From: Psammoneis japonica | Lineage: Eukaryota | DNA length: 64,000 bases | Assembly (NCBI GenBank): GCA_008632985.1 | Contig: QPGO01000041.1 | Location: forward strand, 248,001-312,000 | Reading direction: 5' to 3' | Shown here: positions 1 through 64,000 of the stretch, piece after piece | Numbering within the stretch: the first letter of the stretch is position 1 | How the letters are laid out: each line of letters opens with the position of its first letter | Program-made: the position numbers and the translations under genes | The notes under the pieces: generated by a model | Seen by the model: the letters and a program-made list of their open reading frames with translations, nothing else | The model's database searches: none | What the model was told of the DNA's origin: nothing

Positions 1-589
1 ATTCACGGCTCGTTTGTAACTGAGCTTGTTGCAAGTCATACAATTCTTGAGAAATGGATGGATCGACCGCCGCGGTGGCTGCAGCATTCTTGGGGGTAGT
101 AGTCGATGATGCAGTCTTGGAGGTAAATGTGCTTTGCTTGCGCAATTGCCGAGCCTTTTTCAATAGCTTGAGCAGTGCATCATTGTTGGGGTCCACCTGA
201 AGTCCCTGTTTGATGGTATTAATAGCAGCGTCGTATGTTTTCAATTCAAGCTGCGCCGTGGCGACACGGTAATACCCCTTGACAAAGGTAGGGTCGAGAC
301 GAATGCACTCCTTGGCGTCCTTCAGGGCTTGGTCCCAATTTTCTAATCCACCGTGCGACGCGCTGCGATTGGAATAAAACACGTGATTAGACGGATCCAA
401 CTGAATGGCCTTGGTGTAGTGTTCAATAGCTGATTCATAGTTTTTTGAGGCAAAGGCGGAGTTTCCGAGACTGAACAAAACGGGGAAAGATACACGGATG
501 AGATCATGAAGCATTCACATTCTTAGATTGCACAGAGGTTCCTATAGAAAGACTTACGCTTTGTACTCTTCCGCTGTGGTTGCGCTCAT
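1..589 (-). CDS. TPR-repeat co-chaperone (STI1/SGT-like), 3' end runs off the window; exons 589-558 and 470-<1
   Basis: Manual splice gives MSATTAEEYKA|LGNSAFASKNYESAIEHYTKAIQLDPSNHVFYSNRSA...KGYYRVATA, a classic TPR triad. GTAAGT donor and TTCAG acceptor, intron 471-557. Confidence 0.85.
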
Positions 590-824
590 GATACAGTATG
601 CTTGATGCTGTTCTGTTCTGTTCTGTGTTTATACGGATGTTAGTGGTGCTTTGAAACTCAAAAACTCGTTTGTCGCCTTCCGCCATGGCGCTCTCGAGCT
701 CTCGCTCGAAGCACCGCGCGCATCTCTCTACTGGACTTTTACACCCATTCGTTCACGAATAGGAGTAATTTTTAAAAACAATTTTTGCTCATAACCCAAT
801 TACGAGTTCCTCCCGCCAACAAAA

Positions 825-1029
825 TTGGGGGGCGTCTTTGGAAGTGAGATCGTCGAAGGCGGTCTGATCGCCAGTGCGTTTGGGGGTTTTCCCAGTACAT
901 TTTGTACGCGCAAGAAAACACGTAGGATCTGTCCAGAGGTCCAATACCCAATCGCACTGATTGACAGACTGTTTAGTACAATTCTACGTAACTTTCTTCG
1001 ACAGTCTCACTTCCGAAGACGTCCCCCAA
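825..1029. mobile_element. Putative MITE / ~34-bp inverted repeat pair in the divergent TPR-UTP18 intergenic region
   Basis: 825-858 TTGGGGGGCGTCTTTGGAAGTGAGATCGTCGAAG matches the reverse complement of 996-1029 (TTGGGGGACGTCTTCGGAAGTGAGACTGTCGAAG) with few mismatches. No clear TSD. Confidence 0.55.
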
Positions 1030-1134
1030 AATGCAAAAAAAGAATCCGTCAAAACTGCCGCAGCGCCTCAACGTTGCACGAGTAGCCCTTCATAAAACTT
1101 CTTGCCTTTCATATTCTATATTTCTCTCGCAACA

Positions 1135-2818
1135 ATGACATCTCCTCTTTTGTCCCAAGATAACACGCCAATGAGCAACAGTCGAAAGAAGCGGTTACGT
1201 GAGGAAATGGATGATTTGCAGGAAGAACGCCGACTAACGGCACTCTTGTTTGGAACAGCGTCGGAACCACCTGCTGATCGACTAGCGGAGCAAGAAGAAG
1301 AAGAAGAGGATGATACGCCTATTCATGAAAAATCTGACGAACAATTGTTCCAAATTGATGATGGATTGATGATGAAGTTGAAGAAGAGGTACACGAAAAC
1401 GAAAACGAAGATCATACAGAAATTGTCGAGAAAAGTAATACCTCAACAACAGCAGCCGCTTGGGTCGATGACGACGATGACAAGCAGCATGGTTTATTAG
1501 AGGTGGATCTCATGAACGGTCCGAGTCGTATTCGTAAGTTGCGTAAATTCAAAAACGAAACCACACCCCTCCAGGGAAACGAGTATGAAGAACGGTTACG
1601 TGATTTGTACGAAAAGACAACGTCACGGACGGCTAACACATCTTGGGCCAAAGTTGTTGTTCCGTCCACAACAACGACAGCTCCTGTAGCAGCAGCAACG
1701 ACAAAATCCATGCTGGCGTCGTATTCTACCAAACTCAAACCAAACTTACTGTCCGTCTTGCGATGTCCCGATGCCAATCAGTTGGATCCCAATTCGTCCG
1801 TGGTGCAAGCGGTACACTTTCATCCAGCGTCGGACGTGGAAGAACCGCTCTTGCTTACGGCGGGTCTCGATAAGACGTTGCGCTTTTTCAAAATTCATCC
1901 AAATGGACAACACGAGAAAATACATGGAATTCATTGTACGTAATAACTACAAATCATGGATAGAACAGTAGTGTGAACTGTGAGGGATCTCACGTACTGT
2001 TTTTCTTTTTTTTTTCTCTCTCTAACAGTCCCCAAACTCCCCATTTACAGTGCACGCTTTCTGGGTGATTCCAACAAGGTCATTGTCAGTGGCCGTCGTT
2101 CGTTTTATTACATTTACGACATGGACGTGGGTCATTTGGAGTGTGTCCGTTTGCAGGGTCGAGCCGAACGGTCCTTGGAAAAAATGACCACCTCGCCGGA
2201 CGGAGAATGGATTGCCTTTTGTGGCAATGACGGTTACGTCTTGTTGGTGCGTATATCAGCACCACACGTTGTGGTGGCCACCATGAAGCTGAATGGATCG
2301 TTGCGAGCGTTGAATTTTACAAGGGATTCGCAATTCCTCCATGCGAGCGGAAGTGATGGTCAAGTGTACACGTATGAATTAAAGAGCAGCGACAAGGAAT
2401 GTGTCAGTGTCTTTCAGAATGTCGATGGTACCATTACAAGTGCCATTGCATCCACACCTGGTATTGTGGCGGTGGGCGCAGAAAGTGGAGTTGTCAATTT
2501 GTACAATACCAAAACAGCAACAAAGCCAACGCTGATCAAGTCGATTATGAACATTCAAACATCCATTGATTTCATGACGACCAATCATGACGGACAAATT
2601 TTGGCGTTTGGGACGAAACGGGAGCGTCAAAACTCGTTAAAACTGCTGCATGTTGCCACGGCACTGTGTTTAGCAATTGGCCCACATCGAAAACGCCGTT
2701 GGGGCATGTTTGGTGTGTGGACTTTTCACCGTCGTCCCACTACGTGGCCATTGGCAATGACAAGGGCAAGTGTTTGCTGTACAAGCTATTGCATTATGCT
2801 TCCGAGAGTAGCAAATGA
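1135..2818 (+). CDS. UTP18: U3 snoRNA-associated protein 18 (WD40); intron 1936-2028; apparent frameshifts near 1363 and 2663
   Basis: Motifs AAWVDDDD, VQAVHFHP..LLLTAGLDKTLRFF, FPKLPIYSARF, VFSNWPTSKTPLG..DFSP..AIGNDKGK, assembled from adjacent frames. Confidence 0.85.
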
Positions 2819-2975
2819 AAACCTAAGATTTAGACGATGTAGCAGTAATTAAATATTCCAAGTACTTTGCCTCTAGAGCGGATGCTTGCTCGTAGGTAAC
2901 AATCGAGTAGTCTAATGCCAAGCGGAATCTAGTTTTAGGATTTTTTGTCACAACTGATTGAACCAGGATATTAAT

Positions 2976-3571
2976 TTACTCATCATCATCGGCAATACTC
3001 CGAGTGTAAATCATCTGAGCTCGTGACAAGAGCACAGGACGGATCTTTCCTTCTTCCGCCAATCCCCGCAAGGCACGGCGTGCAAGTCCACCGGATATTT
3101 TCAGCTTTTCCACAACCGTCGACACCGTAATGAGCTTCATTTTGGGAACCTCCGAATGGAGGCGGTCGTATTGTTCCTTGGAGAAGAGGACCTTGTTGTC
3201 CACCTGATCACGGGTCTTTCCCTTGGACCACTTCTTCTTCTTGCCCTTACCACCGGCCATGGCGGCGGCCATTTTCTGTTCCTTGGACTTTTGCTGGATT
3301 TTAGGCGGCTAGAGAAAAGAAAAAGAGAGGGATAAAAAGGAAGTTAGAAAAAATGACCGTAAAGCACACGCATCGAATACTGATAGAAGGATGAATAAAG
3401 TGCTGATAACCCAAAAAGCAACGACAACCATGGCATCATCATCAACTCTCGTCACCATGACATCTCTATGTCCATGGATTCTTTTCTTTTGTTCATGCAG
3501 CATTTGGAACATTACGTTACCGCTCTTATGAAATGCACAAACGATTGATTCATCTACGACGAACGCACCAT
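2976..3571 (-). CDS. RPS25: 40S ribosomal protein S25 (eS25); ATG-only first exon, intron 3309-3568
   Basis: M|PPKIQQKSKEQK...GGKGKKKKWSKGKTRD...LITVSTVVEKLKISGGLARRAL...QMIYTR. The start is inferred from ATG|GTGCGT. Confidence 0.93.
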
Positions 3572-3920
3572 GGTGGAAGACTCGTCTCTCTCTTGCAACA
3601 AACAACAGCCCAGAAAGGTTGTTGCGACAGCGCGTTCAGAGCACCGCTCAAGAAACATAGTAGGATTCAACATATTTCTACATGCGCATTTCTTCAGTAT
3701 ATTTTTACGCTACAATTTGTAAGTAACCGAGAAGAGGCTTTTCGCGCGAACAATCGCGCGCAAGGAATGGTGGGAGCAGTTTTCGACTCATTTTTCTTGC
3801 TTCGAAGAGATTCTGCATTCTGCATTATTTCTCGTTTCTCGCATCATTGCCAGCCGCTCTCTAGAGCTAGAGTAGAGTTGCAAGCCGTGTGCAGTGTTGC
3901 TCCCCTCATCGGCCTCAGTC

Positions 3921-4547
3921 ATGTCGTTGCAAGAAAACGGAGAAATTGAAAATCCCACAGAACAAGTGGGAAAAGAAACGGAAAACCCCACAAATAACAC
4001 TGTGGAAAAGGTGACGAACGATTTATCAAAATCGGCCTTGCAAGACAACATTGACAACAAGGGCAAGAACGCTTACTACTTTGCGCACGCCAACAAACCG
4101 ACAGGACCCAAATGGGACGGTAAACCCGAGCCTCGTCTCTTGGGTCGTCAGGCATCTTCGACGCTGGGCCAATCTCATCAGAGCAGTTTTGATGTGCACA
4201 AGTCCAACATTACCTCGTATGCCTTTTCGGACGAGGGAGCGCAAATCAAACTCTATGTAGAATTGCCCGAGGTGGGTACGAAATGTACAGACAAGGATGA
4301 TGTCAAGTTGGATTATACCAAGCGATCACTGTGTTTGAGTGTTGAAAATTATCAAGAAACAACTCGATACTTGGGCTTTGGTCGGCTTTCGGGAGCGATT
4401 GATTCAGCCACGTACAAGATAAAGACGAATCGAATCATTGTGACGCTCGTCAAGGTTGATCCGGAAGTGGAATGGAACACAATTAATGACAAGGGGAGCG
4501 ACAATAGTGGCAGTATGGATTTTCTGGAATCAGAAGAATTGGTGTAG
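3921..4547 (+). CDS. CS (p23/HSP20-like) domain co-chaperone
   Basis: KGKNAYYFAH motif, then ITSYAFSDEGAQIKLYVEL...RIIVTLVK..W, typical of a CS domain. Confidence 0.7.
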   Translation: MSLQENGEIENPTEQVGKETENPTNNTVEKVTNDLSKSALQDNIDNKGKNAYYFAHANKPTGPKWDGKPEPRLLGRQASSTLGQSHQSSFDVHKSNITSYAFSDEGAQIKLYVELPEVGTKCTDKDDVKLDYTKRSLCLSVENYQETTRYLGFGRLSGAIDSATYKIKTNRIIVTLVKVDPEVEWNTINDKGSDNSGSMDFLESEELV

Positions 4548-4762
4548 CACCACTTGTGTGAAATGGGTGTTTGGTGTTTGCGAATCACCTCTTAGAAAGA
4601 TTGAAGTTGCTGTAATGGGCGGAGGGTCAGAGGAAATCATCGGAACAAACAAGTAGCAAGTAAAATAGAAGAAAAGGAAACACTGTCTGACGGACTTTCA
4701 TGCAAAATAACAATGTTTAATTAAAATACCTACACAACGACACAACCGACGAGATCGCTTTG

Positions 4763-7591
4763 CTACGCGACTTTTCGTGCTTGGGTGAAAAGTATGGATC
4801 GAATTTTGCCAACTTCCCACAACACTCTCATCATTCCAACAGGCGTTACCCTTTGGACGACACCTTGGAGTATTCCTACATCTGCGAATTCACACTCGAC
4901 AATGTCACCAGCGGTAAATGTTGTATAGTAGGGACGAATGGCCGATTCTGAAACACGTTCCTCTATGCTGCCATCCGGATAGTGCAAATCGTACTCGTTC
5001 CATTTATCATGGACATGCTTAATCACGGCAGGATAGAATTCCCCTTCATTTTGGTAGTCTGCCATGACACTGTCTCCAATCGCATACGTGGGAATAGCAA
5101 CTTGAGACTTGTTCGAAAAGCTTGGTTTGACGCGGATATGAGAAGCGGCACGGAGCCAAGCCAATGTCGTGTCTTTAGCAGGAACCTGCTGCTTTCTAAC
5201 GACGGCGTAGGTTGGCATTACGTCTTCCTCAAATAGAAGCTTTTCCAAGTCATGAAGAAGCAACGGGGTGTACACTTGCTTCATTACCGTTTTCCATTCA
5301 AAACATATGCCATACACTTGTTGGGCAGCGCTGTCCTTCAAATGAGCATACGCTTTCTTCTTCACAATGTCGACTCCAGCGATCAGTGCCCTCCGCGTCT
5401 CTTCCAAACCAAAAGCGTCATCCATGGCCATCCAATCCCCGTTTCGGCTCTGTAAAAGAAAACGTCCATGCTCTACCTTGTTGACCAAATCAGAGATGAA
5501 GTCACCCCTCAAAGCTGGGGACGCGCGCTCCAATGCAGCGTAATCCTCGACCCTTTCCCCAACAAGCTTTCCCCAAAGCGAGTTGCCAGGATGGTAGTCA
5601 AGGAATTCATGGTGATGAGTGAGAAGCTCCTTATCGCCATAGCGTGTCCCAAAAAGGACATCACTCTTCACGGGCTTCGTGGTGGGTCCGTGTGGTTGGC
5701 TTTTGCTTGGGAGGCTCGGAACCATCTCAAACTGCTCATCAAACGGCGACTCCTCCAGCTTTCCCGATCGCGCGTAAGCAATCGATGGACAAGATGTATA
5801 CAACGAGAACAGCATGTATATCGTTACCAAGGAAAAGGTATACGAGAATGCCACTCGTGTCACGGAACGCCGGAGTCTCTGCCCCAATCTAGTGGACTTA
5901 TCCAGACAGACAGAAACTACCATGTACAACACAAGTCCTGCCAAAGAAGCAAATCCAAAACCAAGCACTATCCGATTCACCGTTTCCTCTAGAAATGGAA
6001 CCCACTTTGTGTACTCGTTGCCGCCCACAACGAGCCTACCTACCAACGTTCGACGTATGCGTTCGAGCGTCTTCTCCAAGTCATGATCACTGAATCCAGA
6101 CTCTTCACTGGAGACACGACATGCCATTTCGCTTAGATAATCCCATCCATATTTTTGACCTTTGCTCGATAGGCGAGCTAGCCGCCGATACTTGTTCAAC
6201 CCCATCATGTACTTTTCAGGCTCTTGCGCATCCGCCAGGGTAAAATCCCAAGTGTCCCAACGAAGGCTGTAGCTGCTACCAAAGGAAATCCTGCGACGAT
6301 CAAAACCTGTCTTGTCGGAAGGACGGGGACGAGGCGAGAGGGTCAGAATCAGCATGACGCGCTCCGAGCCCATGGCTGGTTCCTCGTGCGCTGGACCACG
6401 ATGCCACGACGCCAAGTTCATCAACAGACCATCACCAGCCTGCCAAACTTCATTTTCTGGTTGTGTTTTAGTCATTTGACTATTGCTAAACTTGAATCCG
6501 TGATCATTACAGGTTCCCTGCATGTCAAAGTTGGCGCAGAAATGTAGTCCGGGGCAGATTCCTATGCATTTTGGCAACATGAAAGGCGAGTAAGCAAGAG
6601 GTCCCCAGAGAAGAATGATAACAATAATAATGCGCCCGAGTCACTCTCACTCACCGGTTGCTCCCATAGCCGCAGTTGTGTTCTGAAGAGCAACGAAAAG
6701 GCTGTACATTGGCACAAATGATCGAGCATGGTTCGTGGAGCTCGCCGAACTACGCGAGTCCTGATGCCAGTGCTGATCTCCTGCTCCATACGCAGACGTA
6801 ATGGCGGTCAGTTCAACAATTGCCGGTTCGGGGCCCATGATTGCGTCCATGACGGGTCTCCACGTGGGATGGGTAGCAACCTCTTTTAAAAATGCTGCAA
6901 TGGTCGGATCATCCGAAGGAGCCATTAAAAAGCTCCACCGGTTTTTCTGGGAAATGAGCCAAATGGCCTCGTCTTTGGTCAAGGCTGCATTCCTTCGTAG
7001 TACGTACTCTCTCAAGTTGGCAGCAGTTTCTTGTGACACGATGTTTCTGTACACGGACTGTCCGTGAATCATCATGTGCTTGTTGGCCTCTTGTGGATCG
7101 ACATCCATGGGCAACACAAGATCAGCGCCGTCGGTGGTGGATAAGTCTGTTTCGTCACAATCTCGGTAGTAATAGGTAAACTCTGAATTCGTTCGTTCCT
7201 CCGTCCATTCGGTTGCCTTCATCAATGGTGTAAAATAGGTTTCGTACAAATTCTGCAAACAACACGATAGCAGAAAACAGACAAATATAATAGCCAATGG
7301 CACGTCCAAGAAAAGAAATCGCAACGCGCTGATGCCTGATGTTTTTGTAGTGCTGCGTTCTGATCGATGCACCTTATTGGCGGGAGCAGGGAGGTCCGGA
7401 GTACGGGTGAAGAAACGCGCTTCACGCTCGTTAAAAGTAATGCTGTCGTTAGAGTCATCAGAGGTAGCTGCATGGAGAGATATGTCTTCGTCAAAGGTGT
7501 GGGTGACACACGGGGCGGCGTCCGTGAACGCCGTTGTTGCGTCCTTTGTGTCCGGGTCGATCCGGTCGCTGATGTTGTTGAGAGACGCCAT
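4763..7591 (-). CDS. Multidomain membrane protein: PhyH-type 2OG/Fe(II) dioxygenase, TM helices, DUF6824-like segment, C-terminal Tudor/Agenet-like domain; intron 6562-6654
   Basis: ITSAYGAGDQHWHQD (HxD) and WHRGPAH..RVML; DVLFG...HPGN...GRFL; IGDSVMADYQNEGEFYPAVI...YDLHYPDG. A GTGAGT/TAG intron joins the two ORFs in frame. Confidence 0.75.
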
Positions 7592-7879
7592 GATACTTGT
7601 AGTACGACTACTAGAGTATGTTAAAAGATGTTGCTGGTTGATGATTCCAAGAGAAGGATAGAAGGTTCAACCAGCATCCGGCATCACCTTGCACCTTTCC
7701 TCGTTGAAAATTTGAAAGATATTTTCAGTGAAATTCCAAATTTTTCTCGGAGCTGGTAAAATCGTATTGTACGTTATAAGTAGAAGTAGTTTATTAGCAT
7801 CTGTAGTTGTACATACACAGAAACTTCGTCGGTCATTACCGGTACCCTACATAAGTAAGACTCTCAACGGCTGTTGCCG

Positions 7880-10370
7880 GCACAGCAAGTCCGATGCATG
7901 TCATTGTCAGATAGATGATGATTGGAGAAAATCTCCCTTCAACGAACACTGTCATTTTGCTTGAGGGACTCAAAAAATGCGGTGTGTGCCATGGTGGGAA
8001 AACAGTCACTTGTGGGCAACCAAAAGTTGCACGTGGAAAAGACACGAAAAAGACCCAATTTTGAGATGATGAGAGTTGGCCCACTCTGGACTTGGTGCAA
8101 AAGAGTTTTGTCTTTTGCAAACAGTCCTGAGCACAAGCTTTTGTTGTGAGCAGAAACAAAAATCAAAAGCTGCTGTTTCCAAGTGGGCAGCAGTTTGGCC
8201 TGTCGTGCTGCATGCCTTTGGGTTCAGCAATGGCTGATTTTCAATGTGGCTGGGGGACAGTGACGGAGCTCTCAAAGTGTGTCTGTGGGCACACGTCCAC
8301 TCTGGGAAAAGAGAGGCATGGGTGCTGGCCGCTTGAATTTGTGCTGCTCCTTTTGCTGCAGGCTGAGATGATGCTGTTGTTGGTGGCAGTGCTGCCACCC
8401 AGCTGCAGAAATGACGAGATTGACCAGTGCACTTGGGCGTGTGCAAACAAAATGGTGCTGGGTGCAAAAGGTGCAAAGGTCAAAATTTGCTCAGAGCAGC
8501 AACACTGTTGTGATTTTCAGCTCTCAAAGAGTGTCTGCTGAAAGACCTCTGAATCTGAGGGGCAGCCAGAAATGACCCAGCCAACAGTGACACACTGGTG
8601 CAAGAAAGGAAGCAGCGAGGAAAGGATGAGAGGTTTTGATGAAAACAGCAGTGAGCACACCCTGCCACAACAAAAAAGACAACAATCAAGTGGAGAGTCA
8701 AGAAGCTGTGCAAAGAGAGAGATGCAGGCAGTTTGCCCATCTGTGGTTTGGGGCAATCAACAAAAACCAGCTTTGCTTTGCAAAAGTGCACCTCAGTTTT
8801 TGCTGTGTTTTGCCAGTGCAACAGCAACTGCAGGAGAGATGAAAGCTTTTGCACATCTGCGCAATGTGCACATTGGTGCCCGCTGCCTCAGCACTGTGAA
8901 CCAACTTGCTGCTCTTGCACCCTCACTCTTTTTTTTTTTTGCAAAGCCACTTTGCAACACTTGGCTCCAAACACATTTCAGCACTTTTGTTGTTTTGCAA
9001 CAAACTCCATGCATTTTAACACACATTGGCTGCACTTTCCACCCCTTGCCAAGGCTGTGCACTCTTGTGACATGTCTGTTTCTGCACATGGCAGCAACCT
9101 CAATGAAAAGGAATTGACCAGCCATGGTGCCAAGTTGTGGCTTTGCCCCCAAACATGACGAGGTTGACACTCCTTCCCCAAAACAATTTGGTTCACAAAC
9201 CCAACTTTGTGATGTCTTTAAATTTTTCAAGTGGCTTTGGCCCTGTGCTGCTTGCCCCAAGGCTCAGGAGTGTTGCTGCCACTCAAACCTTGAAAAAAAA
9301 GTTTGCCAAGCTCACGAAATGGAGGTCTCCTTCTTTGCTCAATTTCTGGCACCTGTCGCAACTTTGTTGAGGTGCCCAAGGTTCCAAGGTGTTCAAAGGT
9401 CAAACACACTCACAAGAGAAATGAAGTTGTTGACACAAATTGTTTGTGGCACCACAGCCCGCATGAAAATGAAATGAGTGGTGTGGTGGTGGCAGAAAAA
9501 ATGAGGCTTTCACTCATTTCATTTCACTTGATTCTTTCATTTTTGTCAGCTGCAGCTGCAGAAACTGTCAAAGAACAAATTCAAATGGACTTGCAAAAAA
9601 GGCACATGAGCAAGCAATTGGGAAAAGAGCTGATGTTCCTTGTGCCAAATCACAAGAGCCAGCATGTGATGTTGCAAGTTAGCTGAAATTGCATCTGCAT
9701 GAGAAAGTGTTGACTCCAATTGTTTGTGATGAAGATGCTCAAAAAATGTGAGCTGGGTGCATGATTTGATTGAGAATTGGAGTTTTCTTCTCATGTCAAA
9801 GGACATTGGCATGATCATCTGCTTTGCCGTTGGCTTTGACACCATCATGAGTGTGGGTGCAGGGACCCTTGCTGGAGGTCAACAACAGATGGCAGGAGAG
9901 AGTTGCAAGTTGTGGAAAAAATGCCTCTGACAGATTGGCTTGCGCCCATCACAGATGAAGCCAAAAATGAGAATCCATGATTTGAGCAATGTGCACCACT
10001 TCAACCATTCTGCATCCAAGCATTCAGAACAAACAGCTTTGCATGGTTGGGGTCAAGGGTTTGGGTCAGGGGCCAGGGAGTGAAACTTTTGGCAAAACTC
10101 CAGTTTGGGATGACATTTAACGCAGGTGTGACTGAGCAAGATTCCATCTAAAAAGTTAATCTGTGACATGACCAAGTCAATCTGTGAGGAGTTGGTGCCC
10201 GCAAGTTGCAAGCAGGTTGCACTGGGGCATGGAGAGAGGTGGAGGGGTCAAACTGTCAAGAGCAGATGTCTTCACGAAGTGCACTTTATAATTGGTTCAC
10301 AAAACTGTTTCTTATGCAGTGCCCCCATGGAGACTCAGCTTGTTTGTTGTGCTCACCGCGAACAGGTGCG
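7880..10370. other. Hypermutated block 1 (CpG- and TpA-depleted, TG/CA-rich decayed sequence)
   Basis: Abrupt loss of TA and CG dinucleotides; overlapping Cys/His/Gln-rich spurious ORFs in all frames. Boundaries approximate. Confidence 0.8.
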
Positions 10371-10468
10371 TGCTGTTGTCCGAAATGGTGAATAAAATAG
10401 ACGGAATATAAAAAACAACAACATTCTTTCTTACATCTTCGCTCACAACCGCGACGACACATTCAAGT

Positions 10469-12157
10469 CTATTTCTTTTTAGCGTATTCAGCCAATATAT
10501 CCTCCACGAGTTCAAAGAATGGCGCAACGGTCTCGGCATCAACACGTTCGTCTGGCGAATGCGCACCGGTGATGGTTGGTCCAAAGCTAATCACGTCCAC
10601 GTCATCACCGAGCTTTTCAATCAAGAGGCCACATTCCAAGCCAGCATGAACCGCATTGACACCGGGTGGACGATTTATCTTTTCAGCCAAGAGGCGCTTG
10701 GAAATGTTGAGAATGGTGGATTTTGGATTGGGATTCCAACCGGGATAGGCCTCGGATTGTTCCACCGACCCGCCAGCGAGAAGCGAAATAGCCTTTATTT
10801 TGTTTCGAGTGTCTTGCAGAGCCGTTCCAATTGATGACCGCGAGGAACATAGAACCAATGCAGAGTCTGAGTCAACAGAAACCGAGGCGAGATTGTTTGA
10901 TGTTTCAACCAGGCCGGGCAAGGCATGGGAATATTTGATTGGACCGTGTGGGAGAGCGAGAAGCGTGGATAACAGCCTCCTAGTAGACGACTCGTTTAGT
11001 GGGCTGGGATGTTTGGCAATTTCTCTGCTCGCGTCCTTGGTAGAAATGCTCAATCCTTTCTCGAGTAGACCAAACTCATCAACTGCCGCTTTTGCAGATG
11101 CACGAACTGACTTCTCCACAAGGTCTTTTGCGTTAGATTCGACAGCAAGAATGGCGGACGCCTCCCTGGGAATGGCATTGTGCTTGTCCCCACCATAAAT
11201 CGAGACGAGAGCGGAATTTCCTGACGCAGCCTCTAGAGCACGCTGAGTGGCTGCTGCACACAAAATAACCGCGTTGGCTCGTCCCTCGTGAATGTTGAGC
11301 CCACTGTGCCCACCCATGAGTCCCTCGACACGAATTTCAACAATGTCATAAGAAATATTGTCAGACAATACCGCTTCATCACGCTGCAGTGGTATTGAAA
11401 GGGTAGAATCGCCACCTCCCGCACAGCCCACAAAGAGGTCCCCAAACTCCTCCATGTCTAAATTAAGCATGGATCTTCCCGTGAGTCCCAGTGCCTTGGC
11501 GTCCAGCTTGGCCGCTCCATGTAATCCGGTCTCCTCGTCCACTGTAAACAAGGCCTCAATCGGGGGCAACGGTGCATCCTTGTTTGTCGTTCCAAGTATA
11601 GCCAACGCTGCCGCCACTCCCAATCCATTGTCTGCTCCTAGCGTAGTGCCTCTAGCCCCAATCCATGTCCGTCCATCCTTTTCGTCTTTTATCCTCCTTA
11701 ACAATATCGGATCGGTATCAAAGTTGTGAGTCGTGTCTTGATTCTTTTCCGTCACCATGTCCACATGTCCCTGTAAAATCACGGGTGGAGCGTCTTTGCC
11801 AACGCCGGAACCGGGTCGAAACACGCACACATTGCCCGCCGCGTCTTGCTTCCAATCCAGATTCAACGAGTCGGCAAATCCCGTAATGTACGACAGCACG
11901 GCTTGTTCTTTTTTCGATGGACGGGGTATCGAAGACAGGGCGGCAAAGTGCGACCATAGTTCGACGGGTTTTAATCCCTCAATGGCTTCTGCCGTCTCGG
12001 TGGGTATAATCGGTGGGTTGGTCTGAAAGCAGGCAGCAGCAGCAGCAGATGATGCAGCCAAGGCACTGCAACATCGGCTGTGATGATAACTGGTAGTAGT
12101 AAAGAACAGTGCTGGGGCTGCTACTAGCGAGCGAAGAGCTTGGCGGGGAATCATCAT
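10469..12157 (-). CDS. pepD: Aminoacyl-histidine dipeptidase (peptidase M20C, PepD) with N-terminal targeting extension
   Basis: IPRPSKKE, LQGHVDMV, TTLGADNG, DEETGL, GGHSG, HAGLECG, HSPDER motifs. Confidence 0.92.
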   Translation of the reverse strand: MMIPRQALRSLVAAPALFFTTTSYHHSRCCSALAASSAAAAACFQTNPPIIPTETAEAIEGLKPVELWSHFAALSSIPRPSKKEQAVLSYITGFADSLNLDWKQDAAGNVCVFRPGSGVGKDAPPVILQGHVDMVTEKNQDTTHNFDTDPILLRRIKDEKDGRTWIGARGTTLGADNGLGVAAALAILGTTNKDAPLPPIEALFTVDEETGLHGAAKLDAKALGLTGRSMLNLDMEEFGDLFVGCAGGGDSTLSIPLQRDEAVLSDNISYDIVEIRVEGLMGGHSGLNIHEGRANAVILCAAATQRALEAASGNSALVSIYGGDKHNAIPREASAILAVESNAKDLVEKSVRASAKAAVDEFGLLEKGLSISTKDASREIAKHPSPLNESSTRRLLSTLLALPHGPIKYSHALPGLVETSNNLASVSVDSDSALVLCSSRSSIGTALQDTRNKIKAISLLAGGSVEQSEAYPGWNPNPKSTILNISKRLLAEKINRPPGVNAVHAGLECGLLIEKLGDDVDVISFGPTITGAHSPDERVDAETVAPFFELVEDILAEYAKKK

Positions 12158-12635
12158 CTCCGTGATTTAACCGAATAATCAATCGTCTGCAGCGCTATAC
12201 GTGCGGGGCAGAGTCAACTTTTTTAAAATACAAGTCGACACCACTGTACACCGAAAACCGAGAAGAAGCCGAAATGCAGTTTCAACATGCCCGACGAAAC
12301 TGTTTGTTTTTCGAAGGAGACGCCTTCTCACTGACCTTCTTGTACCGTAGTTTCAAAGTTGCTCTGACCGGTCTGAGCTCTGACTCACTCGATGCCGACA
12401 CCGCGATCTGTGTGTGTCCTTCAATTTCCTTTTCAAAGTTCTTTCATTTTATTAGTATTCTTTATTCAAAGGGCCTTCTAAAGCTTAGTTATTTCTCTCA
12501 GGTAGGTTCGGAGGGAATTTCACTCCCGAGTCGGGTTTTTGACAAGACTGAAAAAGCAAGATCCAGATCGAAGAAGATCGCGATGCCGCGGTAGGCCATC
12601 GCTGCATATCCTCGCTTCCCATCTGATGTCTACCT

Positions 12636-14499
12636 ATGAAGCGCATACTCACGACTACTACTAGCATTCTCGGTGCAGCAATGATGGCATTCATGACAAG
12701 AGGAGGCGTTAGAGCCATGTCGGCACAGCCGGCTCAAGCAGCAGTAGCAGCAAACGTTCTTTCTGATCTTCTTCGAGACGCATCCTTGATCGATAACTCT
12801 GCAGGGACGGATGATTCCTTTGAGGTTTGCAATCCAGCTGATCCAAACATGGTGTTGGCTCATGTTGCCAATATGGATCAAGATGATGCTCGACGAGTAC
12901 GTACAACAAATGATGGAATGATAAAGCAACACAACGCCGCGCACCTCACACATTCTTTGTTTCTGTTCTAGGCGATTGATTTGTCAGCCGCGGCACTTCC
13001 GTCCTGGAGAGATGAGACGACTGGAAAGTATCGGTCGGGACTTCTTTCAAAATGGAGTGAACTTATCAAGGAAAATGCAGACGATATAGGTACAGACATG
13101 ACAACGACGTATGTTGTGTGTGGTGTGCGTCTTCTAGGATAGCATCTTCTTACTCAATTCTTCTCTAATACGCCATCCTCCAGCGACAATCATGACTCTT
13201 GAATCGGGAAAACCACTCAAGGAATCCACGGGCGAAGTTGCATATGGTACATCTTTTTTGGATTATTACGCTGCAGAAGCGGTGCGCCCGACCAGCGCCG
13301 GAGGTGGATTCATGGTCCCGACTCCTTTTGCAGATCCGACCAATAACTCACCGCGTGGAAAGATTTTTGCGTTTCAAGAGGCTGTTGGTGTCACGGCCCT
13401 GATTACTCCTTGGAATTTTCCAATAGCCATGATTACACGCAAAGTTGGACCAGCCCTGGCGGCAGGGTGTACGGCTGTAGTCAAGCCAAGTGAACTGACG
13501 CCTCTTACGGCGATTGCTCTCAAGAATTTGGCAGATCGTGCGGGCATTCCCGACCATGTGTTTCAAATTGTAACTCCCGACAGTACCAACACTCCGGGAG
13601 TTGGAAATGAATTTTGTCTCAATCCAATCATTAAAAAGCTCAGCTTTACGGGATCCACCCCGGTGGGTAAGCTGCTCATGAAGCAGAGCAGCGATTCGGT
13701 CAAACGCTTATCGTTGGAACTCGGTGGCAATGCGCCCTTTGTCGTGTTTGAGGATTCCAACATGGACCAGGCGGTGGCTTCTGCAGTGGCATCCAAGTTT
13801 CGAAATGCTGGACAAACATGTGTTTGTGCCGATCGATTCTTGGTGCACTCGTCGGTGCATGATGAGTTTGTCGAAAAAATGAAAAAAAAGGCTCAAGGCC
13901 TATTGGTCGGGCCAGGAATGGAGGAGACAACAACTATGGGACCGCTCATAGCAAAAAAGGGTGTTGATGATGTACACGAAAAGGTTCAAGAGGCTGTGGA
14001 GCAGGATGGAGCAACGGTTGTCTTGGGAGGAACCTCTGCCACGACCGAAGCACTGGGACCACATTTTTATGAACCAACAATCTTGACCAATGTATCACCC
14101 GAATCGCGTATTTGGAAAACGGAAACCTTTGGTCCTGTAGCCGCTATATGTTCGTTTGACACGGAAGAAGAAGCATTGGCGATTGCAAACAATGTTGATG
14201 TTGGATTGGCTTCCTACTTTTGCACTCAAGACATGTCGCGAGCTTTCCGATTCGCATCCAAGTAAGTTGTTCACTCAGTGTATCGTTTTCTCTGGCGAAC
14301 ATGAAAGGTGCACCTAACCTTGCTTCCTCAACTTTACCATGTTAGGCTCGAGTGTGGCATGGTGGGTGTGAATGAAGGTATCATCAGCACGTGCGAAGCA
14401 CCCTTTGGTGGAGTCAAGGAAAGCGGTCTGGGTCGCGAAGGAAGTCCACTAGGTATTGCCGAATACTTGGAAACCAAATACATGTTTCTCAATGTATGA
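12636..14499 (+). CDS. ALDH5: Succinate-semialdehyde dehydrogenase (ALDH5/GabD); introns 12897-12971, 13090-13183, 14262-14345
   Basis: [58 protein letters not shown]; three GT-AG introns restore the frame. Confidence 0.92.
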
Positions 14500-14637
14500 T
14501 CAGAGTGAATATTACACTCACGCACAGCAAACGCATATATAGTACTTCGTAGTAACAACGCCAGCAGCGCAAGAATAGATAACAGTTTGTGAGTATAATC
14601 CCAGGTAGACTAGCTCCTGAAGCATCACGATCGTTTA

Positions 14638-15582
14638 TTACAACATGTCATATGAGTCAAATTCCTTGCGTTTCCACACGAACGGTTCATCCATGCGCTC
14701 CTCATAACGACTGATTCGCAGCGTTTCGTCACAGAAGGTGGTCCTCATGATCACTTCGGATGATCCCGCCATGGCTTGTTCCAACGCTTGTCCACTGGGA
14801 AAAGGGGGAGCATTCTCATTAATGAAATCTCCAAGAGGTCCAAACAATGTTTTGATCGCCGTTGAATCTTCTGGTTTGGTTGTTTCAATCTTCAATACCA
14901 AACCGTCGTATCCCATGGCTCCGGTGATACTACCACGAGTCGTCATTTCGGAGGTGGCCATTCCCCCTAGAGTCGCCACTTTGACTCTGGAAACAAAGCT
15001 CCCCGTGTTTGTGTCGTCATTGAAATCAATCTCTTGAAAGGCAGGCCCCACTTCCTTGATGGGCGCTGGAATGGCATCGGTGATTTGAAAGATTTGATCG
15101 GCAGAATCCGGAAACGCTTGTCGGAATGCCCAAAAGAAGGGACTAGCTCGAGTATCGTCTTCAGGAGAATACAAGAGTTCCCTGTGTCACGTAATAAGAA
15201 AATCATCAGTCATAGTCGAGATGGCAGCAAGAACATATGCGATAACCGTCACCACCTACCATTCTCCAGATATGAGTCCGGAACTCGACGACGCCTGACC
15301 AATACCCAGCTGCTCACCACCGTCTTCTATTTGATTTACCAGATCCTTGACTTCATCCAAAGATGGCTTCGTCGTGCTGCTTCGGGTACAACACCGTACC
15401 AGATCGGCCTTGACGTAATCCAAGTCCGAAACAGTCGTAGGAGTTGAGGTGCTGTCATCAACATCAGATACAGACGACTTGAGAAGCAGCTGTTTCGGCG
15501 ATGAGGGAGTAACAGGTACAAAGGACCATGCAGGAATCACTGCGATGGCAAAGAGCAATCCAGCAAACCGAGGGGTCGTCAT
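14638..15582 (-). CDS. Plastid PAP-fibrillin family protein; intron 15182-15259
   Basis: Signal peptide with AWS-FVP cleavage motif; LISGEW|ELLYS..TRASPFFWAF; TTFCDETLRISR. Confidence 0.8.
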
Positions 15583-15958
15583 GGTGGAGATTCTTCACAG
15601 AGCATTAATAATAACCACAATGCAACAACGAACATCAGCAACAGGCCAAACGACGCGAAGGCTGTCGGATCCTAGTACTGAAAAGGCGTAGAAACGTACG
15701 TGAGAGTCGGATTTTTCTCGGTTGAAAACAAAAGATCGCGCTTGTTCTGTCTGTTTGCCGAATTCTGGATTCAGCGGAATCGAGTGAGTCATTCGACTAC
15801 CCCCACCACCGCCTCAAGAGGTAATTTTTCTCACTACTTCCAATCAATTGTCCATGCCTTTTAGCTAGCGACTCTACAGTTCCGGTGCCGTGTTAGAGAA
15901 AGAGAGTCCGAGTTGGAGTGATTCAGTCAACTGTTGTAGCTGCTGCAGACTATAATTT

Positions 15959-17107
15959 TCATTCGTTCCGTGGTTGTAAAAGGATCTGATCATTCTTCTC
16001 GCGAATGCACTCAAAAAAATGCGACACCCAGCCTGTCCTTCCAAGTTTTTCAAGAATCAGAGGCCACAACGCCACGCATTTATCGACAAGGAAAGCTTCC
16101 ATCCCAATTTCATGACGCTGGTGATCATACAAACGTCTTGCATTATCCAAACATTCCACAGACCCCAAGTCGTCATTCACCGCACCTCTTCCTCCAAACA
16201 CAAATAAATCTCCACCGAGGACAAGAGCGGATGCAGAATAACGCGCAAACTCAAGCGAGGCAGGAAATTGTCTCCATGTTTGAGAAGAAATATTCCACGA
16301 AATTGTAGTATTCAAGGTTTCAGTCCTCCCTCTCGACTGTGTTCGGCCACCAACAAGCACCAGACGATCTCCAATTGCCACTGCAGCAGTATATGCTAGG
16401 TTGTTGCTCATTTTAACATTTGATCTTTCCCACTGAGGATCTTCTTCAGTCACACGTAGCATTTCCATTGAGTTTAAAAATTGAGCACGTCTGTTTTCGT
16501 TATCATTGTTGTAACCTCCCGCAACCACAATAGTGTTGTTTCCCACGAGAGCCGCAGCGTGCTCTGCACGGCCTATCGTCATGGATGGACCTTCTCTCAG
16601 GCTGTTATTTCTTGTGTCAAGAATTTCAACCATGCTATCCGTCACACGTTGCCCCTGCACAATAGCCCCGGCCCCACCTATAATGTAAATTCTCTCACCC
16701 ACAAGAACCGAAACGCATCTACTTCGTGCGACTGCCATTCTGATTGGAAGCCGCTGCCATTCTACAGGATTATTCATATCCAAAGTCTCAATAGTGTCAA
16801 CAGTGCTTAAGCTTTTTCCAAAACCTCCCATGACGTAAAGAACGTTGTCCCGTGTCATTGCGGCAGCATGGCTGCATCTCTTCTCAGTCATGGGTGGAAG
16901 ATTATGAATCTCCATGGTCCGAACGTTGAAAATGAAAACACGATTCGTCACAGTTCTCGTAGTGCCGTTAAAGCCGCCGATGATAATCGCTCTATCGCCC
17001 ATTGCAACTGCAGCAAAACTAGAAAGAGAATACGGCAAAAATTGCGGCAGCTCACGCCATTGGCTCTGCGCCAACAGTCCACCGAAAGTATTGAAATTTT
17101 CCTCCAT
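15959..17107 (-). CDS. Kelch-repeat beta-propeller protein
   Basis: Six repeats with a GG dipeptide and spaced W/R (IIGG, YVMGG, YIIGG, VAGG, LVGG, FVFGG). Confidence 0.9.
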   Translation of the reverse strand: MEENFNTFGGLLAQSQWRELPQFLPYSLSSFAAVAMGDRAIIIGGFNGTTRTVTNRVFIFNVRTMEIHNLPPMTEKRCSHAAAMTRDNVLYVMGGFGKSLSTVDTIETLDMNNPVEWQRLPIRMAVARSRCVSVLVGERIYIIGGAGAIVQGQRVTDSMVEILDTRNNSLREGPSMTIGRAEHAAALVGNNTIVVAGGYNNDNENRRAQFLNSMEMLRVTEEDPQWERSNVKMSNNLAYTAAVAIGDRLVLVGGRTQSRGRTETLNTTISWNISSQTWRQFPASLEFARYSASALVLGGDLFVFGGRGAVNDDLGSVECLDNARRLYDHQRHEIGMEAFLVDKCVALWPLILEKLGRTGWVSHFFECIREKNDQILLQPRNE

Positions 17108-17199
17108 TTCAAAACGAAGTATACCTATGAATTATTGTGGCTCTGCGGGGGGACAAAGAGAAGAAGCAAAACAAGCAAACGGCCTGTCGTCCTTGTCCG

Positions 17200-19240
17200 A
17201 AGGTGTTTTGTTCATGCTGCGCCCGCTCATGGCTTGATGTTTACGGTACATGCAAGCCGCACAATGCACAGACAGTGCTAGCTCGGTGTGTGCCAGCCGC
17301 CGCGGCCGGCGCATCTTGCTTGCTCAGCCTTCAGTTTGAACTTCAGCGTTCACACAACCCTCTTGAGAACACTCCACAAGGCCTCACACCCTCCCTCGAC
17401 CTCAGACAATGGGCTTGCCTGCTTTGAGAACTGTGGTGCACAGTGCTGGTAGGTGTGCATGCACAAATGACGCGCATGCAAAGACATGCTGGCTGGCTGC
17501 TGGCTGGCTGGAAGAATCGCCACTGGAGTTTCGGGCTTCATTCAAACAGTGCCACCGGTGCACCGTGTGCCATCCAACAATGGGGATTGAGCATGGGGTC
17601 CAAGGCCCTTGGTGCCATTGAACACCTTGGTTTCTCTGAGTTTTGTGTCATGCTGCCAGACAGGGTGAAAAAAAGTGGTGGGAGAAGAAAAGGGCACCCG
17701 ATGGTTGCTGCGAGCATGCTGTGGTTGATGTTTGTTCTCAGGGGCAATTAAGGTGTCATTGACACTGAGGACCAGGTTCTTGCTTTTCTGGAAAAGTTTT
17801 TTTGGAAGCAATTCACTCAGCAGCGATGCACGATCCACACGAGCAACGAGCAACATTGCTCCAAAAAGGCGCGCTGCCATTGACAGGCAAGCAAAACGCA
17901 ATGGAAGTGCATCACTCAGGTGATGAACTTCAAGACAGAAATTGCAAAGACATGTTGTGCTCTGCATTTTGAAATGTGCAATGCCTTGGATGTGAAAAAC
18001 AATCTCACAACAACAAGGGACACTTCAGACAGCAAGCAGACCCTTCAACCACCACAACAGAGAGCAAATCTCCACGGGTGGAGATTTGCTCTAATGAGAT
18101 GATGAGCACAACACAAAAATGTCACATGGCACACAATCTGTGCAGAATGTGCCATGCGCATTTGCTTGTTGCAAGTTGCTCCAAGGGTGTGGCTTTTGCT
18201 GCTCTGTTGTGACAGCAACTCACAATGAACGAACCTCATTGTTGAAGGTTGAGATTTGGTTCCTCTCTGTGCATGGATGAAGCACGCAAAAAACCTGGTG
18301 TTAAAAGTTAACATTGAACTTTCTAAATTGCAAAAATGGTTCCCCAGAGCTTTTGGCAAATGCGTGCTCCAAAACAAAATTGTGCGATTTCTTTGACACT
18401 CACATCTGAGAACATTTTGTTCAACATGTTTTCTGATCAAGGCATTGACCAAAAGCAAGACCTTGCTGCTCTTTCAGACTTGTGGGCAGCCTGGGAATTT
18501 CAGTGCAATTTTGTGTTTGAGCCTGTGTTGCAGACAGAACATTTGCCACAGCAGCACTCACTTCTGGTGCCTCACACAATCTGGCTGGAGTGGGATGACA
18601 CACCACCGCTGTTTGACTGTTTCACCCTGTCGACAGAGTGCAGTGCATGTGCGATGTTTGTGCCATCATCTGTCCCTTGATCAATGGGTGCACCACAATT
18701 TTCTAAAGTGAGAGTCCATGACCTGCATGACCCCTGTGCTGTGCTGGTGGCATGCCCACAGCAGCACTTGGAACCCCACCTGCACAAGCAGCCATGCACC
18801 CCCAGGCAACAACCAAGTGCAAGTTTTTCCTTGTGGTCATGGGGTGGATGGCCCAAGAAGCAGTCAAAACACATTCTCTCACCCTCTGTCAATGTCAGAG
18901 TGTGAATGAGAAGAGAGAAAGCTGTGGCAAGCAGTGCTTGTTGGCTCTCTCTTTTTTTCAATGGCCAATTTGTTGCTTGATGGTCACAGCTGTGAGTGAC
19001 TTCAAACCACTGCACCAACCTTGACACAGCTCCAATGTTGACAAAGAGTGTGCAGGCTTGTGCTCACACAGTTTTGAGTGTTTGCAACCCATCTTTGGCT
19101 TGCAACTGGACCCACATTGTGGCACCAACACTTGTTTCTGTTTTGGTGGGTGCCCGCATGTTCATGTGATGCGTCTCTCCCGATGTGTCTCTCCCCATGA
19201 CGGGGATGCGGTTGAGCCAGGTTGAGCACAACAGCAGACG
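17200..19240. other. Hypermutated block 2
   Basis: Same TA/CG depletion; remaining TA sites are mostly TTAA/CTAA. Confidence 0.8.
18061..18092. repeat. Perfect 15-bp palindrome with 2-nt spacer
   Basis: AGAGCAAATCTCCAC-GG-GTGGAGATTTGCTCT. Confidence 0.9.
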
Positions 19241-19466
19241 AAAAAAATCTTTTGTGTATTATGCTATCTCTCTTGGGAGTTCTTACTTCTAATTACTGTG
19301 TACAGGTCATTCTTTCATGCTTCTTACTGCATTGGCGTTGCTCATTGCTCTGCAGGTAGCCACGACAAGAGGTTGATGGCAAGCTGTGGCTTCAAATTGC
19401 TTTGGTTGTGGCCTACTTTCAGCTTTGTCTTGTCTTTTCTCTTCACTTAAGTCAATATTTTCGTCT

Positions 19467-20705
19467 CTACTTCGCACTCACCCAAACACTTCTGCGTCTA
19501 CCACTTTCCAACACTACACGTCTCTGTGCCAAAACATCTAATCCAATCAAGGCTGCTGGGCCTGTGTATGGAGTCTTGCCATCTGGAGACAGCATTTCCG
19601 AAAAGGCAGGAATATCACCAATGGCAATCTGCGTCGGTGCCCATGGTTTCCATTCCGACGGGGGCTGTTCAAACACAATGCCGGCACTAGACGAGGACTT
19701 GGTCTTGTCTGCAGCGCCAACAAAACTGAATTGAAGCTTGTGGGTTGGCATTTGCTGTGGCCGACCATCCACACCCAGAGCCATTACTTGAGGTGTGCCT
19801 CGATATGAGGCATCCTGTTTGGGTGGCAAACCCAAGTAGCCGGCTGCAGCCCAATTCACGGCAGAAAAGGTAGATCCACAATCTAAGAAACCCAGAATGG
19901 GTTGTGGTGTCGACTGCTGTGTCGACAAGACTCGGATTCCAATGAGACCCGTTTCATTTATAACGGCGGCAGGAATTTGCACTAGCCCCTTAATTCGGGA
20001 TGGATCTTGATCAAAGGTCCCCGCTTTCCAGAGGCGCAAGCGATTCTTTGGAAAATCAAAATCAACATCAAACTGCTCGAGCATTTCCATACCAAGCATT
20101 CCCTCGACTGGATCATGCTGAGGATCGATATGCTCCTGAGGAAAGTCGGTAACAATGGCATGGAGCAAGGGCAAGGCAAGTTCGTCTTTGGTACTGTCTT
20201 GAAACGTGCCGCAACAGATCGAGGCATCACTGAGCTCGACAAGATCTCCACCTCCCGTCGAACCACCGGCCGCAATCCCTTTCAAGGATGACTTGTAACC
20301 TCCAATACCAAGTGTCTGCTGCAAATGGGGAGTCACAAGCTCGGTCGTTAAACCAGTATCCACCATGAAATCAAACGGCCCTTTGATTTTCATCTTGATC
20401 GCCACATACTCTCGGCCCAAACCCTGAGGAGGAAGGCGCAGCCGAACCATTGGTAAATCCGCCAAGAGATCCGAGCTACTAGCAGTTGTTGCTGCTGATG
20501 CCGATTTTTGAGAAAAGAAGAAGGGCAGCGCCGCACCGTGAGCCATGACATCGCGACGGTTCTTGTTGTCGTGGCAAACAATCACGGAGCTTCGTTTTGA
20601 TGATTCATGGTGAAGAACTCTGCTTGGAGCAAACGCGTCTGTTGTGCTTCTTCCAATGAAAGCGAGTGTCGTCACTGCCGCAACAGCTGCTACTGCTATC
20701 TTCAT
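19467..20705 (-). CDS. Plastid-targeted aspartyl protease with two retropepsin-like domains
   Basis: Signal peptide with DAF-AP; FMVDTG...GMLG and FLDCGSTFS...LIGLD motifs. Confidence 0.8.
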   Translation of the reverse strand: MKIAVAAVAAVTTLAFIGRSTTDAFAPSRVLHHESSKRSSVIVCHDNKNRRDVMAHGAALPFFFSQKSASAATTASSSDLLADLPMVRLRLPPQGLGREYVAIKMKIKGPFDFMVDTGLTTELVTPHLQQTLGIGGYKSSLKGIAAGGSTGGGDLVELSDASICCGTFQDSTKDELALPLLHAIVTDFPQEHIDPQHDPVEGMLGMEMLEQFDVDFDFPKNRLRLWKAGTFDQDPSRIKGLVQIPAAVINETGLIGIRVLSTQQSTPQPILGFLDCGSTFSAVNWAAAGYLGLPPKQDASYRGTPQVMALGVDGRPQQMPTHKLQFSFVGAADKTKSSSSAGIVFEQPPSEWKPWAPTQIAIGDIPAFSEMLSPDGKTPYTGPAALIGLDVLAQRRVVLESGRRRSVWVSAK

Positions 20706-20991
20706 GGTAATATTTTGTCTTTGTGTGCTCTCCTTTGACTTGTGTCAGACGATGACACCCCGGGGGTGGGCTTCGCATCGATTGTAGTCGAACGATTCAA
20801 TTACCGATTGAATCCGCGATCAGCATTATATCCACGACTCAAAGATCTTTGAGCGTCACGACGCACTCACCCATCACATCACTTGAACTCCGCTTGTCTG
20901 ATGTCTGATGATGCGCTCGTCACAATGCGAACAGTTCCTCTTTTCACTTTTCAATACCAACAATCGGTGTCACGTTTGAATTACATACACC

Positions 20992-23112
20992 ATGATGAAT
21001 CCTGATTTGGAAAAGGAGCGTACCCAAGCAACGTTTGATCTGGAGCGTGTTACAAACTTGTTGGACGGAGGCAAGAACCGAACCGACCGTCGTCGTGAGC
21101 TGGAATTAATTATTGCTCGCGATCCAACCGGGGTCTTTGACAATACCGACAACTCGTACTTGCATCGAACCGATCGATACGTCAGGTCGCTCGCCAAACA
21201 AGTGCGTTTCGTTGAGCTTTGTCGCGTGCTCAAAATCGGCAACGAATGTGATGGCCACATCATTCTGAGCAAGGACTTTTTACCCTTTTTCAACGCAATC
21301 GCAGACGATTCTCCTCTTGCTCTACACTGGTTCATGTTTGTGCCCAATATTATCAGTTTATGCGATGACGAGCAAAAGGCGGAATGGCTCCCGCTCTGTC
21401 GCGATTGGCGCATGATTGGGTGCTATGCTCAGACCGAACTCGGACACGGGAGCAACGTTCGAGCACTCGAAACCACAGCCACATTTCTACCAGAACACAA
21501 GGGAGGACAACCGGGTGGTAGCTTTGTTATAAACTCACCGACTTTGACAAGCCATAAATTCTGGCCGGGGACGCTCGGACGCACCGCCAACCACGCCATG
21601 GTGATTGCTCGGCTCATTGATGGCGACGGTGTCGATCGAGGCATTCACAACTTTTTGGTACCCTTACGATCTATGAAGGACCATAAACTCCTCAAGGGCG
21701 TCACAACCGGAGACATTGGACCAAAGATTGGATTCAATGTCATGGACAATGGCTTTGCACGCTTTGATCATGTGGTCATTCCTCGTCGAAACATGGCCAT
21801 GCGCTTCTCACAAGTGGACGAGAATGGGACGTACACAAAAAAGGCCCTGTCGGACGCCACCTCTAAGATTGCCTACATTACAATGATGCAAGTACGTGCT
21901 CTGATGATTAATGAGGCTGGCAACAAGTTAGCCATGGCGTGTGCCATTTCAGTTCGTTACTCGGCGGTACGGAGACAGGGATTTGATAAAGATGAAAAGA
22001 AGGAATTGCCGGTGCTGGATTACGTTCAACAGCAACATCGTCTGTTGCCCCTTGTAGCCGCATCCTACTGTTTTTCCTTTGCAGGAAAAAAGGCTCTTGC
22101 GCGACTGGCTGAACTCGAACGGCGCCTTGAAGCCAATGAGAATGTGTCCAAAACTGAAGTTTCCGACATTCATGCCTCTCTTTCCGCATTGAAATCGTTC
22201 GCTTCCACAGTAGCAGCCGACGGTATCGAAGATTGTCGTAAAGCATGCGGTGGACACGGCTATTTAATGTGTTCTGGGTTGCCCGAACTGCTCACGACCT
22301 ACCTGCAGCACCCCACAACCGAGGGAGACAACAATATGCTTCCTCAACAGGTTTTCAAGGTTCTTCTTAAATTGGTCCAGGCTGTCGAGAGCAACAAAGG
22401 CGTCGAGGCATATACTAATTGCGATTCTCGCCACTTGATTGAATCACTCAAGTCGATTCTTCATTCCGAATCTCCCAAGCTCTGCGAGGCGCGAAAAGAA
22501 GATGATTTGTGCGATTTTCCAGTCATCATCAAGGCTTTCGGTCACCGTGCAGCGCGGTTGCTAGTGGAAGCGGCACGGCAAATCCGAACCGCCGTTGCCA
22601 ACGGAAAGTCAATGCAGCAGGCGTGGAATGAGACCCTCGTTCTCATGTCTCGCTTTTCTCGTGCTTATTCCATTCTACTGGTTTCAATCCATTCCCTGTC
22701 TTTGATAAAGGACGAAGTACGCCAGGGAACGATTGGTCAGAATGAACAGAACGTTCTAGAGGATTTAGTTCGTCTCTTTAGCATGTATTGGATGGAACGA
22801 GAATTGGGTGACTTCATGGAGGATGGTTACCTGTCATCCGAGCAATCTCGTTGGGTGCATTCCAACGTTCTGAGCTTGTTGAAGAGGGTACGGCCCAACG
22901 CGGTGGCACTCGTGGACGCTCGCGACTTTTCCGACTTTTGCCTAAAGAGTGCCCTGGGGCGTAAGGATGGAAACGTTTATCCTGCAGTTATGGAAGCGGC
23001 GAGACGTGATCCTCTCAATCAATCCGAGCCTGGACCAGGCTATCAAGAGCACTTGAAGCGCCTCATTGTGGACGGTGTAGGTGTTTACACTGGCACGGCG
23101 TCAAGGCTCTAA
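20992..23112 (+). CDS. ACX: Peroxisomal acyl-CoA oxidase
   Basis: GCYAQTELGHGSNV, KFWPG, GDIGPKIG, RYSAVRRQ, CGGHGY, TEGDN; C-terminal PTS1 SRL. Confidence 0.95.
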   Translation: MMNPDLEKERTQATFDLERVTNLLDGGKNRTDRRRELELIIARDPTGVFDNTDNSYLHRTDRYVRSLAKQVRFVELCRVLKIGNECDGHIILSKDFLPFFNAIADDSPLALHWFMFVPNIISLCDDEQKAEWLPLCRDWRMIGCYAQTELGHGSNVRALETTATFLPEHKGGQPGGSFVINSPTLTSHKFWPGTLGRTANHAMVIARLIDGDGVDRGIHNFLVPLRSMKDHKLLKGVTTGDIGPKIGFNVMDNGFARFDHVVIPRRNMAMRFSQVDENGTYTKKALSDATSKIAYITMMQVRALMINEAGNKLAMACAISVRYSAVRRQGFDKDEKKELPVLDYVQQQHRLLPLVAASYCFSFAGKKALARLAELERRLEANENVSKTEVSDIHASLSALKSFASTVAADGIEDCRKACGGHGYLMCSGLPELLTTYLQHPTTEGDNNMLPQQVFKVLLKLVQAVESNKGVEAYTNCDSRHLIESLKSILHSESPKLCEARKEDDLCDFPVIIKAFGHRAARLLVEAARQIRTAVANGKSMQQAWNETLVLMSRFSRAYSILLVSIHSLSLIKDEVRQGTIGQNEQNVLEDLVRLFSMYWMERELGDFMEDGYLSSEQSRWVHSNVLSLLKRVRPNAVALVDARDFSDFCLKSALGRKDGNVYPAVMEAARRDPLNQSEPGPGYQEHLKRLIVDGVGVYTGTASRL

Positions 23113-23372
23113 GTGGGCACGCTATTTGCTTGGATTGCAGTACCCTCTAGTAGTAGATAGTAGTGAGTAGAAGTAACTCTAGAGCAACATCACAGGCACA
23201 AACATCATACCATACTATTTATCAATTACCGGTAAACACCTTTCTTAGTAGAGTGGCGTTTTACGCAGACCAAGTCGACGCATACCAAAACAATGAATTA
23301 GCCCAGCAAATTCGATTGCTGTCCTCTCTCTAGTGAAGGACAAAACTGCTGTATGAACTTCCTCTTTAATAA

Positions 23373-25097
23373 CTATTTTCCGCACGCAGGAGCGCCAACG
23401 AAATCGCCATCAAGTTTGTTGAGGATAAGCTGAATGCCTGCCAAGTTCCTAGAGGTTGCCAACTTATAATTCTTCTTGCGCTGGAAACCTCTGGCTTGCT
23501 TTAATAACTTTTCTGGTTTCACAAGGTTCACGTCATCCTTGAGCTTGTCCTCATTTGCCACCGCGTCGATCAAATCCTCAAGTAAGTCAAGCGAGCATTT
23601 TCCCCCGACAGTAGCTGAGCATTCGGCATACGTTTGGGCAACTAGCCGTCCCCTCTCAATAGCTATTGCACGATATTGCTGAAACTTCTTGAGGGAAGAT
23701 CTCATCCGTTTGATGGGCACGATAACGTCTCCACTGTCTGTCACCTTTTTGAAGGCGACCTCTGCCGCCTGTTCAGATTTGGAAAGGATTGTTTTGGCAA
23801 AGCCTTTAGGCGCATATTCAAATTTCTCCGTGTATTTCTTGAGGCACCGTGAGTACTGACATATCAGGTCAGCAAACACGTCAGAGAATTGCGGCTCCTG
23901 GGTGGGGGATGGTGTCGTCGGAGCCATGGTTGGGCACACATGCGGCTCACTTTTTGTTGCAGACGGCTCCTTCTCCGGACAACTAATGACTTTCGCTGCC
24001 GGAGACTCGTAATCCATAGTCGTCCAGGACATGGGCGGGCCACGCTGGTCGCACAGCTCGCGTTCCGCCATGATGAGATTTTGCGTTCCGTCAGGGGTCC
24101 AAGCAAAGGTTTCCGTTTGGCCAGATATATGCCTCCAATCAAGGCATGCCTTGGCGTCACCTGTCAGGGCTTCGGCGACCCTGACACCGGGACATCGCGG
24201 AAATAAGAATGTTTTGCTACCGGTGCCGCCAAGAGCAATCAGAGTCCCGTCCAACGTCATGTCCGCCATGGTCCACGTGTTACCATATAAGTCACCACCA
24301 TTGGGGCAATCCCCCACAGCTGCAGGCGAATAAGGAACCTCTGACAAATCCCAGGCAGACGCAGGAATTTGAAACAATCTCGTTTTGTCTTGGGCACTGG
24401 AACCGCTCCATTTGGTGACTACGTATATATCCCCTTTATTCTCTCCTTCCCCCCATGCCTGGTGGTCTAAAAAGATGGCTTCGCTATCAGCAAATTCCGT
24501 AGGAGACGATGGGTGGCGGTAATCATATTCCAACACATATGTATCTTTAGCTTCAATCGCATCGTTATCGTCGAACTTGTGTAGAATGGGTTCTCTTATC
24601 TTGTAGATTCGATACGGGTTTCCCTCTCGTCCAGATTCCGTCCCTTCCCGAACTCTCGCAAGGTTGTCACCGATATCCCCAATGTAGATACATGACGCGG
24701 TTTCACCGTGAATACCGCATGATCCAATAGCCAGAGATTCCCAATCAAAGGCTGAAGGAAGGCTTGGAATACGCAGTGTCAATAAACGCTTTCCAGAACC
24801 TGAATCAAACACGCCCAACCTCTTCCCGCTTCCGCTATCATTGTTGGCATACATTACGGGTCTTCCTGAGGGTGCTGTTTGGGTGGACGACAAGGCGAGT
24901 CCAGAAACCTCCGAAAAATTCGGACCATTTTCGTCTCTTGACTCGAGTTCAGACGAAGAGTCCACTTGACCAATTATCGGACAAATCACATCGGCGAAAG
25001 ATTTGCGACAAAACAGCAGCATTGTGATTGTCAACAGTGTAAACCTTGCCGACGAGCGCCATGGTGATGATAAGGATGCTAAGGTGCGAATTGGCAT
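23373..25097 (-). CDS. Secreted protein with bacterial-type beta-propeller-like domain, Pro/Thr linker and helical C-terminus
   Basis: Signal peptide after MPIRTL; EVSGLA..NNDSG..DWESLA..IYIGDIGDN motifs; MAPTTPSPT linker. Start codon inferred. Confidence 0.7.
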   Translation of the reverse strand: MPIRTLASLSSPWRSSARFTLLTITMLLFCRKSFADVICPIIGQVDSSSELESRDENGPNFSEVSGLALSSTQTAPSGRPVMYANNDSGSGKRLGVFDSGSGKRLLTLRIPSLPSAFDWESLAIGSCGIHGETASCIYIGDIGDNLARVREGTESGREGNPYRIYKIREPILHKFDDNDAIEAKDTYVLEYDYRHPSSPTEFADSEAIFLDHQAWGEGENKGDIYVVTKWSGSSAQDKTRLFQIPASAWDLSEVPYSPAAVGDCPNGGDLYGNTWTMADMTLDGTLIALGGTGSKTFLFPRCPGVRVAEALTGDAKACLDWRHISGQTETFAWTPDGTQNLIMAERELCDQRGPPMSWTTMDYESPAAKVISCPEKEPSATKSEPHVCPTMAPTTPSPTQEPQFSDVFADLICQYSRCLKKYTEKFEYAPKGFAKTILSKSEQAAEVAFKKVTDSGDVIVPIKRMRSSLKKFQQYRAIAIERGRLVAQTYAECSATVGGKCSLDLLEDLIDAVANEDKLKDDVNLVKPEKLLKQARGFQRKKNYKLATSRNLAGIQLILNKLDGDFVGAPACGK

Positions 25098-25499
25098 GGC
25101 TTGGAATCCAGAGAGAGAGAGAGCAACGTTCAATGTACTCGCACAAGACTTCTTGTTTCTTTGTGTGTATGTTCTGTGTTGTGGGTGATGTCGACTATTC
25201 TTCCTTCTTTCGTGTGTTTTTTGTGTTTGTGGCGTGCAAGGATTTGTGGGGGGTCGTCGGTCGAACAAGCGCGAACTGGATTGAGAAACCCCGAGCATTA
25301 AATGTTTGTCCATCTATTGCCCACTTTCCAAATAAATGTTTGTGTTACTCGTACAAGTTTGAGTAGTTTCTACTGGGACAATCGACTGCCTGAGCTCGCT
25401 GTGTTTTACTTATGACGCTGTAGGTTAGCGGGACTGGCCGGCTCCGCCACCAGCTGGAAACTGGCACAAAGCGACGAGCCGACAAACTCACGTACAGCG

Positions 25500-28400
25500 C
25501 AGTGTGATCATTGCGCTCGCATCATGCAGTGCTGCATGGATGGTGCAAGTGCTGATGTGCTAGCTGGAGTGGCCTCAACAGACATCCTGCCCCCTCACAC
25601 CACCTTTCACCTTTGCATTCCTCATGTCTCACGGGCATCAAGGATGTGTTGAAACAAGAGTGCGTCACCAAATTTGCTTCCTGTTCTTTGCAGCTGTCCC
25701 CTCCTTGGCTTTGTCCTGTCTCCTGCCAGCGCTCCCATGCCACAGTCATTCTGCATCTGCACATGATGGTGTGATGTTTTGCTCATTGCGCTGTCCCTTG
25801 CAACCACTCTCACTCATGACCACAACCACATCGTTTGTTCCATGTCATGACCTTGTCTCTCTTTTGCTTGCCACGCCAGGTTTTGTTTGCGTTGTTGTCG
25901 GAGCTCCATGCACTCACTGACTCAGTCTCTGTGTCCTGCATTGTTCTCCCTCCCCTCTGCTCTTCTCTTGCCTTTGCTTGCTGCTGTCATTGTCATGGTG
26001 TCAGATGAGCCCTGCATTTTGTGTCTTGTGTCTTGTGAAGCAATGGTGTTTGTGTTTTTGCAGCAATGTTGTTTTAAAATTCCACGCTCACACTCAGTTT
26101 TGAAAGTTTGAATGATTTGAAATGACTTGAAAGAATCATCCAGTCATTTGGGTTTTGGGAGACAAGTGTGGGCAGCTGCTGTCTGAACAATCTTTCATGG
26201 AATTTGCTCTGGAAACAGTCTGTCAATCAGTGTGATTGGTGCATTTGGAAAAAACACGTGAGTGCTGGAAAGACTCCAAGTCTTTTTCATCCACTGAAAT
26301 TGCACTGACAAACACCCCAATGCACAGACAGGCAGAATTTGTTTGAGCAGCAGCTGTCCAGACACACCCCCCAGTTTTGCATGTGGTGTGTCTGCAGCCA
26401 GTTGGTCAATTTCTCATTCTTTGTCATGTTGATGTGCTCTCGTTGAGATGGAAATTTTCACAGTCTTGCTGCCACACACACCTTTTTTTTCAATGCTCTG
26501 GGACTTCAATCTCTAGAATCTGCTTGATGCCCTCACAACCACATTTTCTTTTTGGTGTGTTGCAACAGTGCTGCCACAAAAACATGCGAGCTGCCCCCTG
26601 GCCATCCTTGTGCTGTCAACCACCACTCCAATGCTGGCAGTGCTCTTGGTCATGGTCATGCAGGCAAATCTCTTTCTCAATCTCAGCCACAAGAGCCCAG
26701 CAGGAGGAGCCCTCAGAGAAACCAAGGCTCTGCCGCCAGAGCTGCTGCAGCACTGGCTGGCAAACCAGCAGCCTCTGTGCTGCCACTGCTGCTGCCTCCA
26801 TCAACAACAAAGCCACTGCCCACTGCGCCAATGTGGCTGATGACCCCCACTCTCCAGTCATTCAACCAAAAGATCTTGAGCTTCTCATGCATGTTGGCAC
26901 AAAATTCCTGTGATTGTTGTTGCATTCCCTTGCACCCAATGGAGTCTCCCACAGCCATCCCAAGACAATTGAGTGCTTGTGCTGTCACACAGATGGCTCC
27001 CTGGTCTCTGCAGGGGGGTGTGGTGGCTGGTCCAAAGCCAGTCATGTCAGAAAGAAAAGGGGCCAGCATGTTGACACAAGACAAGGCCTTTGCTCCCCAA
27101 CCAAGGTTGTTGTTGGCTCTCCAGGGACACAATGGAGTCACCCAAGGCCATCCAAAGACAACTTGGTGCTTGCATTGTTGCACAGAAAGCTCCCTTGTCC
27201 CTGGAGGTGGGGTGGCTGGTGGCTGTGCCAAAGCCAGTCATGTCAGAAAGAAAAGGGGCTGCGTTGAAACAAGACAAGGCTTTTGATTCCCAAACATGGT
27301 TGTTTCTGGCTCCCCAGGGACACAATGGACTGGAGTCACCCAAGGCTGTCAAAAGACAACTGGGCACTTGCACTGTCACACAGAAAGCTTCCTTGTTTCT
27401 GCAGGTGGGGTGGCCATGTGCCAAAGCCAGTCATGTCTGTGTTGACACAAGACAAGGCTTTTGATTCCCAACCATGGTTGTTTCTGGCTCCCCTGGGACA
27501 CAATGGAGTCACCCAAGGCCATCCAAAGACAACTGGGCACTTGCACTGTCACCCCTGTCTCTGCAGGTGGGGTGGCTGGATGAGTGCAGGCCACCGGCCA
27601 CATCAGAAAGAAAAGGAGCTGTGTGGGCCCAACACAAGAAGGCCTTTCCCACCCTGCTGTTGTTGTTGTTGCCTCCTCTGGGACCCAATGGAGTCTCATG
27701 TGCCCATCCCAAAACAACCAACAAGTGCTTGCACTGTCACAAAGATGGCTCTCTTGTCTTTGCAGGTTGGTTGGCTGGGCCAAACCCAGTCATGTCAGAA
27801 AGACAAGGTGCTGCGTTGATGCAAGACAAGGCCTTTGCTTCACAACCATTGTTGTTGTTGGCTCCCCTGTGATCCAATGGAGTCGCTAAAAGCCATCCCA
27901 AGAGAACTGAGCACTTGCGCTGTCAAACAGATGGCTTTCTTGTCTCTGCATGTGGGGTGGCTCTGGGCCAAGCCCAGTCATGTCAGAGAGACAAAGGGCT
28001 GCATTGACACAAGGCCTTTGCTTCCCAACCATTGTTGTTGTTGTGTCTTCTGGGACCCAATGAAGTCATCAAAAGCCATCCCAAGACAACTGAGCACTTG
28101 CGCTGTCACACAGATGGCTTTCTTGTCTCTGCAGGTTGGCTGGATGGGCGGGCCAGTGCCAGTCATGTCAGAAAGAAAAGGGGATGTGTTGACACAAGAC
28201 AAGGCCTTTGCTCCTCAACCAAGGATGTTGTTGGCTCCTCTGGAACCCAATGGAGTCATCCAAGGCCATCCCAAGACAATGGAGCACCACTTGCACTGTC
28301 ACACAGATGGTTTGCTTGTCTCTTCAGGTTGGCTGGTGGGCCAAAGCCAGTCATGTCAGAAAGAAAAAGGGCTGCGTTGACACAAGACAAGGCTTTTGCC

Positions 28401-31400
28401 AACAAACCATGGTTGTTGGCACGTCCCTGGCAACCCACTGGAGTCCTCCAATGCCATCCCAAGACAACTGTGCACCTCCTTTGCCACATCTGTGGGCCTG
28501 ATGCTTCCACATCTTGTGCGGCTGGGCATTTTCCGGTTTGTGGAGCCATGCCTTGGGCTGCTGCTGCCCACCACGACAAGGCTTGCAGCGACCATTTTTT
28601 GCAGTTTGCATGTCTCATCCAAGGCTCCACTGGAGTCTGCCAATGCTGTCCCAAGACAGCTGCACATCTCCTTTGCCACATCTGTGGGCCTCATGCTTCC
28701 ACACCTTGTGGACCTGGGCATCTTCTTGTTTGTGGAGCAATCACGCAAGAGACTGCTGCTGCACAAGACAAGGCTTGCAGCTTCCCAAATCAAGAGTGCT
28801 GCAATGATGCCACAATTGGACCAACCACTCAACAACTGCAGACTGAGTGCATTTGGGGTGTGTGTCATGCACGCAGCAACTCAAACCAGTGTGCACCAAT
28901 GGCAACAATGATGATCTGGCTTGGCATTTGGCAAATGTTTGTCAGGACATGGGGACACCACCACATGCTCCATTCCAGGTTCTCAAGTGGTGTTGGCATC
29001 TGCATTGTCCACTGTCCACCCAGCAAGCCTGTTGCTCCAAATGGAGACACCAAAACATGTCATGAAACTTGCCACCAGAATGTTGAGTGCCAAATTCCTT
29101 GGGCAGTGCATCCACCAGAGTGGGGTTGTCAACATGTCAGAGAGACATGGCCAAGTTGCCCACAGCTGGTTCTGGCTGTGGCATTGTCATTGTCACCATC
29201 ATTCAGCATTGTCTCCAGCTCATTGCATGGTGCACAAAACATCCCTCGCCCATCAAAACAATGCCCACATCACCACCCACCCTGTCGTCATCCACAAAGC
29301 TGCTGACCTGCTTGCTGAGAACAGGATGGGTGTGCTCAAAGGTGAAACCAAGGGCGACAAAGTTAACCAAGTTGTGTCATTTCATGCAAAAGCAGATTTT
29401 TGGGTTCTGGTTGCCTCCAAAATGGGGCACAAAATGGTGGCAGATCAAGGGCATTGCATTTGCTGGTGAGCAGGAGCCGCACATGTTGCACGAGCTTCAC
29501 CACCTGAATTTGAAAGAGCTCTCCTGCCTCCTCTTGAGCAATCCCAAACCAGACTCCACATGATTTGCCAGGTTGCTGGAGCAACCCCTGCTCAGCATGC
29601 CAAACAATTGCAGAAGCTGTGTTTTGTCAGGGGTGGTGTTGACAATCCACCCTCAAGAACTTGGGCCACACTGATCAGTTGAACATGAAGTGAGAACCCT
29701 TTGGAACAGAGGATGCACGGCCAACAAAATGTGGCCATTGTCTTCATTTGCAGCAACGTTGCAGGGAAGATGAAACATTCTTCCCAGTCTCTGTCATCTG
29801 GCAAAAAATTGGCTTTCCAAGCAGCGGCGGCCATTGCTTGCTTCATGAGATGCAAAGACCATGCCTTGGCCAGCTTCTTTGGCAAATGCAACAAAAACCA
29901 AAGCAATTCTTCCTGCTGTTCCCAGCGCTTCTCTTCCTGCAGCACCAGAAATGTGCTTGCCAAAGTCATTGTCAGGGTTCAGGCTAAAATGGAAAAAAGA
30001 AGAACAATGGGGATGACATTGAAAATGTTGGTGGAGAGCATGCTTGTTGTTGTTGTTGTCGTTGTTCTTAACAAGTCTAAAATGAGTGCAAATGAGCTGC
30101 ACAGATGACTTCGCATGATGCTTTTGGGCCATGTGCCGCCCTTGCAGCCATTGCTGTGATTTTTGACAAAAATGCTCACAACCCACAAAATCAATTTTTC
30201 TTGTCTGCAAAGAGGCATTTTCAAGCAGTCAGCGCCTCTGAGATTGAGGTCAAACTGCAGAAAATGCTGCCAGTGACAGTCAAATGACAACAGCTGGCCG
30301 GAACCCTTCTCTCAGACACACATTTTCATCGTTTTGCATGCACAGGGCAAAGTGCAGTTTGTCAATGAGACAGATTGAATGCTTTGCAACAGTCCAGGAG
30401 GCATCCACCACACAGAAGGATGTTGAGTGTGAGCAATGGCAAGAGTCAACAAGCACAATTGACACCATTTAACTGCAAAAGTGGGTTTGATCCAGGACTT
30501 GGTGAGCACGCAGGCAGTTCTCTCTGCAAGGGCTCCAAGCACCAAAAATGATTGCTGCAGTGATGAGGGTGGCTTTGTCAAAGAGCAATGTCACAAAGTG
30601 GTGTAGACTGGTGCTTTTGATGGCCAGTTGCAGCTGGGAGTCATCTCCCATCTTGCAAGTTGTCTGCTGCAACTGATCCACCCAACAAAACGTGAATCTG
30701 TGGTGCAGTCGTTGGACTCCCAGTCTCCAAAAAGTGTGTGCATTTATCCAAGCACTGTGGGCATTGTCTGCACAGCAGATGAGTGAAAGAAGCTAATGAG
30801 CACAAACAAACTTGCCTGCATCATCTCCCCTCTTGCCAACATTTACCTTGACTGCTGCTCCCCACAACCCAGTGTCTAGAAAACAGTCTTCTGGCATTGA
30901 AGTGGTGGTCTTAATTTTGATTGCACTGCCAAGGCCTGTGACCATTGTTCACATTGTGTGTGAGATGAGAAAACCACCCAAAAGAGTTTACATTGCATCC
31001 AAGAATTTCTCATGAGCTTGCAAGTGATGATCTCATGCTGAAAAGTGCAAGAAAGCAATCAATCCTTCTGCTGAGCCAAAATGACACCATGCCTGCACCA
31101 AATGAGAAAAGCAATGCCTCTTGTGAGCATGTGTTGCATTGTGAAAAGCACTGCAATGACAAGCAACCTTTTCACACTCATCTTGGTTGTTTCCCACATT
31201 GCCATCACTGCAGCTCTCCTGGCAGACCTGAAAAAAAGGACACGACATGTCCACACTTCAACCATGATCTCCCGACTGACCGTTGCAATGACTCTGCCTG
31301 CAAAGCTCTCTCACACAACAACCAAAGCAAAAACACCATGTCTCAAGAGTTTTGTCAACCAAGACATTGTGCGAAGCTTGCTCGAGTGTGTTTCAGAAAC

Positions 31401-33850
31401 GTGTTGCCAAGCTCACTTTCCTTCCTCAGTCAAAGACTCATTTTTGCTCACAAGCAGCAAAAGCTTCAATGTCTTTGTGCAGCTTGCCAGCCACGTGTGT
31501 CAATGATGAGATGCATTTGAAACATTGTGACTTTGGACACAACAACACAAGCAGCAACATGCATCAAATGCAACAGCAGCTTGCCACGGCCCACCATTTC
31601 CAGATCGGCAACAAAAAAGCAAAGAAAGGAGGCAGCTTTGTTTGGCATGCAGAGAAAACACCAATGTGAGCCACACAGGTGACTCAAACAAAGGTAAAGA
31701 TCTGACAAATGGAAGGGAAAAAAGCTGCTCTTGTCAAGTTTAAAGTGCAGACAGAACAAGCCACACAGGTGGCTTGAAATGAGCAAAAAAGATTCAATTG
31801 TTTGTGACTTCAAAACCATCAAAAAACAAAACAAATGTCCACCACACAAACAGAAGATCTGTGGAAACAATCAGCACACATGTGAAAAATTCATTTGTTG
31901 ACAAGTGACACTCTGGTCAAGCATGGAAACATGTTGCAGATGCTGGAGAGGGTTGAAGTTGGTGAGCTGAGTTTGGCAATTTCTGCTGAAAACATGCCAA
32001 GCTCTGAGCAGAATCTGGCTCATTTTTGCACCCAGCCACCTCAAGTGCAATGGTGCCAGCAATCACATGCCAGACTGGCCTTGGTTGGTTGCCCCCCCCC
32101 CCAAAAGCCAAAAAAAGAACCCCCCCCNCCCCAGCAGCATCATGAACAGAGAAAAGGGAAACCACAGCAGCAAGGTTGCCCAGCAGTTGTGGAGCATTTT
32201 CACAGTCTTAAAACAGGCACAAGCAAAAGCCCCCCAACATGAAAAATCCCATTTGTGAGTGCAACAACTCTGCACTCACGCAATTGTTCAGAAAGGTGTT
32301 GTGACATTCTTGGTTGATGAGCAGTCATTGCAAAAACAATGCAAAAAAAAAAGAGCTCTCCATGAAGTGTGCTTGTGCTGCAATCAATTGACAATGCTCA
32401 GAAACAAAAGGGTGTGATTTGTTGACAATGTAGAGTGACAGAGATTTGCACTTTGAAATGACACACTTTTGTTTTTGGAGCTGAGCACGCTGTGCAACAT
32501 GCACAGACCTGCTGGCCAGCTCCAGCTCTGGGGCAAAATGAGGTCCATCAAGCCTGACCTTCCACGCAGCTTTTGGCACCAGAATTTTTTGTCATCACCT
32601 GCAAGGGCTCACAAATTTTGGCTTCTGGCAAGCATTGTTCATTGCTCCAGATGATGAACAAAAATGTGCACTCTGCATGCACTTCCTTGTGCACAAAGGC
32701 TTTCACTTTGTCAAAACAGCAGCAAATGGCCATGTGTCAGGCCAACTCAGAGGACATTCCATGATTGGATGCTCAGCACTCTCTTGGCAATCAGCACCTG
32801 TGTGTTTGCAGGTCTGAGTCCTGTGCACTGTCAATCTGTTGCACGTGGTGTCTTGTGCTTTTGTCGGTGGGAGATGCCAGTGAGAACACCTCCCCCTTCC
32901 CTGCAACACTTGGTCAGTTGCTGATCTGGCCATTTCTCTGGAGTGCAGCTGTCATGTGAGTCATGTGCATGTGCAACAAATGCAGCTGACTGGCCCTTTG
33001 GATGTGCTTCATTGGGCAAGAGTTGGAGTGCTTGTCACTTGTGACTGGAGCTGCCAGAAAGTGTGCTGCCAACTGCACTGCATGCAAAGCTGGTTGACAA
33101 CTTGGCCTGCTCTTTGCTGGGCTGGAGTGCAGTGCTTGTTGCTGACTTGGTCTGTTTGCTGGAGTGCAGTTGTTGTGCAACACAAGTGTGCAATGAGCAC
33201 AATTTATTGGCCCTTTGGTTGCAGTGCAAGTGTGCAACAAACACAACTTGTTGTTGGCCCTTTCAGTTTTCACCACATTGGGTGAGGAAATCAACTTTTG
33301 TTGGCTGTGTTGGAGTGCAAGATTCTTTGTTGACTGGGGAGCTGGTGACAATGTGCAAGTCGCACCCAGGTCCCAAAGCACAGTGGCTGGCCTTTTTTGA
33401 TCAACTCATTTGATTTGTTTCCTTTGGTGTCAATGCCAACAAAAAAGCAAGGTCAAAATTCAAGCTGAAAGCAGCTGCAATCTTGGCAAGGCAAGCTGTG
33501 ATCTCAGAAAGACTGGGTGGCTCAACTTTGGCAACATTGTGCACAACAGCCATCAGAATGCCAAGCCCCTGAACAGATCACAAAAACAAGTTTGAGATTG
33601 CACAAGATTGCTGCATCTCAAGGTTTGATTGTCAAACTTGCTTGTCAAAATGAGCCCACTCTTCTGTGGCAAAGAAATGGTGGGAGAAGAGCAGTTTGTC
33701 GCTTCTTTCAATCAGAGCTTTGACTGAGGGTGTGTGAATCTCATCACACTCAATCCACTGTGCACTCATTGAGTGAAAAGTTTTGAGAGAAACAGTGATT
33801 TTCTCTTTGCCCAAACTGCTGCACTCAATGGGTGTTCACGGCCCGTCCGG
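25500..33850. other. Hypermutated block 3
   Basis: About 8 kb nearly devoid of TA and CG; contains a tandem array and decayed coding-like remnants. Confidence 0.85.
26925..28790. repeat. Degenerate tandem array, unit ~170-197 bp, about 8 similar units plus 2 divergent ones
   Basis: CCAGTCATGTCAG(AAAGAAAAGG)...ACAAGACAAGGC recurs near 27039, 27236, 27428, 27600, 27788, 27976, 28161 and 28348. Confidence 0.85.
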
Positions 33851-33990
33851 GGTGTGCTCTCTACATGTGGAGGATGTCTGAACTGTTGGAGTCCCTGCAG
33901 ACACTCGCGAATGCGGCAGTACAGCAACGGTAAAAATGTTCAATTATTATTACAGTGCTTAACAAACCCAGATTTCACAAGGGGCCATGT

Positions 33991-35688
33991 TCACTCTTCA
34001 TCTTCGCCGTCCAAATGGCTTAGACCCAACGAGTCCTTGAGTACGCCAAGTACTTCCAACATGCTCGGACGCCGCATTTCGACTGGATCGTAGTAAGCAT
34101 TTCTTCTCCTAAAGCTCTCGCGTCCGTACTCAAGGGTTTTGACCTCGGGCCGTTCTTCAATAAAATATGTTTCCATTTCTCCGATCCCCTTGACCTTCAC
34201 TATTCCTCGTTTGTCGCTGGAGAACTCGTCAGGAGAGAGCGTATCAACAACAGCTTGCGATACATGTACCTTGCCAGCAATTCCTGTAGATTCCATTCGA
34301 GACGCTACATTGACCGTGTCGCCCCAAATGTCATACAAGAATCGCTGTGTTCCCACGACACCAGCGATCACAGGCCCTGTGTTCACCCCTACGCGCATAG
34401 CCAAAGGCTGATCTGGGTGCTTTTCGTTGTCTTCGACTAGGATTTTGATGATATCGCAGGCAAAATGACAAACTGCAGCACATGAAGAGGCTGGACTTGT
34501 GCATCCGGGGATGCAGGTGACCATGTAGCAATCTCCAATCGTTTTGAGCTTGTTAAGTCCATAATATTCCAAACGGCTGTCGAAGCGACTAAAGATTCGA
34601 TTCAAGAAGGAGACAACTTCAATGGGCTGCAGCTTATTGCTCAAGCTCGTAAATCCAACGATATCAGCAAAGAGGACAGTGGCTTGATGGAAATGATCTG
34701 CAATGTGTCCTGGTTCATCTCGCAGGCGTTCAGCGATTTCTCGAGGTAACATATTGAACAATAGAGCCTCGGCCGATTTCTTTTCGACAGCAAGATTTGT
34801 AGCCTCAATTTCTGATGTAATATCGTGAATGAATCCAACGAGAAGGTCCGACCCCGGCACTACGTGGACTCCCACACGACAAGGAAATTCCGACCCATCT
34901 TTTCGGCGTGCCATTAGAGCTCTCAGTTTTCCAGCCACATGGGATTGTCCATCACGTTTGTGAAATCTTCTCATGTAGTCTGCGTGATGTTCTGCGTGCC
35001 CACCGCCGCAAATCAAGGCAACATTTTTACCGATCATTTCGTCGGCCTCATAGCCAAAGGCTGTAACAGTGGCTTCGTTCACTCTCATAATGATTCCATT
35101 CTTATCTGTAAGGACCATGCAGTCGAATGAGACAGCCAAAATAGACTTATTGAGTTCAAATTCCCGTTCGAGCTTCTCCATTTGCTGCTTCTGAAAAGTT
35201 AGATCATGGCAATACGCCACGAACAACTTGGATCCTCTTTCTTCCACGATCTTTATACTGACGGCCACTGAAAACTCAGATCCATCCTTTCGACGAGCCG
35301 GCAAATCTCTCATTTTGTGTAGGATTTGCTGCATTACTTGGGGAGACGCCTTCTGAAGATACGATGTGTGCCTTGGTCCGTGCATTCCGCCAATAACTTT
35401 TGAAATATTTTGGCCAATCAAAGATTCGTCGTTCCAACCAAACATTGTTTGAGCAGCTGGGTTCGTCAAACGAATAAAACCATCTTGATCTGTGACAAAA
35501 ACGGCGTCTTCACTGGCTTCAACAATGTGCTGGGCCAAAGTATCCTCGACAAGATTATTCGCCTCACCAAGACAGGCCTTTTTAACGGTTTCTGCCCCGT
35601 ATTTCAAGAAGAGACCTTGTAGTTCGTTTTGCAGTTCTTTGGGGACAGCTTCATTTGCGCTGCCATTCTCTGTGGTGGAAGACATCAT
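33991..35688 (-). CDS. Soluble class III nucleotidyl (probably adenylate) cyclase with two FixL-like PAS domains
   Basis: PAS x2 (RRKDGSEF); LLFNMLPREIAERL coil; LFADIVGFT, KLKTIGDCYM, YDIWGDTVNVASRMES. Confidence 0.92.
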   Translation of the reverse strand: MMSSTTENGSANEAVPKELQNELQGLFLKYGAETVKKACLGEANNLVEDTLAQHIVEASEDAVFVTDQDGFIRLTNPAAQTMFGWNDESLIGQNISKVIGGMHGPRHTSYLQKASPQVMQQILHKMRDLPARRKDGSEFSVAVSIKIVEERGSKLFVAYCHDLTFQKQQMEKLEREFELNKSILAVSFDCMVLTDKNGIIMRVNEATVTAFGYEADEMIGKNVALICGGGHAEHHADYMRRFHKRDGQSHVAGKLRALMARRKDGSEFPCRVGVHVVPGSDLLVGFIHDITSEIEATNLAVEKKSAEALLFNMLPREIAERLRDEPGHIADHFHQATVLFADIVGFTSLSNKLQPIEVVSFLNRIFSRFDSRLEYYGLNKLKTIGDCYMVTCIPGCTSPASSCAAVCHFACDIIKILVEDNEKHPDQPLAMRVGVNTGPVIAGVVGTQRFLYDIWGDTVNVASRMESTGIAGKVHVSQAVVDTLSPDEFSSDKRGIVKVKGIGEMETYFIEERPEVKTLEYGRESFRRRNAYYDPVEMRRPSMLEVLGVLKDSLGLSHLDGEDEE

Positions 35689-35799
35689 TAATGATAGGAA
35701 GCGTCTTTATCTCCTCATGGTGCACGCAACACTGGAACACGCAAAACCGATAACCCTGTCTGAAACGAACGCCGCGCCGTCGTCGCGATGGAGTGGTCG

Positions 35800-38700
35800 G
35801 ACAGACGTGTGTTCGCATTTTAGCACAGCTGCAGAGAAGAGCACTGGGGGTCCTGCACCTGTGAGTTGCTCCACAGGAGTCAAAATGTGGGACAAAGCTG
35901 CAGCCCCATGGGAGATGCCCCCAAGCAGACCAGCTGGACTCATTTCAACAGTGGTGTGACAAGGTTGCCACCAAGGTGCTTTCAGGAGAGCTCAAGTGAA
36001 GAAGAAGCATGCTGTGGCTCAACAGAGCTCTGCGCAAAACCGCCTCTTTGTTGTCCCCTGGAGCTGGTGCAGATTGCTCAAGGGAGTGTCGCTGCATGAC
36101 TTTCAAGCAAGTTGGAGCTTCTTGATCAGAGATCATCACAGGACCACCAACAGTCTGTTTTTGATGCATCTGCTGCAGGAAGCTCCCCCAGTCATCTCTG
36201 TCCTGCTGATGATCTGCAACATGGTGTCCATGCAGGCATTTGCACACAAAATGGTCTGGATGTTGCAGAAAAAGGGCATTGGAGTGGCTGGGCATTGACC
36301 CAGACATTGCCACAGCAGCAAGAATGAGAAATGACATCAAGGAGGCCCATGAATGGAGCACAGCCTGTGTGACGAGCATCAGCGTCAGAGCTGTTGGCAG
36401 TGCATGTTGATCTTGTGGGGAGAGCAACCCTGCCTGTGTTGCAATCACTCTGCTGTCTTTTGCAGGGACACTCTAGAACAGCAAGCATTGGCCAGGGCCT
36501 GCCTTGACATTTGTTGAGAACAGCCACATGTCAAACCACCAATTTCTTGCTCTTTGACAACTGGGTGGCAGGACAAGCAGCATGTTGTAACTGGATTGCA
36601 ACCTCTTGAGCATTTTTCCCTCATTTCAAGCTTTTGCAGGGCATGTGGGCTAATTGCAAGCACATGGTTGCACTCAGCCAGTTGCTTCAGTGAGTCAAAC
36701 ACAAGGTGGATTGACCACAGCAAGCCTTTGTGTGTGGCAGTTGCTGAGGGAGGTCTCTCTCCAGCTGCGCTGCCAGACTGGATCTTGAATGTGAGCTCTC
36801 TGAGCTGTCTGTTTCTGTTGCCCCCAACTTTGATTTGTCAATGGTGGCTTGCCTGCTGTGTTTGCTGTTGCTGGATCTGCTGGTGTTTCAGGCCATTTGC
36901 AGGCTTTCACAAAGAACACATGATGAGACTGGATGCCTGTGGCCCCTTGCAGGCTTCATTCTTGTGCCACCCTTTTGCCAAAGTTGAGCTCTCATTTGGC
37001 TGTTGGATCCTGTCTGAGGTCTTGCAAGAGAGAGTCATTTGTCCCTTTTGCCAAAGCCTTTGACTTGTCCTTGATGTTGCCAACTCATGAGTGCCCAGCT
37101 GTTGCAAAGAACGTGTCCAGGGCTTGGTCTGAAGGAAAACAGCTGAGGTGTGGTGAAAGGTGCCAGAGCATGGCAGTTGAGCTTGTTCATGCAGGTGGCT
37201 TGAGAGTTGGTGAATGGTGCCAAAGAACCAGATGAGAGTGCAGCCATGCAGGTGGCTCAGGCCATGCAAGATGAGGCTGAATGTTGACTGACTGGCAGAC
37301 ACTCCCTGCCCCACAGTCCATGGAGCACAGACAAGCACAAGTGCCTGCCACACACAGCTCTTTTGTGCTGTCACAGCTGCTGCATCTTGAAAGCCAAAGC
37401 AATGCATCACAGTGCAGAGGTTTTTAGAAAGACTTTTGAGGCAGACCCAGCATCAATGTTGAAGAGCTGCCTCTTTGACTGGTGCTTTTGTCATGGTCAA
37501 ACTCAACAAAGCTTGCATCACAGGCAACAAGAGCAGCATTGATGAGCACAACTGGTGGTGGGTTCTTTTGTTCCCAAGGTGTGGTCAAAGCTTCCAGTGC
37601 TGCATGTGGGCCAAATGGGCCAATCTTGATGCAGCAGACTCAATCTTGTTGACAGTGCTGCATCCTTGTGTGGTGCAGCACATCATGGTGTTGGAGCAAC
37701 TGAGACTGACAGCAGAAACAAGAACAGCAGCTTTGCTTCTTGTCAACCCTGCAGCCTTTCCCAGTGGTCAAGAAGGCAGAGGGTGTTCCTGTGGCTGCCA
37801 CACTGCACATGCACTCTGCTGTCTCTAACAGCAATCTGTCATCTCACAGCTCTCTCTCAAAATCAACACACTTGCATGTGGGTGCAATGGCAAAAAATGT
37901 CAGCAGCAACTGGCACAATCTAGGCAGAAACAGGGCAGGAAGTGATGCAACAGCTCTCATTGCTCTGTGGAGTGTCAGCTCAACACAAAGATGGACTCTC
38001 TCTGTTTTGGATGCAGTGCATGACACTTTGCTCAACAAAGATCTTCAAAGCCCTTCACAAAAGCCTGAGAACTCTTAAATGAAAAACACTTTGTGCCGCA
38101 AACACAGGCAGATGTTGTTGCCACATCAGAAGGAGTGATGGAGCCTTGAGCCAAAGAGGGAGTGCCAGTGGTTTTTGTCAGAGGTGCTGCTGGAGTGAGT
38201 TGTGGCTGCTGCAGTGTCAACATGAGCTCTGGGGGGGGGGGGTTGAAGTGTTGGCACCCTTGGATGAGACTCCTTTTGGCAACAGCACAGTTTTTGGTTG
38301 GGCTGGGGGCAGCTCCCAACTTGTGCAGGTGGCAAACTCCAGGAAACTTCTTTCTGGGGTGCGGTGCAGTGGGCTGCAATCTGCGTGGCAACTGGGGGTT
38401 GCAAGGTGAGCAGCAGCACACTGTGCTCAAAAAACAAACACAAATAAAAGCAGAACAAATTGCAAAAAGTAGAAATTACAAGATTGGATTTTACACTGTG
38501 ATTTGGGGATTCTCTGAAGGAGTTCTCAATGGCTCAAAGCATTGGAGCTGCTCCCACAGAGTGAAGGCCATTTGGAGAATATAATCAGGACAACAAATCC
38601 AGATGCAATCAACATTGACATTTCATGTGTCAACATCATCTGTTGATTGCACCTGCAATTTTAGACTTCTGACCAATTCTGTGTGATTGATCTGCTGACC

Positions 38701-41700
38701 ATCATGCACATCCATGATTGCAGTGCGATCTGCACACATGACAACACATGATTATGAACATGCACAGTTTTGTCTGCTCAACAATGCACACTGCATTTGG
38801 CTCCCCAATTGCACATTAGAGTCATTTGTCAAATGGAGTTGTTCGATGGATGTTGATGGCTTCAATGACATCACCACATTTGATCTGTGCTGTGCCGCTG
38901 GCATGGCTGAGCAGTTGTCATGACACAAGGCCTAGCATGGTGGGGCTGTTCTAATTTTTAAGAATCTTTCTCCAGCAGGATCTTCTCTCCCACTCGTCTG
39001 CATGTGTGTGGAATGCACTGTGCATTCTCTCCAGCATCATTTTTGTTTGTTGCATCTTGTTTTTGTTTCTGGACAAACTTCCAGCTAGCAACATGTTGGA
39101 CATTGAAGATCATGTCTCTGTCAAAGACCAATTGTCCTGGCACAGCTTGCACAGCAGTGTGACATGTCAAACATGCTGCAAAGGCCGCTGCTGACAGCAT
39201 TCCTTCAAATGGATTCTGGTCATCCAGGGGTGCATTTTTTGCAAATCAAATGTGTGCAGCATGTTGCCCAGTGCTTGATGCATGTGCTCAATTGTGGTGT
39301 TTGCTTGTGGATTTTGTGCAGTTGTGGGCTTGCACTCAATGCCACAATCTTCTTGGACCATTGTTCTAAATTGGTGCCCAACAAGCTCACTTCCATGATC
39401 ACAAGTGATCAACGATGGCCAAGGATGTCCACTTGACTGTGCTCTTTCTAACAACCCAACAACAGTCATGGATTTCTCACTTGGAATTTCCACTGCTTCA
39501 AACCATCCTGTTGCCGGATCTGTCAGTGTCAGATGTTTCAGAGCCAGGAGTTTCTTTTTGCTCTTGTGACGTGTCTTGTGTGGACCAACAAGATCCACAC
39601 ATGGTCTTTCCCATGGCACTGATTCTGCACACTTGAGGGCAAATGTCCACATTTCTTTTGTTTCTTCTTGAATTTCTGGCACATCTCACATTTCCATGCA
39701 TGTTTTTGCATGTCATCATGTGAGGCAGACCACCACAAGTGTCAGGAGATTGTCTCTTCAGCTCTGTTCATGCCAGGGTGCAAAAGGCACATGTGACACC
39801 AATTGGTCACTGACTTTTGCAACATCTGGTCTTTTGCTTGCCTCCACAAAAAGTCTTTGCACAACATGTTGTGTCTGACAATTTGGAGAGAATTCTTCAC
39901 CCCATTTTGTTCAACATCAAGAACTTTGCATGTTGATGGAAAGACATTGTCACATGATTTAGGAGCAATCTTGCCAGCCAGGTCTTCATTGCTGAGGTTT
40001 TCAAAAAGATTCCATTTTCTTCACAGTGAGTCAGCTGATTGCATCTGTGACAACATTTGCTTTGCCCTCAAGGTGAATTGTTTCGTGATGGCACTCTTCT
40101 GTTGTTGGTCACCAACACATGACTCCATCTGTTGTGAAATTCTTGTGGATGAGATTCTTGTGATTCACGCACACATTGTCTGTTGGCCAAACAGCACATT
40201 CCAGAATTCCTCAAGTGTCTCCACTGTGGACAGAAGCTCTTTTTCTGTTGCAGCACACTGTTTCTGTGCTCCACTTAACTTGCAACTGCAAAAGGCAACA
40301 GGTTGGCTGTTTCGCATTGTGACTGCTCCCAACTGAGAAACACTTGCGTTGGCATGTTGTGTCTCAAAAGGAACGTTGAAATTCAAGTGTGGCAACCATG
40401 TGTCTTTTGACACGATCCACTTCACATTTTTCAAGGCTTTTTGTTCTGTGCTTGTCCATGGCCACTTGACCTTAGATGAGGTGAGTTTGGCCAAAGGAGC
40501 AAGAACATGAGATCATTGAGGCTGCATGTCTTGACAATGGCAGATCACACCAATGAAGCATTGCAGCTTCTTGTGAGTTGCAGACATTGCAATTGCTTGA
40601 ACAGCCTCCACTTTCTCAGGCATTGTCTGATGCCATTTTGTGCAATGTGAAAGCCCAGATCACGGCCCACTTCTGGCTTGGCAAAAAATGACTTTTTGGC
40701 ATTGACCTTCAACCTGGCTTGTTTGATCCATGTGAATGTTGTTTCGAGCTTCCTGAGATGATCTTTGAAGTCACCTTTTGTCAGGCACATGCATCAATGT
40801 GAGTTCTGACAAACTCCAATCCTGCCACAAGCTTGCTCGCATGCTCCTGAAAAAAAAGTCCAGAACTCCACAGATTCCTGTGGGGAGTCTGCAGCACTCA
40901 CACTTGCCCTGAAGCATCACAATTGTGCACAAGCAATGTGCATGTGGTGTCAATTTGACATGGCAGCATCCCATGTTCAAATCCAATGAGGTTGCATGCA
41001 TGAAGCCCTCCAGCTTCTGCAGCACATCCTGAATTTTTGGCAAAGGATGCAGAGCACACATCAGCCAATTGTCAAGGTCATGGCAGTTGGACAGAAACCA
41101 AACTCCGCCATTTTTCTTGGACTGAGTGAAGGTTGGAGCTGCCCATTCAGAATGGTTTGTTTTTCTTGGGACTCCTGGTTTGCACAGTCTGTCCACCTCT
41201 TTCTGAGTGGTTGCCTCCAAGGCACTTGTGGATCTGGAAACAGTTTTGCATGGTGCAATTTTGCACCAGGTTTCAATGCTGAGTTGACTGGTTTTCCCAT
41301 CCATTTGCCCAGAGAACCATCAAAAAGAGGTTGAAACCTTTTTAGCAAGAAGCTCAGTTGCTTCTGTTCTTCTGGGGTTAGATGAGTCACTGTGGCAGTC
41401 ACATCATTTGGATTTGCAGCATGACAGTTAGCATCAAGGATCCGATTGATCCTGTCATTAAGACTGTTCACGGCATGGGATTCTTCAATGTGATTGGCAA
41501 TCAGCTTGAACACCTTGGCATCAAAGAGTGTGCCAACATTCTTCAGGGGTGCAGCTGCATCTTCCCACTTGATCTCTTCATTCACAAAGTCAAGCATGAT
41601 GCCCAGGACATTGAGTTGTGCCCCACAATCACATTGCATCTTGAAGAAGTCATTGCATGGAGTTGTTGACATGTGCTGTTTTCTTGATCAGTTTGTGTTT

Positions 41701-43850
41701 GTCAAATTCAGGTGGCGAGAATTGAGTGGCACATCAACCATCAGTCATAAAGAGCCCACCCTTTGTTTCCCAAGTTTTGGTGGTGGATTTCTCATTTCTC
41801 AACTCCCACATGAATTTGCACAAAATCACAGTTGACGATGTTCTGCCACAGAGAAAAATGCACGGCGGCTTGTTTTTCTCCTTTCAAAAGGAAGTGTTCA
41901 CACAAGCAATGACTGCTGAACCACAATTGTTTTTTTTAATTTTGTCATCAGTCGCATGTTTCACATGCACATTTCTGTGTGTGATCTTCCAAAAAATTGT
42001 TCCAGACTTGCTGTTTTGCGAAACCCCAGATGTTTTGTTTGACAAAATTGTGGGAACATCAATGCACCAGGCACATTCTTCAATGTCTGAAGAATGCACC
42101 TGGCTGAGTTTGCACATTCGCAAAATTGCCTCATTCTCTGTTGGCAATCATTGGTGCATTCATTGTCTGACAATTTCACTGCAGAGCTCACATGCAGAAT
42201 TCTGTGGGCCCAATGTCACACGGATTCCAACCTGCATCTGGAATGAGTCCAATGCACTGTGCTCAAAGAATGAGTGCAAACAAAAGCAGAACAAATCACG
42301 AAAAATGGAAATCACAAGATTGGATTTTACACTGTGATTTTGGGATTCTCTGAAGGAGCTCTCAATGGCCAAAAGCACTGGTGCTGCTCCCACAGAGCAA
42401 AGGCCATTCAGAGAATCCAATCAGGACAACAGATTGTCCAGATGCAATTGGCATTGGTGTCTTGTGTGTCAACATCATCTGTCAATCACACCCACAATTT
42501 CAGACTTCCAACCAATTCTGTGTGATCGATCTGACTGTCGTTCGCATCCACAACTGTCATGTGGTTGACACACATGACAACACATGATTGTGAGTGTGCA
42601 CAATTTCATTTGCTTGACAATGGTGCATGCTGCAGCAGGAAGAGGGGTGGACAGGAGGACATCTTTTGTTTGCTGTGGCTGGAGAGAAGTTGAGTGCAGT
42701 GCGCTGGGGTCGCACACAAAAGCACAAGCTTGGCACTTTGCATTCATTGTTCTGTTTGCAAAGTGCCAGTCACATGTTCAGCAGCAAGCATGATGACCTC
42801 TGCATGCCATTGTTCCTTCACAAGCCTTGATCCTTGAAATGCAGTGTGTGGCAACATGCCCCTCAGCATGGGATGACTTTGGATCTGTGCAATCCCACGA
42901 GGAAACTCTGTCCGCCAGTGCATTTTGGGGGGTGTCAGCACAGATTAACAGACTTTTGCCCTTTGCTCAGAGCAAGTGGGTGGGGCCAGAGTCTTAAAAG
43001 CAATGCAGGACCCTCATTGGTTGTCCATGCAAATGACGCATTTGGGCAAAATGTGCCATTGACAACACAACATGCAGTGGGACATTCCCATCCAAAATGC
43101 CACCACTGTTTTTCCAATGACCCCTGGTTGATTTTCTTTTAAGAACACAGCGTCAAACATTGTGGCACAGGTGCTTGTCAAACAGGCACATGAAGGAAAA
43201 TTGATTGGAAGTGCATGCTGCGCAGTGCCAGCTGCAAGCCAGTGGCATTCCATGGCTTCTGAGCACCGGCACATGCACACAGAAACAAGTTTGTTGCAGT
43301 TGGGGACCACGAATCAATTGCCGACATGCTTTTTTCCACGCAAAACATGCTGTTTTTCTCAGTGAGTGGGTCCGTCATTCCTGCGCAGATGGTGGATCAC
43401 TCTCAGGTCATGAGCTGTGCTTTTGCTGCAAGCAAGCGGGGCCCATGCACCACACAGCGAAACAACAAAAACTCTTCAGCATGCTGTTGTCAACACTGGT
43501 GGCAAGCATTTTCAATGTAAACACCTTCGCTCTGTTGGTGCAAATGGCGCATTCATCGTCATTTTCCTCATCGCTTTCGTTGGTTTCATCATCCGACATT
43601 TCGTGTGTGGCATGGCAAACACTCTGCTTGCGCAACGACCTTGCGTGAGATGCACCAGCAAAGTGCTGACACCTGCTGCCTTGTGCACGGCTGGCATGTC
43701 TTTGGACGCAACAAGCACCCTCCACAATGGCCTCTGGCGCCGATGGCACCCGATCGAAGAAGGTGCCCGCCCTCTTCCTGGCAAGCGAAACTCTCGTCCT
43801 TGCACGCGGCTTGCCACTGCCCTGTGCATGTTTTAGGCAGTGGCAACGAC
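35800..43850. other. Hypermutated block 4
   Basis: TA/CG depletion; includes a decayed Gypsy element with both LTRs. Confidence 0.85.
38417..42634 (-). mobile_element. Decayed Ty3/Gypsy LTR retrotransposon (RT-RNaseH-integrase; gag/protease region largely lost)
   Basis: Direct LTRs 38417-38795 and 42253-42634; 4-bp TSD GCAG; PBS-like TGG after the 5' LTR; PPT GGGGAG before the 3' LTR. RT: SEWAAPTF, LDLNMGCCHV. RNaseH: QLGAV..PVAFCS.KL..TEKELLS. Integrase: VDLVGP, DPATGWFE, NPQAN. Confidence 0.92.
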
Positions 43851-44171
43851 TCACCACTACACTGTTCACCACCAGCAGAACAGTGCTCCTCCTCTCACCA
43901 GGATCACGATTCTCCTACGGCAGTGTTGGGGGGTCTTACGTCTTAGTGAGTGGGTCATTTCCACGTGCCGGTAGACAGAGGATCACTCTCAATTTTATGC
44001 TATCTCGTAGAATCAGTACCAGTTCCTCGTAGCCAGAAATAGCATGATAGACATAGAGACCGCCACTGCGATTCTCGCTGCCTGTACCGGTACACTCTAC
44101 ACTGTAAACACCCAAGGCGAGGAGTCGCAAACTGTCTCTGTGATACAAAAAAATGTAAAGATTGAAAAAAA

Positions 44172-46789
44172 ATGGCGCTATCCCCAGTCACTTTCTCCCC
44201 ATCGACGCACCTTATTCTCCTTCTCTGCACTTTTACAAAAGTAGTAGCCACTGCATTCGTACCATCTCCATTTATCAGCTGGCACATGCTCAAGGATGCC
44301 GACACACCCAGAGGAGGATCAAGTTCACCGGCAACTACCACTACTGCTTGCATCCTCGAATTTGACACGGCAGATAGATCGCTCCATATTCATAGTAGCG
44401 ATGGAGAAGAAATATGTCTCTTTGCGGCTGTGTCACGAGTGTGGTCAGCGAAACCATCCGACGACAATAACGGTGTATTCCTACACACGTCGCACCCAAC
44501 CAAAGCGTCGGCATTTGATACATCACTGGGCAAACTGTTCACATGTCATCGATTACTGGCCTGTGCTCGAGTAACCCGATATTGGATGGGACCTGCGTTC
44601 GGTACCAAATCGAAACATATACCTCTTGACACGCAATTCTTGATGCTTGAAATCAAAGAGGGTGGTCCGTATGCCCTACTTTTGCCATTGTTGGATGGTG
44701 ACATTCGCGCTAGCTTGAGTGGCAGCAACAAAAAGAACGAGATTCTATGCCACGAAGAGAGTGGAGATGAATCCGTTTCGACATATGGTACTAGAGCCTT
44801 ATATGTGGCGGTGGGTGATGATCCATACAAGTTGCTTAGGGATGGCTTTGCCACGGTGGCTAGAGAAACTTTAACGTTTGCCACGCTCGATACGAAAACG
44901 TTACCACCAAATGTGGACGAGTTTGGTTGGTGTACCTGGGATGCCTTTTATTCAAAAGTAACGCCTCAGGGTATTATTGATGGCGTCACATCATTGAGGG
45001 AAGCGGGGATACAACCGAAAACGATTATACTAGACGATGGATGGCAACAAGTTGAGCCGCAGAAGAAGAGCATTGAAGTTGCGTCACCTGAGGAACAATC
45101 GAAGCCAAGGTCGTCAATAGCTACCAAGATTGCCAACGGTGTGCTTAGTATATTTGAAAAAGCTCTATCGACATTGTATGAAACCTTTGTTAGAAAGGCA
45201 CCTTTCAACTCGATTCCGAACAGAATCTGGCGCTTCCTTGCACGAACCGTACTAAAGGGACAACTTTGGGAATATTTTGACAATGAAACTGATTTTGGGA
45301 GGCAATTAAGCGGATTTCACTTAATGAAAAGTTCCAAGAAAATACCGATGAGTCCACAATCGGCCTAAAGGAACTTGTATCTCGCTTAAAGACAGAATTT
45401 GGAGTAACGCGGTTGTTTTGCTGGCACGCACTTCACGGCTATTGGCGCGGAGCAACTCCCAAGCTGGGCAAGGATAATGGGTTCAATGTAACGAATTTGA
45501 TGCCACAGCTTTCTGAGCACCTGTTGAAAGTTGAACCAGTTTTGGCGTGGGATGCAGTGTCGCTCTTTGGGGTTGGTCTCGTGACAAATGAGCAGGACCT
45601 GTCCAAATTCTATGACTATCTACATTCCCCTCTAGTTGATGCAGGAGTCGATGGAGTAAAAGTCGATGTACAGTCTGGCGTATCATCGCTTGGTGGCGGC
45701 ATTGGCGGAGGTAGTCGCATTGCTCGTTTGTATACACAAGCTCTAGAGGATTCAGTGGCGACAAGGTTTGCTTCTCAAGACGGCGGCATCAGTTGTATTA
45801 ACTGCATGTGCCATTCAACCGAAAATTTGTATCGATACAAACAAACGTCATTGGCAAGAGCATCGGATGATTTCTACCCCAGACGACCCAATAGTCACAC
45901 TGTGCATTTGGTGAACGTTGCATACAACTCACTCTTCATTGGGGAAATTTGCATGCCTGACTGGGACATGTTCCATTCCAAGCATGAATCGGGAGGCCTA
46001 CACGCCGCGGCTCGAGCAATCAGTGGTGGTCCAGTTTATGTGAGTGATGCACCTGGCGAGCATGACGCTGAACTACTGAAACGACTCGTTTTACCAGATG
46101 GATCCGTGTTGCGCTGTCTACTACCTGGCCGACCGACACGAGATTGCCTCTTTGCCGATGTAGCCAAGGATGCATCTAGTGTATTGAAGGTTTGGAATCA
46201 AAATCATCATGGCGGTGTTGTTGGACTGTTCAACTGTCAAGGCGTCGCGTGGAATTATAACACGCATGAGAATGAAGTTGTGAACAAGTCTCCACCGATG
46301 CTGACTGCGTCCGTCAAAGCTCATGATGTTGAAAGCCTGCGAAATAAGAATTGTCCATTTGTTGCTTTACGTCACCGAAGCTCGGCACTTGAATATCTTC
46401 GAGATGGAAACGCGACAGTACAGAGCAACATATCACCGAAGGATTGGGATATTATTACATTTGTTCCGGTGCAACAAACAAGTAATGGCGGTGTAGCTTG
46501 GGCTCCAATCGGTCTTGCCGACATGCTGAATACCGGAGGAGCAGTGCTCAACGTCACAAACATTGAAAATGACAACGCTTCTGCTTCTTGGGCAATGCTT
46601 ACAAGCCGTGGTCCGGGACGTTTCGTTGCCTTCTGCCGACCAGCACCAACGCAACTATCATTGATTCATGATCCAGATTCAGCCACCAACTTGCCTTTTA
46701 CGTACGATGCTGGGTCGGGATTGCTGAGCTTTGTCCTGCCAAGTGAGAGGGATGGTGCTCCGCATCGTGTAAAGGTTGTTTGGGAATGA
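44172..46789 (+). CDS. Raffinose synthase / seed-imbibition alkaline alpha-galactosidase (GH36), probable plastid presequence; apparent frameshift near 45320
   Basis: FGWCTWDAFY, IILDDGWQ, WHALHGYW, DGVKVDVQ, RASDDFYP, PDWDMFHS, AISGGPVYVSD; TAF-VP motif. Confidence 0.9.
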
Positions 46790-47179
46790 GGGAAGATGTG
46801 TTGTGAAAACACATGCATCAAATATCGTCCCATAATAAACTGTGCATGCAAGACCAACGAATAATCGAAAACATCCCTATTCTTTGGCTCGGGCCCCGTC
46901 AGGAGCTGTGGGTTGCTCCCGATTCCATGAAAAAAGAGGAGGGTTTGTCAGCGCGCACAATTCATGCAATCATACGAACAGCTGTCATTTTCACGTGATG
47001 CGTCTTGCGAACGCTAAAGACCCAAAGGAAATAACCCTTCTCTCTAGTAGAGAGTGGGCTACTCACCATTAGTTAGGGCCCCAAGTATTCTATCTTATGG
47101 TAAGTCATTCCTAACATAGCATCCTCTGCTACTTCCAACTTCGCTGGCATCCACTCTCGCTCGCTCTAAATAAATAGCA

Positions 47180-47209
47180 TCTGTCTGTCTGTCTGTCTGT
47201 CTGTCTGTC
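47180..47209 (+). repeat. (TCTG)n microsatellite
   Basis: About 7 TCTG units. Confidence 0.9.
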
Positions 47210-47310
47210 GATCTTTTTGTCTGTACTTCGTGCGTGCACACCCTCGGTCGCCGCGCGCGCGAGCGCAGGACGCCGAACACCCAACACCCTCCAAAACTCG
47301 CACCCGCACC

Positions 47311-48366
47311 ATGACGCTGGATCGAGAGGAAGCTACCCGATTGCTCAGGCAGTGCCATGATGATACAAACAACAGTACCAAAAAGGACGTGACTGTGGAG
47401 AGTTTGTGTCGACTATGGGCTGGAATGGGATACATTTATCTGGTTTCTTCCGGAACGTTCGAGATTGTTGTCAAGCGCATTACACCACCAAAACAACAAA
47501 ATATAAGCTTTGGCGATCGTCGCAAGGCCCAAAGCTACATTGTGGAAGCCAACTTTTATCAAAAGTTAGCACAAGAATTAATTAACAATCATGGATTGGC
47601 AATTCCAAAGCCACACTTGGTGGAACGCGGCAGTGATGATGATGATGCAATCACAATTTGCATGTCTCGTCTCGAGGGCAAGCCTGCGACTTTTCTGGGC
47701 AGAAACGAAACGTGTGCGGCTCTGACGTGGTTGGCGACGCTCCATGCAGCCACGTGGGGAACCGACAGAGCAAATGATTTGGTGAAACGGATTGGATTGC
47801 AACCGATTGGCAGTTTCTGGCATTTAGACACGAGACCGGACGAACATGCCGACATGCCTCGCGGCGGTTGGAAAGGCCGTTTGAAACACGCGGCTCGGGC
47901 CATTGACTCGAGATTAAAACGTGACGATATGCAATGCTGTATTCATGGTGACGCCAAGGATGCCAACATGCTGTTTTCTGCTGCAAACAAAAAATCCACC
48001 ACAAGCGTAGTAGCCATGTGCGACTTTCAATATTGCGGCAAGGCCCCACCAACCGTGGATCTGGCATATTTCTTTACAGTGGGTACCGATCATGGCGATG
48101 AACAGCACGACGAAATGCTACAATACTATCATGAACAGCTCCTTGAACGACTCGGAGATGACGAGCAGCACAAACCGACCTTTCAGGAATTACAGGAATC
48201 CCTATCTCTGGCATATTGTGACTTGGTCAGGTTCATGGTGGGATGGGGGTTCTGGGGACACGACAAGTCTTCCCATGTGATTGATGTGCTGGATCGACTC
48301 GATGGTGGGAGAGACTTGGGTTCAGAAGAAGCATATGATGAAGCTGTGAGGCGTGAATATGGTTAG
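47311..48366 (+). CDS. Ecdysteroid-kinase-like / choline-kinase-like (APH family) phosphotransferase
   Basis: LWAGMG, SYIVEANFY, IHGDAKDANMLF, DFQYCG, DLAYF motifs. Confidence 0.85.
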   Translation: MTLDREEATRLLRQCHDDTNNSTKKDVTVESLCRLWAGMGYIYLVSSGTFEIVVKRITPPKQQNISFGDRRKAQSYIVEANFYQKLAQELINNHGLAIPKPHLVERGSDDDDAITICMSRLEGKPATFLGRNETCAALTWLATLHAATWGTDRANDLVKRIGLQPIGSFWHLDTRPDEHADMPRGGWKGRLKHAARAIDSRLKRDDMQCCIHGDAKDANMLFSAANKKSTTSVVAMCDFQYCGKAPPTVDLAYFFTVGTDHGDEQHDEMLQYYHEQLLERLGDDEQHKPTFQELQESLSLAYCDLVRFMVGWGFWGHDKSSHVIDVLDRLDGGRDLGSEEAYDEAVRREYG

Positions 48367-48757
48367 AGGGGCGAGTCGTCGAACGCGAGCTGTATTGTAC
48401 TCGGAGAAGCCGTGAGAGGTTTGGCCCGCCACTCATCTTTCAAAGGCGCAATCAATTCCCACGTGGGCTATCGCATTGCCGCTTTCTTACTCTTCTTGCT
48501 TGAGGAAGCCTCAAGGAACCGTATATTGTGTTGGCACACTCTCTAGCAGCCCTCTGTTGTGATACCAGGTAACTTACCGGTAGCACGGGGGCGAGTGCGT
48601 GGATGAGGCGGACTACTCACAATATCTACCGGTTTTCGCGCGACCCGTGCGCACGCGACATGACAACGAGAAGGCGATCTTCTCTGCTTCTCAAAATTGA
48701 GAACCCCACAATAGACAACATCGTATCCAACTCATCAGGATATGCCATTCCGAAAAC

Positions 48758-50068
48758 ATGTGCTCAAACAAATCACAATACTACCGTCTCGCACTTGTTA
48801 CACTGCTTTCGCTTTGTTCATACCATGGCACTACAGACGGGTTCATCTCGCCTCGACCAACAACGCGACGAGTCGTTCAACAGTCCCGTGACGTTCCGTT
48901 CCTCAACGCGAACACTGATTCGTTCTTTTCAAACAAAGACAAACAAGATCTTTCACAGACAATAAACAAGAGGAACTCTTCACTAGTGAAGCACGTCAGC
49001 TTCTGGGAATCAAAGACCCTGGCGAATCGGTTGAAAAATGGAAGATCCGTCTACAATTGACCAAACCAATCACGTGGATTCCGTTGTCGCTCATTGTCAT
49101 GTGCGGTGCTGCTGCTTCTGGGAACTACCATTGGATATGGAATCCGTTTAATCCACAGGACCGCAACGTGGCTCTTGGACTGCATGACGCCTTTCGAGGT
49201 CTCTTGACCGTTTTGTTGGCCGGACCCTTTTCGGAAGGATTTGCGCAGACCATCAATGATTGGTACGATCGTGACGTGGACGCAATCAATGAACCGTATC
49301 GGCCAATCCCGTCGGGAGCCATTAGTCCAAAAGAGGTGCTGGAGCAGCTTGTCTTTTTGTTCTTGGGTGGACTGTGGATTGCCATGGGATTGGATAGCAT
49401 GACGGAGCACAAGTTCCCCGTGGTGACTGCGATTGCTTTGATTGGATACTTCATGTCTTATATTTACTCTGCGCCGCCGTTGAAATTAAAACAAAATGGC
49501 TGGACCGGTGATCTTGCTATTGGGTTATGTTATATTTCTTTTCCGTGGTGGTGCGGCCACAGCGTCTTCGGGAGCATGGATAATCCAGTCGACTGGCTTT
49601 TGTAAGTTCTTGCTTTTTGCGCACGCGACGTAAAACTGTTGCTTCTGCCTCATGTGCATCGTCGCTTTTCAATGACGCTCTAGACCGATGGCCTTTTCGT
49701 TAACCGGTATTGGAGCCGGAATTATCAATGATTTTAAATCAATGGAAGGTGACCGTGCCTTTGGTTTCCAGTCTATTCCACTTTTGCTTGGAGTCGACGG
49801 GGCAAAATGGGCTGCAGCCCTTATTCCTGATGTCGTTCAGCTGTCAATAGCTCTGTATCTTTACACGATTGGTGAAACAGTGACAGCTGCATTTGTACTG
49901 GCAATGGTGGCTTCCCAAGCGTACTTTCCATCCACTCTCTTGATTCCAGACCCACTGGCAAATGACCTCAAATACTTGACCATGAGCCAGCCATTTTCAT
50001 TTCTTTCTTTGCTTGCTACGGCTCTCTGCATTGGTCAACACGAATGGCCAATGAATGGTCCTGTTTAA
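48758..50068 (+). CDS. chlG: Chlorophyll synthase-like UbiA prenyltransferase (divergent ChlG), plastid-targeted; intron 49602-49683; apparent frameshift near 48970
   Basis: RQLLG..KWKIRLQLTKPITWIPL, QTINDWYDRDVDAINEPYRPIPSG, YSAPPLKLKQNGW, NDFKSMEGD. Confidence 0.85.
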
Positions 50069-50508
50069 AGAGAAACCTTGAACGACTTCGCAAGCGCTAG
50101 TAGATGACATATATCGTTCAAAGTGACTGTTTTAGAAATATACCGGCATTGATTGTTTCCACGTATCCTCTCGAAACTGTCTGTCAAGACTTCATGCCAG
50201 TGGAAGCCACAAATAGAAAGGCGGTTTCCAGACATCTTCTACGCTTTGCATCTCTACGAATGGAGGGGGTTCCTTCTGATTGCTTGAGAACTATTTGGCT
50301 TGTAGCAGTGTCGTTCATGAAGGTAGCCTTTTAAGTACGAATCGGCTTACCATGATGTACGATACTCTATTTAGACGCCCGGGGTCTGAGTCGCGAGTCA
50401 AACATGGCGTTTTGGGTGTAAACCACACGCAAGGAGCGCGAAAATCGCAGTGCTCAGTTCCTGTGACACACTAATCTACGCTTTCTTCGAAATATTCGGA
50501 AGATGCAA

Positions 50509-52138
50509 TCACTTGGACAAGGAATAAGCCATTCCAACCGACACAATCCCGCACCTGCCGCCAAGAGAACCCTACTTGTAGTGAATCGAATCGGTTTCTT
50601 CGCCTTTACATGTTCGATATTTCCATCGACAACTTGATACCCACTTTGCGAAAACAGACGGCTCTTTTCCGCATCCATACGTCCGCTAAGAATAATATCC
50701 TTCCAGAACTTTTGTACCTCCGTCACTACATTAGAGGAGCCGTCGTTTACATCACGCATCATTTCCTCCCGCATCTCCTTCGCCTTTTGTTTGTAGGAGT
50801 CGGCGTCGCCGGAATTCACAACTTTGGTGATTGCGTCCGCCAACTGTGAGGCTGACAGCTTTTGAAGACGAGTGTTTTTGAAACCAATGCCGTTGCCCAT
50901 TGTTTCAACCAGATGGGCGCTGTCGTACTGATCCAAAAAGACGGGCGTGACAATGGTTGGGACTCCTGATCGCAACGCCGCAGCAAGGGTTCCCTGCCCA
51001 CCGTGGTGAATGGTGCAAGAAACCTGCGTAAACAGTTTTTCATGGTTGGCTTCCTGAACAAACAAGATGTTTTCGCGTGCGTAGTCCACAAGATGCATGT
51101 CCTCGTCCTTGCAAGCCTCGACCAAAATCTCCGTGCTCAGGTTGGCAAATCCTCCCAAGACAATGCCACGTTGTTGGCTTTGATGCAGCGCACTAACGAC
51201 CAACTTGACCATGTGGGATGGCGATTTGCAGACCATGCTCCCCCAACCACAGTAAACAGGCTTGCGGGTGGGATCGGCCTGCAAGAATTTATCAATGGCG
51301 TCCTCACTGACCTGCTTCTTGGATGACAAATCGAGAACCGCGGGCCCAACAAACTTGAGAGTGGAAGGTATAGTTTCTTCCCCGTAGACTTGTGTCTTCC
51401 AAAATGATGGTTGAAGTAAAACACAAGAAAAGACGGGTTTCACGACTTCTTCAAAGAACGCGGATTTGCTCAAATGTCGGAGACTCCGATTTGTCCGGAA
51501 AGAATATCGTCCTCAGTCCTCGCTGCTGCGAGCTCCTTTGCTTTTACGTCCGCCATTTGAGTCGTCTTATAGAGCGAGGGTACAATCAAGCCCGTCAAGA
51601 GATAGTAATGTAGACCAAATGGAAGAGTTGGAAACCCGAAGCATGCGTGTTTCTTGGAGGTATATATGGGTACCAAGGTGTGGACGTGGATAAACGGAAT
51701 GTCGTAGAAAAACCACGCATAGGTTGCATAATACTCGCTGAGTGATCCACACATCATGAGCTGAATCTTGCTGTTTTCGGGTGCCTTTCGGTTGGCTTGC
51801 AAGAAGTCAAGAAATCTGCCAAGGATAAGCCCGGCTTTTTCTTCAGTGATATCGCCCAGCATCTTGAGAAAGCCTGCGGTATCTCCTTCCGCCATGGATT
51901 TCAAGACGCGCGGATCACTCTGGATCATTTCGCGTACATTGGAGAACATAGCATATACTCGAATGCCAAACTTTTCACAGAACTGCACATGATCTTCATT
52001 CGTCAAGATCGTCACGGAATGACCGGCTTTTTCCAGTGCCAGTGCCACAGCAATGTACGGCTGAATGTCACCTCGTGAACCGCCGGTGATGATGGCGATG
52101 TTTTTCAATTCTTTCTTCTGGTCTGCCATGGTCTTCAT
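50509..52138 (-). CDS. Sterol 3-beta-glucosyltransferase-like GT1/GT28 glycosyltransferase; apparent frameshifts near 51470 and 50548
   Basis: GGSRGDIQPYIAVA, PVYCGWGSM, IHHGGQGT, PVFLDQ. An alternative frame gives a C-terminal hydrophobic anchor IVSVGMAYSLSK*. Confidence 0.85.
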
Positions 52139-55100
52139 TCTTGCTTCTATGTTACGGCAGGGGAGAACTGCTTTAGTTTTGACCCGGGTGAACCTTTTGT
52201 TGAGACGAAAGTTGCAAGTTGCGAAGGATCTTGCTGTGAAAGGTTCAAACGGATGTATGAGAGATGCAGAGATGCACTAAGCACTGAGCATAGAGCATAC
52301 TACTCGTAGTACCATGCTGAGGTGGTGGCGATGTTTTGGTTGGTCGTCGGAGAGAATTTTTGGTGGCTTTTCACGAGCCAGCTTTTTTAGTCGTCCGAGT
52401 CGATACACCCCCCCTCCCCGCGTCCGCTTGCATCTTTCTTGATTCTTGCATGATGTGCAGGCATGTTGATGTGTGCGTTGTGTGTGGATCAACAATGCGC
52501 TGTCTTGCCAGCTTTGTGTTGTTGTGGTCATGGCATTTGCGCTCAAATGCACCCTCAATGTCCCCACAGTCATGGCAGCACACTGCGGCTCTTGGGATGA
52601 CAGCCAAGCTCTCCTGTGTTGTTTGGTGAGCTGCTTTTGCTGGAAACCCATTGTTGTGTTGCACTGGTTGAATGGAGTCTAAAATTTGTCACAAGAATGG
52701 GGCAAAGACTCCATTTCTGAAAACACCCTTTCATGCACATTCTGGAGTCTTTTTGCACAGCTTCAGCGCAGCAGGTGCCACGCCGCTCTCTGCCTTGAGT
52801 CCATGTCTGTTGGTCTGTCACATTGTGCCAGGGTCGCATGCAGGCGATGTGTTCTGGTGCTCTTGTGGATGGATGGAGCATCTGCCACCAGGAATTTAAA
52901 ACACACACACAAGTCAAAAAATTTTCCATGAGGGTCATGGATTCAATGTGTGATTTCAAATCCACCTCCTGCCAGTGCGGCAACAATCCACTTTCTGACC
53001 ATGAGCACCATGGCACATGGCACTTGAGTCATTTCAAGAGTGCACCACAGTGCTTTCCTCCCACATTTGGCCATCTTCAATGAATGGTTGGATTGCAAAG
53101 CACTTCATTGACAGACAAGAGAGCTCTCGTTCCTTGATTTGAGCTCAGCGATTGCACAGAATGAAGAGATGGACCCCAGCTGATCCATTGCTCTGTCTTG
53201 GAAGCTCACATCCCTCAAAGCATCAGCTTGGGGTCATTCTTTCATCCCTGTTTCATGTGGTGAGCAATCCATTCTAGCCACCTGCAATGATTCAAATGAC
53301 CCACCAACAAGCTTGGAGGAGATGGACGAGACAAGTTTCAACCAAGAGATGTGTCACTCCACCAATGTGCATGTGGTGGATCCCCCAAGGGGTGTCCATG
53401 TTAGAGGACATGCTTGTGGCAAAAGCTGATGATCCATTTTTGTCCTGCATTGCTTCTGTGCAATGAAGAGAACAGAAAGTCCACAAGCCCCACAAACAAA
53501 GGTGTGAGCTGAGCAGGTGCATGTTCTTGAAATTTGCTGCATTTTTGGTGGCTCCTTGATTCTCTTCAATGCCATTGCAGAGAATCAACTCCAGTTTTGA
53601 CATGCCCAAACCAACTGCAAATGCGCACTTTCTGACTTCTCTCTTCTTTTCATTGGGAGCAGCACAAAAACTGCAGTTGCCAACAACTGTGGTGGTCTTC
53701 TGATGCAATTGCTTGCACAAGTGCTCCTTGATCACCACCTCCTCTCTCCTCCTTGTGGGTGTCATTTTGCTGATGCTGCTTCAGGCTCACATCAGAAGTG
53801 GCTTTTTCTGTGAGACATGGTTTGCTTTTTTGTGATTTTCTGTTTCAGCTGCAATGTTGGCAACTTTGATTGAGGATGCTGTGATCATGGGTCAAAAAAG
53901 ATGCAGGACACCTTGGATGACAATGCTGTGCTTGTTTGTTGACACCCCTGAATGCCCCAGTTGCAGCGTCAGCTTTTTTTTTCATTTTTGTGCTGACAGT
54001 GTTGTCCCAGCAGCCTTGATGAGAGAACAAAATGTGTTTGACACAAGGGTGTGTCATTGGTCAAAGCCACATGCTGAGTGCCAGCAATTCATCCCAAGCA
54101 ACAGTGTCAGATGTGTCTTTTTTTTCAAGTTGCTGGATGCAAGGACACTGGGGGACCTCAAAACCAATCCCGATCCTCTCACAAAAAATGCCGGTGCACT
54201 TTTGCAAACTGGTGCATGATCAAAATGACAAAAATGCCATGTGTGATGAGCATCCACGAACAATTCTGACCATGAAACAACCATGGATTGGCCTGGAAAG
54301 TGGCGCATTGTTGAGCGTGTCAACAGACTTCTGTGTCCACCATTTGTTGCTGTGTTTTCAATGGTGGTTCCTTGGGCAGGTGCACATTTTGGGACTCCTG
54401 TTGAGGAGTTTTGTTCACAATGACATGTCCCACCATTCATTTCAAAGCACCATTCATTTCCTTTGATCACCCTTTCTCATGTTTTTCTTGTTTTCTCTCT
54501 CTTTCTCTATTTTCCACATGACTGGTTGGTGTTTTGGCAGGCTGCATCTGCATCATGTTTCCTTCTTTTCCAGCCCCTGGGTGTGCACTGCATTTGTTCA
54601 GAAGGCACTTTTCTCAGTGGCACAAGACACCACTCTTTCAATGTTTGAAACCAAGTCTTTGTTTTGGCAACCCTTTGGCCCATGACTCCTTTTTTCTGGC
54701 TCTTGATGAGGTTTCCTGCAAGTCCAGCAAGAGAAGCCCTTGCTCCAAGCTCTTTAGACAAGCTTGTTTTGGACTCTGTTTTTTGCAACAATGGACTCAC
54801 CTGAACTCTGTGTCTGCCTTCTTCTCTCTGTCCTTGTGATTTTGTGGCATGTTGCTTGTTGATGTGATGCTGGGTGGCGCTTTTGGTTTGTGTCATGTTG
54901 ACATTGAGCAATGAACAGCTGCACAAAGGAAACATGCTCGTGAGTTGTCATTTGACAAAAAAATTCTGCTTCTGGGACAATGCTTCCATGTTGCCTTGCG
55001 GATGTTCTCAGATTTTGCAGAAAAAGTGCTTGGTGCCAACTGACACACATGGCAATGTGCCTTGCAGACTGTGCTGATGTTCATTGTTTGGTTCATTGCA

Positions 55101-55402
55101 CAGATTTGTTGAGAAACAGAGTGGCGCCAGGTTCATTTGCATGTCATTTTTTGATGATGTGTTCATCAGAGGTGCATGGGTGGTCTTGTCATCCGCGCAT
55201 GTGCTTCCTTGTGCACAACCAATGTGCGAATGACAAAACAATTTGTGCACCTCTGGTGTTCATTGCATGTCACAAGAGTTTTGATGTTTCCCATGGCAGG
55301 CATGCAGGAATCCAAGGTTTCCCTCTGGAGTCATGCTCACCACGTGCTCTGACCCCTCTCATTCTTCTCCAAAGCCAGACTTTTTTAAATTGCAGACTCT
55401 GT

Positions 55403-55655
55403 CAAGTTGAGGATTGAAGCCGCACAAATGAGCATCAAGTTCTGCACGCGCACATGAAGAGCAGAAAAACAGGGTTTGTCAAGTGGAAATCAGTGTGGTC
55501 AAAACCAGCGGTGCCATGGGAGCTGGTGCCGCTTGGGTGGGTTTCCTCCCACTGACAACCAGTGCACTTTCTGAGTTTGCAAACCCTGTTTTTCTGCTCT
55601 TCATGCATGTGCATGGAACTTGATGCTCATTCAAGTGGCTTCATTCCTCAACTTG
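55403..55655. mobile_element. MITE-like element with ~76-bp terminal inverted repeats
   Basis: 55403-55478 CAAGTTGAGG...GAAGAGCAGAAAAACAGGGTTTG is the reverse complement of 55580-55655, with mismatches mainly at TG/CA/CG. Confidence 0.8.
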
Positions 55656-57179
55656 TCATGGAACTGAAGCCTGCCACCTCCATGTCTTTGCACCACAGGT
55701 GAGCAAGAGCTGTTGCAACAACAAAGACAGTTCAATCCCAGTCACAGAGAATCATTTGTTGACTGTGCTGCATGGTTTCAAAGGCTGCATCTGTGCATGA
55801 GAGAATGGCATGGCAGCTGGCCACAACAACAAGAGCACAACTTGGTGATGGCAAAATTGAATTTGCCATTTTGACGACTTTGACCTCAGAAAGTTGCACA
55901 TTGCCTCCTGGGCAAAGAGGCATGGGTTGCCAACCACATGAGAACTTGCTTCCTGAGCAAGGGGGCAGAAAGCCAAAGATGTCAAGCTGCCAATCTGGGC
56001 ACTCTTTGGAGCTCTTCTTTGTCTGTGTGCCAAAATCATCAGATGGGCCACCATGCATCCTGCCATGCATTTTGAAATGAGGAGGGTCAGAGTGCTTCTT
56101 TGCTGCCATCTCAAGCATCTGCAAGTCATCTGCACAATCAATGTCTCTTCTCACTGAGAGAGAATGAGAGATGGAAGCTCATCTTGTCAGCCACAGTCAT
56201 TTTCCCCTTTGTTTGCCACTGGGCAGAAAAAGCACTGGCAAGAAACACAAAAACAATGGGGTGCAAAAAACTTTGTTTTTGTCAATCAGTGTTCAACAAC
56301 ATCCCAATCCATCAAACAGGAAATTATGAAGAAAGCATCAACACTGAGAGAGAGTGTGTGTGCACTGGCAATGGCATCAGGCAGCATGTTGAAATGCCAG
56401 CAGCACACCAATGCTCTGGAGGGCACCCGCACAATGACAGAGGGGCATGCAATGAGAACAAGAAACAGCAACAACACCACAACCAACAAAATCAAAACAC
56501 ACATGCACAAATGAATGACCCCCTCCCAAAAAACCAATGTCGGCACACACGAAACTCCCCACAATGTCAACCATGCAACTGGAACCTGCTGTCTCCACAG
56601 AGCCTGCTGCACGAATGTGTCTCTGCATGCAGGGCACAAAGTGAACTCTTGGACACAGCACTCACCATGGTTTGGCAGACATTGTTCTTTGGTTGATGAA
56701 AATGAACAAGCCATCTTTTTTGTCAGAGGGATGGCCAAATTTGTGATGTCAAATGGAGGTGAAAGGGCGGGGCTGCTGTTGTGAGGATTTTCAAATTTGT
56801 TTTTCCAATGCAGAGCAAAATGTTGGGAAGCAGCATTGTGAAGTGCAAGTTTCTGCACAATTTGATTGTGGAAGGTCCAATGAATGTGCAGCACAAGAAG
56901 CACAATGAAAGGAAGCTTCTTTCCGGCCAGCAGGAACAACAAAATCAGGCCACAACAAATGAGCACCAACACACAATCATCCCAGCCTGCTCATTGTCTC
57001 CAACCATCAGCAAGTGCCAGTCACAGTGGAAGGGGCAACTCATGCAAGCCGCCTGACATGCAGGGTGGGTGCCAGGTGCCAGAAGAAATGGCGGCAGCAG
57101 CAAAAACAAGAGAGAGAAAATGAGTGACCCCCTCCCTGAGCTTGGCATTTTGAAAACGGAAAGTCCATTGTCGGCACAA

Positions 57180-58400
57180 TCAGATTTCAACAAACCACTG
57201 CTGAAAATGTGCCTCCATCATTTTTGAAGCATCTTCCTCCTTCACAATGATCTTCTTCCCCTTGTTCAGGACATTTCCTTCAAAGGGTTGCTTTTCCAGC
57301 TTGTCCAACTTGCCCTTTGGCATCACAAAAATTGCATGGCAAGGTGCCCGCGTTGCGCTGATGCCTTCCATGTAATTTGTGATCTGACAGGCCCGCCATT
57401 CTTTGGCAGGTGTTTTGCATCGGCAATCGTCACCTGCAGAGGATGCAAAACTCCATCCATGTGGAAGCAGCGGAAATCACACGTGGGAAAATTGGCTGTT
57501 GTGGGCCACACCAATGCACGGGCACCATGCTCCATCCATTGTCTGTTGCAAGACCTCTCCACAAGGGACTGTGCACTTGGACAAAGTGCTGCAATTGAGC
57601 ACCACAGCATCACCCAACTGTGGTGCAATGATCAACTTGGATGCCTGGCCTTCCAAGCCTTGCAGCAAAAACGTCCCTCCCCCTGGAAAATGATGGATGG
57701 CATGTGCTTCAAACAAGGCACCAGCATGACCTTCCGCTCCTGGCAGAGACCTTGTCATGTTGGTGGTTTCTTTCAGCTTGCACAGAGTTTCCTTGTGGAG
57801 CTTCTGGGAGATGCATGCCTCGGCGTGCCAGGAGACCAAGTCATGAGAAATGTTGCCATCATGCTTGAAAGATTGGCCAGCATTTTTGGACGGTTCCCAT
57901 CAAACCAGTGCATGCACCACAACTCTTTCCATCTCCTTGTCTGTCTGCTGCATGGCCACCATGGTGCAAAGGTTGCTTGGGTTTGCTGCTTTTGCAGAAT
58001 TGTCAACCTTCTTCTTTGCCAGTCCTTTGTCAAAAATGCAGCAAACAACTCCATTCACATGGTCAAAATTGTCACTCACACAGCCTTTGTCTCTGTGCCA
58101 AGTGAGTTGCCCAATTTGTTTGCCTTGCTGCATGACCAAGTTGGCATGCATGGGTCTCGATGGAATGCCACAGCATCAAAAAGGTTTTTGGTGCAAACGC
58201 TTGGAGAGGCTGCCACAACAATCACTCCGCAGAAGTTCTCAACAGAAAAGCTCATGGAGCACCCATCTGTGAACATGGCATCAAGCTTTGACAAATGACC
58301 AACCTCTGTCTTTCTTGAATCTCTCATCAACATCACACATCCACCTCTCTTGCGTGCAGATGACTCCACTGCTCTCGAATCTCAGTGAGAGCCAAGATGA
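57180..58400 (-). pseudogene. Decayed Crinkler/RHS-like (NTPase + PD-(D/E)XK nuclease) gene
   Basis: Fragments VIVVAASP...(Y)MPTWS; LVWPTTANFPT(Y)DF...PLQVTIA..KH; (Y)AIFVMP...KQ...QQWFVEI*, resembling CRN/RHS C-termini. Recognised from memory of the family only. Confidence 0.6.
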
Positions 58401-58774
58401 CCTCAAGACCTCAATGTGATGGATTCAGGGGGGTGCTGTCATGAGCTTTGTCATCACAGTCATCACAATTGCAGCTTTCTTGTTGTCTCTCATCATTGTC
58501 CCAATTGTCACAATCACAATCATCATCTCCACACATCAACATGATTTCATCTTCTGGAGTGCAGCTTCTGCTGTGCATCACAAATGTTGCAATTTTTTGT
58601 GAGAATGCACACGAACACTCGCTTGCACAAAGCATGCTGTTAGACTGCACCCTGGAAGAAGTGCAACACACAGCTGCCAATGAGAGTCAATGTATCACGG
58701 CGACGTGTTGCAGCCTTTAAATGTCACAAAGGGCGTGACAAAATAACCTTTTGTCTGCATGCACACTGCATTGT

Positions 58775-58848
58775 GAATTCACAGCGGAGTGGTACATCGT
58801 AACCACACTGGGCAGGAGGCCAGGGGTTCGAAACCCGAGTGGGAGTTG
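58775..58848 (+). promoter_or_regulatory. tRNA-derived Pol III A-box/B-box module
   Basis: A-box CAGCGGAGTGG (58782-92) and B-box GGTTCGAAACC (58825-35) at tRNA-like spacing; no good cloverleaf. Confidence 0.55.
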
Positions 58849-59091
58849 TCTGCAGCAACGTTGATCACTGTCGAACGCGTAAAACTCTGTGCAGTTCTGT
58901 GTGTTCCTTCGTACGCACCCACACTGTTCCGCCAAAACCGTGCAGTGTCAGTGCACGTTAGCAAAGAGCCGCATGGACGCGTGACACATGGGGAGGAGTG
59001 CAACACACAGCTGCTAATGAGAGTCAATGCATCACGGCGACGTGTTACAGCCTTTAAATGTCACAAAGGTTGTTTTTGTCACGCCCTTTGT

Positions 59092-60103
59092 GCACGCGAT
59101 CTACGTTGCGTAGAAAGATCAGGAGTGTCTCGCGTGCAGCCGTAGAAAGGTGCGGAGTGCCCATCTCGTGCGTTGGACCATCCGGATCAGCAGGGTTGTT
59201 GCGCAGCTTGAACGTCTGGTGCTCGCCCTGCTGCAGCTCTTTCTTCTCCGGCCGGCTCAACCCGCTTCTTCATGGTCGTTTTAAGATTTGTCGGTCCTGC
59301 CAACATTTCGCAGTTTCGTTTCTGCAGATTTCGTCACCTCGCACAACATGCGGGAGTGACATTGCTGTGCCCCATGCACGTGCCAGGCACTGAAAAAAAG
59401 AGATGTGTTGCGACTTTGTCGCTGTGAAAATTGTGAGCCAGTTTGGAGCAGAGAAAATGGGATCGTGCGAATGGGGAATCTTGCCAAATCCCCATTCGCT
59501 CGCATTTCGATCGTGTCAAATCGATCGTGCGCTCGCATTGTGGATCGTGCGAATCAAGCCATCACGCGCCATGCACGAGTGATGTCATTGTGTGGAATCA
59601 CGCTGCCATCGTGGGCCAGACGACGGGCTGGTGTGCTCCACACGGACGCTCTCTTGGCATCCTTCTGGATTTGCCCAAGACCCAGAGCCACGCCCTCCTG
59701 TGGTCGTGCTTCCCAGGCACGTGTTGACAATGCCACGTTGCCACGCACAAGAGGCTCATGCACGGTCTCGCTGTGTTGTCCAGCAGTGAGGCACACTGCA
59801 CACTCCCCCATGATCAGGGCCGTCAAGTGACAGAATGTCTTGCTGGTGACAGGGTGCAATCTGCCGCAGATCACACGCACCCATCAGCGCTCCGTTCTGG
59901 GTGCGCAACGTGCCGTTGTCACACATGCGGACAACTCTGGCGGGTCCTGCGCAGCTGTCAGAACCGCGTTTAGAGGATTGTTCCTGTTTGATGAGTGCCA
60001 ATTGCCCTGCGGCACATTGGCGCTCCTTGCGTTTCTGATTTTCACGCTTGTTGTTCAAGTGGATGAGCTTCTGCTTTCTGGTTTCTATGTGCTTCCACTT
60101 GGC
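59092..60103 (-). mobile_element. Gypsy fragment: integrase C-terminus, PPT, single LTR (~59442-59800), PBS, gag N-terminus
   Basis: KWKHIETRKQKLIHLNNKRENQKR...GP..V...DNGTL; ATGGGGGAGTG|TGCA; TGG PBS near 59440; RPEKKEL..GEHQTFKLRNNPADPDGPT. Confidence 0.8.
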
Positions 60104-62341
60104 ACGGTCGAACGCGCAAAACTCTGTGCAGTTCTGCATGTTCCTTCGTGCGCACCCACACTGTTCCACCAAAACTGTGCAGTGTCAGCACACATGAGCG
60201 CAGGTCATGTGACACATGGGGAGGAGTGCAACATGCAGCCACTGACAAGAGCCAGTGTGTCACGGCGACGTGTTGCAGCCTTCAAATGTCACAAAGGGCG
60301 TGACAAAATAACCTTTTGTCTGTGTGCATGCTGCAGAAGCCTGGACAGCTCAAATTTTGTTGTTGATTTGTCACCTGATGCCTTGATTTCATCCATGTGC
60401 CAACCACCATTGCTTGGACAGCAAAGAGAAGAGCTTGAACAGCAAGCAAAGAGACAAGCACCATGCAGCAGCATGCTTTGCAATGGCATCTGTTGCTGCT
60501 TTTGTTTTTGAAAATGATTTGGTGAAAAACTGTGTTGGCTTCTGTCAACTTCTTTCAAAATGCTGCTTGATGATGTTCTCAAACAGCACAAGAACAAATG
60601 CTTGCTTTTTAAAAGCTCAAAAGTGAAAGCAACACAAGCACAGCTTCCTGCTGATTGCTCCAGACTTGGGTGGCACACACACGCATGCCCATTTTTGCAC
60701 AAAAACAAAAATTTTATGATGTGTTCATTGCAACAAATTTCTGCATTTTGCGTGTCATGTTCATGACTGAAGCTTGAATGAACAAGAAAAAGGAAAACAA
60801 AAACACAGTCCTCGTGGCTGTCAGCAGCCATGACGGTTCCCTGCTTTCAACCTCATGGACAATTGAGCAGCATCATGAGGACCACATTGTTCGATGCAGT
60901 TGACACATGAACCACATGTGATGAAAAACAATTGCTGCAGTCTGTGGCACACTTTTGCACTTCACCATGGTGACCACAGCTTTCAGAAGCAACAGCCTGC
61001 ATCACTTTGTGCCAGAGTTGATGCTGAGAACCATTGCTTTTCTTTTGTCAAGCAAATCATCAACATCAAGCAAGCAGCAGGAAAGGGTCTGAAGTCAGGC
61101 AGCGCCATTGTGGTGCCAACATTTTTGTTGTGCATCGTTGCACAATTTGCTGCTCAACAGATGTGTTGACAAAACCGTTGAATTGCAAGCATCCAGCTGC
61201 ATTGATGAAAACAATTGCCACATCTTTCATGTCTTTGTTCACACAAAAGAACATTTGTGCATGTTTTGTGCAGGCACCTTCATGTGGCACAAGTTGCTCA
61301 AGGAAAAATTGAGCTCTCATCTTGCGGCACCATTTGGCAACAACACAAACTTGCTTGGCCAAGCTTCAGAGACAATGATGCTGGCATGCACACGAGACTT
61401 TTTTGCACACACACATGTGTCTGCTTTTTTGCTGTCAAAAATTGTGCCACAAGTTCGGGTCGTGCATTTGATGTGAAAATGGGCTTTTTTTTTTTGCGCA
61501 CGCGTGCACCTGAGTCTGGAGCAAATCTGAAGAAGATGATGAAAAGAGAGACGCCATGTTGGGCCTGTTCCAGCTCCAGGTGATCTGCTTTTCATCATGC
61601 AAGAGGCAGATTTTTTGCACAGTTTGGCACACTGAACTCCTTCAATTTTGATCATTTCGAAAATCAAAAGGCAAGTGCACACCCAAAAATGCATGTGAAG
61701 TGCACACTCACCCTTCGATTTGGCAAAAAACGGATTTGGAAAAAGTCAATTGCGCCAAACCCAAAAATGGGCAAATGATGGGAATCGAACCCACACGGAT
61801 GAGCACCTGGAGCTGGAACAGGCCGTTGGCATGATGACCAAAAGACATGCGATCTTGCACACAATCAGTGTTGGGCAAATGTCAATGACACATGATTGCC
61901 AATTTTCACTGTTTCAAAGACATGGCTCACTTCAACAAAACACATCTTGCAATGACTTCTTGCGAGCAGCACAAGAAGGTGCTCAGCTGCGCAGATGCAC
62001 CAATGACATCTCGATCATCATGTGGCCCGCACATGTTCTGGCATGTTTTGTGCAGGAAACTCTGTGGTGTGCGTGTTGAGCCAAATCCGCAAGAGCACCG
62101 GAACACATTTTTCGCCACCGTCTGTCTGAATTCAGCCGGCGGTGCGGTCGACGCACAGACACTCACGATGGAGAGTTCGCTTGCTCGCTCGCCATCGCGC
62201 GCTCTTGCAAGGCCTTCACGTCCGTCCGCCTCCCGTCATATCCTGTTTTGCTCGTTCTTTTTGAGAAAGTTTGAGCGAGACGCGAGACGCCATGACGGCG
62301 ACTCGTAGGGCCCAGCGTATGTTGTTGAGCAAGCTGGCAGC

Positions 62342-63013
62342 ATGACTGTGTCTTTTCTAGGTGTATACCTTACTGTGGTTCTGATTTTTATCCATCAGGT
62401 GAACTGCAACGTTCACTCCGCTCCCGTGAAGGTGCCATACCGGCTAGGAAACTTCTCATCTTCTGGATTACCGTGCGAGACATCAGCACCTCCACCTCGA
62501 CATGTAGTACCAATCAGGGAGCGGCTATCACGATTCTGGAACAGATACGCTCGTCTCTTTCGACTCGGGATCTTTTTGTACTTTTCAAGCGGTGCAATCG
62601 TTTCCATCTATTCCAATTCTTGGGAGGCTGTACGAGATCCCGATCTTGTGTTTCGTAAACGCATCCGACTCGAGGGGGAACGAGCCATTGTCAAGCAGCG
62701 CGTAACTCGTGACGAACTGCGTAGGAAACTTGTTGGTATAGGTTACACACCACGCTTGGTTTGGCTCTTGGGTGGCATCCTGCGAGGTTTCATCATGTGC
62801 ACTTCGTTGCCACTCATCTTTGATCCACCAATTGGCTTTGGTGCTGGCGCCGTCACTGCTGCACGGTTCGTACACCGAGAGTGGCTCCCCTGTTTCATGC
62901 TGGGTTGGTATGGAAGTGAGATTTACTGGAGAGTAATTTTCGGCCTTGATGGACCACCTGCGGATGAAAGATTTAATGGGGTTCCTATCACGATTTCGAA
63001 AATACGGTTTTGA
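62342..63013 (+). CDS. Hypothetical membrane protein with N-terminal signal
   Basis: 223-aa ORF in sequence of normal composition with several hydrophobic segments; no family recognised. Confidence 0.6.
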   Translation: MTVSFLGVYLTVVLIFIHQVNCNVHSAPVKVPYRLGNFSSSGLPCETSAPPPRHVVPIRERLSRFWNRYARLFRLGIFLYFSSGAIVSIYSNSWEAVRDPDLVFRKRIRLEGERAIVKQRVTRDELRRKLVGIGYTPRLVWLLGGILRGFIMCTSLPLIFDPPIGFGAGAVTAARFVHREWLPCFMLGWYGSEIYWRVIFGLDGPPADERFNGVPITISKIRF

Positions 63014-63503
63014 GAATCGTAATTTTTTCCAGAACATCTGATCTGATGAAACCAAAAGTTACATGATAGCCCTAGAGATTAGCCGCAAGACATTGGCAGG
63101 TGTGAAGCAGCTTCTCTGTAACCGACCGGGACAAACAATGCCGGCACCAACAACGCTTTGCACGCCTTTTTTCCAAGAGTAACTGCACCTTCGTGTGGTT
63201 CAAAAGCAGCAAATTTCACCAAGACCACGCGATTCGCATTGTTTCAGTTTTCACGAATGGCCAAAAGGAGGCGGGGCGAGACGAGCAATATCAATACCAT
63301 TAAAAGGGTGTGACGTTGGGATTGCCGGGTTTTCCTTGCGTAGCTCGAGGCGTGTGGACCGGGTTCCGACGAACAATTCCTCTGACTAGGAAATCTTTTT
63401 CACCGGTGAGTGTTTTCAGGAGTTGTCAACATTTGGATTCTGAAAGCCTCTGTCATGGTAGATGCTGCGTGTTTCTCGTGGCCATTGCGGCACGGCTCAT
63501 AGC

Positions 63504-64000
63504 ATGGTTTCTGTGAGCTTTCGAGATATACTACATAGGCCACAAAAGAAGCCTTACACTCGGGACTGGATGACGGCATTAGGCAAATTCAGTGGAGACT
63601 TTAAAAAGGAATCATTGACTCCAGGATCAAGATTATTCTGGATGGCTTGTTCAAGAGGAAAAGCGCCTTCCCGCTCCACGCATGGGAGACGCTTCTCCTC
63701 ATATCAAACCGGGAAAGAGGTGTAAAGTTTATGTACGAGGAGGTTCATGAATGTGAGCACCTGCTTCGAAAGGTGCCGAACTTTCTCATGCTTAACGCCA
63801 CTCGATATCAACTTTTTCCTCTGAATCGAGGTAAGCTCGAAAGCAGTTCCGAAGGTATGGTAATAACTATCAACCAGAAGTGGAAACCGCTTACAAAGGA
63901 AATGGAAGTCATATTTTCTGAGCTATGGGATGCAGAATTCGACTTGCGTAAGGAGATGGGCACTCCCCTGAGACGGTTTTATACTGTACGGCATGCACAT
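63504..64000 (+). CDS. Probable 5' part of an unknown gene running off the window, frame broken
   Basis: Normal dinucleotide composition; frame open from ~63730 to the window end (YEEVHECEHLLRKVPNF...); an upstream ORF lies in the same region. Confidence 0.3.

Follow-up and report, generated by a model that had tools for sequence, protein, structure and literature searches.

In a 64,000-bp stretch of a chromosome of the pennate diatom Psammoneis japonica (the window), discrete non-genic domains have lost almost all of their TA and most of their CG dinucleotides to TG or CA, with the genes between them spared, which points to a targeted DNA-editing defence of a kind reported once before, in an unrelated alga (Mettrop et al., bioRxiv 10.64898/2026.01.13.699255). 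We consider it probable that these domains undergo a targeted, enzyme-driven hypermutation in place, in which TpA is converted to TpG or CpA and which functions as a mutational defence. The original prediction had claimed five blocks depleted of TA and CG, together with a second process, apart from CpG decay, that changes A:T to G:C at TpA in discrete non-genic domains. All five blocks are present where it placed them, with finer mapping splitting two of them to give seven segments (Table 1), and the second process is supported by four independent tests: the replacement of Tyr by Cys or His in a gypsy element, the divergence of that element's LTRs by YpR transitions, a pair of differently mutated paralogues, and the ordinary TA content of the element's relatives.

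The seven segments are sharply edged and occupy 29,043 of the 64,000 bp. With expected counts taken from the TA and CG densities of the window's ordinary DNA, the pooled segments contain 67 TA against 1,093 expected (94% missing) and 380 CG against 1,643. Observed/expected ratios (o/e) for TA, CG, TG and CA are 0.03, 0.23, 1.83 and 1.85 in the blocks, versus 0.56, 0.98, 1.18 and 1.20 in ordinary DNA (32,005 bp); the sum of these four YpR ratios is ~3.9 in both, AA stands at 1.29 in the blocks versus 1.17 in ordinary DNA, and G+C is 48% in blocks and flanks alike. The longest TA-free runs in the blocks measure 1,524, 1,477 and 1,373 bp, as against 242 bp in ordinary DNA, and a TA-free run of at least 1,000 bp would have a probability of 5e-17 at ordinary TA density. 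On the plus strand of the blocks, 41 TAA and 19 TAG stops are found versus 685 TGA. The blocks are not simply of intergenic composition, because the ordinary DNA of the window that lies outside ORFs (9,306 bp) has a TA o/e of 0.62 and a CG o/e of 1.03; the concern that TpA might be similarly scarce in ordinary intergenic DNA is thereby removed.

Table 1. Features of the window, with TA and CG counts given as observed versus expected
Feature	Position	Strand	Composition or basis
Hypermutated block 1	7913-10117		TA 3 vs 83 expected, CG 19 vs 125; unclassified repeat or non-genic DNA
Hypermutated block 2, unclassified	17280-19256		TA 7 vs 74 expected, CG 38 vs 112
Hypermutated block 3, with satellite array inside	25562-33861		TA 20 vs 312 expected, CG 67 vs 469
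Satellite tandem array, ~10 units of ~190 bp	26914-28781	+	TRF period 188-193, 73-82% matches
Spared gene, PAS - adenylate/guanylate cyclase	33991-35706	-	Pfam Guanylate_cyc E 4e-57 plus PAS
Hypermutated block 4a, unclassified	35822-38444		TA 7 vs 99 expected, CG 10 vs 148; single-copy by depth
Decayed Ty3/gypsy LTR retrotransposon	38419-42634	-	tblastn of metagenomic pol P0002; Pfam; LTR pair
Partly mutated zone, one LTR and integrase C-terminus	38445-39086		TA 12 vs 24 expected, CG 4 vs 36
Hypermutated block 4b, gypsy body, other LTR and flank	39087-43833		TA 16 vs 179 expected, CG 64 vs 269
Hypermutated block 5a, unclassified	52405-58640		TA 9 vs 235 expected, CG 68 vs 353
Near-normal island within block 5	58641-59282		TA 15 vs 24 expected, CG 42 vs 36
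Hypermutated block 5b	59283-62238		TA 5 vs 111 expected, CG 114 vs 167; TA erased, most CG retained
Gypsy integrase C-terminal fragment in block 5b	59843-60106	-	tblastn P0002 aa 961-1047

The genes between the blocks are of ordinary composition and have been spared. Block edges are sharp to ~100 bp, and the nearest ORF ends are 100-250 bp away: block 2 begins ~150 bp beyond the ORF end of a kelch gene (17131), and the 1.7-kb cyclase gene, ordinary in both TA and CG, sits between two 8-kb hypermutated blocks whose edges are 130 bp and 115 bp from its ORF ends. Block 1 is followed by a partly depleted edge (10118-10450), and its ORFs gave no Pfam match; block 3 contains one N, at position 32128. 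Among the contents of the blocks are a gypsy element, an additional integrase fragment and a satellite. Although it has no recognizable retro-element coding part, the satellite is hypermutated too, its aligned units showing TG versus CA versus CG at shared columns.

The gypsy element allowed us to compare mutated sequence with intact relatives. Its LTRs (38419-38795 and 42255-42634, ~375 bp) flank a minus-strand pol (38831-41907) with the order protease, RT, RNase H and integrase, as in Ty3/gypsy elements; no gag was identified between 38419 and 42634. A tblastn search with an intact metagenomic pol (P0002; Pfam domains PF13650, PF00078, PF17919 and PF00665) covered amino acids 7-1045 with domain order kept, and the window's pol itself matched the Pfam families rve and RT_RNaseH_2. 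Tyr accounts for 0.0% of the window's pol versus 4.2% of the homologue. At 28 conserved Tyr columns the window's pol has Cys at 12, His at 6, Phe at 5 and Tyr at none, whereas two intact homologues compared as a control kept Tyr at 24 of 41 positions, with Cys at none and His at one. The presence of Cys and His at conserved Tyr columns means that the ancestor of the gypsy element had TA. Arg was kept at 12 of 64 conserved Arg columns, with Gln at 10, Cys at 5, Trp at 4 and His at 4. None of the 79 metagenomic relatives of the element is TA-poor (TA o/e at least 0.54 in all, median 0.82), and relatives with a CG o/e of 0.12-0.13 still have TA at 0.62-0.68; together with the Tyr columns, these relatives dispose of the suggestion that the family was TA-poor from the outset. 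The two LTRs differ at 73 positions, comprising 66 transitions and 7 transversions, and the differing columns include 18 of CA/TG, 6 of TA/(TG or CA) and 5 of CG/(TG or CA). Because the LTRs were identical at insertion and now carry different mutations, the change took place in situ, after insertion. The loss of TA is mutational, post-insertional and exerted at the level of DNA.

Decay of CG to TG or CA is present in most blocks, and the loss of TA is separable from it. In block 5b, TA is reduced to 4.5% of expectation with CG at 68%, whereas the zone at 38445-39086 shows the opposite, with CG gone and half of the TA retained. In addition, the near-normal island (58641-59282) is paralogous to hypermutated DNA at 60103-60335 (self-BLAST pairs, 82-94%), and between the less mutated and the mutated copy TA has become TG or CA at 5 sites with CG retained. 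A coupling of TA loss to 5mC, as originally proposed, is thus unsupported, since TA has been lost where CG is kept and vice versa.

Both strands have been hit equally, without same-strand runs: TG and CA occur in the blocks at a ratio of ~1:1, and the probability that neighboring TG/CA sites bear the same label is 0.50. As a counterpoint to a deaminase, same-strand runs are the trace expected of processive APOBEC-type enzymes acting on single strands, and such runs are absent here. The context of the surviving TA sites indicates that the process preferentially targets TAY (RTA on the opposite strand). Survivors are enriched in TTAA (5.8x), CTAA (4.3x) and CTAG (1.7x) and depleted in ATAC (0.07), ATAT (0.13) and GTAC (0.26), and survival depends on the 3' neighbor (chi-square 118, p = 2e-25). 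A simulation in which TAY was preferred 10-30-fold reduced the misfit over the 16 dinucleotides from 0.10 to 0.06 and shifted AT and GC in the correct direction, but fell short of the real values for the AT deficit (0.90 versus 0.81) and the GC excess (1.17 versus 1.29).

The TA-less sequence is not an artefact of assembly or base-calling. Contigs built from the reads of a DNA sequencing run (X1; word depth of unique DNA ~65) reproduce the TA-less sequence of the blocks, each contig with 0-1 differences, as in 25000-26475, 30629-31311 and 32121-35700, and the window and X1 agree exactly over most block stretches, so that the doubt raised beforehand, that reads might not support the assembly, is met. 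X1 is possibly the assembly's own sample, and the agreement therefore excludes assembly or base-calling error rather than representing an independent strain. Word depths bear also on the prediction that repeats are the target, and give a mixed picture. Many block parts are multi-copy, with word depths of up to 26,890 and of 940-2,980 in the satellite, but some hypermutated stretches are single-copy by depth: block 4a has a depth of 39-69, the level of unique DNA, and 32304-33631 and 35624-38279 are at unique-level depth at ≥85% likeness, a threshold past which older copies may have diverged.

We envisage that transposon, satellite and other non-genic domains of the diatom chromosome would be mutated in place after insertion, TpA becoming TpG or CpA site by site with either strand equally probable and TAY preferred. 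The process would run nearly to completion and halt within ~100 bp of a domain edge, leaving neighboring genes untouched, and ordinary decay of CpG to TpG or CpA on most of the same domains would be a separate, slower process. The silent chromatin or small RNAs of the domains might recruit an enzyme, and the outcome would serve as a mutational genome defence. As the agent we tentatively favor a TadA/ADAT2-type adenine deaminase that acts on DNA and would convert A to inosine, read as G. The native substrate of TadA is A34, located after U33 and before C35 (UAC), and YAC was the context favored by the base editors evolved early on from TadA; both resemble the TAY preference in the diatom. To our knowledge, no natural enzyme of the TadA/ADAT2 family has been established as a chromosomal DNA adenine deaminase for genome defence.

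Because TpA is its own complement, the signature would fit equally well if the T were the base attacked (RTA to RCA). In the same domain-restricted, in-place manner, a TET/JBP-type dioxygenase could oxidize the T of RTA to 5-hydroxymethyl- or 5-formyl-uracil, which mispairs with G and so changes T to C and TpA to CpA (TpG on the opposite strand). The palindromic signature of such oxidation is strand-symmetric and would explain the LTR, strand and context data as well as TAY to TGY does, and independent, unclustered sites suit a base-flipping enzyme that acts on duplex DNA. In its favor, too, 5-formyluracil is mutagenic towards A:T to G:C, and the hydroxymethyluracil of dinoflagellates is enriched at TpA. 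We nonetheless hold thymine oxidation to be unlikely; the sole experimental precedent proposes a deaminase, albeit without enzyme data of its own in the preprint text available (10.64898/2026.01.13.699255). Distinctly improbable, in our estimate, is error-prone patch repair of methylated or damaged heterochromatin, in which a Pol-eta-like Y-family polymerase would put G opposite T at TA. Domain restriction could stem from the repair of 5mC deamination, and Pol eta is a source of A-to-G errors at WA motifs in immunoglobulin hypermutation. However, this idea, which formed part of the original prediction, fits poorly because WA-motif mutagenesis would strike AA as well as TA, and the blocks show no depletion of AA. 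TA has also been lost where CG is retained, and thus independently of the repair of CpG deamination, and a 94% loss of TA with only 7 transversions among 73 LTR differences is a purity hard to achieve for a low-fidelity polymerase.

Were transposon transcripts subject to ADAR-like A-to-I editing before reverse transcription, copies would arrive already mutated. At least one block is a retrotransposon, and the 5' U preference of ADARs fits TpA, as is apparent from the discussion of the preprint (10.64898/2026.01.13.699255). Yet the gypsy element's LTRs, which started out identical, now differ (18 CA/TG columns), both strands are equally hit, and the satellite array and single-copy stretches are mutated too. 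Moreover, ADARs favor a G on the 3' side, but in the blocks the best survivors are TAG and TAA, and we regard such editing as very improbable. Editing of RNA or cDNA before integration, whether of the ADAR or the APOBEC3 type, is contradicted by the 73 positions at which the LTRs differ and by the ~1:1 ratio of TG to CA without runs. We give hardly any credence to a non-biological origin in sequencing, base-calling or polishing of modified DNA, or to a transposon family or foreign DNA natively poor in TA. Long-read base-callers can miscall heavily modified DNA, and X1 may have been used to polish the assembly, but contigs from X1 reads alone match the block DNA; the changes of Tyr to Cys/His and of Arg to Gln/His/Cys/Trp relative to intact relatives are real sequence change; TA-poor relatives number 0 of 79; and native composition would produce neither context-dependent survival of TA nor LTR divergence.

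In place of these alternatives, an enzyme-driven hypermutation of TpA invites comparison with known systems. It resembles fungal RIP in that selfish DNA is irreversibly inactivated by transitions at one dinucleotide, within the limits of the element and with its coding capacity riddled. Ascomycete RIP, however, proceeds in the opposite direction, converting CpA to TpA, raising A+T and creating TA and stop codons, whereas in the diatom TA is erased along with the TAA and TAG stops, at an unchanged G+C of 48%; the TA and CA ratios of 0.03 and 1.85, and the equal G+C of blocks and flanks, rule out a reading as RIP. Sequence duplication is the trigger of RIP, and the diatom's targets include both multi-copy DNA and stretches that are single-copy by depth. 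CpG decay of the 5mC type is recognizable alongside the TA loss, CG having passed to TG/CA in most blocks (o/e 0.23; 380 versus 1,643), at 5 LTR columns and in the Arg columns (12 of 64 kept), but this decay cannot remove TA and is spatially separable from the TA loss. The C-to-U editing of cDNA by APOBEC3 and the A-to-I editing of dsRNA by ADAR are likewise base-editing hypermutations of selfish nucleic acids with a dinucleotide preference; they act on one strand of replication intermediates before integration, whereas in the diatom both strands are hit after integration, and non-retro DNA as well.

The closest likeness is to the chlorarachniophyte Bigelowiella natans, in which mutation accumulation revealed 231 de novo mutations across two regions of integrated viral DNA, 230 of them A-to-G or T-to-C and all 230 on TpA, and whose genome contains 124 TpA-depleted clusters (Mettrop et al., bioRxiv 10.64898/2026.01.13.699255); that preprint proposes an ADAT2-like deaminase as the putative agent. 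Going by the preprint text available, the two algae share the change of TpA to TpG/CpA with practically no other, its confinement to discrete domains of foreign or selfish DNA, a drift towards GC that opposes the usual mutational bias, TpA-depleted and CpA+TpG-rich clusters enriched in reverse-transcriptase and DDE domains, and the ability to target single-copy DNA. They differ in host, a stramenopile here and a rhizarian there; in targets, an LTR retrotransposon, a satellite and unclassified non-genic DNA here versus giant-virus or virophage insertions; in extent, with TA o/e near saturation at 0.03 here versus 0.45 in the B. natans NCLDV region; in the CpG decay overlaid here; and in the TAY preference, the main text of the preprint being silent on flanking context. 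That such a process had not been described holds for diatoms, for which we found no description of TpA hypermutation in the literature searched, but not more widely: since the 2026 preprint already reports TpA-specific mutation, the diatom case belongs to a kind just described, and would represent the same kind of process as in B. natans. What is new relative to B. natans is the lineage, the transposon and satellite targets, and the saturation.

In the original prediction, five discrete regions of the window had lost TA as well as CG and become rich in TG and CA, and the measured composition bears this out. In 1-kb windows the observed/expected (o/e) ratio of TA was 0.00–0.18 within the five regions and those of TG and CA were 1.5–2.3, whereas the DNA between them gave ratios of 0.35–0.82 for TA, 0.8–1.26 for CG and about 1.0–1.5 for TG/CA. 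Strict segments, mapped from the gaps separating successive TA dinucleotides, numbered seven (about 29,043 bp in total) and contained 67 TA where 1,093 would be expected, and 380 CG where 1,643 would be expected, from the densities of the window's ordinary DNA; about 94% of the expected TA has been lost over 45% of the 64-kb region. The longest TA-free run was 1,524 bp in the blocks compared with 242 bp in ordinary DNA, and the probability of a run of at least 1,000 bp, given the ordinary TA density, is 5e-17. The blocks and the DNA outside them agree in the sum of the four pyrimidine-purine (YpR) ratios (about 3.9) and in G+C (48%), as expected of transitions within YpR steps. Because ordinary non-ORF DNA in the window (9,306 bp) had a TA o/e of 0.62 and a CG o/e of 1.03, this make-up is not general to intergenic DNA. 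Block edges were sharp to about 100 bp and lay 100–250 bp from the ends of adjacent ORFs, and two 8-kb blocks are separated by a PAS-cyclase gene of 1.7 kb whose composition is ordinary. The + strand of the blocks contained 41 TAA, 19 TAG and 685 TGA triplets; the loss of TAA and TAG accounts for the long spurious ORFs found there, one of which spans the satellite.

The block sequence is not an artefact. In X1, a public DNA run that is possibly the assembly's own sample, 67% of the words sampled from 36000–44500 were present. Contigs that we built from X1 reads alone, at a word depth of about 65, differed from the window at no position over 25000–25728 and 25723–26475 and at one position each over 30629–31311 and 32121–35700, with 2–3 differences in each of three more contigs at blocks or their edges. 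The contig at 42329–43092 carried 22 differences and may represent a paralogue or allele, so that we draw no inference from it; a general excess of differences from X1 in blocks over genes, which would suggest ongoing mutation, was not borne out, since this contig alone shows one and the other block contigs have 0–3. Across 2,861 X1 contigs that fell on the stretch at a likeness of at least 85%, the differing places comprised 507 transitions and 175 transversions and, among the 40 rows listed, a TG or CA of the window stood opposite CG or TA in other copies at some places, with the converse at others. No RNA run containing the stretch was listed, and two further runs (X2 and X3) contain next to none of it. 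A single N lies within block 3 (25562–33861), at position 32128.

The genes that flank the blocks are ordinary eukaryotic ones (encoding acyl-CoA oxidase, aldehyde dehydrogenase, a kelch protein, raffinose synthase and others) and form long ORFs without interruption; the named homologues of the acyl-CoA oxidase are all from raphid pennate diatoms, at 60–67% identity, and its best unnamed match is at 73%. On these grounds we assign the window to a raphid pennate diatom rather than to Bigelowiella. The homologue of raffinose synthase extends across two ORFs that overlap, indicating a short intron or a frameshift. Within the blocks, Pfam searches of 147 ORFs of at least 90 aa and 141 of 62–89 aa found transposable element (TE) domains in only 2 of the 288; sub-threshold matches to RANK_CRD_2, Gastrin, U83 and DUF3709 were taken as chance hits in Cys/His-rich junk. 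Apart from the Ty3/gypsy element, the second integrase fragment and the satellite, the DNA of the blocks is unclassified. Many parts of the blocks are highly repeated genome-wide, judging from word depth in X1, and 32304–33631 and 35624–38279 are at the unique-copy level. A tRNA scan of the window found none. The ORF adjoining block 2 (17280–19256) is of intermediate composition, with a TA o/e of 0.35–0.43 and a CG o/e of 0.52 at the end facing the block, and, standing at the margin of a hypermutated domain, could encode a protease that derives from a TE or has been domesticated. For a self-complementary sequence in block 5, possible origins are a palindrome or hairpin element that has decayed, or TG/CA-rich composition.

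Features in and beside the TA-poor blocks of the window
Feature	Coordinates	Strand	Detail
Strict TA-poor segments	7913-10117, 17280-19256, 25562-33861, 35822-38444, 39087-43833, 52405-58640, 59283-62238
Ty3/gypsy pol remnant	41907-38831	-	Alignment to P0002 (intact metagenomic pol, 1,047 aa), residues 7-1045
LTR pair of gypsy element	38419-38795 and 42255-42634
ORFs with TE Pfam domains	39170-40512	-	rve, RT_RNaseH_2
One LTR and integrase C-terminus of gypsy element	38445-39086		TA 50% of expectation; CG 11% of expectation (4 vs 36 expected)
Block 5b	59283-62238		TA 4.5% of expectation; CG 68% of expectation
Second integrase fragment	59843-60106	-
Satellite	within block 3		About 10 units of 190 bp
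Spurious long ORF	28008-29306		432 aa, spanning satellite
Island within block 5	58641-59282		Near-normal TA and CG
Internal repeat of island	58654-58732 and 58991-59069		94%
Hypermutated paralogue of island	60103-60335
Self-complementary sequence	55400-55658		259 bp; 69% match to own reverse complement (self-BLAST)
ORF adjoining block 2	19467-20744	-	425 aa; Asp_protease_2 / gag-asp-protease domain, E 9e-8
Raffinose-synthase homologue	44166-46789	+	ORFs 44166-45368 and 45293-46789

The loss of TA is mutational, as the coding remnant of the gypsy element attests. At the 40 Tyr (codon TAY) positions of its homologue P0002, the window copy had Cys (TGY) 13 times, His (CAY) 10 times and Tyr not once; Tyr makes up 0.0% of the remnant and 4.2% of the homologue, with Cys at 4.7 versus 1.1 and His at 4.9 versus 1.9. 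By comparison, two intact homologues at 49% identity kept Tyr at 24 of 41 positions, with Cys at none and His at one. When we restricted the comparison to 28 conserved Tyr columns (Tyr in at least 60% of five or more aligned homologues), the window had Cys at 12, His at 6, Phe at 5, other residues at 5 and Tyr at none, and the RT box that reads SLDLNMGYYHI in intact relatives reads SLDLNMGCCHV here. The 64 conserved Arg columns contained Arg 12, Gln 10, Cys 5, Trp 4 and His 4 times, the last four being products of CGN decay. Among 79 metagenomic relatives of the pol (from the best 80 of 506 confirmed matches, and biased to intact copies), TA o/e had a median of 0.82 and a minimum of 0.54, and none contained a TA-less 500-bp window; the gypsy family is thus not natively TA-poor. 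Two of these loci, L044 and L002, had CG o/e of 0.12–0.13 with TA at 0.62–0.68, so that CpG decay alone does not remove TA; their hosts methylate such elements without erasing TA.

The two losses also come apart within the window itself. Block 5b has lost nearly all of its TA and kept most of its CG, and the end of the gypsy element comprising one LTR and the integrase C-terminus shows the reverse. Since this end retains half of its TA and the remainder of the element is nearly TA-free, the TA process was uneven inside one element. At 62000–62240 and 43500–43800 there were 0–1 TA but 5–13 CG per 100 bp; TA is gone where CG is kept, indicating that TA erasure is independent of CpG loss and can outrun it. 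The core of the original prediction is supported, namely a conversion of A:T to G:C directed at TpA and distinct from CpG decay.

The merged blocks retain 96 TA, which are a non-random set. Relative to ordinary DNA, TTAA (5.8-fold), CTAA/TTAG (4.3-fold) and CTAG (1.7-fold) were over-represented among them, and ATAC/GTAT (0.07), ATAT (0.13), ATAG/CTAT (0.19) and GTAC (0.26) were under-represented. By trinucleotide, the fraction left was 3.5% for TAC, 2.4% for TAT, 11% for TAG and 21% for TAA, and the distribution of 3' neighbours differed from that of ordinary DNA (chi-square 118, p = 2e-25). Hardly any site remained at which a pyrimidine follows the A on each strand, and those with a purine on both survived longest; the preferred target is accordingly TAY (RTA on the other strand). 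A purine precedes 5 of the 6 His outcomes at pol Tyr codons, a number that fits a TAY preference and is too small for a test. As an independent test of the preference, TA-to-TG/CA change and CpG decay were imposed by simulation on the window's own ordinary DNA, whereupon TG and CA reached 1.85–1.86 (1.83–1.85 observed). A TAY preference of 10- to 30-fold reduced the misfit over the 16 dinucleotides from 0.10 to 0.06, moving AT from 0.98 to 0.90 (0.81 observed) and GC from 1.07 to 1.17 (1.29 observed), in both cases in the right direction and incompletely.

The LTRs of one element are identical at integration. Those of the gypsy element now differ by 66 transitions and 7 transversions over 383 columns, and 47 of the 66 transitions fall within columns where one YpR stands for another: 18 columns have CA in one LTR and TG in the other, 6 have TA kept in one against TG or CA in the other, and 5 have CG kept in one only. 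A second comparison came from the internally repeated island within block 5, five TA of which are TG or CA in its hypermutated paralogue, where many CG remain (we did not use the overall ratio of 31 transitions to 20 transversions, as this alignment takes in badly aligned ends). The island may have been spared as a recent copy, a protected element or a small gene. Satellite units likewise differ among themselves at TG/CA/CG columns. TG and CA were equal in frequency in every block, and neighboring TG/CA sites were alike no more than by chance (P(same) 0.50; runs z from -2.1 to +1.0 across blocks), a negative outcome for processive editing of one strand. Taken together, the LTR, paralogue, satellite and strand results rule out that RNA or cDNA was edited before integration and weigh against long tracts of one-strand editing.

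The process acts in place, site by site and on both strands equally, prefers TAY, is confined to blocks and is independent of CpG decay. The mechanism is known at the level of the process; its agent and targeting signal we infer. The agent we favor, with somewhat less than even confidence, is an adenine deaminase of the TadA/ADAT2 type that acts on DNA; the native substrate of this type is U33-A34-C35. Silent chromatin or small RNAs would recruit such an enzyme. A close rival is a TET/JBP-type enzyme that oxidises thymine in RTA. We consider it unlikely, but because the target is palindromic it would leave the same footprint as adenine editing, and the two readings are indistinguishable by sequence. 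A Pol-eta-like process acting at WA fits poorly, as AA is not depleted in the blocks. As candidate leads for the agent we note the stramenopile-restricted deaminase-SAM-Tudor proteins and LmjF36.5940-like deaminases treated in Iyer et al. 2011 (PMC3239186).

A process of this kind has been described once before, in a 2026 preprint, which lowers the novelty of our finding. According to the main text of this mutation-accumulation study of Bigelowiella natans (bioRxiv 10.64898/2026.01.13.699255), 231 of 302 nuclear point mutations fell within two integrated viral regions, at a rate there of about 6e-7 per site per generation, and 230 of the 231 were A-to-G or T-to-C transitions, each on TpA. The same text reports 124 clusters in the genome that are depleted of TpA, enriched in CpA+TpG and enriched in RT and DDE domains, and proposes an ADAT2-like candidate; the words diatom, context, flanking and trinucleotide do not occur in it. 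In the diatom, by contrast, the host belongs to another supergroup branch, the targets are transposons and satellite, and the process is near saturation, is overlaid with CpG decay and has a visible context preference. In full-text searches that covered few subscription journals, we found no report of TpA hypermutation in diatoms.

Protein records hint that TpA erasure may be widespread. Among 27 short database relatives of the window's RT fragment, three were Tyr-poor (P0152 and P0164, 0%; P0157, 1.3%), the other 24 having 2.5–7.5% Tyr; His or Cys occupied 9 of 10, 7 of 8 and 5 of 7 conserved Tyr columns in P0152, P0164 and P0157, respectively, and Arg was kept at 7 of 10 conserved columns in P0152 and 3 of 4 in P0164. 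When 1.84 billion proteins were searched, 12 of the 150 best-matching cluster representatives had at most 1% Tyr, 11 of them having none (the 12 being P0176, P0200, P0250, P0255, P0245, P0233, P0208, P0197, P0302, P0246, P0236 and P0259), with Cys+His at 6.4–12.5% against a median of 4.3%. An RT-box regex matched two of the 12, both with Cys-His for Tyr-Tyr, too few to count. These Tyr-less, Cys/His-rich fragments, which come from public metagenome and assembly protein sets and were compared as protein, look like the same erasure in other records. It is possible, though less likely than not, that diatoms and chlorarachniophytes share an old editor of duplex chromosomal DNA, SAR-wide or repeatedly acquired, that is guided by chromatin or small RNAs to TpA (best TAY) and acts either as a natural adenine deaminase of DNA or as its thymine-oxidising equivalent; such an enzyme would serve as an irreversible genome defence, saturated here on essentially all transposon and satellite DNA, with the Tyr-less RT fragments as its footprints elsewhere.

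After B. natans, the organism studied here would become the second lineage, and the first among diatoms, in which hypermutation of selfish DNA is directed at TpA. Its footprint is far clearer than that of the first report, which makes the process a candidate for a genome defence found widely in eukaryotes and not peculiar to a single alga. Where TA loss has run ahead of CpG decay, the two offer a relative clock of insertion age. Because their G+C is normal, the blocks are missed by GC-based scans; this, together with unrecognisable proteins and spurious ORFs, means that TE content will be under-called and gene models polluted in diatom genomics. To our knowledge, adenine deamination in chromosomal DNA has not been established for any natural enzyme, and adenine base editors are products of laboratory evolution. 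A host with a saturated, TAY-specific footprint is a good place for finding such an enzyme, and the case is of high interest both to diatom genome biology and to efforts to find a natural editor of adenine in DNA.

Follow-up and report, generated by a model that had tools for sequence, protein, structure and literature searches.

Mutation of adenine at T-A-Y sites as a probable cause of TA loss in dead repeats of a diatom-like genome

Why do long stretches of a nuclear genome lack nearly every TA and CG dinucleotide, and what do the few surviving sites tell us about the cause? The question is raised by the 64-kb window that we analyzed, meaning the whole stretch of DNA under study. HMM segmentation of the window, with domains assigned via Pfam, delimits six hypermutated blocks that sum to 28.4 kb (Table 1). 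Observed/expected (O/E) ratios in the blocks are 0.04 for TA, 0.17 for CG, 1.87 for CA, and 1.85 for TG, compared with 0.55, 0.98, 1.22, and 1.20 in normal DNA, and G+C is the same in both. The blocks alternate with host genes of normal composition. Erosion of TA and CG ends ~100 bp or less from the neighboring genes, and at the block edges TA/YR rises from 0.010 to 0.099-0.178 inside 100 bp. The spared cyclase gene between blocks 3 and 4 shows how sharply the mutation process is confined. We conclude that the blocks consist of dead transposons and repeats within a diatom-like nuclear genome.

Table 1. Positions of the blocks, element parts, and genes discussed in the text, with the basis for each.
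Feature	Position	Strand	Observation	Basis
Block 1	7895..10273	.	TA 7, CG 21, TG 284, CA 242; without recognizable domain	HMM segmentation, counts, Pfam
Block 2	17312..19170	.	TA 7, CG 27	HMM segmentation, counts, Pfam
Block 3	25520..33837	.	8.3 kb; TA 21, CG 64, TG 966, CA 959; includes tandem array	HMM segmentation, counts
Tandem array, 193-bp unit	26914-28781		in block 3	
Intact host gene, PAS-PAS-adenylate/guanylate cyclase	33991..35706	-	normal TA and CG; 2-kb island with blocks 3 and 4 on either side	
Block 4	35824..43516	.	TA 35, CG 57; houses the LTR retrotransposon with 39167..41304	HMM segmentation, counts
LTR, low-coordinate end (3' LTR relative to minus-strand pol)	38419..38786		9 TA kept	blastn self-match (79% identity), alignment
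Degenerate Ty3/gypsy pol (protease-RT-RNase H-integrase)	38831..41943	-	broken frame	Pfam rve and RT_RNaseH_2; tblastn of 25 homologues; codon table
RT, RNase H, integrase core	39167..41304	-	interval of the earlier note	
LTR, high-coordinate end (5' LTR relative to pol)	42255..42622		1 TA kept	blastn self-match, alignment
Block 5	52429..58691	.	TA 10, CG 65	HMM segmentation, counts
TA-lost, CG-kept segment	59251..60250	.	TA 0-1 per 250 bp, CG 11-23 per 250 bp	
Integrase C-terminal remnant	59840-60103	-	inside the TA-lost, CG-kept segment	tblastn
Block 6	60153..62070	.	TA 3, CG 33; CG depletion weaker than in other blocks	HMM segmentation, counts

Among 233 stop-to-stop ORFs from the blocks, Pfam domains were confined to the element at 38.8-41.9 kb, and five of the six blocks had no Pfam match. 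Weak matches to RANK_CRD_2 and U83 were taken as chance. Blocks without retroelement domains carry the same TA/CG signature. At nearly every YR column, the eight units of the tandem array agree in being TG or in being CA; thus, some TA/CG-poor DNA was amplified after mutation rather than all of it being mutated copy by copy. Such shared states carry no information on independent outcomes, and the array was dropped as an independent polarization set.

The degenerate pol gene records what the process does to codons. Taking ancestral residues as the consensus columns of 25 homologues (tblastn), we found that the 28 Tyr-consensus columns now hold Cys (13), His (10), Phe (3), Gln (1), or Arg (1), and never Tyr; the Tyr of the YxDD motif is also absent. 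At least 23 of these 28 changes are transitions (to TGY or CAY), and at most 5 are anything else. An earlier note on this DNA had proposed that conserved gypsy Tyr codons have become Cys or His, which is what 23 of the 28 columns show. Its quoted examples are also in place: GCCHV (TGC TGC at 40968 and 40965, consensus Tyr in 23 of 25 homologues), AFCS (40290), EDCG (39346), and ITCD (39403) for Cys, and GPH (39580, preceding base A) and FMHAT (40998, preceding base G) for His. Across pol as a whole, TA>TG (30), TA>CA (22), CG>CA (15), CG>TG (12), or a pair of these steps (8) accounts for 87 of the 182 conserved columns with a substitution. No CGN codon remains in the 38 Arg-consensus columns, which include Gln (7), His (6), Cys (5), Trp (4), and one stop; when sorted by flank, the Arg CGN codons are too few for any context effect to show.

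The same note held that His arises only after a purine and that codons after a pyrimidine give Cys. This is nearly so: Nine of the 10 His codons follow a purine, the exception being at 40539 (His after C), and codons after a pyrimidine comprise six Cys and that one His. Codons after a purine split into seven Cys and nine His. On Tyr codons alone, the flank effect is not significant (two-sided P = 0.089 with a loose filter and 0.33 with a strict one). When Ile ATA codons are included, TG:CA outcomes are 6:1 at YTAY, 9:11 at RTAY, and 0:8 at RTAR (P = 0.0014 loose, 0.015 strict), and they agree with the T-A-Y strand 14 to 1. Note that this significant test depends on 8-9 inferred Ile ATA codons in one element.

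Surviving TA sites give a broader view of the sequence context. A count of all NTAN tetramers bears out the claim that survivors are mostly YTAR: 59 of the 83 TA left in the blocks are of this form (CTAA/TTAG 26, TTAA 25, CTAG 8), compared with 206 of 1289 in normal regions (Fisher P = 1.9 × 10−26). The exceptions that had been named, GTAG at 30603 and TTAC at 30843, are present. Within the interval 39167-41304, which has 14 CG, 258 TG, and 244 CA, all five remaining TA are YTAR. Counts in blocks and normal DNA, respectively, were 1 and 392 for RTAY, 23 and 691 for sites exposed on one side, and 59 and 206 for YTAR. Relative to an intact-like proxy of 60 metagenome relatives, survival was 0.0018, 0.024, and 0.145, figures that are approximate because host DNA or relatives of 35-58% identity had to stand in for the ancestral composition. 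The equal depletion of YTAR and TAY/RTA sites that the earlier note had listed as contrary evidence is therefore not what we observe. Its description of YTAR as largely spared holds only relative to other TA, since YTAR is depleted as well and about 15-35% of it survives.

The survival order RTAY << one-sided << YTAR fits targeting of each strand independently. Fitted per-strand exposures for T-A-x are 2.7-2.8 for C, 2.6-2.8 for T, 0.8-1.2 for G, and 0.3-0.9 for A, which gives a 3' neighbor rule of TAC = TAT > TAG > TAA, strand by strand. T-A-Y is preferred over T-A-R by ~3- to 14-fold, without being an absolute rule, and seven polarized TAR to TGR events were found, four of them in YTAR. On the 5' side, the A fraction of purines following T is 0.007-0.048 in blocks and 0.29-0.36 in normal DNA, and that following A or G barely shifts (0.51-0.63 in blocks versus 0.54-0.60). 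No loss of A occurs after a 5' C. In the Y-YR-Y context, TG and CA number 2099 and 1375 in blocks versus 1490 and 1378 in normal DNA; when intact composition is taken from the proxy, CA rises by 0.101 and TA falls by 0.261, a gain short of half the loss, which means that TA in this context is converted with a bias toward TG. The survival order, the polarized direction, and this TG excess support the A of 5'-T-A-Y-3', on either strand, as the target. This is the target that the earlier note had put forward, now as a preference rather than an absolute requirement.

Both DNA strands have been changed about equally, as the self-complementary R-YR-Y context of the blocks holds 826 TG and 843 CA and the Tyr columns hold 13 Cys and 10 His. 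Differences between the two LTRs show that the mutations post-date integration: 75 of 376 positions differ, 49 of them in YR steps, mainly TG/CA doublets (19), and no such doublet arises from a TA or CG ancestor unless it is hit twice, independently. These doublets are not assignable to TA or to CG, and the pair was rejected as a source of flank-specific outcomes and used for timing only. The LTR that keeps more TA has mixed flank outcomes, with some apparent YTAR or "wrong-strand" changes; these odd changes may be secondary CA>TA mutations.

Blocks that lost TA have also lost CG, a point that the earlier note did not raise, and the two losses coincide in five of the six blocks. However, the segment at 59251-60250 is without TA and yet retains CG, making TA loss separable from CG loss. 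CG-only loss was seen in about 12 of 80 metagenome relatives (locus L027, for example, with CG at 0.04 and TA at 0.73). We conclude that CG loss is a co-located but separable second process with only a mild flank effect.

How might these losses have arisen? The reading that we favor, with moderate confidence and on the strength of the sequence pattern, is that TA is lost through post-integration deamination of A by a repeat-directed enzyme with a TadA/ADAT2-like taste for T-A-Y, that CG is lost through deamination of 5-methylcytosine, and that the two act as a joint genome defense. The counts themselves show that the self-complementary pyrimidine-purine dinucleotides of these dead repeats (TA and CG) were converted to TG or CA by transitions after integration. 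At TA, an A with a 5' T becomes G on either strand; RTAY then vanishes, YTAY becomes YTGY, RTAR becomes RCAR, and YTAR lingers. Under the favored reading, adenine would be converted enzymatically to inosine in chromosomal DNA. Our best guess for the agent is an adenine deaminase whose TadA/ADAT2-like pocket would accept T-A-Y and which would be directed to silenced repeats. The base 3' of A34 varies among natural ADAT2/3 substrates, which means that T-A-Y does not mark ADAT enzymes in general. Together with deamination of methylated cytosine, the process would kill elements irreversibly, turning Tyr into Cys or His and Arg into Cys, His, Gln, Trp, or a stop.

To our knowledge, before a 2026 preprint on a chlorarachniophyte, no eukaryote was known to mutate the A:T pairs of invading DNA on purpose. 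That preprint measured de novo TpA to TpG/CpA hypermutation in Bigelowiella natans, at NCLDV and virophage sequences integrated in its genome; it proposes an ADAT2-like adenine deaminase and describes TpA-depleted, CpA- and TpG-enriched clusters that include reverse-transcriptase and DDE genes (Mettrop et al. 2026, bioRxiv 10.64898/2026.01.13.699255). It is the sole description of TpA-directed hypermutation that we found in the literature searched, and none of the openly accessible papers among those searched describes hypermutation of TpA, alone or together with CpG, in diatoms. In B. natans, nearly every change is an A:T to G:C transition, all of them lie at TpA and yield TpG or CpA depending on the strand, and they stay within foreign or repeat DNA and have local boundaries. 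The window matches in transitions (23 of 28 Tyr codons now TGY/CAY; 52 single-step TA>TG/CA among 182), in the 5' T, in the involvement of both strands, and in the sparing of host genes. We read it as the same kind of case, to which it adds a 3' context not defined before and a co-located but separable CpG loss. The host here is a diatom-like stramenopile rather than a chlorarachniophyte, and the targets are an LTR retrotransposon and repeat blocks near saturation (TA O/E 0.04), whereas the preprint gives a Rho of 0.45 for the B. natans NCLDV region. A 3' neighbor rule (TAY > TAG > TAA) is defined here and absent from the preprint's Results and Discussion, which also report no CpG loss. The preprint documents a raised de novo rate in living lines, whereas the window displays only the end state.

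Other known systems share parts of the signature. Repeat-induced point mutation (RIP) among ascomycete fungi is likewise irreversible, confined to repeats, specific for dinucleotide transitions on both strands, and destructive of transposon ORFs. RIP converts CpA/TpG to TpA; here, the polarity is opposite, with TpA erased and CpA/TpG accumulating (TA O/E 0.04, CA/TG 1.86). The decay of CpG driven by 5-methylcytosine likewise turns CG into TG/CA in repeats, with Arg CGN going to C, W, H, Q, or stop, and would account for the CG half only, known here from base composition and codons; TA loss is separate, as the 59251-60250 segment and the metagenome relatives indicate. ADAR hyperediting of repeat-derived double-stranded RNA also changes A to G, with U favored on the 5' side. 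ADAR is known only from animals and favors G on the 3' side, whereas the change here has a 3' Y and is a post-integration change of DNA on both strands. Diatoms have a relative of the fungal RID enzyme in DNMT4 (PMC9998398). Among adenine base editors, ABE3.1 is described as preferring YAC and the engineered TadA-8e A48E as preferring YA, with YAY > YAR (PMC12528748). A 5' pyrimidine (T) and a 3' pyrimidine flank the A in both settings, and as far as the motif goes, the TadA likeness suggested in the earlier note is reasonable. It does not extend to a 5' C, which is not accepted here, and these editors are bacterial tRNA deaminases engineered and aimed by Cas9, whereas the activity here is repeat-targeted.

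Of the explanations that compete with adenine deamination, a miscall of modified repeat bases as TG or CA during sequencing or assembly deserves almost no weight. Listed contigs of a public sequencing run do differ from the window by several small indels, as expected of long-read assembly, and the run, whose library type is not on record, may be the assembly's own source sample. However, 67% of sampled 31-mers from 38400-42650 are present exactly in that run, and contigs reproducing the TA/CG-free sequence have about 55x depth. For five of the six block pieces listed, the run's contigs differ from the block sequence by 0-3 substitutions, and for the sixth by 22; of 1362 aligned contigs, 195 are at least 99% alike. 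Summed whole-contig depth reaches ~30,000 over 42114-42547, which is not a copy number. In an independent protein collection, 11 of the best 150 representatives are RT relatives free of Tyr, and the relatives P0143 and P0144 come from other assemblies. It is also highly improbable, if slightly less so, that the pattern is a property of the element or its RNA stage, either because UpA and CpG are selected against in the RNA of retroelements or because RNA or cDNA undergoes ADAR/APOBEC-like editing before integration. Suppression of CpG and UpA is common in RNA viruses, the tandem units have common TG/CA states, and relatives at 90-99% likeness are plentiful in the public run. Nevertheless, a pol with a broken frame that has lost all 28 conserved Tyr and lacks the Tyr of YxDD cannot be under selection; outcomes are symmetric between strands, unlike single-strand editing; and blocks without retroelement domains bear the same signature. 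Further, the LTRs diverged at YR steps, and the preferred 3' Y is neither the 3' G of ADAR nor the TC/CC of APOBEC. Among metagenome DNA relatives (80 loci kept of 549 confirmed), none was TA-poor and the lowest TA O/E was 0.43; we used these loci to approximate the composition of intact elements, and they provide no DNA replicate of the flank rule.

Error-prone repair resembling phase 2 of somatic hypermutation, in which deamination of methylated CpG recruits mismatch or excision repair and a Pol eta/iota-like polymerase that misinserts G opposite T at WA, would explain why TA and CG losses are co-located in five of six blocks, and the Pol eta WA hotspot includes TA. We nonetheless consider it very unlikely, and the Pol eta likeness raised in the earlier note fails on several counts. 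Loss occurs only after T, and A after A is not depleted (0.51-0.63 versus 0.555-0.60; AA O/E 1.27 versus 1.18); no more than 5 of the 28 Tyr columns show anything but a transition; the loss of TA is complete in a segment with intact CG (59251-60250); and TpA changes in B. natans lack a C to T partner. More worthy of consideration, although still improbable, is that thymine is the target. A TET/JBP-type dioxygenase or other T-modifying activity could oxidize T in 5'-R-T-A-3' of silenced repeats to a product such as 5-formyluracil, which is mutagenic and pairs with G, giving T to C. Since T-A-Y on one strand reads exactly as R-T-A on the other, every flank and survival count fits equally. The same enzyme class might act on 5-methylcytosine and so link the two losses, T and 5-methylcytosine both being 5-methylpyrimidines that would have a 3' purine at the affected dinucleotides. 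One shared enzyme is not required, however, given the loss of TA without CG at 59251-60250, and the one experimentally characterized parallel, B. natans, was read by its authors as A deamination.

With adenine deamination as the preferred reading, the window represents a B. natans-like signature taken to completion in the transposons of a diatom-like genome. More tentatively, and with greater doubt than hope, we raise the possibility that diatoms, perhaps SAR lineages generally, have a RIP-like but chemically opposite defense, in which a natural repeat-directed T-A-Y adenine deaminase and CpG cytosine deamination would yield TA-free, CG-free transposons. No earlier DNA adenine deaminase native to a eukaryote would have had a defined motif, two algal groups far apart would have yielded the finding independently, and the Tyr-free RT relatives (11 of best 150) would be its footprints. 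A natural DNA adenine deaminase with so tight a motif would, if true, be of interest for base editing. The 3' rule argues against ADAR-like and Pol eta-like agents, can guide the choice of oligonucleotides for assaying candidate deaminases, and is directly testable on the 231 de novo B. natans mutations. There is also a consequence for annotation: Transposon proteins become unrecognizable in TA/CG-free blocks, as in the five of six without a Pfam match, and false long ORFs appear because TGA is the only stop left.

The window is ordinary DNA alternating with six blocks of extreme dinucleotide bias, the limits of which were set by a two-state hidden Markov model over pyrimidine-purine (YR) steps. 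Together, the blocks make up 28.4 kb, in which TA and CG fall to 0.04 and 0.17 of expectation and CA and TG rise to 1.87 and 1.85; the corresponding observed/expected values for the other 35.5 kb are 0.55, 0.98, 1.22 and 1.20. G+C content is equal in blocks and normal DNA (~0.47 to 0.49). Block edges are abrupt, with the TA share of YR steps changing from 0.010 to 0.099–0.178 over at most 100 bp, and a PAS-cyclase gene lies unaffected in a 2-kb island between two blocks. It is one of several long, intron-poor host genes in the normal parts, including those for an acyl-CoA oxidase, an M20 peptidase, an aldehyde dehydrogenase and a Kelch protein. The acyl-CoA oxidase is 73% identical to its best matches, and those among them that carry a name come from raphid pennate diatoms; on this basis the host is described as diatom-like. 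A raffinose-synthase-like gene at 44166–46789 appears as two overlapping open reading frames (ORFs; 44166–45368 and 45293–46789), which an intron, a frameshift or an assembly indel could explain. Small indel differences between read-derived contigs and the window occur at other places.

Hypermutated blocks and long terminal repeats (LTRs) in the window
Feature	Coordinates	Basis
Block 1	7895–10273	Two-state HMM
Block 2	17312–19170	Two-state HMM
Block 3	25520–33837	Two-state HMM
Block 4	35824–43516	Two-state HMM
Block 5	52429–58691	Two-state HMM
Block 6	60153–62070	Two-state HMM
LTR, low-coordinate	38419–38786	Direct repeat, 79% identical to partner
LTR, high-coordinate	42255–42622	Direct repeat, 79% identical to partner

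We treat the TA/CG-poor pattern as real, because reads from a public run agree with it and tyrosine-free relatives occur in other assemblies. Of the 31-mers sampled from 38400–42650, 67% were present in this run, which may be the assembly's own sample. Five of the six block-covering contig pieces listed match with 0 to 3 substitutions at a depth of ~55x, and the sixth (42329–43092) has 22; of the 1362 run contigs placed on the window, 195 are at least 99% alike. Block 3 contains one N, at 32128. With TAA and TAG gone, TGA is the sole remaining stop, and long overlapping ORFs therefore crowd all six frames of the blocks (for example, 432 amino acids at 28008–29303 and 356 at 57228–58295). Such spurious ORFs would deceive gene callers. 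No credible Pfam domain was found outside the LTR element among 233 stop-to-stop ORFs of the blocks.

That element includes 39167–41304, a minus-strand part of a degenerate Ty3/gypsy pol with Pfam matches to rve and RT_RNaseH_2. Alignment of 25 homologues by tblastn extends, across several frames, from 41943 to 38831, and the direct repeats flanking pol are its LTRs. Codon-by-codon alignment of the homologues against the window gives the polarity of change. The earlier note had proposed that conserved gypsy tyrosines became Cys or His, and this is confirmed: none of the 28 Tyr-consensus columns retains Tyr, having become Cys (TGY, 13), His (CAY, 10), Phe (3), Gln (1) or Arg (1). Likewise, no CGN codon is left in 38 Arg-consensus columns, where residues now include Q (7), H (6), C (5), W (4) and a stop (1). 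Changes from TA or CG to TG or CA account for 87 of the 182 substituted well-supported columns (TA>TG 30, TA>CA 22, CG>CA 15, CG>TG 12 and two such steps 8). Of 376 aligned LTR positions, 75 differ between the two copies. YR steps hold 49 of the differences, including 19 TG-versus-CA doublets; transitions (19) and transversions (7) make up the remainder. Because a TA or CG ancestor must be hit twice, independently, to give such a doublet, conversion occurred after the LTRs were separate copies, and much faster than background. The low-coordinate LTR keeps nine TAs versus one in its partner, and exposure thus differs over a few hundred bases inside one element.

Because transitions leave purine/pyrimidine class unchanged, the ancestral R/Y context is kept at every site. 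As the earlier note had it, surviving TAs are mostly YTAR (59 of 83 in blocks versus 206 of 1289 in normal DNA by NTAN count, P = 1.9 × 10−26), including all five within 39167–41304. TA makes up 1 of 1761 YR steps in R-YR-Y, 23 of 3638 in one-sided contexts and 59 of 1540 in Y-YR-R. With 60 intact-like metagenome relatives as reference, survival is 0.0018, 0.024 and 0.145, respectively, close to the product rule for independent hits on each strand's A. A Poisson fit gives cumulative T-A-x exposures of 2.7 to 2.8 for C, 2.6 to 2.8 for T, 0.8 to 1.2 for G and 0.3 to 0.9 for A.

Survival by itself cannot tell an A before Y from an A two bases after R, but direction can. Pooled Tyr and Ile codons give TG:CA ratios of 6:1 in YTAY, 9:11 in RTAY and 0:8 in RTAR (Fisher test, YTAY versus RTAR, P = 0.0014), or 5:1, 8:9 and 0:6 under stricter consensus filters (P = 0.015); the RTAR counts are Ile codons that are now ATG or ACA (0 and 8 under the looser filters). 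Tyr codons alone show no significant flank effect (P = 0.089 loose, 0.33 strict). The proposed split of His after purine and Cys after pyrimidine holds for 9 of 10 His and for 6 of 7 post-pyrimidine codons, the exception being one His after a pyrimidine; codons after a purine gave 7 Cys and 9 His. In the folded Y-YR-Y context, TG outnumbers CA by 2099 to 1375 in blocks, compared with 1490 to 1378 in normal DNA. With intact relatives as a proxy, CA gain here (0.101) is less than half of TA loss (0.261), so TA outcomes favor TG even if all CG became TG. From the direction of the Tyr and Ile changes and this TG bias, the preferred substrate is the A of T-A-Y. The defined target of the earlier note thus stands as a strong preference and not as an absolute rule: seven polarized T-A-R to T-G-R changes were found, four of them in YTAR, and one copy of a 199-bp repeat pair has lost to conversion every one of the six TAs, three of them YTAR, that its partner retains.

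The change needs a T on the 5' side. Among purines that follow a T, the share of A falls from 0.29–0.36 in normal DNA to 0.007–0.048 in blocks; after A or G, it is essentially constant. Within A-A-Y and G-A-Y, it is slightly lower in blocks (0.50 to 0.51 versus 0.54 to 0.60 in normal DNA and intact relatives), with no such drop in A-A-R and G-A-R; this may reflect weak off-motif V-A-Y activity or a mere difference in composition. Both strands are equally affected (TG 826 versus CA 843 in the self-complementary context).

CG loss is separable from TA loss, which can proceed without it, since 59251–60250 has lost TA (0 to 1 per 250 bp) but keeps CG (11 to 23) at normal or high density, and block 6 retains more CG than the other blocks. 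This interval (G+C 0.50 to 0.58), which lies between related repeats at 58654–59069 and 60103–60335 and contains an integrase C-terminal remnant, may be a younger or unmethylated insertion. Flanks affect CG loss mildly, with G-C-G slowest. In a tandem array at 26914–28781 (period ~193 bp, ~8 to 10 units, 73 to 82% identity), the units agree with one another in being TG or CA at almost every YR column, so the array expanded or was homogenized after the DNA was already TA/CG-poor.

ADAR prefers a 3' G, and an ADAR-like agent is a poor match for the 3' Y preference and for change in DNA on both strands. Pol eta (WA motif), suggested in the earlier note, should have depleted A following another A as well and produced many transversions, neither of which is seen. 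Fungal RIP has the opposite polarity. The note's other comparison, with TadA, is plausible at the motif level, as TadA-derived editors can prefer YAC or YAY>YAR (PMC12528748). The only literature that we found on TpA-directed hypermutation is a 2026 preprint on Bigelowiella natans, which reports 231 de novo mutations within two integrated viral regions, 230 of them A>G or T>C changes at TpA, and which proposes an ADAT2-like deaminase (bioRxiv 10.64898/2026.01.13.699255). Its Results and Discussion describe neither a 3' context nor a CpG effect, whereas the window has both. The window adds a second algal lineage to this very recently described kind of TpA hypermutation, with a newly defined context rule and with CpG loss in the same blocks. 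The responsible enzyme and its targeting to repeats are both inferred.

None of 80 metagenome relatives is TA-poor, and about a dozen combine strong CG depletion (observed/expected 0.04 to 0.2) with normal TA (L027, L070, L061, L064 and L047 among them). Within this group of retroelements, CpG decay by itself is common, whereas TA loss is rare. Of the 150 best representatives in a library of 1.84 billion proteins, 11 lack Tyr and have elevated Cys and His (median Tyr of the others, 3.7%). P0143 and P0144, two pol homologues that come from other assemblies, are likewise Tyr-free, with GCCH and GHHH where intact relatives have GYYH, and ACIDD for AYLDD. In these Tyr-free gypsy reverse transcriptase fragments from other public assemblies, the footprint recurs in other families and possibly in other hosts.

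Follow-up and report, generated by a model that had tools for sequence, protein, structure and literature searches.

The window, a 64,000-nt stretch of eukaryotic DNA, carries long intron-poor open reading frames (ORFs) with eukaryotic domains. For its acyl-CoA oxidase, the best hits are 73% identical, the named ones coming from pennate diatoms, and the genome is probably raphid-pennate-diatom-like. Gene-bearing DNA (33,455 nt pooled) has a TA o/e of 0.56 and a CG o/e of 0.98. Depleted blocks (26,219 nt pooled) have o/e values of 0.04 for TA, 0.15 for CG, 1.86 for CA and 1.85 for TG. An insertion that is rich in CG and poor in TA lies within one of these blocks. Its features are given below, together with those of an older element of the window that serves as comparator.

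52500..58656, no strand: older repeat block forming the left flank, depleted of both TA and CG
58657..58661, no strand: left copy of the target-site duplication, AGAAG, with the same five nucleotides at the right end
58662..60334, no strand: inserted element of 1673 bp with TG..CA ends, defined by the target-site duplication and an empty-site contig
58662..58770, plus strand: terminal direct repeat A, 109 bp, LTR-like (4 CG, 3 TA)
58771..58865, plus strand: putative stretch with tRNA-like A-box and B-box motifs, read by eye
58866..59069, plus strand: internal repeat B, the least mutated copy of a 233-bp unit (14 CG, 6 TA)
59063..59092, no strand: hairpin with its loop flipped compared with those at 58725-58754 and 60290-60319
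59108..59755, minus strand: non-coding DNA, downstream of what is left of the integrase (50 CG, 3 TA)
59756..60106, minus strand: remnant of a Ty3/Gypsy-type integrase C-terminal domain, identified by phmmer (20 CG, 2 TA)
60103..60335, plus strand: repeat C (11 CG, 1 TA), whose last 109 nt (60227-60335) form the right terminal direct repeat
60335..60339, no strand: right copy of the target-site duplication, AGAAG, with the same five nucleotides at the left end
60340..62000, no strand: older repeat block forming the right flank, with TA near zero throughout and CG climbing toward 62 kb
38419..42622, minus strand: old full-length Ty3/Gypsy-type element, the comparator, covered by tblastn of the pol protein P0219 over 38967-41615
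38419-38786 and 42255-42622: LTRs of the old element (8 TA and 1 CG; 1 TA and 4 CG)

The initial annotation had proposed a later insertion at 58700-60300. The target-site duplication, an empty-site contig and membership of a high-copy family bear this out, with slightly wider bounds of 58662-60334. In a public run of the same organism (X1), a contig of depth 52.3 joins 58656 straight to 60335, a joint that omits 1678 nt and at which five letters fit either side. Summed contig depth in that run is 3,649-180,694 within the element against 52.3 in the left flank, and the public-run contigs indicate that the family numbers hundreds to thousands of copies. The insertion is likely still polymorphic, having entered a repeat block that was already old and fully decayed. 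Its terminal repeats disagree at 16 of 109 positions (six doublets included), a high count for an insertion that is still polymorphic, supposing that the repeats matched fully when it integrated. Repeat B is closer to A than C is; hence, the repeats may have diverged before insertion.

Terminal direct repeats, TG..CA ends and a target duplication within the 4-6 bp of Ty3/Gypsy elements are all present, and the LTR ends of the old Gypsy element resemble the ends of the insert. Homology to a Ty3/Gypsy integrase C-terminus was also found. A phmmer search of the full library with the remnant gave 140 hits at E<=1e-3, 11 of them at <=1e-10 (best 3.5e-14); a word-indexed search with it gave no candidate. 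In seven of 11 scanned hits, rve, Integrase_H2C2 or RVT_1 lies upstream of the match, and two proteins (P0219 and P0252) carry RVT_1, RNase H, Integrase_H2C2 and rve before the matched segment. The insert lacks an RT-RNase H-integrase pol, holding only the last ~116 integrase codons (59756-60106), and four pol proteins, full or partial, matched nothing else inside it by tblastn. Since the rest of pol is missing, the insert is a deletion derivative of Ty3/Gypsy rather than a complete member.

Its internal order appears rearranged. Position 58999 is an element end in other family copies (loose ends before 58998, agreement 0.44), and beyond 60106 family copies diverge, their loose ends running on into upstream integrase sequence. 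Purine runs on the plus strand precede the repeat copies at 58999 and 60227, and the integrase lies on the minus strand. The hairpin is defined by two inverted repeats (I1 and I2) of 30 nt with 87% complementarity. No clear primer-binding site was found in the insert; ARAGORN called 0 genes in the tRNA-like stretch (58771..58865), which had no Rfam match at E<=1. None of 20 ORFs, drawn from the insert as well as from the depleted blocks, had a Pfam match at E<=0.01. Short terminal direct repeats, TG..CA ends, a 5-bp target-site duplication, the lack of a complete ORF, high copy number and termini common to a full-length Gypsy element of the window are features of TRIM/LARD-type Ty3/Gypsy elements. 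The insert differs from these in its third internal repeat, flipped hairpin loop and tRNA-like stretch. On balance, the features favour a derivative of a Ty3/Gypsy-type LTR retrotransposon that has been rearranged and is non-autonomous.

The dinucleotide contrast on which the initial annotation rested is real, both in the insert and in its surroundings, described there as short of TA and CG alike. Positions 58700-60300 (1601 nt, GC 0.545) contain 106 CG (o/e 0.89) and 16 TA (o/e 0.19), and the full insert contains 107 CG (o/e 0.87) and 18 TA (o/e 0.21). The string cited there as an example of CG richness lies at 59523-59537. The left flank (57000-58650) has two TA (0.02) and 25 CG (0.26), and the right flank (60336-61900) has two TA (0.02) and 24 CG (0.32). 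A CpG deficit with an excess of TpG and CpA marks the flanks and the old Gypsy element and is absent from the insert. The core of the insert (59201-60102) has three TA and 61 CG; genic windows of the same 902 nt (n=561) have 19-51 TA (median 33) and 32-74 CG, and the Poisson probability of three or fewer TA given 33 is 3e-11. This scarcity is uneven. The left 446 nt (58662-59107) hold 12 TA at a near-genic o/e of 0.45, which suggests patchy rather than clock-like exposure, whereas TA o/e is 0.10 in 59108-59755, where CG o/e is 0.99. Repeat C (60103-60335) has a CG o/e of 0.67.

The repeated units within the insert differ from one another mainly by transitions. Identities of 84.6% (a 117-nt alignment of 58654-58770 with 60219-60335), 93.7% and 82.4% (repeat B against 60103-60297) rise to 100%, 100% and 94% in purine/pyrimidine coding. 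Relative to repeat B, repeat C has lost all six TA and five of 14 CG (p=0.014). Terminal repeats A and C share all four CG and differ at two TA sites and six CA/TG doublets, at one of which the third copy, B, still reads TA. TpA erosion had been proposed to be faster than, and separable from, CpG decay, and it is the separability that these counts support.

The protein alignment carries the same signature. At five Tyr-dominated columns, the insert has Cys, Arg, Cys, Ala and Cys, keeping no Tyr, against four of four conserved Arg kept, three of them as CGN (Fisher p=0.008). The alteration of Tyr codons reported in the initial annotation is thus upheld. Its KYG-to-KRG change, at residues 72-74 of the minus-strand ORF 59756-60184 (codons AAA CGC GGT), agrees with the alignment of 138 relatives, in which the middle column reads Y40, H32, K26, F21 and C6. 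A second CGC, read as CAC to CGC, falls in a column where 96 of 136 relatives have His. Two CGC codons where relatives carry His or Tyr make new CpGs plausible, and the suggestion that TpA-type change creates CpG stands at that strength, for the His column and the K-Y/H-G column. Asp102, retained by the family, is Gly in the insert, and departures from conserved residues on the coding strand comprise seven A->G, two T->C and one G->A. Across 139 relatives, Tyr columns turned to Cys/His without Arg loss in 37 proteins and the opposite in 18, and the same cross-tabulation overall gives 156/554 against 64/488, both of them hints at most.

Contigs of run X1 extend the comparison to the family, whose 105 variable places comprise 101 transitions and four transversions. 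Among the 30 listed events within the element, TA is involved in 12 and CG in two, despite the 107 CG present; this ratio rests on a subset, as 40 of the 106 variable places are listed. Where the family letters of 59108-60334 are near-fixed, the window copy departs from them by 10 AT->GC changes (four at TA) and one CG->TG. Changes specific to this copy include TA->TG at 59445 and 59630 and TA->CA at 59676 and 59734.

The old Gypsy element displays the end state. Its LTRs are 79% identical, or 96.5% in purine/pyrimidine coding, and differ at six TA sites and 18 doublets, although presumably identical at integration. None of 39 Tyr is kept (22 now Cys/His), and nine of 51 Arg are (28 now Gln/His/Trp/Cys/stop). 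Among 300-nt windows across the stretch, 13 are CG-high and TA-low and none is CG-low and TA-high; the intermediate classes number 40 against 22, the 22 being CG-low with intermediate TA, as at 38201-39200 and 30501-31100. TA loss before CG loss is therefore not universal, the LTR at 38419-38786 keeping eight TA and one CG. The interpretation in the initial annotation is partly supported: the loss of TpA can be separated from that of CpG and ran ahead of it in this lineage, without that order being a rule.

These observations are best read, at a probability of about 0.6, as a young insertion exposed to two separable transition processes in repeats. The first would convert A:T to G:C, chiefly at TpA (giving TpG or CpA), with weaker action on CpA/TpG, where it would make CpG, and on other sites. 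The second would convert CpG to TpG or CpA, most simply through deamination of methylated cytosine, and may thus be methylation-dependent. Jointly, the two would push every pyrimidine-purine step to CA/TG. The insert would have undergone the first process partly in its source lineage and partly, we infer, at this locus, whereas the second would have only just begun, at the right end. The first process would work on DNA in place and would be enzymatic, with an adenine-deaminase-like activity of 5'-T preference as the simplest chemistry. In a tandem array at 26914-28475, the minority states of 27 YR columns comprise nine CG, 12 flipped doublets and no TA, with ancestral and newly made CpG looking alike there. 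A fuller version holds that, in this diatom lineage, a repeat-directed A->G (A:T->G:C) hypermutation strikes TpA in place while the insertion is polymorphic, independently of and ahead of CpG methylation decay, by a chemistry that no known genome defence uses. By converting CpA/TpG to CpG it would also supply that decay with new CpG, which would account for the abundance of CA/TG doublet differences among copies. We advance this version tentatively, as it has less than an even chance of being correct in full.

The strongest alternative keeps both processes and attributes the CpG of the insert to absent methylation, so that the processes differ in targeting and not in speed. Block edges carry six other stretches that hold CG but no TA (CG o/e 0.30-1.04, weak in three), all on the 5' (promoter) side of the neighbouring ORF, and none was found at three block edges on 3' sides. 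Their position 5' of genes suggests that CpG retention follows a lack of methylation. Ten ordinary intergenic stretches within gene blocks have TA o/e values of 0.41-0.90, and old blocks retain more CG (0.15) than TA (0.04). CpG methylation of a diatom retrotransposon has been reported (PMC2806351), and in Phaeodactylum the methylation of transposable elements is in CpG context. However, the depleted block around the insert spans 9.5 kb, with the insert in its middle and no gene start nearby, the 5'-side edge at 35950-36400 has no such stretch, and CG loss is under way in repeat C. We consider this alternative unlikely, although it leads its competitors.

Somewhat less probable again is that the composition was inherited whole, from a non-autonomous source already TA-poor and CG-rich, in which case the locus would be uninformative on rates. 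Region 59108-60334 shows ~15 near-fixed differences from the dominant family letters, and little time has elapsed if the insertion is polymorphic. TA/CA alternatives in the B region stand at intermediate shares (0.34-0.80) and look like subfamily alleles. The Tyr-codon changes are absent from the window-specific differences among the 40 of 106 variable places listed, which makes inheritance from the source copy their probable origin. Some, and probably much, of the TA deficit is likely to have arisen earlier, in the source lineage, and the insert is therefore not a clean clock. Even so, that lineage lost TA with CG kept, and the separability claim survives. Against full inheritance stand at least four copy-specific TA losses to one CG loss, and most differences among A, B and C, all inside one insertion, fall at TA and doublet sites. 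Two of the columns hold Tyr in 98 of 139 and 62 of 137 relatives, and these residues are required for an integrase to function. TA poverty is not seen in healthy relatives. Five metagenome relatives (L001-L005), loci found with a single protein and all of them other, TA-normal elements, have TA o/e values of 0.69-0.80 (CG 0.84-1.27), which makes a natively TA-poor superfamily unlikely on composition.

Comparably improbable is the loss of TpA through RNA or cDNA editing during retrotransposition, followed by slow CpG decay in place. The family went on amplifying while TA-poor, and 17 of the 21 listed single transitions (17 vs 4) are C/T on the plus strand, hence A/G on the integrase-coding strand, where the A->G departures from conserved residues also prevail. 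However, the strands are nearly even over all 101 transition places (54 pyrimidine, 47 purine), TA->TG and TA->CA both occur within one copy, and the LTRs of the old element diverged at TA sites and doublets after a presumably identical start. Old blocks are also strand-symmetric (3005 CA, 3057 TG; 13 Tyr->Cys, nine Tyr->His), and an allelic CA/TG difference at 58440-58441 sits in the old flank.

Two further explanations carry little weight. Selection for a natively TA-free element, avoiding UpA/TpA to evade an RNA- or DNA-sensing defence, would recall the suppression of CpG and UpA in vertebrate RNA viruses; it is highly improbable given the destroyed fold residues (Tyr columns, Asp102->Gly), the non-autonomous insert, the normal TA of relatives, and old blocks depleted to near absence of TA with stop codons and frame breaks in pol. 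An assembly artefact is more remote still. Modified bases can give systematic transition errors in some long-read consensus sequences, but the separate public run reproduces the CG- and TA-free flank (58300-58656) at 353 of 357 positions in a single contig of depth 52.3, all four differences being transitions, and shows the same variant kinds across thousands of family pieces; moreover, TG and CA alternate at the same site in different copies, and matching Tyr->Cys/His changes occur in protein alignments.

The two-process reading has partial parallels in known systems. The abstract of a study of RIP (PMC2621366) describes repeat-confined hypermutation in ascomycetes. RIP, in Neurospora and other ascomycetes, shares the restriction to repeats and to transitions, the dinucleotide context, the skewed indices, the hitting of both strands and the patchy tracts. 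RIP differs in converting C:G to T:A mostly at CpA, which creates TpA, whereas TpA is destroyed here by A:T->G:C and the C->T part falls at CpG. Repeat blocks accordingly have a TpA o/e of 0.04 and CA/TG near 1.85 instead of raised TpA, and the insert-specific changes are mostly AT->GC. CpG-context hypermutation of transposable elements in basidiomycetes, or methylation-driven CpG decay, as outlined in the abstracts of two papers (PMC3318451, PMC12582260), resembles the CpG->TpG/CpA change in the flanks and the old Gypsy element. Neither is known to have a TpA component, while the insert shows that component without the CpG one.

Adenosine deaminases prefer a 5'-U/T, which would fit TpA, and ADAR is, to our knowledge, known from animals only. 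Deaminase editing (APOBEC on cDNA, ADAR on RNA) leaves clustered transitions fixed in retroelement copies, according to the abstract of PMC4866542, a pattern also seen here. It differs in that APOBEC gives G->A. In the present repeats, changes fall on both strands, and the two LTRs of a single element have come to differ, which points to change after integration. Adenine methylation (6mA) was rejected as a cause of TpA loss, because a preprint (10.1101/2024.10.28.620566) gives Phaeodactylum only 5mC. Full-text searches of the literature returned no account of diatom repeats hypermutated by transitions at TpA and CpG together, and the terms 'dinucleotide', 'RIP', 'deamination' and 'hypermut' are absent from PMC2806351. 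No described process that we found matches the TA-destroying one.

Known repeat-targeted hypermutation operates through C->T chemistry (RIP, CpG decay, APOBEC), whereas TpA is lost here via A:T->G:C as well. Because a young copy shows the TpA process without the CpG one, the two can be distinguished and timed. A practical warning also arises, as TA-free DNA yields long spurious ORFs in which only TGA stops remain. The finding also bears on how CpG is replenished in decaying repeats. Diatoms are major primary producers with genomes rich in transposable elements; should the TpA process work on DNA in place, it would point to an unknown mutator or defence in this group, and TA o/e set against CG o/e would offer a sequence-only marker for dating and classifying their repeats.

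Repeat decay in the window is best accounted for by two separable processes, one acting on TpA and the other on CpG. The window comes from the nuclear genome of a eukaryote with few introns. Among the domains encoded by its long open reading frames (ORFs) are acyl-CoA oxidase, raffinose synthase, PAS-guanylate cyclase and Kelch, and the best matches to the acyl-CoA oxidase reach 73% identity, those with organism names being pennate diatoms. A raffinose-synthase-like gene (44166-46789) is split into overlapping ORFs, 44166-45368 and 45293-46789, covering profile positions 39-255 and 271-748; an intron or a frame shift may account for the split. In composition, the window is a mosaic of gene-bearing stretches (33,455 nt pooled; observed/expected ratio, o/e, 0.98 for CG and 0.56 for TA) and five depleted blocks (26,219 nt pooled; o/e 0.15 for CG, 0.04 for TA, 1.86 for CA and 1.85 for TG), the last of which contains a retrotransposon copy, here called the insert.

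Depleted blocks and retroelement features
about 8.0-10.2 kb: depleted block
about 17.5-19.1 kb: depleted block
about 25.5-33.9 kb: depleted block
about 36.0-43.5 kb: depleted block
about 52.5-62.0 kb: depleted block
38419-42622, minus strand: old full-length Gypsy relative of the insert
38419-38786: LTR of the old element, 8 TA and 1 CG
42255-42622: LTR of the old element, 1 TA and 4 CG
58662-60334: insert, 1673 bp, starting with TG
58662-58770: repeat A, 109-bp terminal direct repeat
60227-60335: tail of repeat C, 109-bp terminal direct repeat
58866-59069: repeat B, copy of a unit of about 233 bp
60103-60335: repeat C, copy of the same unit
59756-60106, minus strand: integrase end (phmmer, full library)

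ORFs of 350-430 codons occur in TA-free blocks (e.g., 28008-29306 and 57228-58298) without any Pfam match; since TAA and TAG are impossible in TA-free DNA and TGA is the sole stop, such long frames can stay open by chance. A tandem array at 26914-28781, also in a depleted block, comprises about 9 units of roughly 193 bp matching at 73-82%; at its pyrimidine-purine columns the dinucleotides are CA, TG and in places CG, never TA.

The initial annotation described an insertion rich in CG yet poor in TA, within DNA lacking both. This observation is confirmed, and the interpretation built on it is partly supported. Positions 58700-60300 hold 106 CG (o/e 0.89) and 16 TA (o/e 0.19), against 25 CG and 2 TA in 57000-58650 and 24 CG and 2 TA in 60336-61900. 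The core (59201-60102) contains 61 CG and 3 TA; among 561 genic windows of that length, TA never falls below 19 and CG ranges from 32 to 74 (Poisson P = 3e-11 for the TA deficit). Loss is patchy, as the left 446 nt (58662-59107) retain 12 TA (o/e 0.45) and about 6 are left in 59108-60334.

AGAAG is duplicated on both sides of the insert (a 5-nt TSD), and the insert ends in CA only when the A at 60335, shared with the start of the right AGAAG, is counted as part of it. With the integrase tail, phmmer against the full library returned 140 matches at E<=1e-3. Seven of 11 scanned matches carry rve and Integrase_H2C2 upstream of the matched part, and the two longest additionally carry RVT_1 and RNase H there. 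A search of the insert for further pol sequence found none beyond the integrase end. As this is all the remaining pol, the insert represents a rearranged, non-autonomous Ty3/Gypsy derivative; the LTR ends of the old element resemble its ends. Repeat B has one flipped hairpin loop: at 59063-59092 the loop is inverted relative to 58725-58754 and 60290-60319, as if flipped between stem arms. Between two repeat copies, 58771-58865 shows tRNA-like A-box and B-box motifs, a stretch recognised by neither ARAGORN nor Rfam.

Differences between copies are almost entirely transitions (101 of 105 variable places in run X1, a public sequencing run under the same organism label). In purine/pyrimidine coding, internal repeat identities rise from 84.6%, 93.7% and 82.4% to 100%, 100% and 94%, and that of the old LTR pair from 79% to 96.5%. 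Three classes recur: TA versus CA/TG, CG versus CA/TG, and CA versus TG (doublets), of which the old LTR pair has 18. Two sites with three copies present show TA, CA and TG once each, so TA is ancestral there.

Contigs of run X1 aligned to 58300-60700 bear on the age of the insertion. The left flank is represented by a single contig (depth 52.3) that reaches 58656 and continues with 30 letters from 60335 on, the 5 TSD letters fitting either side; this junction is the empty site. The proposed youth of the insertion thereby holds: it is polymorphic, or at least later than the 1.1% flank split. Flank and empty-site contig differ at 4 of 357 nt, all transitions (58410, 58440-58441, 58613), including one CG/CA difference and, separately, a doublet (CA/TG), so the old block kept decaying after these forms split. 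Contig pieces matching the insert number 2714, and their depths along it add up to between 3,649 and 180,694, which puts the family at hundreds to thousands of copies. Run X1 contains only 0.38 of the words sampled from this stretch, which is consistent with absence of the exact copy. The terminal repeats may have been unequal at integration, as 16 of 109 positions differ and A resembles B more than it resembles C.

Several comparisons separate TA from CG loss. At five integrase columns dominated by Tyr in relatives (Y98, Y40, Y53, Y62, Y51; 108-139 residues per column), the insert has Cys, Arg, Cys, Ala and Cys, as the claim of altered Tyr codons anticipated, and Arg is retained at 4/4 conserved Arg columns, three as CGN (p=0.008). 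From repeat B to C, TA is lost at 6/6 sites and CG at 5/14, with one CG gained (p=0.014). Repeat A and the tail of C have 4/4 CG in common and differ at 2 TA sites and 6 doublets. The 40 listed places, out of 106 variable ones, include 30 events within the insert: 12 TA, 2 CG, 6 doublets, 7 other transitions and 3 transversions. Relative to near-fixed family letters, 59108-60334 has 10 AT->GC changes (4 at TA) and one CG->TG. Across 638 windows (300 nt each), CG-high/TA-low occurs 13 times and CG-low/TA-high never; intermediate windows number 40 (CG-mid/TA-low) and 22 (CG-low/TA-mid). Separability of the two decays thus stands, but a fixed order with TA always first does not: decay differed between the LTRs of the old element, and in 38201-39200 CG is low and TA persists. 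Aligned to P0219, a long pol protein, the old element keeps 0/39 Tyr (22 now Cys or His) and 9/51 Arg (28 now Gln, His, Trp, Cys or stop).

On this account, the CpG process is ordinary in kind. The TpA process converts A:T to G:C on both strands, near saturation; judging from known enzyme preferences, an adenine-deaminase-like activity favouring a 5'-T would be a candidate for it. Old blocks are strand-balanced (CA 3005, TG 3057), and the old element has 13 Tyr->Cys against 9 Tyr->His. TpA loss partly during retrotransposition may contribute; strand counts are 17 versus 4 among listed single transitions, a subset, and 54 versus 47 over all variable places. That the LTRs of the old element differ, and that the flank carries an allelic doublet, speaks for action on DNA at the locus itself. 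A natively TA-free design is unlikely, given TA o/e of 0.69-0.80 in five metagenome relatives and the destruction of conserved residues in the insert. An unlikely read artefact is countered by the depleted flank being reproduced in a separate run (X1).

Among the 40 of 106 variable places listed, the window-specific differences include no Tyr-codon change, so a large part of the missing TA had probably gone already in the source lineage, TA-poor and still amplifying. In 25 of 139 public relatives of the integrase tail, at least 3 of 5 Tyr columns have turned Cys/His, and nine of the 25 retain all conserved Arg; TA-losing copies therefore exist in other data sets too.

The suggestion that TpA erosion may create new CpG is also plausible. 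Integrase codons 55 (His in 96/136 relatives) and 73 (Tyr, His, Lys or Phe in relatives) are both CGC, as A->G at CpA would produce. Position 59647 is an ambiguous case, with CG in the window and TG in 96% of family depth. Retained CG (o/e 0.30-1.04) in TA-free DNA marks 6 of 10 block edges. Ordinary intergenic stretches inside gene blocks (n=10) have TA o/e of 0.41-0.90.

TA-free, CG-bearing block edges
7921-8500
17301-17900
25551-25950
43201-43830
52451-52900
61901-62240

The reverse pattern (CG-free, TA-bearing) was found over more than about 80 nt at none of the edges examined. All six stretches lie 5' of the adjoining ORF, and three edges on 3' sides have none; from this arrangement, CpG retention may follow lack of methylation.

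In a full-text literature search, no account emerged of diatom repeats losing TpA and CpG together through transitions. The main diatom retrotransposon paper (PMC2806351) speaks of CpG methylation alone, and a preprint (10.1101/2024.10.28.620566) gives 5mC only, without 6mA, for Phaeodactylum. RIP shares the logic, but its effect on TpA is opposite; CpG hypermutation and CpG decay match the CpG process and not the TpA process; likeness to APOBEC and ADAR editing is limited to deaminase signatures on retroelements. Repeat hypermutation in this diatom is, compared with these systems, an apparently new variant.
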